DNA of 64,000 nt from Setoptus koraiensis (lineage: Eukaryota; Animalia; Arthropoda), in NCBI GenBank assembly GCA_048013815.1, contig CM106585.1:12834001-12898000 (forward strand), given 5' to 3'. A program made the translations under genes and the position numbers. Of this stretch, positions 1 to 64,000 are shown one piece after another (position 1 is the first letter of the stretch; the number at the start of each line of letters is the position of its first letter). Below the pieces are notes generated by a model. That model was not told the DNA's origin, made no database searches, and worked only from the letters and a program-made list of their open reading frames with translations.

Positions 1-847
1 TGTTATCAACAGAATAACGAGATAAGTTTTTTCTTCTGCGGAAAGTTGTTGATTCTTTTCTCTGCTTATTTGCTTTGGAAAAGCCACAAGTCAAGAAGAT
101 AATGTGTGCGTGCGAGCAAAAAGAAGTAATCATAGTATTCATTCCACTTGTCACTTGTTGTTTACTTACTGGCAAATTGTTTATCTTTCAAATTGGTATT
201 CACACACACATTAGCAACATTAGCCGAATGGCAACAAGTGTCGCGAATACCACCGTGGCGTAAACATTATCTGTTGTTATTATGAGTATGCGATATTATA
301 TAACTTTCCCCAAAATTATTGAGAACTATTGAGCAATAGTGATGGATTTGTTATTATTGTTGCATAAATTAGAAACGATTAAGTGTGCAGGCGAATGCGA
401 TAGTATCTCAAATGTGAATCTAACAATCTCTTTAGGTATCAGGCATCATGTGGTTTAGCGCAGGGTGATTCTGTACCTGTGTTTAAAGATCTTGCTGCTT
501 GTTCCTGCTTCTTACAAATTAGTTGGTTCCAAGGTTATTCAAGGTTTCTATTGCGATTCGCTGTGACAGATTAGCATCTCTTGCAAAGTTATATCCCAGG
601 TTTTGCTGTAGTGCTGCTGAACATGTGATAATTTATTTTTTAACGAAAAACCTTGAATGGTTGCTATGGGCTTTTCCCTATCAGAGTAAGTAAGCGTGAG
701 TTAAATGAGCGGGGAGAAGCCGGAATAACAAATCTAACACCCAATAAATATGTCAAACCAGATGATTGCCCACTAATTCAACAAACAATTTTTAGCGAAC
801 GAGTACTATCGACACTTGGATAGCTCTCCGGGCGCAGCTCGCCAGAG

Positions 848-854
848 TATAAAA
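848..854 (+). promoter_or_regulatory. TATA box of the Gly-rich peptide gene
   Basis: TATAAAA at 848-854, about 130 nt upstream of the ATG at 985. A poly(A) signal AATAAA follows the CDS at 1450-1455. Confidence 0.6.
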
Positions 855-984
855 TGGCCAAAACCACCAACAAATGCTCATAGTCACAATATTGTCGTAG
901 CAGCAGTTATTAGCTTGATAAACTTCCAATTTTACAATACCCAAACTTGATATTCATTCCAAACAACAAATACCAATCAACAAA

Positions 985-1274
985 ATGAAATTCACAGCCA
1001 TCATAATTCTTGTTTTGTGCATGTTAGCCGCTATGTTTACCGGACCTGAAAGCCAGGCCGTAGCCCACAGACGCGGAGGATACAGAGGTGAGTCAGACCA
1101 GTTAAATTGATTAGTTAATTTCAACGGTAGCTTCAAAATCGAGCGCTTCAATATGGGAACTATGTTGCTAATCACACTAATTGATTCATTGATACAGGCT
1201 ACCGTGGAGGTTACGGCGGCGGACGCGGCTACTACGGAGGAGGTTACGGACGTCGTGGATATTACCACGGTTGA
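985..1274 (+). CDS. Small secreted Gly/Tyr/Arg-rich peptide (59 aa), candidate antimicrobial or cuticular peptide; 2 exons
   Basis: Exon 1 is 985-1087 and exon 2 is 1198-1274. The 110-nt intron has a G|GTGAGT donor, a CTAAT branch-like motif and a ...GATACAG acceptor. The spliced product is MKFTAIIILVLCMLAAMFTGPESQAVAHRRGGYRGYRGGYGGGRGYYGGGYGRRGYYHG*: a hydrophobic signal peptide followed by GGY/RGY repeats. It is not in the ORF track. Confidence 0.85.
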
Positions 1275-2676
1275 ATTTGGAATAACTAACAACATCATTG
1301 GTACAAACAACAAAATTTTGAACAAGTGACTTATCAGTTTATCATGTCGTCACTGACGTTGATTGACATGTCATTGCTTATGTCATTGTCCAATAATATA
1401 ACTTGTGCGGCCAATACCACAAACTCACACACTCACAAACACAATCTTGAATAAACAAGTGTACCTCAATTTTGAGATCACCATGTTTTAGCATCGACGA
1501 AAAACAAACAATCTGTAGCCACTGTTTCTTTGAGCTCTATATCTGCACGGCAAACGTACAGTTGTGTACCCCAAAGACAAACTTGTTGTCAATCAACAAT
1601 TACATGTGCCGCTGCGTGAGATATGCAGATGTAGATATCGCTTGCTTCTCGCATCAATTAGTTGCGCCTCCGACAACAGTTTACACCGGCACCATTGCAA
1701 CCATCAACCATCCACGAGGCAGTGTATTCTTTGTATGTATTTATTCTTGCGGCATGCACCCCCATACAAGCCATCATGATTGATGTTTCGCCTGCCACAC
1801 AATTATGACGGATTAGTTGTCTTGGCTTGCTTGTTTCGCATGTTCGGCAATCGCGAGAAACTGACACAAATGGCAAGAGCTGCCAACGGAGGCAAATATC
1901 AAATCACATTAGCCAATACATTAGCTAATGCGAAATGCAAAATCGGAATGGGCGAATGTGTTATTACTGTATTATCTGCTTTCTTGTAGCCTCTAAATCT
2001 TTTTTTCTTTTAATCTTTTGTGTCCAATGAGACAACCTAACGAAAGAAAAACATTGTTGAAACCGATTCTCTCATTGACAGCGAAAAGTTTCATCGGCAC
2101 TGAAAAGTTTCTCACTCGTTAGACTGTTCGCGCTTTTCCCAATGCCAATTGCTGCAGTCCACTTTTAATCCGCCAGGGCGGCGCACTTGGATTCTCTTAT
2201 GCAGTGTGAGCGAGTGGCAGCTAATCTTGAGCACAGTGCTTATCTGCAGGACCGTGCACAATAATATGAACAGCCGATGCGCCACCTATCGTCGAAAAAT
2301 ACGTACTGCACATCTGCTTGAATGAATGCTCAATGGAATCAAAATGAATAAACATTTAACGTAACACTTTGTGCTTGTGCGTGCATCCGAACCCGCTCTA
2401 CGCGCTCCTGGCGGATTTAAAATTAACTTCGCACATTCGCATTGGCAAAGGCGCGAACTGCAGCTTATCTTACACAAACATGTAAACGTGAGCGTAGCAG
2501 AGCGCCGTGCTAGTCAGCACTCGGACAATAGCTATTCACATGTGAATATACTTGACATGCTGTTGCGAGCATATGATGCCGAGCACCACGCCCGACCAAC
2601 TGACTGATGACAGCCCATTGGAGTAAATATAAATATTATTGATAAATAGCCTAATAACCATTTAATCACAAACAAA

Positions 2677-3087
2677 ATGATACCAATCGTCATTACGTCT
2701 GATAGACTCGAATTCCCGGTCACTCGCAATTATGATCCGGACACCAAAATCAGTGACATGAAACCAAAACTGGAACTTATCACCGGTGACAACCACAAAA
2801 CCATGTCTATTGATATCTATGTTAATGGAAAATTCATCACAGCAGTAGATCAAGATGATCAGAACCTGTCTCATTATTTGGCTGGCCACCTGACCAATTT
2901 AGGTGGTGACACTTGTGTCAAGCTACATTTGAAAGATAATTCCAGCAACAAAGATGAGTATAATGATGTGAGTAAGGTGGAGAAATTTACTCTGCCTGAA
3001 GATAAATACCAGCAAAGATCTGATACAGCTAGGAACTTTATCAAACAACTCAAAGCCAAAAAGCCCGAGGATGGTGTTAGCAGCTGA
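2677..3087 (+). CDS. TBCB: Tubulin-folding cofactor B-like protein, ubiquitin-like domain only (136 aa)
   Basis: Matches the TBCB N-terminal Ubl region: 'VITS...TKISDMKPKLELITG...MSIDIY...DQDDQNLSHY' and 'DVSKVEKFTLPEDKYQQRSDTARNF' (compare human [25 protein letters not shown]). The stop comes before any CAP-Gly domain. Confidence 0.85.
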   Translation: MIPIVITSDRLEFPVTRNYDPDTKISDMKPKLELITGDNHKTMSIDIYVNGKFITAVDQDDQNLSHYLAGHLTNLGGDTCVKLHLKDNSSNKDEYNDVSKVEKFTLPEDKYQQRSDTARNFIKQLKAKKPEDGVSS

Positions 3088-3336
3088 TGAATATCCAACC
3101 TATAAGTGATTACCAACATACACGCAAAATTCATTCGTTGTTTTCCACATTAAGGATGATTCCATCATCAAGGATGAATTTAATGATAGAGAGGATAGAT
3201 ACAAGCAAGAATCTGATTCAACGAGAAATTTCTTGAATAATAAACTCGGTGCCCGGAGAAAGGCTGGGTATATTTATATATATATATATAATAGTTTTTT
3301 GTTTGATTCTGTGTGTGTTTTTGTGTTTGTTTGTTT

Positions 3337-4719
3337 CTAATCATCAAAATCATCATTCGAATCATTTGAACCATCATCGTATTTAGCTGACCTTGCTGAA
3401 CGTCTAGAAGGTTGACTGCGCGAAGATCTTGCTGGTGCCCGTTTCTTAGTTGATGGGCCCTTCTTCTTTTTCTTGCTTCCCCAATCCTCGTCTGACGAGG
3501 CATCACTATCATAGTCGGCAGACCGTTTGTTTTTCTTTTTGGACGACTTGCTTCGGTTTTTTGCGTCCCAATCACTGTCAGAATCGGATGGCTCAAATTC
3601 TTCATCATCATCGTCATCTTCTGCATCGAAATCTTCGTCCCTTTCATCATCATTGATAAAGTCAACCTTCGGTGGCGGTTTGACTGCTTTCCTCTGTGGC
3701 AAGCCTCGTCTTCCCGTTTTAACCTCTGTCTTGGTGCGTGCCTTTGATTTGTTCTTCTTGAGATCCTCTTCGCTTTCCTCTTCCTCCTCTTCACTGGAGT
3801 CCTCACTAGAGCCAGGCTCGTCTTCCTCCTCCTCGTCCTCTTCATTATCTTCCTCATCTACATCATCATCATCGTCGTCTTGGCCATCATCTTCGTCCTC
3901 GTCTTCGCTTTCGACAACTTTGGCTCTCTTTGAAGCATTACCACCAGATTTTGAAGTGGCTGCATGATGATCGCCACCGTCTTTAGTGTCATCGTCGTCA
4001 GCTGAGGGTTCGGTGTTGGCTGCTGCTGCCTTTCGTTTGCCATTGTGTGTACTGTCGACTTTAGCTGTAGATGTGGCTTCATTGTTGGCTGCTGATGTTG
4101 TTGATGAAGTTGTTGTCGATGAGGCTGTCTCTTTGGTGTTGTTAATTAACACACGGAATATGAATTGGTTTGGCAGAAGACTGAATACGTCTCCACTCTT
4201 GAGGATTCTCGAGTCTCCCTTGCGCAGTTGTGATGGTGGATCAGCGTCGTGAAGGAAACATGGATTTACATGTGTCGAGGTGAGCTTGACCTCTCCGCTG
4301 GCCGATAAATCAATTTTTGCGTGCTCTCGCGAAACTTTCTTGTCCGTGCACTGCGCTCACAGCGACAACATGCGACATCGATGGTGTATTTATGATGTGT
4401 CCCACCAATCGGATTTATGATATGTGCCGGCGATAGGATTCATGATATGTCCCGGCGGTGATGTGCGTGATGTGTCAGGGCGATACATGATGATGGTGGC
4501 GATCACAGCGACAATAGCGAGCGAGAGAGAGAGAGAGAGACATTAGTTGCCGGGTACTGATAACGTTGCATATTGATACAGTTACACGGGGTACAGTTAC
4601 GAGTCGGGTGTACTTACGTTGAGATGCGGCCTGTTTCTGCCCAGGATCGTCTCGCCCCTCTCGAGATTTACCACTTGTTTGGGGTCCCCTTGTTGCGGAA
4701 TCAATTGAACGCCAGTCAT
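3337..4719 (-). CDS. APLF: APLF-like protein (FHA domain plus acidic tail), 371 aa, 2 exons
   Basis: Exon 1 is 4719-4618 (MTGVQLIPQQGDPKQVVNLERGETILGRNRPHLN|GTAAGT). Exon 2 is 4350-3337 (CTDKKVSREHA...THVNPCF...KSGDVFSLLPNQFIFRV), joined in phase 0. This matches the APLF/PNKP/aprataxin FHA (human GETVIGRGPLLGITDKRVSRRHA, HTNPCF, PGDSFSLLVDKYIFRI). The acidic motif DFINDD...EEFEPSDSDSDW resembles the APLF histone-chaperone tail. The ORF track shows only 3337-4152. Confidence 0.88.
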
Positions 4720-5053
4720 TGTTTGTTATTCTCAATGTTCGAATGGTGCTGCTGCTTGCTGCTGCGTGGTCGCTTGCTTGCTGCTGATGTGATTGTTATT
4801 GTGTCTTATGGGTGTCGTATATATATATATTAAATGTATTTGTTAAGTTGTTATGTATGTTCGACAATCAACAGTGACCAATGATAGTAATTACATAGAT
4901 GACGCCGATATTAATTACATACATGGGCAATAGAAGCGATGCTAATAATAATAATAATAAAATGATGGCTGACGTGATCGTGATGATATGCTGCCATGCA
5001 ATTCGATTTTCTTGGCCGTCCGTCTGTCTGTCTGTCCGTATTGCCTGTGCGTT

Positions 5054-5055
5054 TC

Positions 5056-5094
<39 letters not shown>
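5054..5094. repeat. (CT)n microsatellite
   Basis: A run of about 20 CT units with one interruption. Confidence 0.9.
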
Positions 5095-5652
5095 GTTCTT
5101 GTGTGTGTGTGTGCACCGTGCACCTATTCTCCATGGAGTTTTGTGTGCTACTCGGGCGCACACAAAACGCGATTTGGCGCATTTATTTCGCTCAGTTAGT
5201 GGCGCACGTCAATCGCCGCCACCGCTGCCGCTGCCATGTTACAAATGTATAAATGCTGCGCTATGAATGCCGGACAACATCAGCTGCACACATACCCACA
5301 CAATCGCCGTTCAACGTCGCCGACACAACGTGAATGTGAATATCAGCCACGCATCAAACACTATTCACATTCGCACATTGTGCACACACTATCACACACA
5401 ACAACAACGTGAACACACAAAGTCGCGCCAATGGCGAGCAAAGAAGAGGCTGCAGCCGCACCATTGAATCACTATTGCACTGTGCAAGACAAAATGCAAA
5501 CAATTCTGGTAACATCTTGAACCCACGCATGCGTCAATCTTAGCGCCAATATCAAACTGGTGAAAATTCGCTCTTTTTCGCGGGCCCCAATTACTACTTG
5601 GCAAGTAGTGTTGCGGAGCGATCGATCCGAGCGGGCTTTTATCGCTCCAAGA

Positions 5653-5815
5653 TCGCTCCGAATATGACTTGTGGCGCCCGCAAAGTTTGATGAGGGGTCA
5701 GACTCGATCATTTTGGTGAAAAAATCTTGTATTAAAAACAACTTGTCCTCATTGATTGATCTAATGTGACAACTTCATCAAACTTTACGGGCGCCCCAAG
5801 TCACGTTCGGAGCGA
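5653..5815. repeat. 41-bp inverted repeat with an 81-nt spacer (possible MITE relic or RNA hairpin)
   Basis: Arm 5653-5693 matches the reverse complement of 5775-5815 at 37 of 41 positions. No clear target-site duplication. Confidence 0.8.
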
Positions 5816-6167
5816 AGAGTCGAGAGAGACAGAGAGAGACTGAACTTGTGACATGTGTGTTATTCAAGATGAACTTCAATCAAATTGAAAATGGATTGAC
5901 TAGAATATTTCATGATTTATTATTAAGATTAGGTTAAGGTCTTTAAGTTTGCCAACGCTCCTGCTTTCTCTGCCTCGCTTGCTCTCTAATTTTGGAATCC
6001 TTTCCTTCTCAGATATGTCCTAACTGTGCTACTATACTGGATGGATAGGTATCGATAGTAAACTGTTCTCGTGTGTCCGATATTCTTCCTTGTAAATAGT
6101 CAATTTCCCTCCCTGTTTATCCTATCAATTCATCATTTTAGTTCTACTTCCATTGACCAACAGCAAA

Positions 6168-7407
6168 TCACTTGATCAATAAATAGAGGGCGCAAGATAG
6201 GACCATACCGAATATCATCAAGCAGGAGACACCAATCGCTACACCTCCCACGAGTAAAGCGTGACTTTTAACAAACTCTTTCATTCGCTCGTAACAGCCC
6301 TACATAGATAGATAGATTAAGTATACGAAATGATTAGCTCGAACATTATACATGAGATTGATTGTGAATGAGTCATAATCAGATAAATGAATGACAAAAT
6401 CCAATGGTTAACTACCTCGTAATAGGTGTCCTCTTTTCTGGGCTGCCTCCCCTGACATGACTTGCGTATGGGATCGTCTTCCTTACTCCTACAACAACTT
6501 TCTGGAACAACCGGCCCATTTTGGCCTCTGAATCTGCTGTTTTCTTTCTGCCAGAGTTCAAAACCTTTAGCTGGTTTCATTGTCATACCACAGCACTCAA
6601 ACTGATGATACATCAAGATGAACACGGTCAAATGGAGAAAAATTGATGAGACAAGTTTTAGAAGAGGTGCACATACATATACGAATGACATAGATTATCG
6701 TGATACTCACATGCATTTGAACTGCATCCCAAGCCTCTGTAACCTGAGAATCGTTTCCGTAAAGAGCCATACTTAAATACATTTCTTGTTGCATTCCGTC
6801 GTCCACCTGAGAAAACGTGAAAGGTGAAGAAAGATTGAAACGTTTTGCATGATGAGCCAATAATGAAATGTGCTAAACGCATTCGAGTTGAAAAGATTAC
6901 GAGTTGAATGAGGGTGTCGTGTGTTACCTCTAAACGGAAGACGTAACCGAGAATACCAGCGGTCACCATGACAATAAATAACATGAATAGAATTACAAAG
7001 TATGTGAGTAGCATACATTTGATTTCTTTATAAGCTCCGAATGTTCCCAAAAAGGATATTATGGCCACTATGCTGCCTGTAACAATTAGTATGGCGGCTG
7101 ATGCTACATAAAGATTCGTTCCAAGCAATCTTTCCATGAACGATCTATCTGTAAGAGTCCATACTCCAATGGCAAATACTATAAGACCACCAATCTAACC
7201 GTGTATTACGTCGTATGATATTGATTGATATGTCATAACATTAGCAAGAATAGTAGTGAGTGAAGTGCAACACGTTGCCGGGTTGCTTAAATTGGTTGAT
7301 TTACATTGATGAGGTCGCTTAACGCGCGAGTCATAGGCACTTACAAATATGATGACATTGGCAACGAGAAGGGAGTACTTGACCCCTCTTCCTAATCCCT
7401 CGACCAT
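6168..7407 (-). CDS. Tetraspanin, CD151/TSPAN11/Tsp74F-like (247 aa, 5 coding exons)
   Basis: Exons are 7407-7345, 7194-6928, 6806-6711, 6601-6416 and 6299-6168, all phase 0 GT-AG. There are four TM segments, the CCG motif (FECCG), PESCC and GCY, and the C-terminus LSCALYLLIK*. Confidence 0.93.
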
Positions 7408-8951
7408 GGTAAATAATGTGATAGCTACAGTTGTATAGATGATAGAGATGATATGTAGACGCTTTTTCAATATACTGCAAATAAACTGGCTACTAAAAGG
7501 CTTTTGATTGGCTGGTACATTTGTTTCGCTACTTTGCATTACTTTTTAGCCGAACTCTGTCTGTCTGTCTGTCTGTTTTTCTCTTTCTCTCTCGCACAAG
7601 ATTCACTAGTTATTATGAATCCGATATCCGATGTGTAGTGATACGAATTTTATTGCAGCCTATGAGTCGAGTGCATGTTTGTCGATCATCGATGTTTTGT
7701 GATCATCATGCGAGACAGACAATCTAACTTGCCGGCGATACTGGTGTTATCTACTGGCTCAAAAACTATGATAAAGATGATATAGATAACATGTGTAATA
7801 TTGAATATATTGATGTTAAGTCGATTGGGGAGCGCGCTGCTGCAACTACCAACTTCACATGCGCCCGATTGTGGATTGACCCATCGAATTCGATCGAACA
7901 TGTGAGGTTGTTGATTGTGCGAATTTGCATTGTGTCATTGGAAATTGTGGTCGACGTATATACATGATGTATATACGTCGTGTATATACGTGTACATCGT
8001 CTATTGTGTGTATTAATTTGGCGCATGTGTATTCACGTTTACTTTGATTTAGTTAATACCAACAATGCAGCCACACAACACGACCACAATCACGGCAGTG
8101 TGGCCATGATGTAAGATAGACGAGGTCAACAAGGAAATGATGCAGGTTTGTTAGATGCAGCAGCGACCATTTACACGGATACCATTTATACGTAGCAGAA
8201 GTTGGCACGTTAGTCATAAATCACTAATTATATGATGTGTATGAATATAAATAGTTGCTGGCCTACAATACACACACACACAGGGCTAGCTAGACATGGC
8301 GATCTACATGGTTAGTGGTGGTGATTTGCCAACGTGTGTGTGTGTGTGTGTGCATACATGACTAATCTATTTATACCACCAGCCAAATAGACTACCTAAT
8401 GTCTATTTTGGCCAGAGTGAAATTGTTCAGAGATTGTTTTGTTGCCAATAAGCAAATGGCTGCAGGGCCAAAAATAGACCGCTGACCATCCCTGGCGCAA
8501 CAAACATGATATACAGGTATACAACAGCAGCAAACAATAACCATTTGCCGGATTTGTGTTTGTTTTTATAGCCGATGATGATGATGATTCGAGTGACGAT
8601 CGCGCACACACACACACACACACGTGGAGGCAAAAAGGAACGCAACATTGCATAACAACAGCAACAATATGACATAACATTGTGCGTAGTTAGTCGCATG
8701 AACTGGCATGTCGTTAGGTTACGTAATTTGCGAACAACTCTCGGCGATCCCTCAATAAAAATTCCCTTGCGTCAAACAGCATACAGACAACAACAATAAC
8801 GTGTCGAGCGAACGCGGCTGTCGCTGTTTACACGAAACTATTGTGGTTCGTCTGGCCGTGTCTAAACAGATTGCGTGCCAGTGGCACTTCACCGTGTGGC
8901 CAGCATGTTAGTGTGCGGTCAACATTGGACCGGACCGGGCCGGGCCGGACC

Positions 8952-9013
8952 GGATAACACTGGCGGACATCGGCAGAGGATAACACTGGCGGACATCGGC
9001 AGAGGACAACACT
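8952..9013. repeat. 26-bp tandem repeat, about 2.4 copies
   Basis: GGATAACACTGGCGGACATCGGCAGA twice plus a partial copy. Confidence 0.9.
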
Positions 9014-10820
9014 AGGTCACTGGCACGTTGTGTACAAATGCACTTCGACTAATCATTATTAATAGTTGAAACTAGATCAACCGACCAACAAACAACAATG
9101 CCAAATATAGTTTAGGCGCGCCCCCATCCGCGAATTGGCACACACACACACTGTGTATCATTCTTTGGAGGCCGTCTGAATATTGGTCTGGACAAAGACG
9201 AGTTGAAATGGATAAAAATACATTGTTACACACACATGCGAGAGGGCAACATTGTTTGCACACCAGTATTTATGACGTAATAGAGGCACATAAATAAAAT
9301 CACATAATTGCGTCACCTAGTTGATTAGTTTGGGGTCGCACCGAGGTTACAATTGACACATAATCAAGTTGTAATGAGCCAACAGACAAAGAAACAAACA
9401 TCACAACAAAGGTAAAAATAACACAATATCCATCTTTCAGCAGCCTATGTGTATTGATGGATACGAGCCAACACGACCAATGTAACACTTTCAGCACGCT
9501 CTCTCTCTCTCTCTCTCACTATTCACGATGCCACAGTGTGTTGTCACATCACACAGTGTGGTCAGTCACTTCAAACAAAACTTTGGGTGTTATTGTGTTT
9601 AGAGGCAGTGCTAGTAGTAGTAGAAGTAGTACTAGTAGTAGTGGTAGTAGTGGTAGTAGAGGCACTAGTAGTAATGGCAGGCATAGGCTATTATTATCGT
9701 GAATCGAATTATTATTATCCCGTCGTTATTACGTCACTAGGGGGGCCGGTCAGACCAGCGCTGGCCATTGGAGCTAACCACTGGGCGAAAAGCAACGAAA
9801 AACACGTAGCACGTGCTTCCAAACACCTAACATAACACCGTTAAGCACCGTTGCTGGCACCGCTGGTCGAAGCTCGTGCCGGCCACAACCTATAGGCCGA
9901 CTCGGATAGATGGACGGGGCGCTGTGGATGAAATCATTAATGAAAGATTTTTGGCCATTAGTTTGAGCTTCGACCGCGCCCAATTTAGATTTATGTACAT
10001 GAACACACACACAAACACACATTTGAACATGGCCAAACAATGTGATAGTGTATTGATGTTTGCTGGCCCGATCTTAAAGTGAGCTGGCTCAATTTGGACG
10101 GTATACGCGAAACAACCGCGATCCCCTTATACGTTACACCTCACAGTATACGATTGTGCACTGCAAACAATCTTGTGCAAACGACATGGCGAGTCACCTA
10201 GATTAGTTAACTGTTTCCACCGACAAACACCGCATTATATGTAGTTACCCCACAAAATGTTGCTGCTATCTAAATAAATATATATTTGTTTGCGTTTGTA
10301 TACAACGCGTGCATGTAAACTTGTATCAAACAAGTTGTATGTACGGGCTGGTGGCATGTCTGTAATCAGGTCATATACACACAAAATTACACCGTTAAAA
10401 CAACGTGCTAAAACAATGTGTCGAAGGCATGCGTTCCAACTGCAAATCGAGCTCTCCAAATCTGCAGAGCTTTGCATTGCGAGCCTATGATAATCTGGAC
10501 AATTTTCACATTATGTTGTGCGCGAATATTGAGATTTATTAGGTCTTCTCGCTCATTATAATAGAAACGTATTGCTGTCAATAGCCGCTTAGCCATTTAG
10601 CTCTAATGACTGCGACCCCAAAGCTCACGGCAAAGCATACGTACGACGACAACACCGGCAGAGTTCACTGGCATCACCTCAGATAACGTTGACACTGTTT
10701 CCGTGATCTGCTGCTGCATCACGTGTTGATTGAGACTAGATAGAGATTAGATGGACACTAGATAGCCACTGGGCAGAGAATAGAAAGGCGACAGAACAAG
10801 CGAAACACTGCATGTGCATA

Positions 10821-10863
10821 TATCACCGTGTATCACCGTGTATCACCGTGTATCACCGTGTAT
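10821..10863. repeat. 10-bp tandem repeat, 4 copies
   Basis: (TATCACCGTG)4, perfect. Confidence 0.95.
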
Positions 10864-13482
10864 ATCCTTGTGTGCACGATGGACACACGAATTTTAGTGA
10901 ATATAATGCTAATAATAACATAATGAATAGGCTTTATACAGTGAACTGTGCCGGGCCAATGTTGATCATATTAATTGGACGAAAGTTGCCGGACCATATC
11001 ATGCTGAATGTCCGCTGTTAATGAACAACAACACAAAACAGCAAATAGGTCAATCAATTGTTGGCAGTGTTACGTCATTAGCGCATGAGATTATTAGCAA
11101 GTTGGCCAGAATTCTAACTGTTTCTACTTGTTGTCGCTGCTGTTGTTGCTGTTGTTGCTGCTGTTGTTGGTGCACTCGACAAGATATCGAGTGAGCCTAC
11201 TGAGCGCAGACCGTATGCTAATGACTGCAATGAAAACAACAACAACAAACTAACTAACTAACTATAACTAACTATGGGTATCTATTAAACGGGGCTCATT
11301 AAGTATTGACAATGATTTAGATACTAACACTAACGCTGCTAATGGTTGCTTATATCATGGTCTCTACACTAAACTGGACACTATGGATTGAAACATTCAG
11401 ACCTTTGTGAATGCCAAACAAAAAATGGTATGTGCCTGAGCTGTGACATAGCTGATTGATGGTTGTGCTGCGAATGCGAAAGGCCAAACGTATCATGTGG
11501 GCATTATGTTGCGCATTGCTATTAAAATTAGTATTCATAAACAACAATAATGGCACTCACAAACACTAGTTAATGTTGATAGTGAAACAACAACAGCAAC
11601 AACAACAACCCAAACGGAGGCCCATTTGTGTTTGCAGACAAACATACATGTAAATATACACTTCTAATAGACACACACGAGCAATATACACGACCACTAA
11701 TATAAGTTACATACATAGTGTTTCGCATACGAGCTTGTTGCGATGATGACCCCTCAATTATCGCATATGCTCTCTGGCTGCAGTAACTATGACAACAAAA
11801 GCTATCACCACTAAGTCATTCGACTACGCGAATACCGGTAGAAGTGTATGTAAGGTGAAATTGTTTTTTCACTTTTTTCAATGGCACAAGTGAGAAAAGT
11901 TGGCCCATACTCTCATTGTCTACTATACTGTGGATTAGTTAGTTAACGCTACTGGTTCGCGCTACTGGTTGCTCAGGTGATGGAGTGACGCCACATCTAG
12001 CGTGTTTTAACACGACGTGAAAGCCAGCCCACAGAAACTCATGAGTCATGACACAAATCAACAACTACGATACTGTTTTTCAGTAAAAAGTAAACCATTG
12101 ATCCGACGGGCAATGATGAGAAATTTCGGCAAGCGGAAAACGTCCGTCGCACTAATAGTTGTGATGGTATGCCAATGGAAAAAGAGTAGCAAGACTCTCT
12201 GACTGACCGCAACCAATCACTATTTTAGGGCTACGTTCAAGCCATAACACCACTCATCCGGCGGATACACAACACGGTCAAAACGACATTGTTTGACGTT
12301 CGCTTAGTCAAACAAATCGTGAATTCGTGAATTATTTTGCAACAATTAAGATGTAACTTTCCGTTGCCAAAACAAAACAGCACACACTTACATTTGTTGG
12401 ATATGACACACAAATTTCAGATTGAATCTGCCATCAATATCAACAGATATATTAATGGCATTACTAGTTTATACCAGTCATATTCGTGAGAGTTGTCAAA
12501 ATGAATTTTTGTCTAGATTGGATAATTAGATTTGCCATGAGAATGTGTGATAAACGAGAGCAGTTTTTTTTTCTCTCTCTCTCTATCCTTATAATGCGAG
12601 CTATGCACAGAAGACCACATAATCATTATCGCTGGGCTATTTATATCGAGCTGGTAGTTATTGCGTTTACTTTGTGCTCGATCAAACAATTTTCGACTTC
12701 CAATTCAAGGCTGCAATTTCTTACACTTTTCATTGTGTGTTGTTGTGACTTATGTAGTAGTCACGATCATCTAAATAATTTGATCACGCGCCTTGGATTT
12801 GGCCAAAATTATCAGGCCAAATTTGATTCAGGCTAATACTTCTGTAAGTGTGTGTGTGCGTGGTGTATTGTTGTGCGAATTATATTAAAAAAAGAACAGG
12901 TAAATCAAGATCACGATGGATTGAATTAGAGTGTTGGTGCTGGTGAGTAACATCGCATGTAACAGCAATCCAGACAGTTGTGTATACTTTCATTTGGTAC
13001 AGGATTGCTGGCCATGATGATGACGATGATGACAACAACAACAGCAGCAACTTCCTCAATACTCTACTTTATCTATCATGACTTATTCTTGTTTGAGCTT
13101 GTTGTGGCAGACAGTTTGTAGATAAATATAGACTTAAGATAGCAAACAACTTTAGATGGTTATGGGAGATAGAAAAATGAGATTATCTCTGCACATCTAA
13201 CCACCAGCGTCACCTATTAACTGGTGGCTGCTGTTAATTCGTCCGTACAACACACTCAAGTTAGTTAAGAACTTCTCATTGATTAATTGGCCCTTGTTGT
13301 GTTAAAAACTCAAACAATTGTGTCCAATCAATCATATCAATGTAAGCAATCAATCAATTATTTGCACAATTGTCAGATTGTAAATTCTCTAATTTCATCA
13401 CAGACAAGAGAGATTAATATCGGTATTATCGCGCTTGTTCTGGCGCGCAATCCGCACCGTTTGTTAGCTTGTTACTACTTAC

Positions 13483-13750
13483 CAAAGAACAAAAATAATA
13501 CAATAATACAAAAGCACTGGAAGTTTAGTTCTGGCCTGCGAATAAATTTATTCTTGACGACAATATGTTTCTGACTAGATATTGTTGCCTTCCGATCAAT
13601 ATATTTGCTTGATTTATTCCGATCCAGAGAGAACGAGTCCTTATTGAGACTGTTTGTTTGCTTGCTTCCTTTTGGCTCTCGTGATTCTGTACTGCTATCC
13701 TTGATACTTTGGTGCTGTTGTTTAACTGTAAAATAAGTGAGTTTATCGCT
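13483..13750 (-). other. Probable 5' non-coding exon of the tetraspanin gene
   Basis: There is a strong minus-strand donor G|GTAAGTA at 13482 and a good acceptor TTTATTTGCAG at 7475, 67 nt upstream of the tetraspanin ATG. No coding sequence is recognisable in between. The upstream boundary is approximate. Confidence 0.35.
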
Positions 13751-14954
13751 AGCAAATTAAATAGTTTGCCTGACTAGAGATTAAATGGCTAATAAGACGA
13801 AGACATGACCCACGGGTTGGAAAAAAGTTGTTAGAAAAAAGTCGATGTTGGAGCTTTTGGGTCTGAACTGCAAGTGTGCATTTTTTACTCAATGTACATG
13901 GTATTTATACCACGCACAGAGAATTTAATAAATCGATGGAACAGAAGTAAATGGTGTGCTCAGCGCACAGTAGTGCGTTATTGCGTAAGAGTTCGTTGAA
14001 AAGTTTCACCAGTTTGGCCCCTCTGTCATGGTAACTTGTGACACAAATACATTTGGGTTCAATACCAGAAGTGTCTGAGGAATATTTCTACGAGAAGGGC
14101 CTAAATAGTGGGGTGTTTTAGTGAAACCTGGTCAGTGCACCGGTTTTACTGGCTGGCATCGCAAGAGAAAAAGTGGGTCTTGTATCCATGGAAACCAGAC
14201 AATTGTCGTGTTGAATGACAAGACAAACGAGTCAGTTGCAGCTTTGTGGACCCCAACAGCTCGACTGCCGGGGCTCACAGAATCAAGTTTCTGGTGACAA
14301 GTTGCCCGTTTAATTTTTTCTAACCTCCACCAGCAGCCACATGTCACAAGCGAGGCTGCAAAAGAACGGCACGCTAGCTGAGGAGATAATCTCCAAGATT
14401 GATGACCGAAGAAACATCCGCCCCGATTGGCGCCGACACCCCAAAAAGTGTCGTCCCGCGGTGACACTTTTTGCGGCGGTGTGTGGTTCGAATTTATGTA
14501 GCGCCTTCGAAACGAGAAGTTCGAAAACGAGAAATTCGAAAAAAAAAATTTCGCTTCGAATTTGGCGCGCAACTTCAGTCGCACAGCTGTAAGGCCGCAG
14601 CATAATGCTGCTGTAAGCTGACAACATAACGAAAAGGGTGGTCGCAAAAAGATTTATTTTTTACCGAACTGCGCTCGCTTCCACACTGCATTCTCTGACA
14701 TTGTGAGGGGTGGATTCTGACTTTCTGTGCGATTCTTTACCTAGGACAATGCTACAAAACGCACAGACAGTATATAGAACAGCAACGAATATGTTTCCGT
14801 TTTTTTGCCGTTCATTCGCAAGCGAATCAAAGTGACAGACAAACACAATCACATCAATTAATGCCGGTGCAAATTGTCACACTGACAACCAGTTGGGCCC
14901 CACTCACCACCATTGTCTAAGCATAAGCCAATTTAAATTATTAATGCAATCATC

Positions 14955-16256
14955 ATGGATACCATTCCATTGAACAGCGAAGATGAAGATCATTTTATAC
15001 AAATCAAAATTGTTGATGTTATTAAAGTTGGAGAGAAATCAATCAACTCATATGTTAAATTTCTCATAGAGACCAAGACTAACTTACCATATTTTAGAGC
15101 ACAATCATCAACAGTTGAAAGAAGATTCAGTGATTTCCTGGGCCTAAGAGAGAAATTAGCTCAAAAACACTTAGTAGATGGACTTATTGTACCACCAGCG
15201 CCAGAAAAGAACGCCATGGCCACGTTTCAAACTAAATTAACTAAAGAGGAGGACATGGCAAGCAATAATGAATTCTTAGAACGGCGCAAATGTGCATTAG
15301 AAAGATTCCTAAATAGAATAGCTCAGCATTCAGTTCTTAGGACCGATCCAGATTTTCGTGATTTCTTAGAGCTACAAGCAGAGCTACCAAGATCCTCAAA
15401 CACTTCAGCTTTAAGCCGTGAAGGTGTCAAACGATTCTTGAATCGCATGAACGATACCGTCACAAAGATCACTTTTCGTATGGATGAAGCTGATAAGGTA
15501 AGTCATCAACAAGAGCCGGTGCCTTGCTATGAAGGGAACACGTTAATCGACACAATTTATCAACTAAGTGCCCGTCTACTAATTATTGATTTCATTTCTA
15601 TCTATATATATATCTATCATTTATAGTGGTTCGATGAAAAATCAGTCCAAATTGAAAATTTAGATATCCAACTGAGAAAGCTACATACAAGCGTTGAGGC
15701 GCTCATCCACCACCGCAGAGAGTTAACGGCCACCACAGGTGCCTTTGCGCGAAGTGCAGCAATTTTGGGCAATATTGAGGAACATACGGCTTTGTCCTTT
15801 GATTTGTCTCGTTTAGCTACCACAGAGGAAAAGATAGAGCATCTGTATAGCGAACAGGCTAACACAGATTTTTTTCTTATATCCGAGCTTATCCATGATT
15901 ATATTTGCTTGATCGGAAGTATTAAAGAAGTATTCCAACATCGCATAAAAGTATATCAAAACTTACAGCAGGCCCAGCAGACGTTGGCTAGAAAAAGGGA
16001 GCAAAAGCAGCGCAACGACTTATTGGCAAGCAAAAGTGATAAACTAACACAGGAAATCTCCGATTATGAGTCAAGAGTTGTTAGGGGCCAAGAGGAATTC
16101 GAGAAGATTTCTAAAAATATTAAGAAGGACGTGGAAAAGTTTGAATTAGATCGAGTTAAAGATTTCCGTGCTAACATGATCAAATATATGGAAATCCTAT
16201 TGGAGAATCAACAAAAACTAATCGAATATTGGGAGAGTTTTCTGGGACCTCAGTAA
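14955..16256 (+). CDS. SNX2: Sorting nexin-1/2 (PX-BAR, retromer-associated), 390 aa, 2 exons
   Basis: Exon 1 is 14955-15497 (AAG|GTAAGT) and exon 2 is 15627-16256 (TTATAG|TGG). The PX domain has VERRFSDFLGLREKL, PPAPEK and ERRKCALERFLNRIAQH. The BAR domain runs DKWFDEK...KDFRANMIKYMEILLENQQKLIEYWESF. SNX1 and SNX2 cannot be told apart. Confidence 0.93.
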
Positions 16257-16327
16257 AGTGATTCAAGTTAAGCTTGAATAAAAAATCCGATCGATTATTA
16301 TTAAAACCGTCTATTATACAATATTGA

Positions 16328-17566
16328 TCAGGTGTCAAACTTATCCACACACATCTGTCTTCTGCTTTCTCCGTTTTCGTCATACTGTTTTCTTGATATA
16401 ACCAGACTTTTGAGCACATCTTTATACTCTGTTGCGAGAATTTTTCCGCCATACCAGGCATCACATATAGGATCTTCTGAAAGGTGTATATTGACTTCAT
16501 ATTCAGTCGGGCAGTAACATCTTAGACCTTGAATGATTCTTTCTCTAAAGCCTTGAAACTTGGCGTTGCCACCTACCAGAACAATATTCTCATACAGGTG
16601 AGGTCTAACTTTTTCAGGTAGGGAATTTATCGAGTGTACAATTGCCTCCACTATACCAACTTGTTCGATTCCAACATCATAGGGGTGGAATAATAGTTCC
16701 GGAACTTGAAAGCGTTCGTTGGCTAGTTTTATTGATTGTTGATCGGCTGAGAGATTCTCAGGAGATAGTGGATTTCTAACAAAACCCCTCTTGACAGTGG
16801 TGAAATCCGGCAAGACATACTCCCTTGCTAGTTTATTTCTTTTCTCTCGTTGGCATTCCTCTAGATCTTTGTCGAAATTTGTGGACACATAACAGACATC
16901 TTCTTTGCATTGATTGATAACATAGGTCTCATCCATAACATGTATTTGCCTGTACGAGATTATTTCTTTTAGGTGATTTGTCAAAGCTTTCCCTCCCACG
17001 TCAATTCTTCTAATGCCTTGCTTGATTTTCTTGTAGGTTATATTGTCATCGGAGAGAAGATATGGGACTATGTGGGTGAAACTGTAACCGGAATCTACAA
17101 CAAGACAACCCATTGGTTGCTTACTAGGTGTTTTGTTTTTCCAATTAAAAGTGGTGAGAAATCCTGCGTTTGTGCGTAGTATAGACTCAAATCCGTACTC
17201 TTCAAATAGGATTTCATCAGTGTTATTTTGGGTTGCTTTGAAGTTGAAATAAGGCTCAGTTAATATGATAGATGATGATCTCGGATTCATATGCCGAAAT
17301 TTCTGATTGATAGTGTAATCCCATATCTCTCTTTCAATGTCCCAGTTAGTTATAAAGCCTTTCTGGTGCGACAGTAAATAGTATAAGCCGGACCTATCTA
17401 TACAATCTTCAATTTGATCGCCTATAAATTGTCTTTGCCTCTCGGATTTAACTTTCATTTTGCAGTTGTTTATCAAATGAGGGTTCTCATCAGTTGACAG
17501 TCCAGTTTTAATGGAGTATGCTCCATTATCCATTATAAATATCGGTTGGTCACTGGCTAAAACCAT
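16328..17566 (-). CDS. ACTR6: Actin-related protein 6 (SWR1/SRCAP subunit), intronless, 412 aa
   Basis: Actin-fold motifs with ARP6-specific sequence: IMDNGAYSIKTG, KGFITNWDIEREIWDY, VVDSGYSFTHIVPY, RIDVGGKALTNHLKEIISYRQIHVMDETYVINQCKEDVCYVS and LANERFQVPELLFHPYDVGI. Confidence 0.95.
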   Translation of the reverse strand: MVLASDQPIFIMDNGAYSIKTGLSTDENPHLINNCKMKVKSERQRQFIGDQIEDCIDRSGLYYLLSHQKGFITNWDIEREIWDYTINQKFRHMNPRSSSIILTEPYFNFKATQNNTDEILFEEYGFESILRTNAGFLTTFNWKNKTPSKQPMGCLVVDSGYSFTHIVPYLLSDDNITYKKIKQGIRRIDVGGKALTNHLKEIISYRQIHVMDETYVINQCKEDVCYVSTNFDKDLEECQREKRNKLAREYVLPDFTTVKRGFVRNPLSPENLSADQQSIKLANERFQVPELLFHPYDVGIEQVGIVEAIVHSINSLPEKVRPHLYENIVLVGGNAKFQGFRERIIQGLRCYCPTEYEVNIHLSEDPICDAWYGGKILATEYKDVLKSLVISRKQYDENGESRRQMCVDKFDT

Positions 17567-18122
17567 GATTAATGAAATGTTCAGCGATTTTGAGAAGACC
17601 AGTTAAGATGTGATGGAAGTTGAGAGATCGGTAGTTGAGGCTAGAAAAATAGTCATATACCTAAATATACATTTTTGGTTTTAGGTAAAATCTGTTGAAA
17701 GGTCTGATGTTTTTGAAAAGTGAATATCCATCAGGTAGCGACTCTGTCTATTAACATTGTTCAGTTTTATGGCGGCATGTGCGTATATGGAGCACGCAAT
17801 GTGAATAGTTTGGTGCGAGGCTAGTATTCACGTTCGCGTTGTGTCGGCGAGGTTCAACGTGGTATGTGCAGCTGATGTCCGCAATCTCAGCGACGACGAT
17901 TGGAGTCAGGTATCTTTATTATTATTGTTACATTTACTATTACATACGTATTTTCTATTTATGTATCATTATCAGCGTCACCTATGTAATTATTATTATT
18001 AGTCACGGTTGATTGTCGAAGATAATCAATTTAACAAACATCAGTCACACTAGCAGCGAGCAAGCGACCACGCGGCAACCATCAACCGGCTGAAGCAGCG
18101 CTCGAAATATTGGGAAGTAACA

Positions 18123-18662
18123 ATGACTGCCGCTAAATTAATTCCGCAACACTTGCATAAGCTCATGTATGAAGGAATTTTGTCAAAGAGAATATTATAC
18201 CTCAAAAGCCTCTCCATCATATCATCTGTTGCATTGAGTGCATCTTATGGGTCTATTCTTAGCCAGAGAGGACTATCACCTGGTCTAGTCGGAGTTGGTG
18301 TTGTGTTTGTACCATTCTTTGTGTCCCCCATTGTTATAAGCTGGTTCTTTAAACGCTACGTCAACAAATTGTATTATAATCCTATCGATGACAACTATAC
18401 AGTGTATCACTATGGTCTACTCATGAATCAGAAGAGTTTAACTTTCAAGTCAGATCAAGTGGAACTATCTGATGCTTCGAGCATACTCAACACTTTCACA
18501 GTTCAACAAGATGATAAGTTAACTTTTCTTGGTAACCCTAAAAGAAAGTCATTCTTTTTACATGATGAATCACTTATTGATGTTGAGTCGGTGGCCCTGT
18601 ACAAGAAAATGCTGAACCTTGATCGAATCAAGGAACAAGGAACTAAATTATCGCAATCCTAG
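18123..18662 (+). CDS. TMEM70: TMEM70 homolog (mitochondrial ATP synthase assembly factor)
   Basis: LMYEGILSKRILYLKSLS, two TM segments, SPIVISWFFKRYVNKLYYNPIDDNYTV and LTFKSDQV...NTFTV follow the TMEM70/TMEM186 pattern. The true N-terminus may lie upstream, since the frame is open from 18054. Confidence 0.8.
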   Translation: MTAAKLIPQHLHKLMYEGILSKRILYLKSLSIISSVALSASYGSILSQRGLSPGLVGVGVVFVPFFVSPIVISWFFKRYVNKLYYNPIDDNYTVYHYGLLMNQKSLTFKSDQVELSDASSILNTFTVQQDDKLTFLGNPKRKSFFLHDESLIDVESVALYKKMLNLDRIKEQGTKLSQS

Positions 18663-18819
18663 GAAATAAATCGGCGTTCAATTATTTTGATAGTTTCGTA
18701 AAGTTGGAAGAAAACTGAATATATTTACTATTCGTCTTAAGATTTTATAGTTACAACATGGAAGAACAGATAAGTAGGACATAAGTATGTATTGATGTCT
18801 TGGCACCGGTATGACAATG

Positions 18820-19881
18820 TCACCATCTGGCTACTTTATACGCTACAGCACTGAGCACAATTGTGGCTACTAGGGTATAGCCCACCAACCCTGATGATTT
18901 TCTAAATGCCTTATTAATGTAGTCTTGGTCAATGTTATTAGCTGGTGCTAGTTGAGGTAGATCGAGCTTCTCCTTCCTTATATAGTTTGAAAAATCCACC
19001 GAGGTTTTGGTAACATTCTGGCACGCTTCAATCAATTCGCAGGTCTCTTGCGCTATCTTTTTTATGCCAACGAAATCTTTACCTAGTTCCAAAACCTCAT
19101 CATCTGATTTAATTTTGGATCCCAAATGCTCAATAGTGCAATTGATATATTCCAAATGTTTCTTGATGTCGCTTAGAACTAGGTATATTCCTGGCGCTGA
19201 GTAAATGTCTTGAGCAGTTAGATCTGATAGGCTAGTTGGCTCCCATTTACGTGCGTGAACTTGCGACACAGCCTCAAGTATTTTCTTTCTTATACCAACT
19301 TTGTCTATACCTATGTTGATTAAATCTTGTTCGTTACAAGTTAGCAATTGTCTGAATGTAATCTCGTGTTTATCAAACAATTCTATGAGATCATCTTCCT
19401 TAATATAGCACAAAAATAATTCTAGGTCGCCGTAAACCTTTAAGTTTTGCCCAACGCCATGAGGTGGCAATGATTGGTTATCGTCGACATCTTCATCAGG
19501 GAGATTTCTGTCGTTGAGTTTGTCCAGTTCGAAGAATCCATCGGAAGTCTTGTACTCTGCCATAGGATTGTAGTTGGACTCTTTTAAAACCCCATTGGAA
19601 ACATTGTTGAGAGTTGTATCCTCTGAAACATTGGTATCTCCGAGCCTGGAATTGGCGGAATGCAACGTAGTCTCATTGTGATCATTGATCCTCTGTGATT
19701 CATTCATGGATGACTGGATAGCGCTCTGCCAATCGATGGGTTCTTCTGATTGTTCGTCTTTGACGTTGCTATTATAGCCACTGTAAAATGAGACTTGTTG
19801 CTTTTCCTGAGGACCATCGTACAGATCATCGTGGAAATCTTCATCATCGGTTTCATAACCGGCCGGTATTGGTCCAGCCAT
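18820..19881 (-). CDS. ASZ1: Gasz/ASZ1-like SAM, helical and C-terminal TM protein lacking ankyrin repeats (353 aa)
   Basis: N-terminal PAGYETDDEDF acidic motif. SAM domain YGDLELFLCYIKEDDLIELFDKHEITFRQLLTCNEQDL (compare ASZ1 [33 protein letters not shown]). A helical region follows, then a tail-anchor TM helix with basic flanks (GLVGYTLVATIVLSAVAYKVARW*). Confidence 0.72.
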   Translation of the reverse strand: MAGPIPAGYETDDEDFHDDLYDGPQEKQQVSFYSGYNSNVKDEQSEEPIDWQSAIQSSMNESQRINDHNETTLHSANSRLGDTNVSEDTTLNNVSNGVLKESNYNPMAEYKTSDGFFELDKLNDRNLPDEDVDDNQSLPPHGVGQNLKVYGDLELFLCYIKEDDLIELFDKHEITFRQLLTCNEQDLINIGIDKVGIRKKILEAVSQVHARKWEPTSLSDLTAQDIYSAPGIYLVLSDIKKHLEYINCTIEHLGSKIKSDDEVLELGKDFVGIKKIAQETCELIEACQNVTKTSVDFSNYIRKEKLDLPQLAPANNIDQDYINKAFRKSSGLVGYTLVATIVLSAVAYKVARW

Positions 19882-20900
19882 ACTGTTTTCGTACTGTAGG
19901 TTGGGATCTGCGTCTGGCTTTGATCGCAGATTGAGCTTCCGATCAATTGTTTCTTCCCAATGTGAATAAAATAATAATATATCTTTTTGTGTTTACAAGG
20001 AATAGATTTGTATGGGTATAATATGAGTAATAAACTATGACTATGGTAAAATATGAGCACTCAATCAATAAATTGAGACGGGTATCAGGTATTGTGGTCG
20101 GGTATAAATGTACAATTGTAGAAGAAATACTGAAAAAATAAACCGAAAAAAAATTTACGAATAACCAATTGGCAGTTAATCCTTTCTGCTTGTTGTGGAG
20201 CCACGACCGCGCACTCAACCGACTCAAACGAACGAAAACTGGCGCTCGCGATGACATCAACCTAACGTCTAGCGGACAGAAGATGTACCAGTATCATGTG
20301 CGCCAATTGTTGCAGATATGCTGCATGTTGCCCAAAAATCACGTGTATTGTTTGCGCGCAAGTCACCATGTGCACTCTTGGTGCCGGTGGATTTTCTTCG
20401 AACTAAACACATGTGCAGCACACAAGCACAGACAGTGCAAAGTAGTTTTATGTGCTGCTGTTGTATCATGACACTAAACACGCTCAAAGTCAAGCTTACG
20501 CACGAACTGTGCGATTAAAGCGGCACAGGTTTTTCTGATGCACCTAAATTAGTTTACAAAAGATCCACGAGAGCGGCGCTGCAGTGCATTCTTCGTTCAA
20601 CAAAGTGTGAGCAGCGCCTCTGTTGGATATTTCATAAACCATCGGTGCACATTGGAAGCAGTGCGCAGTGTTTGTGTGATGCAATGCACTGTGGAAGGTT
20701 AAAATGTGTACACAATACATTTGGGGACAACTTTTGTTGTTTGACGACATGATCTCAAGTCCCCGATATTTCTACATTTGTGTTAAAAACTAGTCAATTA
20801 GTTGTTATTATGAGTACATTATCGTTGTTATTTGTTACCTAACTATCAAATTATTATTATTTTTGAAATTACAGAAACAATTAAGAATATCGGGGCACCG

Positions 20901-23666
20901 ATGGACTACAATGGACAACACAAGCTGAATAGAAACCAAAAGCAATTTTTACTATCTGTGGAAAGGGGCGACTTTGCAACAGTGAGAAGTCTATTGAAGT
21001 TGCCTCGAAGTGAGATGGCCATCGATTGTATGGACTCCTTAGGAAGGACAGCTCTTTTAATTGCTATAGACAATGAAAACATACACATGGTTAGATTGTT
21101 GACACTGTCAGGTATTAAACTTGGTGACGCTCTCCTCCATGCTATTAATGAAAACTTCGTTGAGGCAGTGGAACTGCTGCTTGATCTAGAACAATCTACA
21201 CACACGCAAGGCCAATTATACTCATGGCAAAGAGATAGGGAACACAGTATATTCAGTTCGGATATCACACCTCTGATATTGGCAGCACATAAGAACAATT
21301 TTGAGATAATTAAAATTCTGCTTGACAGAAAGGTGTCGCCTATGCCAGCGCCGCATAATCCCCGATGCGATTGCAATAAGTGTCGCATGGCCCGAGCAGA
21401 GGATTGCCTCAATCATTCCAGGTCGCGTATAAATGCCTTCAGGGCTTTGGCGTCGCCTAGTTTAATAGCTTTATCTAGTTCAGATCCCCTGTTGACCGCA
21501 TTCAAATTGAGCCTAAAACTAGAGAATCTCTCTATTCTAGAGCCCGAGTATGTTAGTGACTACCTGGAGCTTAGACGACAGTGTCAATCGTTTGCCACAG
21601 CCCTACTGGATCACACTAGAACTAGTAGTGAATTACAAATACTATTGAATTATAGCGATCATAACGATCATCAGTCAACATTAGATATCGCCAACTATAC
21701 ATATACGGATCCCAATACCGCCAACTATTCGTGTAATACTGCCCTCCAGAAAAATATCGCCGACGCCGCTAAATTGGATGACGATGAACTGGTGGCAGCA
21801 GCATCATTGCCATCTATAGATAGTGTTACAGGCCGCGTAGAGAGCTATCACAGCCACATGAGGTTAGCTCGACTGATGTTGGCCATCAAGTGCAAACAAA
21901 AAGCCTTTTGTGCCCACCCGAATGTTCAGCAATTTTTAGCTTCGATGTGGTATGAGAATTTGCCGGGCTTCCGAAGTAAGAACTCTTTGAGTCAGGCAAT
22001 TCAGATTGTTCTCATTGGAGCTATGTTCCCAATTTATTCAGTGGCATATTTGATTGCGCCCAAATCTCAGATGGGTCGCTACATTAAGAAGCCATTCATA
22101 AAGTTCATTTGTCACTCGGCCAGCTATATAACGTTTCTGATAACGTTGACAGCACTCGGGGCTGCTCCAACAATTAACACATACATATACATCGAGGTGG
22201 TGATATACTTTTGGGTGCTGGGGCTGGTTTGGGCCGAATGGAAACAAATTAAAGCGCAACGCTTATATTACTATAAAGCAAATATGTGGAACACATTGGA
22301 TTCCGTGGCCAACAGTTTTTATCTGGCAGCCATATCGTTACGTTTGATAGCTCATTTGCAACAAGACGAAAATTCATCTAAATTGGCTCGCGAACATTGG
22401 CCACCCTACGATCCGAAGCTATTATCCGAGGGCTTATTTGCGGCTGCGTCCATATTTAGCGCCTTGAAATTGGTTTACATATTTCAAGTGAATCCTTATT
22501 TGGGCCCATTACAAATCAGTCTGGGTCGTATGATTATAGACATATTGAAATTTGCCTGGATCTATGTATTGGTTTTATTCGCATTCGCCTGCGGCATGAA
22601 TCAATTACTTTGGTATTATGCCGATCTAGAGCGTCATCAGTGTCTTAGCAGCATTACAACGCAACTAGATTATGTCGCTAGCAGCACTACTCAAATTTCG
22701 ACAGAAACAAAAGCTGGCGCCAACCTAACTAGAAAAACTACCACCACCAGCGGAGACCAGACTATTCCCCCCATTGACCCCATGTCGGATGAATCGTGTA
22801 AGGTGTGGCGTAAATTTTCCAATGTTTTCGAGTCGTCACAGACATTGTTTTGGGCCACATTTGGTCTAGTGGATTTAGAGAGTTTTGATCTTATTGGCAT
22901 CAAGCAATACACACGTTTTTGGGCCTTGTTGATGTTTGGCATATACTGTTTTATAAACGTTATCGTTGTTTTAAATCTACTTATAGCTATGATGAATCAT
23001 TCATACGAGAAAATAAGCGGAAAGTCAGACGTTGAATGGAAATTTGCGCGCACCAGTTTGTGGATGTCCTATTTTGATACTGGCTCCACTGTTCCGCCAC
23101 CGTTTAACATTATACCCTCAATTAAGTCGTTCCAGACTGTATTCAAGTTTGTCGCAAGATTGATTATGTCACTGTTCAACAGTAACCAGTGTGAAACATC
23201 GTCAGCCGCCAAAAACGAACTCAATACAATCAGCGATTGTAGGTTAGAATTGAAACAATCAGCTAACAACAATCCCGACGGCACCGATAAATCAATCGGG
23301 GCGACCTCCTTTGTTGGTAGGCACGCTCCCGCTCAACCAGCGTCTGATGGCAGCTCTAGTTATATATTAGATGACAGATGTGGGCACTGGTGGGGACACG
23401 CCAAACTCGAGTGCATTGATGAAGAGGCCCCCTCTAATGGAGCCAACAGAACAAAAGTGCCACGGTGCGATAGAAAACGTTGTCGTAAGGGATTGTGTCA
23501 AGTGGAGCAAAGTAGACGCTATCAGCATGTCATTAAAACGCTCATTAGTCGTTACATAATTAAAGAACAGCGAGCGCTTTTGAAGAATCGCGAACTCACT
23601 GAGGACGATTGTCATGAAATCAAACAGGAAGTGAGCGCATTGAGATACGAAATTAAAAAGTTGTAA
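20901..23666 (+). CDS. Trpgamma: TRPC-family cation channel, TRPgamma-like; coding region without introns (about 921 aa)
   Basis: Ankyrin repeats (DSLGRTALLIAIDNEN, ITPLILAAHKNNFEIIKILL), TRP_2 domain (PHNPRCDC...HSRSRINAFRALASPSLI), pore LFWATFGLVDL, TRP box EWKFARTSLWMSYF and terminal coiled coil EIKQEVSALRYEI. The first ATG is at 20901; the ORF track's TTG start at 20832 probably lies in an intron (acceptor at 20874). Confidence 0.93.
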   Translation: MDYNGQHKLNRNQKQFLLSVERGDFATVRSLLKLPRSEMAIDCMDSLGRTALLIAIDNENIHMVRLLTLSGIKLGDALLHAINENFVEAVELLLDLEQSTHTQGQLYSWQRDREHSIFSSDITPLILAAHKNNFEIIKILLDRKVSPMPAPHNPRCDCNKCRMARAEDCLNHSRSRINAFRALASPSLIALSSSDPLLTAFKLSLKLENLSILEPEYVSDYLELRRQCQSFATALLDHTRTSSELQILLNYSDHNDHQSTLDIANYTYTDPNTANYSCNTALQKNIADAAKLDDDELVAAASLPSIDSVTGRVESYHSHMRLARLMLAIKCKQKAFCAHPNVQQFLASMWYENLPGFRSKNSLSQAIQIVLIGAMFPIYSVAYLIAPKSQMGRYIKKPFIKFICHSASYITFLITLTALGAAPTINTYIYIEVVIYFWVLGLVWAEWKQIKAQRLYYYKANMWNTLDSVANSFYLAAISLRLIAHLQQDENSSKLAREHWPPYDPKLLSEGLFAAASIFSALKLVYIFQVNPYLGPLQISLGRMIIDILKFAWIYVLVLFAFACGMNQLLWYYADLERHQCLSSITTQLDYVASSTTQISTETKAGANLTRKTTTTSGDQTIPPIDPMSDESCKVWRKFSNVFESSQTLFWATFGLVDLESFDLIGIKQYTRFWALLMFGIYCFINVIVVLNLLIAMMNHSYEKISGKSDVEWKFARTSLWMSYFDTGSTVPPPFNIIPSIKSFQTVFKFVARLIMSLFNSNQCETSSAAKNELNTISDCRLELKQSANNNPDGTDKSIGATSFVGRHAPAQPASDGSSSYILDDRCGHWWGHAKLECIDEEAPSNGANRTKVPRCDRKRCRKGLCQVEQSRRYQHVIKTLISRYIIKEQRALLKNRELTEDDCHEIKQEVSALRYEIKKL

Positions 23667-23791
23667 TAGTAGTAGGCACTTGTAAATTATCTATTATTTT
23701 AGATTCTACATTCGTCTATCTCTCTTATACAAAACAATACAATAACAATAATAACAAACAATACAGACGACAGGTCTCTATCTCTCTAGTA

Positions 23792-24150
23792 TCACTTGGT
23801 AACGGAAGCTGCAGCGACTACCTGCATGACATTAGGACAGTCGTGTTCGTCGCTGCTATCAAAGCAATTTGGGTGGCCATCACATCTTCTGGAACTGGGT
23901 ATGCAAGCTGCAAGGAACGAGTAGAATATACAAACAAACAAAATATATGCAAGTTAGTAATTAATTAATTGATAAGTATAATGAAATTTTTGGTTGGTCA
24001 TTATTATGTGAAATGTCATCATCATCTTACCTGAATCCATGCACTGCCACTCGATGTCCTTCAAACACTCGCTGTCGTGGACACACCTGAAAGTTGATTG
24101 GGTCACTTTTTGGCACAATTGATTTGAGCCCGAACACCAGCCTCCACAAC
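23792..24150 (-). CDS. Last two exons: Cys-rich module and LDL-receptor class A repeat
   Basis: Spliced sequence GCGGWCSGSNQLCQKVTQSTFRCVHDSECLKDIEWQCMDSACIPSSRRCDGHPNCFDSSDEHDC: a six-Cys LDLa repeat with the acidic D-x-S-D-E Ca2+ cage. Confidence 0.88.
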
Positions 24151-27100
24151 CTGACGAGTCAGTGTAATTGCGTATTTTAGCACAGAAGGGCACCTTTGCT
24201 CTCAATTGAAGAAGGCAAATCTCACTAGTGGTGCAATTGGAGCATGTGAGTGCATCTGTGTGTGTATTTACAACAATCATTGTGACGAAGGGATGACAAA
24301 ACAAAAGTTGGTTAGTGGTTTGACTTCAATTACATTTATAATATATTTATATGATATTGATTGCGATTGCGTAATCGTTAGCTTACCTTGAGCATTTGTC
24401 GCTAATATAGGCGTACGGGGGACATTGGTAGCCTCAATGCCTGGCACCTGATCTCCGAGCGCCACATCGATAGGAGTGTTCTTGTCCGTTGAGCCACTTT
24501 GACCGTTGGTGGGATTGTTGTTGTTGTTGCTGTTGGCATTGTTGCCATCAACAGTATAAATGTTGATAGTTGTAGATGGCGAATCTTGTTGCTGTTGCAA
24601 TGCAATCGATGAACTTGTGACTAATGATTCTGACACTGATGGCACTTCCGGTGTTAGTGGCTGCTCAATGGTGGCAGGTGAGGAATATTCATTTGAGCCA
24701 TACGAGGTGGATAGTGTTGGCAATTGTCTCTTGTAAGCGGAACATTCTTGTTGACAATCGGATATCTCAATAGAGATCTCGTGACTGCCAAAGCGCTGCT
24801 TACAAATGTCATCAGCCAATGATTGACCCGTTGTTTGTGACATACAAGTACGTATTCTAGAATGTGTTCTAGTTGAATCACAGAATCCATTCTTGTCCAA
24901 ACAAGATGACCAAGGTGACCATTCGGACCACACAACTGGCAATTGTTGGCTTGCAAAGGGATTTGATATTTCTGTAGAGAATATTGGCTGCTGAATATTC
25001 TGCTGATCTGACGTAGATGGCGCTCCTTGTGCTGACGGCAGCAAAACTGCACTGTCTTGATTATTATTACCATTATCAATGTGACTATCATGACGATCAT
25101 TGTTGTTATAGTGATGAGTTGCCGTTGTTGGCTGTGACATAAGCGGATGCTGCTGATGCTGTTGCATCATTCCCTCGGGTACTAAACTGGGGGGCACAAT
25201 ACCCTGACTCAAGTCTTTGTCTGGCACAGCTACACAATTAATGGGAGGAGGGGAGGGGGTGATAATAGCGGATAATAATAGAATGAAAAGATTAGAGAAT
25301 TGGACTTAGTTATTGCAGTCATAGTATAATCAGTCATGTCGAGCTTATGAGTTTTATGTGTTTATAGCGTTTCGTTGGAGCTGAGCGAATGCGACGACGA
25401 TCACGTAATAACGTGACAACGATATTGGCCGTGTTGCATTTGCATGGCGCGACATTGAGCCGCTCTAAAGATTCAAACTATTGCAATTGCTATTAACCAG
25501 CCATGGTGCAGCAAACAAAAAAAAGATTCAGCATCGCCGGCGATCGGTGTGGAACGACGCATTTGAAGCTTAGACAGTCATCGAGAACAACCAACCGACT
25601 GAAGTGACTGTGGCTGGCCCGCCAACGAAAGAGGTAGATTAAGAGTAAGAGTCTCTCTCGGGGGCCCCACTGTCGCTGTCAATGGCAAGCGGGCTTGCAA
25701 GCGGTGGGCATTGTCAATCAGGCACGCGCAATAATATTATCTGGCTCGTGTGTGTGTTAGCACGTGTCGGAATTGCAAGTGAGAGAGAGGCCGTGGCGAC
25801 ACAACTGTCAGTTGACTGCCTCTTATTGGTTCGTGTGGCGCTATCATTACAGTACAGTTATGATCAGATTGGCTGGGGCCCGATGCGAGCCCGCGGTTGT
25901 TTGGCAGATTTGGCAGACGCAGTGTGCGCTGGTCACAACAACAACAACAACAGCAGCGACAACAACAACAACAACTCTGGCTGGTCATCTCATTGTTGCG
26001 CAATCATTCATTAAATTGATTGGCTGTGGCAGCAGTGTGATGATGACTCATGCACAATTGTTGTGCAATCGCAACGGAGGCCAGCCAAGAAGACTGCGCA
26101 TTGCACAATAAGCAATTACTGGTTTGTTTGTCTCATCAGGCATCGCTAGCAAGTGGCCAAATATTGCCAGCCGGCTCGCAATATTCGGCTGGCCGGCTCG
26201 CGATATTCGGCTGGCCGGCGATATTCGGCTGGCCGGCAGTGTTTGGTGCGAACCAGCGGCTGGTTTGAATGTCCGACTAATGAAAATGGCAAATATACAC
26301 ACAATGGCGGGTTTAGGTGGCGACGGGCGACGCTGAGATATGCAGCGGCGCTCCAGTTTGCCAGCCAAGTGCCAAAAATGAATGAATGACTCAACGCGAA
26401 TGCATGAGCCAGTGATTGAGTAAGTGAGGCCAGCGCAGAGGTTGTAGGTTAGCCAGAGCGCCAGCAGGATTAGCCTTAGCCGCTAATCCTGCTGGCGCCG
26501 CCGCTGACGACTAACGGTATCTAGCAGTCAGATGGCGCTTGCAGCGACGAGTTGCGTGAGCTTGGCTGGTGGCGAGTTTTTTTGGCACACACACACACAA
26601 AAAGTTGGCCAGCAGCAGATTACATAATATTACATAACATTAGTGGGACGGGATTACTTGTGCCATTTGTGCTGTTTGCGCCAGTTGGCGCTGGTGCGAT
26701 ATGTGTTACAAAAGAAGATATAGAGGCAAGCAAGTTGCACTGCACAACAAGCGACCAGATGAGAAGACAAGTCATTATCTGTGTGTGCCAACAGTGTCAT
26801 TAGACAGTGACTGTGGTGACGCAACCCGCTGGCCACTATCTTGACATGGTTGCCTTGATATCGGCAACTTGAACCTGGTGCGATATGTGTTTGTGTGGTC
26901 ACTCATCAGCGGCAGCAGTTTGAGCAGTTGCGTCGGAGAAAGTGTTTGCTCACACACACACTGTATCATTTGAGATTAGCGAGCCGCAGCAGCCGCTAGT
27001 GACATTGCGGTGTTGCGGTCATTGTGCTTGTCAGATTGTAATCGTCCAACAATCAGCTGATACAAATACATAAAGAAACAAGATTAAACAGCTGGCTGGC

Positions 27101-30100
27101 TGGTTGGCGGGCCCAATTTGTTGTCGCATCATATGGTGCGTAAGGCTCATTGGCACGGCCTCTATGAGCCCTCTATTTATAAGCATCTATGAGCTTATCA
27201 GCTCATGGACGCTTATAAAGCTCGCTGCTAAAAAGCTCGGGGCCTTTTGTGTATTTATCAGCCATTTCGGGCTGATTTCGTGTTGGCCGATTGTGCTGGT
27301 AAGACCACAAAGTAACCACGCAATCGGCCACTACGCGGCGTCCATTGACGGATGTCCATTGATCCATCCATCAGTGGACACTGATGGATGTCCGTTGATC
27401 GGGCCTAGATAAACGGCCCAAATATTCGGGCCTAAATGGCAGCCCAAATAGAGGAAAGTATTGTTTTTGCAAGACCTTACATAACATGTGATCACACATA
27501 AAGATGACGGTTGGCACATTTCGCTTTGGGCCAGCCATCATGTTTGGCCGGGCTCGATGGCTGGCACGGCCGGCCGGCCAGAGATTGTCGAAATAAACGC
27601 GATAGTGAGCCCAAGTGGCCTAGTTAGTGGGCAAGAAAAGGAAGAAGAAAACATCAAACAAACAAACAAACAAACAAACCCAGTTGACAGTAGTGATAAT
27701 AATATAGGCCTTACACTTGACATAATGACAGCAGAGAAGATGGATTAAGTAGGAGAGAGCTCGCAATCGATGGATACACAGCATGCACTCGACAACTAGC
27801 TCGCTAATGATATGCCATTGGACGCCCACTCAATGGCCGTTTCGCTGACCACTAATGAATGAGCTTGGCCAGTCGGCAGTGTCACACACGGCTTGTGTCG
27901 TCGGCAATGCAACTCAAATTAGCGACTTGCACAACACACTGGCATTTGGCATTTGGCAGCTTTGCAAAGCGATCGATTGATGATGCAACTTTGGCCACAA
28001 CTCACTGGTCACTGTACCATTAGTAGCGTTAGTAGTGTTGGTGTTGCTAGTGCAGTGACCGCTCAATTGAGCATTGGGATTTTGTCGTTCATTTATTTTG
28101 GCAATATCAGCATCGTCAGCTGATGATCAGCGGCGCCACATAACGTCAGCTAGCCAGATAAATGGAGAGAGCGAGAGAAAAGCATCATTAATTGACGTAA
28201 TTAGCTAATATTTGACATAACTCTGTTGACTCCACTGGGCACTGCTGCTGCTGCACTGTGCAACAGCCAAGCAACAACAGCCAGGCAACAACAGCAACAA
28301 CAACAACACCGACAGCAAGACTAAGCGAGCCAACAGTGACAAAGTTGACGCGCGTGGGCGCCTTCGCCACACCAATTATTATGCGACTATTATGCAACTA
28401 TTATACCACAACAACTATCGTACAACTGTTATCAATAACAACTGGTGGTCATTGTTTATAATAGCTAGACTATAATAATAACTAGATGTCACTTAATTCA
28501 ATTTCGGCCAAACCAGCAGGTGTAAAGCTGTCCGATAGACAGATAATATAATAGTTGTGTATAAAATGGTAGAGGTGGCGCTACAGCAAGATTAATTGAT
28601 CGAAAGCGGCCAGTGTCATGTTTTTTATCGCCGATATCGCAGTCGATTGCATTAGTCAGTCGGCCAGTTGGTTCACCTGTTTGCAGCACAACATTCGCAG
28701 TCTCGTCTCACTGGACACACCACTGGACACACCACTGGACACACAGACACCAGCACAGGTGAACACAGGCGAAAAAGGCCAACAAAATTGGCCGACGCAA
28801 CAGCGCAAACGTCAAACAAACTGTCAAAATACCAAAATGCTGCCAGCTCCAACATTGCAGCAAACAAAGGTCGTTGCGCAACATTTGTTGTCGCTGTTGT
28901 TGCTGTCGCTGTTGTTGTCGTTGTCGTTGTTGCTGTTGCTGTTGTTGCTGCTGTTGCTGTTGTTGCTGTTGGTGTCGTTGTTGGCGTGGCTGGCGCGCCG
29001 TCGCCGGGTGATTTGCATATTTTTCATAACTGACTTGCTCCAGTTGCCCAAATGGACAATTGCAATTCAATAAAATATGCGATAATAAGGCAGTCAATGC
29101 TGAAAATGGCCAATATCGCATAGGCGGCAGTTATGTAACTAATATTTGCGTTGATAGTTGGCACACACATGCGACTGTTTGCACTTGAAACACACACACA
29201 CTATTGAATAGAGTGTGATGCCCACTCTTTCGTGTCTCGTATCTGATGATCTAATTAAAGTTCACACACCACAGCACACACACACACTACGACAGGTGAC
29301 TTGTGGGCCGGTTGTTGAGCTGGCGAATGCACTTGTTGAAACGGCCAAAGAGAGAGAGTTTTCAATTTCAATTTACAGTTGTATCTAGAGCTGGCCGGTA
29401 ACAGGCGACACAAATTAACAGCGCAATTTGCTGCCGGCCGCTCTGACAAGTGACTCGTTTGTTGTCAGTGCATCAGAGCCTGTCAATTACATAACAATAT
29501 TAGCATGCATAACACTGCTGCAAGCTAACAGCGACCGGGCCAGATAATTATCGGCCGTAGTTATTATTGTCAGCGTTGACCAACGACACACAAAGCAAAC
29601 AATGAGCAAACGACAACAGAGAGAGAGAGAGAGTGCAAAAACAAACAAACCAAATATCGTCAGCACTGACGATGGTGGCCGCCCCCGCAAACACACTCTC
29701 GGCTGCTATAACGGCTACTTGTTGGTTAATTTTGAGAGCGCTCGAATCGATGCAAAAAATCACATTCGGCTCATTTGTGGGCACGACAGGTGACCACTGG
29801 GCCGGTGTGCCAAGTGTGCAAATAATCAATGCAAATCAACATGTCGGCTAATGTTTTCTAGAAATCGAAATCGCAATCGCAACCCAAACACAAATGGAAA
29901 TGGAAATAATACAAATCCAAATGAGTTTGTGTGTTTGTTTTGTGAATAATTTAGCATCGACAAACAACAGCTTGCAGAGCGGCGAAAATTGCGCGCCGCA
30001 TATCGCCAATTGTCGACACTGTCGAGACTATCGAGATTGTCGAAACTATCGACACTGTCGACCATCGACATTTTGCACCATCGACATTTTGCACCATCGA

Positions 30101-33100
30101 CATTTTGGACCATCGACAATGCCGACAGCGGCGCTTGGATGCTGTTTAGCGCAGACAACAGGTAAGTTTGCGAGCCGAGTAACAATGATCGCACGCTTGC
30201 TCTGATTGATTCGTCATGACGAGATCGTTCTCGACGGACTTGTCAAGTCTCGTATGTATAAATAAATACATAAATGTATGGCCAGATATAAAGCGAGCAA
30301 CAGTGAGAGCAAGACCAACAAAGTAAGACAATTGCAATTGCCCAATTGGATGCGCACGCCTCACCTGGTGCCCGTGCTGTTTGTGTCGAGCAGCGACTTG
30401 TTGGCCTTAATGTTGGCATTAAATTGGCGCCGACCCAACAACCAATTTAATGCTTGCTCGAACCCATTACATAACACACACACACACACAAAACACTTGT
30501 GAGCAACGTCGGACCACCTTCGAGCGCGCCCGAGAAGAAGCACCTGTCCTGTCAATTTTGATTTGTCAGTCGGTTAGTTAGTCAGCTGCTGCTGCTGCTG
30601 CCACACTGACCATTTAAGCTCACTCGAGTTGTTGTGCATTGTTGCCACAGGCCATTGGAAGAAAGTTGCCAGCGATTTCTCATGTGATCTCAAGTGATTA
30701 TTATGTAATGAGTAGTGTTACTGGCTCACCCACCGACCTGTTGCGTCATCATGGGCCTGCTACAGTGCGCCTGATCACACAACACACTTTATAATATGAC
30801 TTGTGTTGTCGGCACAATCGAACGCAATCGAACGCGACCGAACTCGACCGAACGCAATCGAACGCCATCGAACGCCATCGAACGCCATCGAACGCCACCG
30901 GACGCCATCGAACGCACCAAAAGCGAACGCACCAAAAGCGAACGCACCGAGAGCATTGAGAGCAGGGGAAAATTCGAACAGGTGAGCAGCTCGAGTTTGT
31001 TGCGGGCAGAGTACGGCACGGACTCGCACACGACTGTTGCGTCACACGGGGCGCAACAGTCGGGCCGCGAGAAGGCGCCCGGCCGGTGCAAGGTGCAGGT
31101 GCAGGCCACAAGGCATGAGACAGTGGTGCAGTAAGGTGCAGTGAGGTGCAGTAAGGTGCATCATGGGCACCAACAACAAGTGCATGCTGCTCGGTGCACC
31201 AACAATGTAAGTGGCTCGCCAGTGCGCACTAAATGCCTGCTGTGCGCTACTGATGCAACGTAACGCTGGCAAAATTGCGTAACAATTTTGCGCACACTTG
31301 TTGTGATGTTGAAGAAGCGCCCGAACTGGCCGAACTGAACTGGCCAGAACTGAACTGGCCAGAACTGGACTGAACTGGCCAGAGCGCAGTGCCAATAGTA
31401 TGATAATCACGAGCGGGCAGGTGAAGCTTGCGGCTAATCCAATTGGCCGGTATCGTGCTCCTCTCGGCCGGCCAACAGCGACACCAACAGCAACAACAGC
31501 AACAACAACAGCAGCAACAGCAGCAACAGCAGCAACAGCAGCAACAGCAACAACAACAGCAACAGCAACAATAACCATGAAACATGCCGACTGGATGAGC
31601 AGCCATGACGCAAGCCATTGAGCGGCGCAAAATGGTGCTGCCATTGGATATTCATCATAATTATTACTATTTGCTTTGGCCCTCGGACACACACACACGC
31701 ACACACACACGCACACGGCAAGCGGCGGCCGGCGAGCTTGCCAACAATGATTAATTGTAACAAGAGCCAATTGATTTATAATCTCTCGGTGTTAATAAAT
31801 CATGATCTAGTAGGCCAACAACAGCAACAACAGCAACCACAATAATGCCCCAGTGCGCCAATGAGAGCCTGCAAAATCTAGCAACATCTCGCTTGGCGCT
31901 CGCTGGCGGATTATCATTATTTATGTTTATTTTTGCCAGAGAAGGAGCTGCCACGCAAAGTCTGATTCGCGCTCTCATTCAATTCAATCGGTTAGCATCG
32001 ATGGCGCATTTAGACGCTGGCGATTGTTGGCAATGGCGTTATCACGAAGCCATCTCTCGCTCTGATCCGAGCGTCTCGGATCCGAAACACTCCAAGGCTC
32101 GCCGAGACGGCGCAGCTCGCATGCCATACACTCACGCAACATATTGCCAGAGCTGTAATCTCCTGACGGGCTTATTAACAAGTTGCTGCGTCAGCTTGCG
32201 CTCATTTGCATGCCGGCCAGCTCGTGATTGATGATTCGTTTGAGGCCCTTTTATGGCCGCTTTTACGGTCTCTATTCTACGGTTTGCAGCGAGCCCACGG
32301 TCGCTCTGGCCACTAATGTCGCTGCTATCTGTCTGATGCCGGCGCGTCTGATGCCGCTGAGTCCGGTATGGCCGCGTCCAGCATCGCCGCGGCTAATGTC
32401 GATGTCATGAACCGCCGGCCTTAGCAATTGTATATTTTTGCATTCATATTGATATTCGTATCGCAAAACATATTTGGTTCGCATTTGTATTCGCTTTTTG
32501 TTTGGTTCGCATTTGTATTCGGTTTTTGTTTGGTTTGCATTTGTATTTGGTTTGCGTTTGTGTTTGGTATGTATGTGGTCAGCTCGCAACTGACCGGCCG
32601 AGCCGATCGCGGTGCAAACGATTACATTTGCACCGCTGCATCCAACACAGTGTGGCGAGCCGGTGCATCGGACACTGTCCGGCGAGCCGGTGCAAACGGC
32701 CCAATCAGCTGATGGATGGCAATTGTTTGTTGCGGGACGATGATGATTTGAAGCAAGCGAAGCAAGTGAGACAAGTGAGACAAGTGAAACAAATGAAACA
32801 AACAATCAAACAATTAGACGCCGGCGGATTGAAATGTGAGCTTCGTGTGGATGCTGGATGCTCATCATTAGTGCTCATTATCATTAGTGAGTATGCACAA
32901 CAAAGCAATAATCATCACCGGCAACAGCAACATCAACAGCCAGAGAAACGGCACAATCACAGCCAGAGAAACAGCGACAGTCAGAGTGAGAGGCTCAAAA
33001 CAAAGAATTTCTTTCATCTCATCTGGTGGGATAATAAGTATGCTAGCGGCCGCTTGTTAATGGCCAATAATAATGGCCGATAATGGCCGACTCAGGCGCA

Positions 33101-36100
33101 CAATGGCGCAATGGTGCACAATCCGATGGTGCATGGTGCATGGATGCAAACTGTGCATCAGTGCAGCAAAGTGCCATAGCGAGCACTTGTTGTTGGCATC
33201 GGCGGTTGGCGTGGTCACTACTACATAAGGTTGTGCCAGTTGTATGGTCACTACATACGGTGTGTGGGTTAGTGTGCGAATGGGGGGATATACACAATTG
33301 AAATAATAGAAATACCACTGCACTAAAACGCCAGTAATGAGAGCCGGCCGGCCGGCACCACTGACGGCCGAACAAACACGAGAGGCGGATAAATGAGCGG
33401 ATAATCGCGCCGCGCGAATCCGATCCAATGATGAGCACAATGATGAGCACAATGATGGCCAAAGTGAGTGCGATTATGCGCCATACGGGAACGAGACAGC
33501 GCCGAGACGAAGCCAAATGAATAATTCAATGATGGGCAGCCGGCAATTAGGCCGCTCGTCGGCGAGCGTCGTGCTCGACATTCCGTCGTGTTCGGTGCGC
33601 CGGCGCGGCCACTAAAATCTGCAAACTCTCACCTGAGCTAATGATAGATCGCGCTAATTGGACATTTGCTAATCGGGACGCAAACACAACAACAGCAACA
33701 GCGCCAACGCCGACAACAACAACAGCGGCAACAGCGGCAAAGGCAACAACAACATGGCAAACTCAATTAAATGATACAAATAATCGTGTACGGCACACAA
33801 ACAAAAGTTATCACTGGCTGGCGAGCGTTCGCGGCGAGCACGGCGCAGATATGATAATAATTAGCAATTATTCATATTCTTCATCGTGTTCACTGGCGAA
33901 CTCGCCAGCTCACAAACTCGCGAACCAACAAACTCGCAAACCAACGAGCTCGCAAACCAACAAACTCGCAAGCTCACAGAATCGCAGACTCGCAAACTCG
34001 GGCTCACGGTGCGTGTGCGTTTGTGTGAGAATGCGATCTTATCTCTCTGTCTGTCTATATCTGGCCGAACCGAATTCCATTTATGCAAATTAGCGCGCCG
34101 GCGATAAAATGCCATTGCTCGCTGGCTACATTGGTGTTGCTGAGAGTGGCCAGTATCCACTGTCCGTGCTCTTGTGTGCGCTGGCCGTAATCAGTACAGA
34201 TCGCGCTGATCAGCCACCGGCCGGCCGGCAACAAGTGGGCACCCTGCTCCCACTGCCGCTCCCCTCGTTCGTGTCGCATCTCCCCAGATATCAGCACAGA
34301 TATCAGCACAGATATCGGCACAGATAGCAGCACAGATATCACCCTACATACCGGCCAAGATATCATCGGATATTGTCGTGCGTACATACGCCACACATAC
34401 GATCTGTGACACAGATTCTGTGCCAATGGGCGCACACACACACACAAATCGCACAATAAATAATAGTAACAGAGAGTGTCATATCGTAGATCGAGACGAA
34501 CCAAGATGTTTATTACGTCATTATAAAGTCAAAATGTTGGCCTTGTTACGCAAATAATACGCCATAATAATAACAAACATAATGCAAATGCGAAACGCTG
34601 TTGCCAATTGGCAACAGCGTCGACAGCTTGTTGCGTCATCTGCGCAAGCTGATGCAACAAGCTCGAGATGGACAATCGAGTGATCAGATGCGCACATGAG
34701 CCGGCCAACAACAGGTAGCTCGAGTAACGGTACACAATTATCTCGAGCCACAAGATTGATGGATGTGTCGACATGACACGACGGCCCAACCGAACTGCAC
34801 GGCTGCTTTCAGGGCTCACATTGTATAGGCTCGGCTAGTCGCGGAATTGCCGGCGTTGCCGGGTCGCCAGCTTGCTCTCAAACAAAAGCTTGGCCAATTG
34901 ATGCGGCGGCCGATGTGCGGCCAGAATGTGAATTATGGCCAATTGCTAATGAGCGCGCATTGTTGAAAAGAACCGGATCTTGCTGGTCGCCTATTGAGTT
35001 GATTGACCATTCGGTTGACCAAATGGCCACTGGAGCCGCCATGAGCCGCTATGAGCCACAGCGAGCCACAGTGAGCCGCAACGAGCCACAACGAGCCACA
35101 ATGAGCCACAATGAGCCGACTGGTGTCGGCCAACTGTGAATTGTCGGACAATGAAGGCTCCTTTGTTGCCACAGTCGGCTCGCGTCGGCCAGTCGGTCAG
35201 CCGGACACGAGACGAGCGGCGACCGGCCAACCTCGCAATCCGAGCGCGATACCCGAGCGCATAGCCCGGCGCACAATATTGTCGGATATGCGAGCGCATA
35301 GCCCGGCGCGCAGTATTGTCGGATGTCCGAAAATATCCGCCGCACACGATAAATGATGCCATTCAATGGGATGCCGGCGTCGAACAGACGGGCCAGCGAT
35401 TGAGCCTCGTTGGAGCGGCCAAAAATATCGCCGTCGACGAGATAGTTCAATTTGAACTATCTCGTTACTCAATCAACTCTCGCCGACTCGCCGACTCTCG
35501 CCAACTGGCGCAACAACAGCAACAACAGCAACAACAGCGGCAACAACGGCAACAACGACGACGGCAACAACAACAACAACACACACGGGCCGACGCTGGA
35601 TAAATTAGCGAGAATTGCAATTGGAGAACGGCTAAATGGCATGGCGAGAAAGAGATAAAAGGAATTCTGTGGCTCTTTTATTGTTGCTCACGTCATGGCA
35701 GCAGCGTCATGATTCATAATGAACCAAATATAATGAGAAATCTCGGCGTCATTACCGAACGGGCCGGCGCAATAAACGCCGGCGAGCTGTGCCTGTCGGG
35801 CCGGCATTTGTGCAGTTATTATGTAAGTTATAATGCAAGTTGTGTGAGTTTGCTTTGAATTTGAGCCAAGCGAGCCACTTGTTGCTCATCGTTTGTGTGT
35901 TTATCTGTGTGTGTCTCGCCACTGCACGCCGCTATTAAATGCAATATCCCAACGGCGTCCTGTTTAGACATACTATATATAAATATATTTCCTATATTTG
36001 ACTACTATTCACTATAATTTGTTGTGTTGTATAGCGCTGTTGTGGCATGCCGGCCATAACACACACCAATAGAGAGATATTCCGACAAATTAATTAATTC

Positions 36101-39100
36101 ATTCATTCGCCTGGCCGCGCGGCCAGGCGATTGCGTCATCTCGCGTCATTGATGAGCTCACTGGCCGCTTAACGACGATTTGTTGGCCAACTTGTTAGCT
36201 AAATGGCTCAATGGCTCGAGCATTAGTCTTGCTAGTTAGTGTTGCGAGTTATCAATTGGCTGCGTCTCGCCGAATAAATGGCCACAAATAGCCAAATGGC
36301 CAATTGTGGTGGAGCATGCACAGGTGAATTAAGGCGCATAATGGCTTAGAATGACGGCAATGAATTGTATACCAATTGGCCGCTTATTGGCCGCTCATTA
36401 GCCAATGAGCCGCCAATCATTAGCGCTGATGAAGACGCGATAATGTTTGTTGGTGTTGCCATTGAGCCACGATTATGTAATAACAATAATAATATATCAA
36501 CAAAGAGACACAAACAAACCAAAAGTCCAGGCTCAAATGTTAATTATTGCGGCTATGACACCGGCCAGTCAAGTGTCTGCAGTCGAGTGTCTGCAGTCAA
36601 GTGTCAGAGCGACTCGAGTGACCATAGTGGCCGCAGCTCAGTGAGCAGAGTGGCCGCAGCTCAGCGAGCACAGTGAGCAGAGTGGCACAATTGGCCACAA
36701 TTAGACACCTGTTTAAATTAGTGTGGCAAATAAACATGTTTAGCGTGCCAACTATGTTGCAGCAGCAACTGGCACAGGCTGGCAGCATTAGTTGGCGCAG
36801 TGGTCAGTGGTTATTTTGGTCGCTCACCTGTCGCAATTTAACTTGATTTACGGGCACAACAGGCTGCTGCTGCTGCTGGCTGTGTATTTGTTGTTGCACA
36901 ACCAGCCGCATACATTGCGTAATGGCATAATTGCTGTGTGCAACTGTGACGACGTTGGCGTTGATTGACGGCCACTTGTTACGCTTGTTGGCGCTTCATC
37001 AACAACGTCACCTCGACCATCGCTATTTAATGGGCGCATTTTGTGCGTTTGCATTGATTGGCTCCTATTGGCCGTGTGCTCCAATTGTAACAACCGTCAC
37101 ACACTCGACGGCGACATTGCGCTCGACTCAACTGGCAGCTTTATTGCCGGCTCACATTATACACATTATACACATTATATGCTATTATGCTATTATGTAA
37201 TATTGTTATGTAACATATATAGGCAGTAGTCGGCCGGCCAAATGTTTGAAATGCATTTGATTTGCATCGCATTATCGCTATATTGTAACTATTGTGTAAC
37301 AACTGGCCGGCCAACTTTGACGACATACCGGCGGCCAAGCTGCCACATGAGCCGCATATTAACGCCGCAAATTGCGCACAATTATTGCCCAGTCAGTTAT
37401 TTATGGCGATATTATGGCGATAGCTGTTGCGCTGGCCGGCGATGCCGAGCTCACAAATCAATCTCGCCACTGTCAGAGGCCGCGATGGTGTCTAAATTAG
37501 TCGGTGCCTCGCTTGCCGCTTGTCTCGCCCGCCAGGTTCCGTCCGGCCGACTGTGCCGAGCTCGACGCCGCCGAAACGAGCGGCTCTCTGCCGCTCGAAA
37601 AGAATCGCTCGAAAAGAATCGCTCGAAAAGAATCGCGGGCGCATCAGAGTGGCCATCGCTCAAGCGATCGCACGAGCGATTGCGCAAGAGATCACACGAA
37701 CGGCTGCGCCAGAAATACCGTTAATCTCTGATTGTATTGGCCCGTCGTCATGGCAGCAGCTGCTTGCGCCGCTGACCAACTGCGATCCGGCAACTGACCA
37801 ACTGTCAGTTGGCTGATTGGCTCGGCTGCCACTTGGGGGCGGCCGTCGTTTCAGGCTGGCGTCACTTCAGGCGGCCACAGTTGCGAGCGACACTCCATCG
37901 GATGTATCACACAAATCACGAGATATCATGAGATCACATGCCAGCTTGTTGCGCCGAGATTTTGCAGCCGACGAGCACGCCTAAAATCGATCATCGCTAA
38001 TCAATTATAAAATTAGCCCAGCGACAAGAGCCGAGAAACAATTAACGGCGACGCAACACTTTCGATGATATCATACTGCTTGTGAGCTGCTCGCCAGAGT
38101 TTCTTGCAAAGCCAATTCAGCTCGCCGGCCGCATGTCCGGCATGTCCGGCATGTCGATACGGGCCGGACATGGCAAATCTCGCCGTGTCTCTGACGGGAA
38201 TCTTTCATTTTTCATTTTTCATTTTAAAAAGTGCAAAGCGAGCTCGCCAAGCCACGGCCAAATATCGGCCGGCGCACAGCGTGCCGGACAATGGCGAGCA
38301 ATCGAAACGGCACGGCGTGCGTGCAGCTTATAATCAGATGGGCGCAGGTACAATCGGTGCGCAGGTATAATTAGTGCAGGTGAGCGCCGCGGATAATCCC
38401 GCTAATAACGCTTCTTTTTGGCCGAACTTTCTTTTGGTTTCTCTAGTCGATTGTGGCCATTTGCTGGGCCGATCTCGTGATGTGTCGGCCGGCTTTATTA
38501 ACCTCGGGCGCGATCGGCCGGCAACGAGCGCTCAATGGACTCATTAAGTCGAGTTGCGGGCCGGTTGCGCATTCTTGCCCGCGACTTCGAACGCAGCCCT
38601 CGAACTGTTCGAGTCGAGCACGGTCGCAGCGAGCGTTCGCCGCGTTCGCCGCGAACGTTCGACTGTTCGACGGCGTTCGAAGCGAGCGTTCGGAGCGAAC
38701 AGTGCGAGTCGAACAGTGCGAGTCGAACAGTGCGAGTCGAACTGCTCGCTGGCAGCAACAGTTGCCAGCGTAATTAAATTGCCCGAATTAGATGGCACTC
38801 GGCTGCGGATTGGCCAGCGCCAACATTCGGCCGAACGGACTGCCGAACAACGGCCAGACAGACGGCCAAACGGAGCGATTTGCACGTACTGGGGCGCTCG
38901 AGTGCCGTTAGAACGAGCCCGTGGGGCGAGATTCCATCACGGATTTGGAGGGCAGCGCAACTCTCTGGCCGCGATGCTGGCTCGTTTGTCGAGTCGCCAG
39001 TTCGCAGTTCGCGGCTCGCAGTTCGCGGCTCGCGGCGCGAACCAGAAGGAATTCGCCAATTGCAATTTGCAGCCGCGGCACCGTTTCGGCTTAAACACTC

Positions 39101-42100
39101 GAAGCGCTGATAATCTCTGGCCCTATTCGCGCCGTCGATTCTGTATGATTGCACATGCGAATCCACGAGCGAATTTGCGGATAATTCCACATTTAATTCC
39201 GTGCTTAATAACATGCAAAACTGCGTGCACAACGCGCCAGCGGACGGAGCAACATAATTACTGCAGACGGGCGAGCAGATGATGAGGGCCATTTAATCAG
39301 CGGCTCCACTCGCCAACCGGCCAACCGGCCAATATTTGCATGCACTTGCCGAGTGGTCAGCGTGTTGAGCCGAGTGCCGTGCGTCAACTTGCAGTGCTCA
39401 ACACGCTGACCACTCCAAGTTGGCGCGCGGCGCCGCTAGGCGGCGCTCGATAATTGCCACTTGCTGCTGGCTGCCAGCTTTGGGTTCATGCGTCCAACAA
39501 ATGGTGCCCATTGTGGCCACTTTGCCCGTCGCTCGCCGTTGCCCGTCGCCCGATGTTGCCCGTCGCCCGATGTTGGCCGCCGGTCGGTCGGGCCGAACGG
39601 GCAACAGCGCCAACAATTGGTATCAATACAATGAGCGCGATGCAAAACAAGTCGCAAGTGGCTGCCGATGGCGCGATCGTGCGACTCATTGTGATTCGCG
39701 GTGACGGACACATCGGTGGCACTCAAGCGAACAGGTAGCCGGTCGTCGGTCGTCATATTTTGGCCGTTGTTGTTGTTGTGACAACAATGGCCAAAATATG
39801 ACCACTCCAATGGCCACTCAATGGCAGCCGCGAACCGAGAGCCGCGAACCGAGAGCCGCGAAACGAGAGCTTCGAAATGAGAGCTTCGAAATGAGAGCTG
39901 CCACCGGTGGCCGAATGGAGGATGCTTGCCGAATCGCTCAATTGGTCGGTGCGGCTCGGCCGACGATCGCCAGCAAGAGCGGCGCTCGCCGAGAGAGATG
40001 GCAAATTGGACAGAGCGAGAGAGATGGCAAATTGGACAGAGCGAGAGAGAGAATTAACACTTTTGTTGGGTCTCTTTGTGCTGCGAGCGCCTGTCAAATG
40101 TTTTGTCCATATTCAAGGCAAACAACAACTCGCTGCCACAATGAATAGACCCAATGCCAATCACCGCCGCGATTTGATTTTGTGCGCGGCCATTCTCAAT
40201 CCCGACCGGCGACCCGCGACTCCCGACCGGCGACTCGCGACCGGCGACTGCCGACCCGCGACTCGCGACTTGCGCTGGCAGTTTCGCCGCCGAGCGGGCC
40301 GAAGCTGTCGAGCGGGCCGGCGCTCGGGCAAGCCGAAACCCAGTGAAACAAAATCAGAGTCGGCCGACAACAACAAGTGTCTCAATGCACTTGAGCGCAT
40401 GATCGATGGGCGCGAGCGGCCGTCTACGCACGGTAAACAAATTTTATCATTATTTTTATTTCGACAACGGCATTTATCATGCGTTATCATGTGCGTTCGC
40501 AGAACAAAGGCCGCTCTCTCTGTTGATTGCTGCCGATATTTGCCGATGAATCGCTGATAAACTGCTGCCAGACCAACGATAAACTGCTGCCCGAGCGACC
40601 AAAAACGCTGCCAGAGCGACCAAAAACGCTGCCAGAGCAACCATAAACTGCTGACAAACTGCCGATAGAGCGGCCCTAATTGTTGCGCAGCCAGGCCAAT
40701 TAGTGCGCCAAACGCAAATGCATCATGCACAACAGGTAAACAGTCGCCGGGCTGCAAATTGCTGCTGGTCTAGTTAGCCAGTGATCGATCGGACCGACTA
40801 ATGGGCCGCCAACAGCAAACAAGCGGCGACAATTGCCGGCCCGAAGGCCAGCCTCGCCGGTGCTTTACCTGGCCATTATCTCGGGCCGGTGGCGGGCAAA
40901 AGCTCCACTCCACTTGCGGGCAAAACGCCGGCGAAACGCCAGCAAAATGCGAGCGAAATCGGGCGAGATGCGAGCAAATCGAAGCGAGGGCAAAGCGCAG
41001 GTAAATCGGAGCGAAATGGGAGTAAGGCTCCGAGGACGGCCATTAATTGGCAGCGTCGCAGAGTGGAAAGTAATTAATTTTGCGCCTGTGCATCCCCCAA
41101 TGCAAACAACACACAATTTGAGGCGCAATTAATTAGTGCGACGCTGCCCGAAACGCTGCTCCATTGCGGCCCGAGTGGCACAGACGAAATCATAATCCGA
41201 TAAGAGATAATTTGCAAAAATTGATGCTCTTTTACATGCGAGTGACCATTGGAAACTTACCATTTAATTTCATGCTCTTGATGTCCACTAAAAGCGTTGG
41301 CACGCCCGCCAATCTTGCGCCGCTTTCCCGCAGCGACTCCTCGAACGCCATGCCAATTTGCGGCGCCGCATACACTATGCTCTCGGACAACAGTACCCGG
41401 AAGCTCACTAAAATGCCCACGGGTAAGGCACGTCTGCGTGGACATTGGGCGTTTGGGCATTTAAATTGGACCATTTGCACCGATTAATAATAGTAAGTTG
41501 TTGTTATCGTTTTCATGTTGATGGTCGATGACGGCAATGACCATGTTGATGATGAAAATGGTGATGCCGGTGACGATGATGACGATGGCGATGATGGCAG
41601 CGGTGACCATGCAATTGATGGCGAAACGTAATGATGAGATAGAATAATAATTAGATATGGCATATCAACACATTGGCAACATCACATCGCAAGCGTCATT
41701 ATGCGACATGACAGCTAATTGCGCAACATGCAGCCCATTATGCGTACAACATGTATCACTATGTATTACATAATGCATCGGATATGCGCCACATTCAAGG
41801 TGAACATGAGCAACATTGTGCATGTTAACTGTGTTTGCTGTCTAATTAGCAATTTACTCCTATTTTATTAAATTATATCTTAGATTTAGTGGCATTATGT
41901 CTCGCTTGCTCACATTTCGAACAAACTTGACCGTTTTGGCCACTCGGGCCATTTCTGGCAGAGCTGGCCATTTGGCTGGCCATTGGCCGAAATGGGCCGA
42001 GCGGCCAAACTGGCCAGCGGGCTCAACAGTGTTGAGTCAACACACACACACACTGTTTGTACTTACGTTATTGAGGTGACTTCGGATCGGCCATAAAATC

Positions 42101-45100
42101 GTCGCATGTCGTTGCCTCTGAATACCTGATCGAGCTGTTTGTTGTGGCGGTCAATTAAGTTGGTTAGGTTCGTTAGTCGGTTGGTTGGCTAATTAGCAAT
42201 TAGTGTGCGATGCGAGTCTCGTCGCAACAACAGGATGCAACTCATGGCAAACTCATGGCAAACTCATGGCAAACTCATGCCAAACTCACAGCCTCACTCG
42301 GGCTACTCACCAATTTGACGATGCTTTCCGCCAGAGGGGAACGGGCCGAGCTCATGCTAATGGAATAGTTTTGGCTTATTATCACAAATTCGCCAATTAC
42401 CAATTTGCTACCTGAAATTGTGATGAAATTGTGATGGAATTGTGTGTGTATGAATTGCATAATTATTGCGTTATTATTATTAGTTATTATGCATATTGTT
42501 TTGCATGTCGCCGATATGACTCTCAGAGGGTATCTCTCAGATTGGGGCCATTTGGCATAATTTGGGATATTTGGGGGCTATTGGGGATATTTGGGAGGTA
42601 TTGGGAATATTTTGGGGGCATTGGGGCGAGACTTACGCAGTGGCAACTGGTCGGTGGTGTTGGCTAGTGGCTCCAGTTCGTTGGTGTGCGCTATTGTCCT
42701 GCCATTGTTTGCGTACGGCTGCTGCTGTCGATCTGTCGGTTGATAACGATTCAAGTTAGTTGGTTCAAGTTAGTTACGTTAGAATTGCGTCACGAGCTTG
42801 GATTATCGTTCAGTGTTTTGGGTATCGCCGAGTGTTTTGGGTATCGCCGAGTGTTTTGGGTATCGCCGAGTGTTTTGAATATCGTTGTGTTTAAATGTAG
42901 TCACGTTACGTAACGATGGCCGCAACTGCCAATTACGCCGGCCACTGGCGGCCACTCACTAATTGATTTGTCGGCCAGCGGCAGCATGTGCCAACAGTGG
43001 CTAGTTATGCAACAACTACAAGTTAGTTTGACAAGTCAGTTTGACAAGTCAGTTTGACGAGTTAGTTTGGGCGCATCGATGCCGCTCATGGCACAACCAC
43101 ACCAACTAATAACAACTGAAAGTAATCAGGCGCAATTTAGTGAAAAAGCTTGCGTCTTGCTGGCGGCTCCATCGGCACAACAATTCACTTTTGCGACAAC
43201 CCAGTTACGCTTCAATGTCTGCTCTATATCGCGCGATATCGTGCTTATGTCGTGTGCATATTGCGCGGATATTTCATGTATATCGTGCGGATATTTCGTG
43301 TATATCGCGCGGATATTTGGTGTATTGGTGGCGCCTATGTTTGGTGTATGTATAACGAGCGAGCTGGCTCACAGAGAGCTGACACACGAGGGCGAGCAGC
43401 TGATCGCTGTCATTGGTCGGTTAGTGTGAGCGGGGCCCGATGATTGATGGTCATGTTGATGTGACAATCAAGTGCTCTAATTATGTCACTAGTTCAACAA
43501 CGACAAGTCTTGTTGTAAACATTAATCTCTCTTCTCCGCTTCATGCTCGTAGTACAAGGCCCCACGTATGTGCGGCTGCCGACATTGGCTGGCACTCGAC
43601 TAGCTAGTCATGCGACTCGCACCACCATATAGCACCGCGGCACCACGGCACCACGAGGCACCACATCGCACCACATTGCACCATGCTGCACCATGCTGCA
43701 CCATATAGTGCAGCACTTGGCAAGTTGGTTGCAGTTGCATGCCAGCGACGCTGCGGGCTGCGACCCCGCGCGGGCTGAGGCTCGCCGGCGAACAAGCAAA
43801 TGAGTGAATGATGAATGGGCGGTTAAATTAAAAGTGGCTCCTCATTTGGCTGACTTGGCCGCCAGTGGGGCCACTCTGGCGCATGCTGCATCATGCTGCA
43901 TCATGCTGCATCATGTTGCACCATGTTGTATGATGTTGCATCATGTTGTATGATGTTGTATGGATGCGAGCGCGACTAATTCACTTTGCCGCCGCACTAA
44001 CTAACTAACAAACAAACCAAACCGAAGAAGCTACTCACACCGAACAGCTTTTAGCCATCAAGCGACGCGTGCTCCCATCCGCATCCACACTGCTCGACAC
44101 TGTGCCCGACGCATCCGCGCCGAATCCGCACTGTGCCCGACGTGTCCGCGCCGGTCCGCGCCGTATCCGCGCCATGTCCGCGCTATATCCGCGGCATATT
44201 CGCGGTATATGGACATTGTGTGGATACCATCGTACAAAGTGGATACCATCAGGCTACAGAGTGGACACTGGCGCGCAGAGTGGACACTGGCGCGTGGTGC
44301 GGACATCCAAATGTGCAAATCCGAAGCGGAGGCCACATGCTAATGGACAGTTACGGTTTTGGGCCGTATCAAAAGCGTCGCCAAACGCACGTTACAAGCG
44401 TTTCACTTGATCAATCACACGACGACCATCAACAGCCAAGAGAGGGAGCTGTGCGCCTAATTAGCGGCCACTCACTCACCATTAGTCGCTGACCATTACT
44501 TGTCGCTGTGAGTTGCTCTTTTGCGTCGCCAAAGCTGCTCTTTGCGCTGCAAACAGCGGCCGCGCAACAACAATGGCCCCGACTAATAACAGTCTCATCA
44601 CACTCTGTTACACTCTCCCTCACTCGGGCGTCTGGGAGCCGCTTGCGAGCAGTCGTCACTGTGCCAACAGCGAGTGATAACTGGTCAGAGCAGCGAGCAG
44701 CGTGCGGCCGCGCCATCAACTGACCGGAAGTAAATGGGGCCGCAGCGATAATGCAGCCATGATAAGCGGCCGTTAACTAATGCTCAGTGTTTAGGTGGCG
44801 CTGAATGGGGCGCCGAGCAAAATATATTTTGTTTGTGTGCATTATCTCTGGCGCACTCAACAATAGACAAGTAAGTGATGATGGCTCGCTCCATCTCATT
44901 ACCGGCTGCGTCCGTCGCTCGCATCGCGCAAAATTGTCGAGTTTGGCCCGCACAGTCCGGCCCGCACAGTCCGGCCCGCACAGTCCGGCCCACACTTGGG
45001 CCAACAGTGCACAGTCCGGCCAACAGTGCAAAGTGCAGTGCCGGTCTGCGCGGACACGGGCCGCATCCGTTGTGCGCGTTCGGGCAAGTTGCGGGCAAGT

Positions 45101-47558
45101 CGCGGGCTTCGGCCAGATACAAAACGACCGCTGACAAGAGTCAGTGTGTCCAAGTCACAATCGCATAGTGCCCGTCACTATAGAGATGATGCAATTTGCC
45201 TATATCGGAGTGACACGTAAACAGCAGCCATGACATGCCAAGCGACATGCCAAGACTCTCGACGAGACTCTCGACAACAGTGACAAAGGCACACACCGAG
45301 CTAATTAAGGCGAGTCGCTAATTAAAGAGTTGAGATAACGCACAACGATGATTGCGATTGCGCAATTGGAGCATGGTTATATTATTATTGGCGCATGCAA
45401 TCAGAATGCAACGGCCAGTCACTCAAAATAATCAATTGCACTTGTCAAATGGAATCGCTGCTCATGTGATGACGATTATTATTATTACTTTTGGTATTAT
45501 TATTGTCGCTGTTATTATTGTCGCTGTTATTATTGTCGCTGTTATTATCATTGCGATGGTGTCATGAGTCATGGTGACATGCCGGCGACACACAATCGCG
45601 CCACATGCCATTATGACATAACATGTCATAATTGAGTAATGTGCCCAAGCCAGCAACTAATTGAGTTGTCATGTAATGACGCTCAATTCAAATTACCAGC
45701 CAGATATAGCAAGCTCATGTCAGATATGGCAGCCCCATGGCAGCCATACAGCGGCCAAACAGCGGCCAAACAGCACCGGCGGACAGTGCAGTCGTCATGG
45801 CGACGAGCACTGTTACTACTATCACGTTATTGTCAGTATCTTTACTGCCAGTGATAGTATCACTGGTATTATCATTTTTATCGGCACTATTCGGCAACAG
45901 CAGCAGCAGCAGCGGCCAGCTCGAGCGCCCCAACAAACAAACACCAAGCGTCAGTTGCGACCGGCCAGCCAGCCGGTCACACGGGCCGGTTGCGTCGTGC
46001 AGCGAGCGCCATGAATGAAATTAAATCAGGCTCAATCGCACAATTACGGCCGCTTCATCGGGGCCGCTCGATTTGGGGCCGCTCGATTTGGGGCCGCTCG
46101 ATTTGGCCAGTTGATTGGGGCCAGTTGGGCCGACATATGGGCTGTATGGCTATGGTATTAGGAGTGTTGTATGAGTTTGGTACGGGTTTGGCCTTGAGTG
46201 GGCAATTTTTGCAACTAGCGGCAATTTTATCTGCTCTGACAAACCAATCTAGCAAACTGGGCAAACGAGCTGTAGCTGTAGCTGTGTCAGTTTGCATTTG
46301 GCACACACCAGATGCAATGTGAATGGCGAGCAACATAAATCACGTGCCATCGATACACAACACAACGGCTGATGGACGCAAGAAACAACAAATAATGATT
46401 TATATCGCCAGTGCGCAACATTGATTGGGCAGCCCGGCGACACTGGCCATTGGGTTGTGTTACATAACTGCATGCCTATGATGGATGCGAAGAGGCTTGT
46501 GTCGCAACGTGTGACACAGCGTTGCAATTGCGACAACAACAACAACAGCGACAACAGCGACAACAACAACAACAGCGGCGACACAACGACACAACGGCGG
46601 CGACAAGACGCCACGCAAAACGAGCCCCACTTTTGTATGGGAGACTGTCGCATGGGAGAGTGTTGTTTGCGACGGGAGAAAATATTTATAGCTTGTGGTG
46701 CAGTTATAGTGCAGTTACAGCACTACTCACAAACTCACAAACTCACAAACTCACACACTCACACACTCACACACTAATCGCTCGCCAGCCAGTTCAGCGG
46801 CCAGTTCAGCGGCCAGTTCAGCGGCCAGTTCAGCGGCCAGTTCAGCGGCCAGTTTGGACATTCGGGCGTTTGGGCGTTCGGACGTTTGGGCGTTCGGACG
46901 TTCGGTCGCTGCGATGTCGCTGCCATCGTGCGATCTGGCGAGCTTGCGTTGCGCCACTGGCATCGGCCGATCGCCAGCAACAATATCGAGAGCAACAACG
47001 TCGAGAGCGACAACGTCGAGCCAACAACATCGAGCGAGCGGGCACAGTAACTGGGACCATTAGCTGCGCGCGTATGTCATTGGTCATTGCATCATTAGGG
47101 GGCGCCCAGTGTCATTTGGTGGGCCGTTTGTTGTTTGTCGATCGATTCGGTTGCATCGTTTTGGAGAGCTGTCAGCTGCTGTCAATTGCACTGTCGCTGC
47201 CGACACTGCCGGCCGCTGCCGATACTAGCGGCCGCTGGCGCCGCCGATCGGCCAGCAATGTCAGCCAGAGAAGATGATCATTTGCATATCGATCATTAGC
47301 GCTGCAAATGACGCACTTTTGCCACTTTTGCCCGGCCACACTTTTTGCCGATAAAAACTCGCTTGCTTATGCTTGCTCTCGCAAGCTTATGTAACTCGCT
47401 TATGTAACTCGCTTGCGTAACTGGCTGCCATAAACAATGGCGTGGTCACAGGCTGAAATGGGCATTCCAGCGGCAGCTAACTAGCAGCACGATTGTGTCA
47501 CCATGACACAACAACCGATACTAGCTAGTTATTGACGACAGCCAACACTGACAACTCG

Positions 47559-47602
<44 letters not shown>

Positions 47603-50600
47603 CAGCCATTTGATACGCCAACGGCCAATGGCAGCATGGCCGCCACAATGACATAACGGATAATTACTCAACGACGCAACTGGCTGCATTTGTTACGCTC
47701 ATCAACTCGACGGCTTGGCGACTCGACGACTCGACGGCTCGACGGCTCGACGACTCGGCGACTCGGCGACTCGACGACGACAGCGCAACCGATGCAAACG
47801 AGAACAAGTCGAGAAAGTGTCACTTTTGGCACTCGTCTCGTCTCCGTTTCTTCCCACACAAACTGCAACGAGCTGCCGAGAAATGTATTGCTGCCACTAT
47901 ATTTATCCATGCCGCGTTGTCAGTTTATTGTATAAATACACCGACGACTGACGACTGACGAATCACGACAAAACCGCGGCTAGACGCGGCCAGACGCGGC
48001 CAGACGCGGCCACACATGGGCGGCACACAGAATTTTATTTTGCAACAAGACGAAACAAAATGGAAACAAAACGCAACAACAAGACGCAACAAAACGATGC
48101 AACGAAATCTCGATACTCACAGGATTTGCGAGGTTCTCTCGCCACTCGTCGCAACACATTCGACGCGGCCCGCCCGCCCGCTTGTTATGTTAGAGATGAC
48201 CGCGCCAACGACACTCCCCTCGCGGCTCCTCTCCTCATGAGAGTCTCCTCATGAGAGTCTCCTCATGAGACTCTCAACATGAGACTCTCAACATGAGACT
48301 CCCATGGCTCTTTTCGTGGCTCCCTGCGCGGCTCCCGTCGCGGCTCCCTTCGTGGGGCCGCGCTCGAGCGGAGGGCTCGCCCCACAGTGCAGTTGCATCA
48401 TATCATGTCTTGCATCACACGGTGCCTGCACCATGTGCGTGCTATATGTGGCTGCTGTATTGCATAACTGGCGCACAAGACACTGGCAGCAATCATGGGT
48501 GAATTATGTAAATGAGGTGCGCGCTCCATGGAGCTAATAAGCGCCAATTGGTGAGCTAGCCCAGCGAGACCGAACACACCCAGACCCAACAAACAAACAG
48601 CAAGCAAACAAACGAGCGGCCGATATCATCGATCGATGACTCATCGCTGCCACTTATCAATTTGAGACAACGCGCGCGCGCCCCATTACATAACTCGCGT
48701 CAAATGGCTACACAAGCGAGGACACAAAAGAATGTTGTGACGCGCAAAAGTCAAAAGTCGTCACAATGCTGTCGCTCTACAGTGTCACTGTTGGCTGTTT
48801 ATGCTGTTGCGCTGGCTGTTCACGGTGCCACTGGTTGTGTAAGCGGCCAGTGTTTGCTCATTTCATTACTGCTAGTGCGCCCGTGGTCAATTGCACGGCG
48901 CGCCGTGGCGTCCACGTGCAAACAGCCGATAGCGCCGGATCGAATTCGCAGCCCCACGCATTACGTGCTCGGCCGAAGCCAATTCTAGGAAGCGGCGAAC
49001 GCTTGCAAGCGGCTCGTCGCGAACGCGGCTCCTTGCAGACGCGATTCGCGACGAACCCGACGGGCGAGAAGACGATAAAATGACATGCAAGAGCAGAGTC
49101 AATAATAGTAATAATAATAACAATAATGGATGGCGAGGGGCTCCACATTAATCACGCCATTACCATCATCTCGGCTGCCATTTGAGCCGTTGTAGCCGCT
49201 CTCGAAGGCACCCAAGAAGCCAATTTTGATGTTGCTTGCACGTGCAACTAGCCAATCGTGAGTGCGCCCCAAACAAAAGTAAAACACGAGCCAGTGAAAA
49301 ATGTTCAAAACACAATGGCCGCTGGCCGTAAACGATACACGGGTTACATGAGGGGGCCCGCAAACTGACTTATCTCATCATCGTCATCGTGCTTGATACA
49401 ATTGGGGCACCACCGCACCGCTGCACCGCTCTCGCGCCGCCCCTGCATCTTGCACCGTCGGCTGCGCATCTTGCACCGTCGGCTGTGCATCTTGCGTCGT
49501 GTGGCTGTACCGTTGGCGGCGCACGCTTGCTAGTCGATGCAGAAACGAGTTTAGCTGACTCATAGGTGCAGCAGCGCCTATGAGGCAACTATGACGCAAC
49601 GCCTGTCATTCAAATCAAAAATCGCTCATTGGCGCTGCGCGCGTCCGCCGGCGAGCGATTTGGCCCGTCGTTGCCTTTTGTTGCTCGTCGTTGCTCGTCG
49701 TTGCTCGTCGTTGCTCGTCGTTGCTTGTCGTTGCTCGTGGGACCCGGCCCACGGCGACCGACAACGAACAACAACAACGAACAACAACAACGACGGGCAA
49801 CAACGACGGGCAACAACGACGGGCAACAACAGACGAGCGGCCGAGAGTTTTCGCAGGGGACAGCGCGACTTGGGTCGGCGCTCACCATTAAGAGAATCCG
49901 AATGGAATTCGCAGATTCTCAAAAACAAACTCACTCGCAAATCGGGCGAATGCGACGGCCACAACGGGCGCGCTAATGACACTGCCAATAGCGGCGCCCC
50001 ACACGCCAACGTATCAGCGGGTTAAATCTCGCCTATTGGGCTTGTTGGGCGCCTGCCGAAATGTGTGCCATTGGACCTGGCGAGTGACGGTTGCTTTCTT
50101 GAAAGAACTCTTGTCGTTATTATTATCATAAATTAGAATCTGTGCGCCAACGCCGGCGCACATCATTATCTTTCGCTTGCGCGCTCCATTTATCCCGCAG
50201 TCAACACACTCACTGACGCTCTAACTTAGAGACTCTAAGTAAACAAGCGCGGATATTTATATCCGCGCTCTCATATATTTATATATCCGCGCTTTTTGTA
50301 CTTTTTGCTGCAGCTTTCCAGCTCGCCAGCGAGGGCCCGCGTCTTGCCGAGTGAAAGCTGTTGTCTGTCTGGTTTGTTGTGTTTGCTGACTGGCTGACGC
50401 GGATTACCATTACATGTAGTCCGGCCGGCAATTTTTGCTGTGTATGTGTGCCAGCGATCGGCTGCACTCGGATATACGGCTAATGGCGGCTACTGGCGGC
50501 TACTCGCAGCTACTGGCAGCTACTGGGGGCGCCCCAGAGGCCGCTGCTGTGCGGTGCTAAACAAACACGCCGGGGATAAAAGCTGTTGGCTGCTTTTTAA

Positions 50601-53600
50601 GAGCAAAGTTTTTAGTTTTACAAACGGGGCTGTTTGCAAAGTGGAGCTGCCCGTGTTTGCTCACCGGCCGCCAAAAACTGACCAGTGTCAACTGTTATAC
50701 ACTATACAGCAGCACATGTAGGGCCGACCATTGTATTGTTGTCGGCCGGGGAGATGTTGCACTGAAAATTAATTATGCCCGCTCGCATGAACATGCGCTG
50801 GACACGCGATGACCGTCAACGGCAACGACAACAACAACAGCGACAGCGACAACAGCGACAACAACATTGCCACCATGCCCCATCATGCCTGACCGTGGTG
50901 AGGTTCCGCTGGGCGACACCAGCGTCTCCGTTTAGCAGTGGCAACAACAGTTTTGCAAACAAGTTTTTGTTTGTATGTTTTGCGGGGCTGCTGCTGCTGC
51001 ACTTGGTCGCTGTTGTTGCACTTGGTGGTTGTTGTTGCATTTCGGCGTCGTCGTTGTTGCATTGGCAGCGCGTTCGGATGTGCCAATGAGCGACACAAAT
51101 CTTGCGGCCTTCGGGCGGCCTTCGAACGCGCTCCCAAATGCACCAAAACTCCGCTTCGGACGGAATCAATTGGAACAACCAAAACAACATTTTCGGTTGG
51201 CTGTTGGTTCCATCATTAGCACCGCCAGTCTAATTGTGAGTTAACACGCAATTTACGCGCAAACGCCATGGCGAAAAGAATTGTTGCTTTGGCGGCTGTA
51301 CCGAGAGAATTGAGAATAGAGTTGGCGATTGTTTGGGCGATTCTGTCGCCAGCGCTGGCAAGTTGCAGCGATCGCAAAGCAAACCAATAGTTTGTTTGTC
51401 GCTGCAGTTGGCACCAGCAACAGCAACGGCCACAAACAAACAAACTCGACAAAGAATAGTGCCTCTTCATTGTCACAAATTGGCTTCCCTTTCTCTCTGG
51501 CCGGTGTGTGTGTGCACTTGACTGGCTACCTCGCTCTTTTTGCTGCCAAGTCTGTGGCTGCTGCTGCCGCTGCTGACCAAACAACAAATATTATGATTAT
51601 TATTACATAACAGCAACAACAACAACAACAACAAATCAATGTTGCTGCATGTTGTGTGAGAGAATTGTCATCGCCGCCAAAGTTGTGTTGTCCGCCAAAC
51701 ACAACAACACATGTTAACGTCAACAATTCACACCGAGGGAGAAAGAAATCCTTTGTTATTATTCAATAGTCACTGGGCCGATTGACAACAATCGCCGCAT
51801 GTCCGAACGTGAGAGATTTCACTCCAACAGCCGACAGCCAACAGCCAACAGCCGACAACCGAGAGCCGACAAACGCCAGCCAACAGCCAACAACCAACAA
51901 CCGACAGCCAACTATTGGCTGGTACGGCGGTGATAAAATTTATGGATTAGCATGATAATGCCAATCCAGGTGATAACAGCGCATAGCTCGGCGAGCAAGC
52001 CAACATTGTGCAATAGACAATTGTGCACATAATCAAATACACAATTGCGCAACACACACAACAAAGATTGACAATTGTTGCATAATCAACTGGAGCTACA
52101 ATTGTAATGAGAGTGGCACAAACAAGTGTATCAATGTGATTCTTTTTATAAATTCACCACTAGTCTGCACAATTATCATTATTGTTATTACCGTGTGGAC
52201 GGTATGTTTCTTGTTGTGTCTTGTGACTGCCGCCGCTATCATAGTGAACAGGGTGCGCTCATTATGCTAATTAGTAGAAGCAGGTATTTCAAGTTTAGAG
52301 CGCCCTCATTTGCTACGATGATTATATTGTTATTGTTCATTGCCACGATCGCCACCATCACCATCGTCGTCGTCGTCATCATCATTTACGTTGTGCTTGG
52401 CGACTACAACACTTGTTACAGTTGAGCACATAACAGCATGAACAACTGAACTGGCCAATCAAGCCAAACACATAAACTTGGACAATAATAAACTTGCGTA
52501 ACTCGACAACAACAACAGCAGCAACAACAGCAACAACAACAAGTGGGTGCAGCGTCGCTGGACATGGACAGATATAGCCAGACAAAGTTGAGGGCGCTAA
52601 CACGACGACCGAGACCTCTCGAGCTGAGCTGTGAGTCGGCAATGTGCGCTGGTCTCGCCAGCTCACTATTGATCGTTTGCTATTTAGCTAATTGTTTTAA
52701 TTATAGGCTTCATCGGGCAACAGCTCGCAAGACAGACACTAAGGCGGCCAACTCATTACTTATTAGCATAAACGACGAAGAGACAATCAACAAGTGGCGC
52801 AATTCACTCAATTCGAGCATGTGTTGCCCATGCCGATGATATCATTACATAAGTGCAATAATCAAGCCATTATCTTAATGGGCAACATTGCATTGTTTTC
52901 AAATACAATAATAGTAATAATAATACACAACTTACCTTTGGCTAGAGATGAACTGGCGGCCCCTTGAGTCAGGGCTATCAGGCTTCTTATGGTGAGCGCA
53001 CCGACAATTAGTAATATTATAACAATCATTAGACGATAGAGATATTTAACTTGAGTGTAATAATTGAATAGATGCTGGCATTTAATTGATTTCAATGAAA
53101 ATAGCACATTGTGTGGCGTGGCTCTATGATTTGGTAAACGCGGATGAGTATTTAAGTGATGCTGCTGATGATTTAATGATTTTCTCAAATTATTAGCAAC
53201 TAGTGAATGCTGTTTGCTAGTTTTGTTGTTATTTTGCAAAGACAATCTCTGATGATGATCAACAATATTTTGCGAGGCATTAGTGGTTTGAGTGGTGAGC
53301 GAGTCAGCCGTTGGAGTAGTTGTACTTGACGCCGTAGCCGATGGACTTGGCAATGAAGTTTGCTGTGACTGCTGCTGCTGTTGGTGGTGGTTGTTGTTGT
53401 TGTTGTAGTAGTTGTAGTTGTTGTTTGTGTTGCTGTTGGTGGGAATAATGGGATTGATCTGGTCGTAGATATGATAAATAGATGAGGTGGCCGATGAGGA
53501 ACATTGTTGTTGTTGTTGCTGTTGCTGCTGGAGGTTGAACATTTGATGTTGCAAATATTGAAATTGATATTGATTTTGTTGCTGGTTTTGTTGCTGATGA

Positions 53601-54109
53601 TGCTGATTAGTTAGGTGATTGAGGAGTTTACTATTGAGCGTCGGATAATTTAATGGCACGCCAGAAGATGGGAGCGAGGGCGCTTGGGCGTGAATCTGAC
53701 TTGGACTAATCAGAGTGGTGATAACGGGCGGCGAGTGACTGTCCGACAATGAGGGTATTATGGGCTGATAGGGATTGTTGGCCTGAGACGACGAGGCTAT
53801 GGAGCCGCTGTAATAGCCGCCACTGGGTTGTTGCTGTTGTGGTTGTTGTTGCAAAGTGTAAATATATTGCTGCTGTTGCTGCTGGTTGTTGTTATTGTGG
53901 TGATGATTGTAAGATAAATTATTTTGAGTAATCATGTCACATTGTTGCTGATAGGATGGAAAATAGGGATGAGATGTGGCCACCATGGGCTGCACCAGGG
54001 GCCCAATTAGCGAGCTAGTGTGAAGTTGCTGCTGCTGATTGGTTGCCTTATTTGGGGTCTGGTCGGCGCCGCTAGAGGGCCTCGTCGTTTTCCTCGTGAA
54101 CAGGCTCAT
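23792..54109 (-). CDS. Large multi-exon type II membrane protein: TM-SEA-TSP1-Cys-rich-LDLa (about 896 aa; 934 aa with an optional exon)
   Basis: Phase-compatible GT-AG exons are 54109-52936 (end phase 1), 42732-42637 (1-1), 42411-42311 (1-0), 42134-42067 (0-2), 41433-41261 (2-1), optional 28119-28006 (1-1), 25229-24387 (1-1), 24150-24031 (1-1) and 23907-23792. Without the optional exon they total 2691 nt, or 897 codons with no internal stop. Joining across the 10 and 16 kb introns is inferred. Confidence 0.75.
24387..25229 (-). CDS. Exon with a thrombospondin type-1 repeat and Ser/Thr/Pro/Asn-rich spacers
   Basis: WSEWSPWSSCLDKNGFCDSTRTHSRIRTC carries the WxxWxxW, C and RxRxC signature. Acceptor TGTGTAG at 25230, donor G|GTAAGC at 24386. 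Confidence 0.88.
26458..26498. repeat. Perfect 17-bp inverted repeat with a 7-nt loop
   Basis: GCGCCAGCAGGATTAGC-cttagcc-GCTAATCCTGCTGGCGC. Confidence 0.9.
28006..28119 (-). CDS. Candidate symmetric (phase 1-1) mucin-like cassette exon of the SEA/TSP1/LDLa gene
   Basis: 114 nt with acceptor CTGATCATCAG (GCTGAC branch-like motif upstream) and donor A|GTGAGT. It reads DDADIAKINERQNPNAQLSGHCTSNTNTTNATNGTVT, with several N-x-T sequons. Confidence 0.45.
30821..30950. repeat. Compound minisatellite: 10-mer x9 followed by 15-mer x2.5
   Basis: AACGC(A/C)ATCG-type units at 30821-30910, then AACGCACCAAAAGCG units. Confidence 0.9.
31481..31573. repeat. CAA/CAG trinucleotide-rich tract
   Basis: Mixed (ACA GCA)n / (CAA)n run. 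It produces the spurious poly-C, poly-L and poly-AV ORFs in the track. Confidence 0.9.
35041..35120. repeat. 10-bp tandem repeat, 8 degenerate copies
   Basis: ATGAGCCACA-type units in exact 10-nt register. Confidence 0.92.
41261..42732 (-). CDS. Four small exons encoding a linker and a SEA domain
   Basis: Spliced sequence ...DQLPLRSKLVIGEFVIISQNYSISMSSARSPLAESIVKL|LDQVFRGNDMRRFYGRSEVTSIT|RALPVGILVSFRVLLSESIVYAAPQIGMAFEESLRESGARLAGVPTLLVDIKSMKLN. It follows the SEA pattern (strand, Y, helix LDQVF, Y..SEV.S, G.LV.F.V, helix, L.VD). All four donors are GT(A/G)AGT. Confidence 0.8.
42812..42877. repeat. 19-bp tandem repeat, about 3.5 copies
   Basis: (AGTGTTTTGGGTATCGCCG)3 plus a partial copy. 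Confidence 0.93.
46789..46854. repeat. 12-bp tandem repeat, 5.5 copies
   Basis: (CCAGTTCAGCGG)5 plus CCAGTT. Confidence 0.95.
47561..47600. repeat. (TG)20 microsatellite
   Basis: Perfect 40-nt TG run. Confidence 0.97.
52936..54109 (-). CDS. First coding exon: Gln/Asn/His-rich cytoplasmic region and signal-anchor TM helix
   Basis: ATG in a GCCATG context at 54109 and no N-terminal signal peptide. There is a single hydrophobic helix YLYRLMIVIILLIVGALTIRSLIAL near the exon end, then a G|GTAAGT donor at 52935 (phase 1). An acceptor at 54149 implies a further 5' UTR intron. Confidence 0.8.
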
Positions 54110-54925
54110 GGCTGGCCCAATTGTGTGTGTGTATGTGTGTTATAAATACTTTTGAGAGTGTAGAAATATATTCTCAAATTCTCGAATTGTGTAAATATAA
54201 TTGATGTACAGATTGATGTATCGATCGATATATTGATTGATGCCTGATGTTAGCTAATTATTTGGGATCACAGTTGGGCGATGCGAACGGTTGCTGCGCT
54301 CATCTTGCTGCTTGCTGTTGTTGTGATTCGCTGCTGTTATGCAAACTTGTGGCCAAATAAATAATTGAACTGGTCAGCTGATTGGCTAATTAATCGATTG
54401 ATTGATTGACGCCGATAGATAATTTTGGATTTTTGATTAATTTGATTTGATCGGTTGTTTGTTTGCTGTTGTTGCTGTTGTTGTTGTTGTTGTTTGTGGT
54501 GCAAACGGCGACACGTCCTGCCCATACGAGATACACAATTGAACTGGCATGCGTTTTACCCTTGCTCAGCTTTGCGCCACTAATTCAAGGCGTGCGCATG
54601 CTCACAACTCAAATTGGTTTTGGGGGGGAGCGCGCTCAACTGGGCGCTCTAGTTCGAGCCCTACGGAACTAATTGGCGCGCATGCGCCGGCCGCTCCAGC
54701 GAACTGCAGCCAGATGTTGCTGTTGGGCGACGATCGATGTTCGGTATGAATATCGACCAACTTGTGAACTTCACAATGCGAATCGCACAGTGTGAATCTC
54801 ACAGTGTGAATCTCACAGTGTGAAAGCGAGCACCAACCGTCACCGGGATCCGAGCGTGAATGCGAACGAGGATCCGAACGAGAATTCGAGTGTCGACGTC
54901 CATACGACAATGCGAGCACGACAGT

Positions 54926-55049
54926 GTGAATACGACTCTGTGAATAGTGACAATGTGAATACGACTCTGTGAATAGTGACAGTGTGAATACGACTCTGTG
55001 AATAGTGACAATGCGAATACGACTCTGTGAATAGTGACAACGTGAATAG
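54926..55049. repeat. 29-bp higher-order tandem repeat, about 4.3 copies
   Basis: The unit GTGAATACGACTCTGTGAATAGTGACAAT is built from two GTGAATA-initiated half-units. Confidence 0.92.
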
Positions 55050-55887
55050 GACGCCGTGAATAGTGACAGGGTGAGCGCAGGCGTTCGCGAATCGCCATGG
55101 CGGCCGGTGGCAGTTGCAAGAATTTGCGCGCGCCATCTAGCGTGGATTCGCAACACCACTCTGGGGCCGTTGCAACTGCATTATTTTCGCCTCCAATGAC
55201 TATGACTGCTTGTGCAGTCGCAGTGCCATTCAGGGTATAATATGGTGATAGTATGGTGATGGTGTCGTGATGGTATTGTGATAGTGTTGTGATGGGACTG
55301 AAATGACAACGATAACAATAATTTATCGTTAGCAGTTGTACACTGTAATATGTCGCCGTTGTTGCACGTAAGCGAATTTATTTTTACGAAATTATAAAAC
55401 TGGAGCGCACCAACAACGACACCGACGCCAACAAAGCCAAGTGCCTGGTTACGCGCTGGGTGCAAGGCAAATACGCAAATGCGCAAATGCCCGAACGCCC
55501 GAATGCGGCCCATCGGTGCGCGCTGGTTGTTGGTTGGTTCGGTTGCGGAGGCCCCGATCGCAAGGGGTCGGTGGCGATCAAAAGAAGAAGAAGAAGTTTG
55601 AGAGAGCCACTGAGAGAGCTCACCTTTGGGTTCGTTGTTCGCTTGTGCGCCGTCCATTCTATTCTTATTTTAATTCTCTCAACAATGAGCGTTGGCCGGC
55701 TTGCGACGGGCACCGGCATTGTGATTGGCGTTGGCATTCGCAGAATATCGGGCCAGCGGCAGCAGCATCATTTGTTTGGCATTTGTTGTTGCTGTTGTTG
55801 TCGTCGTCGTCGTTATAATAACAAGAGTGACACTAACAACAAAAGCCGCTGATCTGATTTCGCCCGGCCCATGCTGCCCCGCTCCGA

Positions 55888-55959
55888 CCGTCGACTGCCG
55901 ACTGCTTACCGTCGACTGCCGACTGCTTACCGTCGACTGCCGACTGCTTACCGTCGACT
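55888..55959. repeat. 21-bp tandem repeat, 3.4 copies
   Basis: (CCGTCGACTGCCGACTGCTTA)3 plus a partial copy. Confidence 0.95.
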
Positions 55960-58900
55960 ATCGACTGTCCGCCAAACTGCGTGCCCGACATAAATGCAAA
56001 TAATGCCCGCTACATGTTTGCTCAGGTTGGCCATTCTGGCCGCTGCTGATGGTCCGCGGCCGGCCCGAGCCATCGTTTGTGTCATCGTGAGTGTCACGAC
56101 GGTCACCACTGGGTAGACGGGACCCTCAGCAGCGTGCACATTGTACAACTGTTAGCAGTGTGGGGCAGCATGGGCCAATAAGTGAGGACCGACCGAGGAA
56201 AAAACCCGAGCGACTCCGTGCGCGTTCTCTCAGTTATCGCGGTTCTCGTAGCGCCGGCAGCTCTGGCAGTTGTCGCCGCGTTGTCACGACGATTAAAGGT
56301 ATATGCAAATAAGGGAACGTTCCATCGCGGCGGCGGCGGCAGCAGGTTTAGCGGTCATTCTTTATGGCGGCGCTGGCATCGGGCCCCGTCTCAGTTGTGC
56401 TGACGGAATAATTCCTTCGCTCGGGCCGCTGCGGCCGCTCGCACGTGCGCCTCACCTGAGCCGGCGCGCCGGACAGCACAAGCGGACAACAGTGTGACAT
56501 TGTGCAATGTTGTCCGCTTGTCGATGGCGCAACGTGCCCGCTGTAAACGAACGAATGTCGTCTCATCTCAGACTCTGAGAGGGCCGATTGTTTGGCTGGC
56601 CGGCGTTGCTGTCGTTGTTCGTGGCCGCTCGTTTGTGATTGCGCTGACGGGGTGTGCGTTTAATCTCGCAAGCTCCACTCGGCTTCCAAAATGCGCCCAG
56701 GTGAATGGTGGCCAGAATGGCCGGTTAGTGGTGCACTGGTCGAGTGGACGTGATTGTGATGCTGGCCGCTGATGGCAACTTGACCTTTGCGCTCGTTAGT
56801 GTTGAAAGCTAATGTTTGTTGATTCTCGTCGACGAGCACTTGTTCTCTGCTCGGCCGAACGTTCGCCGGGTCGCTCGGACGGCCGAGTCGCTCGAGCCGT
56901 GCATCCGAATTGCAGGCGAGCGTCCGAATCGCATCCAATCGAAGCCCAACGCGAACGAACGAGTCACTTGAGTCGGCTGAGTCGTGGCAGCGCCATTGGC
57001 TTCGCTTGTCGCGGCCACTGAGAGCGAAATAAAATCGCCGCTCGCTGCCGGCCGATGCCAGCTGAATGATATAATAATGATAATAAAAACTATTAGTCAT
57101 CATCTAATTTAATGCTCGATCTGTTTCGACGCTCTGCCCGCTTCGATTGGATGCGTGGATATGCGAGTGGCCGGCTCACAGGCCGGCGATCGGATAAGAC
57201 GAGAAGTACGAGAAGTACGAGAAGTGTGTTTACTTTTGGTGACTGGCGCTGCACTCAGAGGGGCAGCATTTTGTAGTTTCGGATCTAATTGACCGACTCT
57301 CACACTGTTGGCATACGAGAAACAAACACTGGCTCGCATCGACGACACACCAGCGACGCTTGAGACGACGACGGCCGCAGAGATGTTATCATGAGATAAT
57401 GATGAAGCATCATCATCACTTTTACCAGCGCCAGCTCACCTGTGCTCACCTGAGCTCACCTGATACACGCTGCTCACAACGACTGCACACAACAACTGCA
57501 CACAACTGCCTGCAACAGCTCACAACAACTCACAACAACTTACAACAACCGCGATGGGCAGCCGAGATGCGAGCGTTTATGAGCCATATGAGAGACTTTA
57601 TGTTGAGAGATATTACACATCGTCTTATTTATGCAACACATACGTACAAATGCGTACGTATCAATGCTCGCCGCGGCTCGCAATCTCCGGCGGCTCGCAA
57701 TCTCGGGCGGCTCGCAATCAGCGGACGGCTCATAATCACGGGACGGCTCGCAACGAAGGCGATGACGGTCGCTCAGGTGATGCTCGCATAAACAAACAGC
57801 ACCAATAACAGGTTGTTGTTTCAGCGCCAGCTCGGTCTCACAATTGTCAGTTGGCTGCGACTGGCCGATCTCGACCACTCGGCCGCGCCGAGTGAGCCCG
57901 CACTGCGCCGCCGACCAGCGGTCATCGCGTCGCATCTTGCCCTTTAAACTGTGACCACTTGCCATGCAAATGGAGGCGCTCTCGCCGGTGGATCGCCCTC
58001 GATTGTGCGGCCATTTGCAGCATTGTGCGGCCCACTGGCCGCTGATTGGTAATAATACTCGCTAATTGGTGGCCACAATGATTAAGCAACACTCGTCATG
58101 TTGGCCGGCGAGCTTGTCGCGGCGGATATTGATATATTTCATCAGCAGCACGGGGTAGCTGCCGAGCTGTCACTCGTAACTTTGCACGCAATCGCGTCGG
58201 CCGCTCGATGGACGACAGCGGCCACAAGCACACCATGAGAGTTATATAACACACACACACACACACCATGAGAGTTACGTAACAAGCACACGACGACAGT
58301 TACGTAACACGCACAGAGGCTCAAGGTGAGGAGGGGCCAAACTGTGACTGTCGCCCAGCGCTGCTCAGCGACAGTTTGCGAAGCTAGCGCGACGGCCGAC
58401 AACAACGAGCACTCTAATTGACTGGCCACTGCAAAGTGTCCAGTCGGCTGCGTTTGCGAGGGCCATCAATTCTGGTCACGATCCGCTCAAAAGCGACACA
58501 CATAGACACTTTAGTTTACACTGATCAACATGAAATATTGCCCGGCCGCCCGGCCGAACCTGGCCACTTAGTGCTCGGGGCCCCCGGCGCGGGCCTCGGC
58601 GAGCCAGCGAGCCCGCGGACGCAACAAAAGCGGCAGCCCGCGGACGCGGCAACAGCGCCGAGCGCGCCATTAAACCGGAACAACAGCGCGGCGCAACAAC
58701 AACAACGGGCAACCAGCCAACAAAATGAAGCCCGAAATGAAATTGCCGGCTGCCAATCGAGCCGGCGCCGGGCCCGCGCCGGCCAATGAGTGACAACGGA
58801 TCGACGACAGAAAGGGAGCCTGACAAACGACCGCGACGCGTGTACGTCGGTCGGCGGCGGCGCCAAGACGGAACACGTAAACAGCATTAGCCGGCTGCTG

Positions 58901-61900
58901 GGGCCCCGCGCACACGAGCGCACGATTGGCCGCGTTGCCATTTTGTTGGTTGTCGTTGTTGTCGTTGCTGTTATTGTTGCGGCTTGTTTATTGGGCGATC
59001 GATCTATTCGCATAGGCAGCATGATTGCGTCACATTGGCGTGTGTCACACGCGGTGCCAGTGGCCCGCGCACAGCATGCTGCAATTGGGGCCCCATTGCT
59101 GCGCGCGAAGCCGTGGACCCGATTGGGGCCCCACTGGCAGCGTGCTGGCAGCGCTGCACGCACAAGACTAGCTGCCGAACCAAAACTGCTGACTGCTGCG
59201 AAACTGGAAGAAGCCATCTAAGCGACTCCATACAAAACACATCAGGTGAGCCGATTCGCCTGATGTGTTTTGTTGCCGGCCGCCGAGAGCGAGCGGGGGC
59301 CCCGCACGCTTGCACAAACTCGCTCGGCACAAAGCGACTCGCACAGAGCTCACACTGGCGAGCTAATGGATTCAAGAAGCACTCCGGCGATCGGCCCACG
59401 GCTCGGTCGCTGGCTGGCTCGGGCCGGATCGGGCCGGGCCGGATCGCCGACTGCGACACGTTGTGGCGTGTCGAGATGGATGAGAGTGTCGGGCGAGACC
59501 ATTTGAATGTTGCAATAATGCGCCTCGTGGCGCGCCTGAATTATTGTGCTGCTGTGCCGGCGACTTGCAAAGTGCTCGCATAGTTGGCACAGACTAGTGA
59601 GTCGGTGCTCCTGACTCAGTAGTACCGAGTCATGGGGTAGCGGGCAAGTTGCAAATGGCCGGCCCGCGGATTAACGCCGCCGTCCGTTGTATGTGGCTGC
59701 CGGGCCCCAAAGTGACAACAACTTGCTAATGGGCGCCCGCGACCAGTAACGTGGCCAATGTGGCCTAAGCCAACTTGGCACACTTGTTATCATCATTATT
59801 ATTATGCTTCCGTTGCGTGCCCGCTGGTGCCCGTCGGTGGCCGCTCGTGCCACTGGGGGCCCACGACTGTCGCCCAGTGGCGCAGCTCATCAAGCGAGCA
59901 TCAAGATCAAGAAGCGTCTTGTCGTGCGCCAAGCAGATAATTACTTTCAGCCACTGAGCCACTCGCTACATGCTTGCCAGTGGGGCCCCATATCGTGTCG
60001 CCGTCGTTGTTGTTTCGGGCCCTCCGAGCGAAAAGCGAGCATAAAATCGTTTATGCGGCCGCCTCGCCAGCGCCACCCGAAGCTGGCCTAATTACTCGCA
60101 GTGATTGTGCCACCCACTCAGAGGGGCGGCCGCCATTGCGCTCTTTGTTTCTCTCTTCGGTCTGTTCACTTCTGTGGCTCGGTCTGTTCGGCCGCCCCAC
60201 TGTTCGGTCGCCTCTCTGTGCGGTCGCCTCTCTGTGCGTTCGCTTCTGGGGCCTCTGTCGCGCCAGAAGCCACTCCCGGGAGTCGGGAGTGGAGCGGCGC
60301 ACCGCGCCGGCGGAAGGCAAAAAGCGGCCAGCGAGCACACGAGCCCGAGCTAGTGCGAGTCTGAAAAGTTTTCCGCTGGCCCGCCGACCGTCTCAGTGCG
60401 CGCCAGTCTTTGCGACTCGCCGCCCGCGAGTATCTGGCGGCTCACCGCCGCGAGTATCTGGCGGCTCGCGAGCGGCAGCCCGGCGCTCGCAACTGGCTCG
60501 CAACTGGCTCGCAATTGGCGGCTCGCATCTGGGGCCCGTCAGATACGGGCCGGGCAAGACGGACCCGACCGACAACCAGCAGCCAGCAGCCGACAACCGA
60601 CAGCCAGCGAATAGCGACTCGCAACTGACGACTGCCAGCGCCCGGCATCCGGCCCGGCGCTAAATCAATTTCGCTGGCGATGCACGGGCCCATCCAGTGG
60701 CGCCCTCGTTGCCGCGCGTCTGTCATAAATATGTCTGTCTGAAATATGCCCGCCACTGTTGTGCATTGCAACAGTCTCGCCTAGTACTACTAGGCTAGTA
60801 GGCAGCGCAACAAACGGGCCAGTAGGAGCCCCACAAACGAGCCAATAGGCACAATTTATATAAATCAGCAGCCGATAATGCCCGACAAAGTCGCAAATCG
60901 GATGCGCGCTTATGTATGAATGCGCCAATGACACCGTCGCGTGCATCGCGCGCATCATGCGGATATACCAAGACACAGGCAAGCGCAGACAAGGGCCCCA
61001 TTTGGGCAAATTCAATCATCTCTCATGTCGGCATCCAGCGGGCATATTTATTGGCGCATATTATATTGCACTTAGCATATTTTAATGCTGCACGGCGTCG
61101 GCATATCGCACCGTTCAGCCGCTCGCTGCGCGTTTTCTCCCGCCGACCGAGCGCCCCAATATCAGATCTGTGCGCTTGATCAAGCGCTAGATCTGCCGGG
61201 CGCCTCATCTGTGCACAATCTGGCGAGCGGCGCAACGGGCAAAAAATTGAAAAGGGCGACACTTGCGCGCTGTCTGCACTCTTTCGACGAGCTCGCCGGT
61301 CGCCGGTCGACGCTCGCCAAGCGATCGGGCATTCGCGAGGGGCCCGAATGCAGATAAACGCCGAATGCGGACAAATGCCGAGTGCGGATAAACGCCGAAT
61401 GCGGATAAACGCCCAGTGAGCGCCGAATGGGCGCCGAATAAACAAGCCAGCTCGGCGCGGTGGCCCGATTAAACTGCCGACCTGGTGGCGTCAGGCCGAT
61501 AGCATCAGGCCGACGGTATCGGGCCGCCAGCATCGCGGGCCCTTTATAGGCAACGAGATGTAAATAAACACGCCGCTCGGCTTAGCTGCGCTCGCGCCAG
61601 CGAGCTGGGCAATAATTTGAAAATAATTTCCAGCGAAACTTTTGCTGCAAAAGCTGGGCCAATTGAGCCCGCCGGCCGCTGTCCGCTGCGGGCACGGGCG
61701 CTGAGGCCGGTGCGCTGGGCGCGCGCCCAGCCTCTGCAATGCCGCTGCGGTGTCCGCCGCAATGCAATGGTCCGCAGTGGCCGTAATGCAGTGTCCGCCG
61801 TATTGGAGCGGCGGCTAGGTGAGCCGACGGGCCGGACCGGTGTTAGTTGCGTCTCTAGGAGAAGCGTTTGCGTATGATCCGTTGCGCGGCCGCCGAGCCG

Positions 61901-61961
61901 ACGCCAAGCTGCCCGCTGGGGCCCCACGGCGCGATATGCGCCTATGCTCTCAGCTCTGCGT

Positions 61962-62050
61962 CTCATACCATGAGCCTCATACCACGAGCCTCATACCACG
62001 AGCCTCATACCACGAGCCTCATAGTGTGAGCCTCATAGTGTGAGCCTCAT
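61962..62050. repeat. 14-bp tandem repeat, about 6 copies, with a unit switch
   Basis: GAGCCTCATACCAC units change to GAGCCTCATAGTGT units. Confidence 0.9.
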
Positions 62051-62879
62051 GGCGCGAGACGGGCCAGCACTGACAGCTCAGCGCCGAATTGGACGGGACA
62101 GAGTCGGGCGTCAGGCGATTCGGGCAGCGGCCAGTTTCGTTTGATTCGCCCGGCTGGCTCGTTTAAAAATCAATTTCCATTCCGTGCAAAGAGCGCCCGT
62201 TTATCCGCTTGCCGAGGCTTCTTTTTTGTGCGCCTTCGATTATCCCGACACGGACAGAAACAGAGCGAGCCGTTGGTCGTGTTGCGCTGGCGAGCCTTCG
62301 GCCGTGTTGCGCTGGCGAGCTTTCGGTGGTATTGCAATGCGACGTCGATTAGAACAACGCTCGCCAATGGCGAGTCAACCGGGCCCCGTGACAGCCACCG
62401 ACAATGGCGACCGCCGAATAAAATCGCGCCCGTGCAATCGAGCATTCGGGCCCGAAATGATTGACAATGGCGAAAAGAAATTAGAGCGCCCATTGTGTTA
62501 CTGTTGGCTGGCGCGAGCAGCCGCCTGGCAAAATATCATCATGGCCAACATCATCAGCGCCGCCGAGCGGCTTGCCCAAGCAGCGTCAGAGCGAGGGCCA
62601 GCCAGCCAGCAGCGACAATGGGCGCTGCAAATAAAAATCTCGGCGAGCTCGCCGGAGAGAGATCATTAAACGCTCTATTGAATGGTCAAACAACACACAC
62701 ACACAAATAAGAGGAAAAAGATGAGCGGATTGAGTGACGCAACACAATGCGCCCGCCGCACAATTGCCGACCGGCTGGCCCCCGCTAACTGGCGGCCTCG
62801 CCGGACAATGGCCCCGGCTGGCCCTCTCTGGGGCCCCTTTTATGTGGCGGGCCAGCTCGCCAGCAGCCGAGCGACACGA

Positions 62880-62988
62880 GCGACGGGGCCAGCAAAGCGA
62901 CCGAAGCGACGGGGCCAGCAAAGCGACAGAAGCGATGGGGCCAGCGAAACGACAGAAGCGATGGGGCCAGCAGAACGACCGAAGCGAC
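62880..62988. repeat. 26-bp tandem repeat, about 4 copies
   Basis: GCGACGGGGCCAGCAAAGCGACCGAA-type units. Confidence 0.9.
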
Positions 62989-63280
62989 GAGCGGCATTAG
63001 CTGGGCGCGTTGCGCAACGAGTCGCGACAATAATAGTGTGTCTCTATTCGCTGCTCGCCATTCAATTCCGCTAAACAAACAAGCGCGCCAGCGACGCCGA
63101 ATCTATTAGTCGCGAGCGGCGATATTTTTTAATGATCTTGGGCCCCTTTTTTGCGCTCAACTTGCTCGCGCGCGCTCTCAACTGATATGTTGTTGCGTCA
63201 TGCGAGTTGCGTCGCTTGCCGTTGCAGCAATACCAGTGACGCAACAATATCACCGCCAATATACCCAGCAGACAGATAAT

Positions 63281-63330
63281 AGCGACATATAGCGACATAT
63301 AGCGACATAAAGCGACATATAGCGACATAT
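63281..63330. repeat. 10-bp tandem repeat, 5 copies
   Basis: (AGCGACATAT)5 with one substitution. Confidence 0.95.
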
Positions 63331-64000
63331 AGCTGACACGGCCGACGCGGCTGACACGGCTGATATAGCTGTATCGGCGTGTCGCTATCTCGCTGGCTAG
63401 ACGGAGAGCCCGAGAGCCCAAGCGCCGCCCCGGGCGGCGGGTCTTCGGGCTCGGGCCTCGGAGCCACTATTGCGCGCCGGCTAGCCGGCCGGCTGGTCGG
63501 TTGGTCGGCCCACTAGCCAGCCGATGTGCCGCGGATGGCCGGGCCGAGGCTCGGGCCGCCAGTCGGCCAAGTCGCGGGAGCGAAAGGTGCGCGCTGCGAG
63601 CACTTTGCACATTATTACAAAACCGATACTAGTCGCCAGCCGGGGGCCGCATAAGTTATGTGGCCTGTCCGCCCGGATAACGCCAGCAAGACCGCGCCAG
63701 CCAGCCAGCCAGCGGCAGCCTTTCGACGGCGGCGAGGGGCCGCGAGAGGCCGCCAAAAGGTTTATGGCTGGCTGTTATTACTGTTATTACTATTATTGCC
63801 GTCGTTGTGTATTATTATTATTATTATGGCAATCGGTGATGCGTGATGGGGGCCCGATCGCTCTTGGCGCCGGAGTCACGCGGGTCTAGTCGCCGGGCGC
63901 TAGTGTCGTTGGGCTTGCGCCATAACCATTTGTCGCTCCCGCCGCCGTCATTACACTGACTCAGACACTGGCTGGCCAGAGACGCGGGGGCGCGAAGCCA

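What the first reader, a model, noticed from the sequence alone, without database searches (positions are those of the whole stretch)
23792..54109. 30-kb hidden gene: type II membrane protein with SEA-TSP1-Cys-rich-LDLa ectodomain and no protease domain
Seen: eight phase-compatible exons, four of them tiny and mostly invisible in the ORF track, join into one ORF of about 896 aa. It has a ~360-aa Q/N/H-rich cytoplasmic tail, a signal-anchor, SEA, TSP1, a mucin-like spacer, a 4-Cys module and LDLa, then a stop 125 nt from the convergent TRPC gene. Known: type II topology with a membrane-proximal SEA and LDLa repeats is the stem of type II transmembrane serine proteases (enteropeptidase, matriptase), which end in a trypsin domain; TSP1 next to LDLa occurs in complement C6-C9. 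I do not recognise this exact combination as a named family. Inference: a protease-less TTSP-like receptor or decoy, or an apical matrix/adhesion organiser. The very large non-coding domain suggests tight developmental regulation.
Basis: partly seen in the sequence, partly recalled or inferred. Interest (0 to 1): 0.78.

Follow-up and report, generated by a model that had tools for sequence, protein, structure and literature searches.

The report
Mite SEA-TSR-LDLa membrane receptor gene
The eight-exon gene is real. It encodes a mite member of an unstudied, protease-free cell-surface protein family that is already present, unnamed, in the genome annotations of most arthropod groups.

Summary
Eight minus-strand exons (54109-23792) with canonical AG/GT sites and compatible phases give 2796 nt, or 931 aa rather than about 896. 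They encode a Q/N/S-rich N-tail, one transmembrane segment, a SEA domain split over three micro-exons, one thrombospondin repeat, an S/T/P-rich spacer, an 8-Cys module (not 4-Cys), one LDLa module and a stop 125 nt from the convergent TRPC gene.

Homology verifies the micro-exons. Exons 3, 4 and 5 each align, in order and abutting, to the SEA region of full-length relatives.

The architecture is not unique. It is a conserved family found in mites, ticks, scorpions, horseshoe crabs, spiders, millipedes, crustaceans, hemimetabolous insects and Hymenoptera. Every database name is either "uncharacterized" or a mistaken LRP, perlecan or sortilin label. None of the 189 retrieved proteins carries the GDSGG serine-protease motif. 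I found no Diptera, Lepidoptera or Coleoptera among the hits, and no paper.

The window's gene belongs to a mite clade with a single LDLa (other members have 2-5). Its SEA lacks the G|S self-cleavage motif, and its tail lacks the DNPxY/F motif that many relatives carry.

It is most likely a non-enzymatic ligand-binding or endocytic surface receptor; the function is inferred. The scan had not noted this family before.

The parts
52936..54109 (-). Exon 1: start codon at 54109, a roughly 359-aa Q/N/S/H-rich cytoplasmic tail, the signal-anchor, then donor GTAAGT
   Evidence: No profile match to relatives, as expected for a low-complexity tail.
52964..53032 (-). Single transmembrane segment (residues about 360-382, LMIVIILLIVGALTIRSLIAL), with K/R on the N-side, giving type II orientation
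   Evidence: Kyte-Doolittle 2.72 over 19 aa; no other exon exceeds 1.75.
42637..42732 (-). Exon 2 (96 nt, symmetric): linker between membrane and SEA. Skipping it would keep the frame, so it could be a cassette exon.
   Evidence: AG / GTAAGT, phase. No homology support.
42311..42411 (-). Exon 3: first part of the SEA domain (VIGEFVIISQNYS...)
   Evidence: hhalign to family profile columns 245-268, E 4e-3. BLASTP to Oppia nitens P0103 residues 70-105, E 2e-5.
42067..42134 (-). Exon 4: middle of the SEA domain (LDQVFRGNDMRRFYGRSEVTSI)
   Evidence: hhalign to profile columns 280-301, E 1e-3, abutting exons 3 and 5. No pairwise BLASTP hit.
41261..41433 (-). Exon 5: last part of the SEA domain. The G|S self-cleavage position reads PVGILVSF, with no serine.
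   Evidence: hhalign columns 306-353, E 4e-4. BLASTP to P0103 residues 135-185, E 1e-7. Six-frame hmmsearch E 0.006.
24387..25229 (-). Exon 6: linker, the TSR, and an S/T/P/N-rich mucin-like spacer
   Evidence: Relatives' ORFs begin at the same VPDKDL boundary.
24745..24942 (-). Thrombospondin type 1 repeat (WSEWSPWSSC ... RIRTC ... 6 Cys) with a helical insertion
   Evidence: hhalign E 6e-8. W11, W14, W17, R35, R37 and four Cys (C20, C39, C53, C69) are invariant in 33 sequences. AlphaFold pLDDT 91.5. The top of the Foldseek list is dominated by TSR structures, but E is only 0.14-1.
24031..24255 (-). Exon 7: family-specific 8-Cys module (about 24083-24244, signature GCGGWC) plus the N-terminal half of the LDLa
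   Evidence: 53 relatives at E<=1e-3, best 5.9e-32. The 8 Cys are invariant or nearly so in 40 sequences. Model pLDDT 80 with no PDB fold match.
23792..23907 (-). Exon 8: C-terminal half of the single LDLa (CIPSSRRCDGHPNCFDSSDEHDC), a 14-aa tail, and the TGA stop at 23794-23792
   Evidence: Pfam PF00057 at 2.8e-7, above cut-off. hhalign 7e-13. No further LDLa anywhere in the window.

Best explanation
This is one real gene encoding a 931-aa type II (N-terminus inside) single-pass membrane glycoprotein. It belongs to a conserved but unstudied arthropod family. The family's layout is: cytoplasmic tail, transmembrane anchor, membrane-proximal SEA domain, one thrombospondin repeat, a mucin-like stalk, a family-specific 8-cysteine module (GCGGWC), and LDLa modules, with the protein ending there and no enzyme domain. 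The window's gene falls in a mite clade in which the LDLa array is reduced to one module, the SEA domain has lost its self-cleavage serine, and the tail lacks the DNPxY/F motif of many relatives. Shown: the gene structure, the domain content, family membership and the family-wide absence of a protease. Inferred: it works as a non-catalytic surface receptor. On this reading the stalk holds out a binding head, the LDLa binds calcium and a basic patch on a ligand, and the TSR binds matrix or sulphated glycans. In relatives with the NPxY-like tail motif, the receptor would carry its ligand in by clathrin endocytosis, as LDL-receptor relatives do but with inverted topology.
For: The exon model has canonical sites and compatible phases. 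There is one TM with positive-inside flanks. Pfam finds the LDLa. Exons 3, 4, 5, 6, 7 and 8 map in order to family-profile positions 245-268, 280-301, 306-353, 365-429, 471-554 and 557-587, and to the mite orthologue P0103. Full-length relatives have Pfam SEA above cut-off plus several LDLa stretches, and no other domain. Relatives come from mites, ticks, scorpion, horseshoe crabs, spiders, millipede, crustaceans, hemimetabolous insects and Hymenoptera. None of 189 retrieved proteins has GDSGG, and the window has none either. Ten relatives of the single-LDLa clade stop 2-5 residues after the LDLa. On the tree, the window sits in a clade of 13 rows with 96/96 support, together with Fragariocoptes setiger. 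A DNPxY/F-type motif is present in the tail of 93 of 145 longer family proteins.
Against: No transcript data were available, so the 10-kb and 16-kb introns and exon 2 are unverified by RNA. Exon 1 has no detectable sequence homology to relatives' tails. Pfam does not see SEA in the single exons, and the joined protein was not searched, by rule. The function rests entirely on what the domains do elsewhere. The window's protein lacks the NPxY-like motif and has only one LDLa, so the endocytic reading is weaker here than for relatives. The single-LDLa relatives are ORF calls on unnamed contigs, so their stops could in principle lie in introns. That is unlikely, because ten relatives with nine different tail sequences all stop within 5 codons.
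Confidence: 0.72

Rival explanations
1. It is the stem of a type II transmembrane serine protease whose trypsin exon lies further away, reached from the CAG|GTAGTC site at 23821.
For: SEA plus LDLa behind a signal-anchor is the TTSP stem (established knowledge). A GT follows the LDLa at 23821.
Against: No trypsin motifs occur on either strand of the 64-kb window. None of 189 family proteins has GDSGG. RefSeq models from many orders end just after the last LDLa. Ten clade relatives stop 2-5 aa after the LDLa. GTAGTC lacks the +5 G that all seven used donors share. The only model that runs on (F. setiger P0006) does so into the antisense strand of the neighbouring TRPC gene, which is full of stops here.
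Confidence: 0.03
2. Two genes are involved: exon 1 belongs to a separate Q-rich membrane protein, and the SEA-TSR-LDLa ectodomain starts from another, unfound first exon. Oppia nitens isoform X2, for comparison, starts directly at its TM.
For: Exon 1 and exon 2 have no homology support. A 10-kb intron separates them from the rest. The P0103 isoform begins at the TM without a long tail.
Against: Relatives need a TM directly upstream of the SEA domain and commonly have 100-430-aa low-complexity tails. Exon 1 holds the only strong TM, it ends in a consensus GTAAGT right after that TM, and it is in phase. The family-HMM six-frame scan found no other N-terminal candidate.
Confidence: 0.1
3. It is a decaying, truncated copy (pseudogene in the making) of the 5-LDLa family gene.
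For: It has only one LDLa where other members have 2-5, it has lost the SEA cleavage motif, and it has lost the tail motif.
Against: All exons are open with intact splice sites. Every invariant Cys, Trp and Arg of the TSR, the 8-Cys module and the LDLa is kept. The same reduced layout is shared by a well-supported clade of 13 sequences at 58-80% identity, which implies long-term retention.
Confidence: 0.05
4. It is mainly a structural apical-matrix or adhesion organiser rather than a ligand-uptake receptor. A mucin-like stalk protein would anchor extracellular matrix through the TSR and the Cys-rich head.
For: SEA plus a mucin-like spacer is typical of membrane mucins, and TSRs bind matrix (established knowledge). 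The window's protein lacks the NPxY-like motif.
Against: Nothing tested here separates this reading from the receptor reading. Relatives' conserved tail motif and LDLa arrays point to cargo binding and uptake.
Confidence: 0.25

Closest known systems
Unnamed arthropod orthologue group (e.g. Centruroides XP_023240132.1, Oppia nitens LOC128953173, Tachypleus XP_076307066.1, Anabrus XP_068085529.1, Nasonia LOC100679901, Fragariocoptes KAG9511062.1)
   Same: Type II anchor, SEA, one TSR with a WxxWxxW/RxR ladder, an S/T-rich spacer, the 8-Cys GCGGWC module followed directly by LDLa, and an end without any enzyme domain. The 8-Cys-module exon is 34-80% identical to these relatives.
   Different: The window's gene has one LDLa instead of 2-5, no G|S motif in SEA (kept in scorpion, horseshoe crab and millipede), and no DNPxY/F tail motif. 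Three of its introns (10 kb, 16 kb and one small) cut the ectodomain into micro-exons.
Type II transmembrane serine proteases (enteropeptidase, matriptase, HAT/DESC)
   Same: N-in signal-anchor, membrane-proximal SEA, and LDLa module(s) in the stem.
   Different: No S1 protease domain and no activation site in any family member. The TSR and the 8-Cys module are not TTSP stem modules.
LDL-receptor family (LDLR, VLDLR/LpR, LRPs)
   Same: LDLa ligand-binding modules with the acidic calcium cage. Many relatives have a cytoplasmic DNPxY/F motif like FDNPVY.
   Different: Opposite membrane topology. No EGF or YWTD propeller was found by Pfam. The window has a single LDLa and lacks the NPxY motif. 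Database names such as 'LRP1-like' are automatic mislabels.
Perlecan N-terminus (SEA followed by LDLa modules)
   Same: SEA then LDLa order, which explains the automatic 'basement membrane proteoglycan-like' names.
   Different: Perlecan is secreted and huge, with Ig and laminin modules. Here the protein is membrane-anchored, short, and has a TSR and the 8-Cys module.
Complement C6-C9 (TSP1 next to LDLa)
   Same: A TSR and an LDLa in one ectodomain. The TSR resembles properdin-type repeats most closely (PF22195 was the best weak hit).
   Different: No MACPF domain. The TSR and LDLa are separated by a roughly 120-aa spacer and the 8-Cys module, and the protein is membrane-anchored.

Membership tests
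Arthropod type II SEA-TSR-8Cys-LDLa family (unnamed) | N-terminal cytoplasmic tail followed by a single TM (signal-anchor) | tested here: met
   one segment with Kyte-Doolittle 2.72 at residues 360-382, with K/R on the N-side. Relatives have their TM at residues 5-435.
Arthropod type II SEA-TSR-8Cys-LDLa family (unnamed) | SEA domain just outside the membrane | tested here: met
   Exons 3, 4 and 5 align colinearly and abutting to the SEA columns of the family profile and to Oppia P0103. That region is Pfam SEA in relatives. Pfam on the single exons was negative. The joined sequence was not searched.
Arthropod type II SEA-TSR-8Cys-LDLa family (unnamed) | One TSR with a WxxWxxW and RxR ladder | tested here: met
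Arthropod type II SEA-TSR-8Cys-LDLa family (unnamed) | 8-Cys module with a GCGG(W/H)C signature directly before the first LDLa | tested here: met
   all 8 Cys and the G35, G37 and G38 positions are conserved.
Arthropod type II SEA-TSR-8Cys-LDLa family (unnamed) | Array of 2-5 LDLa modules | tested here: not met
   Only one LDLa. The six-frame family-HMM scan and a motif scan find no other in the window. The single-LDLa state is shared by a 13-row clade.
Arthropod type II SEA-TSR-8Cys-LDLa family (unnamed) | Cytoplasmic DNPxY/F (insects: N-terminal M-D/E-N-x-x-Y/F) motif | tested here: not met
   Absent from exon 1 and from the minus strand upstream to the window end. Present in 93 of 145 relatives, so it is common but not universal.
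Type II transmembrane serine proteases | C-terminal S1 (trypsin-like) catalytic domain with an activation site | tested here: not met
   No TAAHC, DIAL or GDSGG motifs in the window. The stop comes 14 aa after the LDLa. None of 189 relatives has one.
Type II transmembrane serine proteases | Type II anchor with a SEA and/or LDLa stem | tested here: met
LDL-receptor family | Type I topology, LDLa clusters plus EGF/YWTD propeller, NPxY tail | tested here: not met
   The TM precedes the ectodomain. Pfam finds no EGF or propeller in the window exons or in relatives. There is no NPxY in the window.
SEA domain, self-cleaving subtype | G|S(V/I)VV motif between strands 2 and 3 | tested here: not met
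   The window reads PVGILVSF. GSVVV, GSVTV, GSLTV and GSVIV are kept in scorpion, horseshoe crab and millipedes. The motif is also absent in Oppia, ticks and insects.
Complement C6-C9 / MACPF | MACPF pore-forming domain after TSP1-LDLa | tested here: not met
   No such Pfam hit in the window exons or in relatives.

The most novel reading that the evidence does not exclude
The family as a whole may be an undescribed, ancient arthropod receptor class: an 'inside-out' LDL-receptor-like endocytic receptor. It would have type II topology, an NPxY-type sorting motif at or near the cytoplasmic N-terminus, and a new 8-Cys fold before the LDLa array. It may have gone unstudied because it is absent, or unrecognisably diverged, in Diptera, Lepidoptera and Coleoptera. 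The mite clade would then be a minimal one-LDLa version.
Probability: 0.3. Interest if true: 0.6.

Novelty: new member of a known kind. Interest (0 to 1): 0.4.

Why it matters
For this genome, the result fixes a hard gene model: four exons of 68-173 nt are spread across 30 kb, and ORF-based callers miss them. More broadly, it shows that the odd protease-less SEA-TSR-LDLa combination is not a one-off. It marks a conserved arthropod surface-protein family with no name, no paper I could find, and apparently no fruit-fly counterpart. Ticks, mites, bees, ants, locusts and plant bugs all have it, so a first functional study in any of these species would be new ground. Such a study could use RNAi, localisation or uptake assays. 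The 8-Cys module has no recognisable solved fold.

Tried and rejected
- **Pfam on single exons:** only the LDLa half passes the cut-off. The TSP1 and Dickkopf_N hits are sub-threshold.
- **Six-frame SEA search of the held genome:** it misses the split domain.
- **Word search with exon 6:** nothing found, because of the length window.
- **PDB sequence searches of exons 6 and 7:** only a weak BAI1 TSR hit.
- **Fold searches of the 8-Cys model:** Foldseek E>2 with scattered R-spondin, TNFR and Bv8 rows, and a best VIA-align Z of 3.0. No fold was assigned, and the weak Dickkopf_N hint was dropped.
- **Paralogue search in the 48.7 Mb held for this genome:** it found only the gene itself.
- **Nested genes in the introns:** ten long ORFs give no real Pfam family.
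- **An upstream exon with the DNPxY motif:** none on the minus strand from 52900 to 64000.
- **The C-terminal extension of the F. setiger model:** rejected as an antisense-TRPC artefact.
- **Literature:** four searches found nothing on this architecture or on the relatives' locus names. One search was a malformed query.
- **The look-up of encoding contigs:** it was closed. Relatives' DNA, intron positions and dN/dS could therefore not be examined.
Full report
**Observation**

A script recomputed every boundary. The exons are 54109-52936, 42732-42637, 42411-42311, 42134-42067, 41433-41261, 25229-24387, 24255-24031 and 23907-23792.
- All acceptors are AG. The donors are GTAAGT (four), GTGAGT, GTAAGC and GTAAGA.
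- The phases chain without a break. The total is 2796 nt, which is 931 codons plus TGA at 23794-23792.
- Exon 1 is 18% Q, 12% S and 12% N. It ends in the only strong hydrophobic segment of the model (residues 360-382, Kyte-Doolittle 2.72), with K and R on the N-side. This gives an N-in, type II orientation.
- The neighbouring + strand ORF (20832-23666) is a TRP channel with TRP_2, Ion_trans and ankyrin domains. Its stop lies 125 nt from this gene's stop.

The joined protein was never assembled for a search or a fold.

**Domains in the window**

- On single exons, Pfam sees only the C-terminal half of an LDLa in exon 8 (PF00057, 2.8e-7, above cut-off).
- Pfam also gives a sub-threshold properdin-type TSR in exon 6 and a sub-threshold Dickkopf_N in exon 7. 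Exons 1-5 give nothing.
- A six-frame Pfam SEA search of the held assembly also misses the locus, as expected for a domain cut into pieces of 33, 22 and 57 codons.

**Relatives**

An exhaustive phmmer search with exon 7 (74 aa) against 1.84 billion representatives gave 53 proteins at E<=1e-3, the best at 5.9e-32. Cluster look-ups and two word or profile searches named many of them:
- **Mites:** Fragariocoptes setiger, Medioppia subpectinata, Oppia nitens, Halotydeus destructor.
- **Ticks:** hard and soft ticks.
- **Other chelicerates:** the scorpion Centruroides, both horseshoe crabs, and spiders.
- **Myriapods:** Chamberlinius and Strigamia.
- **Crustaceans:** krill and amphipods.
- **Insects:** mayflies, cockroaches, Orthoptera, thrips, Hemiptera, and essentially all Hymenoptera sampled.

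Every name is 'uncharacterized', 'hypothetical' or 'SEA domain-containing', or an automatic mislabel (LRP1-like, perlecan-like, sortilin-related, vitellogenin-receptor-like). No Diptera, Lepidoptera or Coleoptera appeared among the named hits. This is an observation at these search sensitivities, not proof of loss.

Pfam on full-length relatives gives SEA above cut-off plus several LDLa stretches, and nothing else.

**Verification of the micro-exons**

I aligned 14 full-length relatives (A1) and compared each window exon with that profile:
- Exon 3 matches columns 245-268 (E 4e-3).
- Exon 4 matches columns 280-301 (E 1e-3).
- Exon 5 matches columns 306-353 (E 4e-4).
- The exon 6 TSR matches columns 365-429 (E 6e-8).
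- Exon 8 matches columns 564-587 (E 7e-13).

The matches are colinear, and they abut at the proposed splice junctions. A six-frame hmmsearch of the whole window with the family HMM returns the same exons in the same order and no others.

Against the RefSeq orthologue of the oribatid Oppia nitens (P0103), exon 3 aligns to residues 70-105 (E 2e-5). Exon 5 aligns to residues 135-185 (E 1e-7). Both stretches lie in that protein's Pfam SEA region.

The three tiny SEA exons are therefore real. Exons 1 and 2 have no homology support. They rest on splice signals, phase and the family's need for a TM just upstream of SEA. Exon 2 is 96 nt, so skipping it keeps the frame.

**No protease and no further LDLa**

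- The window has no trypsin signature on either strand and only one D-x-SDE LDLa signature on the minus strand.
- The part of the family HMM covering LDLa modules 2-5 finds nothing in the window.
- Ten relatives of the same clade end 2-5 residues after their single LDLa, with nine different tail sequences.
- RefSeq models from other orders end shortly after their last LDLa.
- The candidate donor at 23821 (GTAGTC) lacks the +5 G shared by all seven used donors.
- The one model that continues past the LDLa is F. setiger KAG9511062.1. Its extension aligns to the antisense strand of the window's TRPC gene (22524-22967 and 23084-23119, E 2.5e-18). That frame is full of stops here. The extension is an annotation artefact, and it also shows that the convergent TRPC neighbour is conserved.

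**Domain detail**

- **TSR.** The TSR segment (window 24718-24960), folded with 32 relatives, gives pLDDT 91.5. The top of its Foldseek list is dominated by TSR structures: thrombospondin-1, properdin, BAI1, F-spondin, THSD7A, UNC5, Sema5A, C6 and C9. The E-values are only 0.14-1, which I take to reflect how small and elongated the domain is. W11, W14, W17, R35, R37 and four cysteines (C20, C39, C53, C69) are invariant in 33 sequences.
- **Cys-rich module.** It has eight conserved cysteines and a GCGGWC signature, not four. Its model (pLDDT 80) matches no solved fold: Foldseek E>2 and VIA-align Z<=3.0.
- **SEA.** The SEA domain keeps the G|S(V/I)VV self-cleavage motif in scorpion, horseshoe crab and millipedes. 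It reads PVGILVSF here, and it is likewise altered in Oppia, ticks and insects. Self-cleavage is therefore not expected in this protein.

**Family variation**

- Hymenopteran members lack Pfam SEA and the TSR motif, and go from the TM through a short spacer to the 8-Cys module.
- The constant core of the family is therefore a type II anchor, the 8-Cys module and LDLa.
- Many members carry a conserved cytoplasmic motif. It is (V/L)DNPA(Y/F) in chelicerates and myriapods, and M-(D/E)-N-x-(G/A/C)-(Y/F) at the very N-terminus in insects. It is present in 93 of 145 proteins of 450 aa or more.
- The motif resembles the FDNPVY sorting signal of LDL receptors (established knowledge). The window's gene does not have it.

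**Phylogenetic position**

A maximum-likelihood tree on the 74 exon-7 columns is short, and many forks are unresolved. It does place the window in a clade of 13 rows with 96/96 support. That clade holds the closest relative (P0001, 79-80% identity), F. setiger, and ten unnamed ORFs from public read assemblies. All rows of the clade that extend past the LDLa have a single LDLa. The clade lies inside a 99/95 chelicerate clade. The oribatid (Medioppia/Oppia-type) sequences, of which the full-length Oppia P0103 has five LDLa, fall outside the single-LDLa clade. I could not tell whether the two forms are orthologues or old paralogues. No paralogue is present in the 48.7 Mb held for this genome.

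**Mechanism (inferred)**

The protein has no catalytic domain. It has a signal-anchor, a rigid SEA base, a glycosylatable stalk and a cysteine-rich head ending in an LDLa. That LDLa carries the D-x-x-x-D-x-x-DE acidic sequence pattern typical of LDLa modules (sequence; that this pattern forms the calcium cage is established knowledge). The most economical reading is a non-enzymatic surface receptor or co-receptor. In relatives with the NPxY-type tail motif, it would probably be an endocytic one. A matrix-anchoring role cannot be separated from this with sequence data. The TTSP-decoy idea has no specific support.

**Novelty**

The gene is a new, structurally reduced member of an orthologue group that already exists in public annotations but has no name. 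Four full-text searches found no literature on it. The scan's own notes hold nothing similar. Earlier notes on this genome call it a mite, and the nearest named relatives agree.

**Limits**

- No RNA evidence was available.
- The joined protein was not analysed.

Noticed in passing
window 22524-22967 and 23084-23119 (minus strand, inside the TRPC gene): The C-terminal ~150 aa (residues 662-812) of the Fragariocoptes setiger model KAG9511062.1 (P0006) align to the antisense strand of the window's TRPC gene (E 2.5e-18), where the frame has many stops. That public model seems to be fused to antisense TRPC sequence. The match also shows that the convergent TRPC neighbour is conserved between the two mites.
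   Followed up: partly
relatives P0016, P0024, P0025, P0027, P0032, P0049 and others (cytoplasmic tails): A conserved NPxY-like motif occurs in the tail: (V/L)DNPA(Y/F) in chelicerates and myriapods, and M-(D/E)-N-x-x-(Y/F) at the very N-terminus in insects. It is present in 93 of 145 longer family proteins and absent from the window's exon 1.
   Followed up: partly
relatives P0032, P0046, P0049 and about 60 hymenopteran hits: Hymenopteran members have no Pfam SEA and no WSxWS motif, so the TM is followed almost directly by the 8-Cys module and five LDLa. No dipteran, lepidopteran or coleopteran member appeared in any search.
   Followed up: partly
window 25230-41260 and 42733-52935 (the two large introns): The introns are GC-richer than the flanks (about 50-57% against about 40%). 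They are packed with short minisatellite arrays: 61 Tandem Repeats Finder rows in 32 kb, with periods of 7-43. Ten long ORFs inside them have no real Pfam family.
   Followed up: partly
window 20832-23666 (+): The TRPC-type channel (TRP_2, Ion_trans, ankyrin) is encoded as one uninterrupted 944-codon ORF. This contrasts with the heavily split neighbour, and the two genes' stops are only 125 nt apart, so their 3' UTRs probably overlap.
   Followed up: no
P0001 (closest relative, 79-80% identity over exon 7): The ORF call of the closest relative reads into non-homologous sequence exactly at both exon 7 boundaries. This suggests the two short introns flanking exon 7 are shared with that species, whereas the more distant clade members encode TSR, 8-Cys and LDLa in one ORF.
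   Followed up: no
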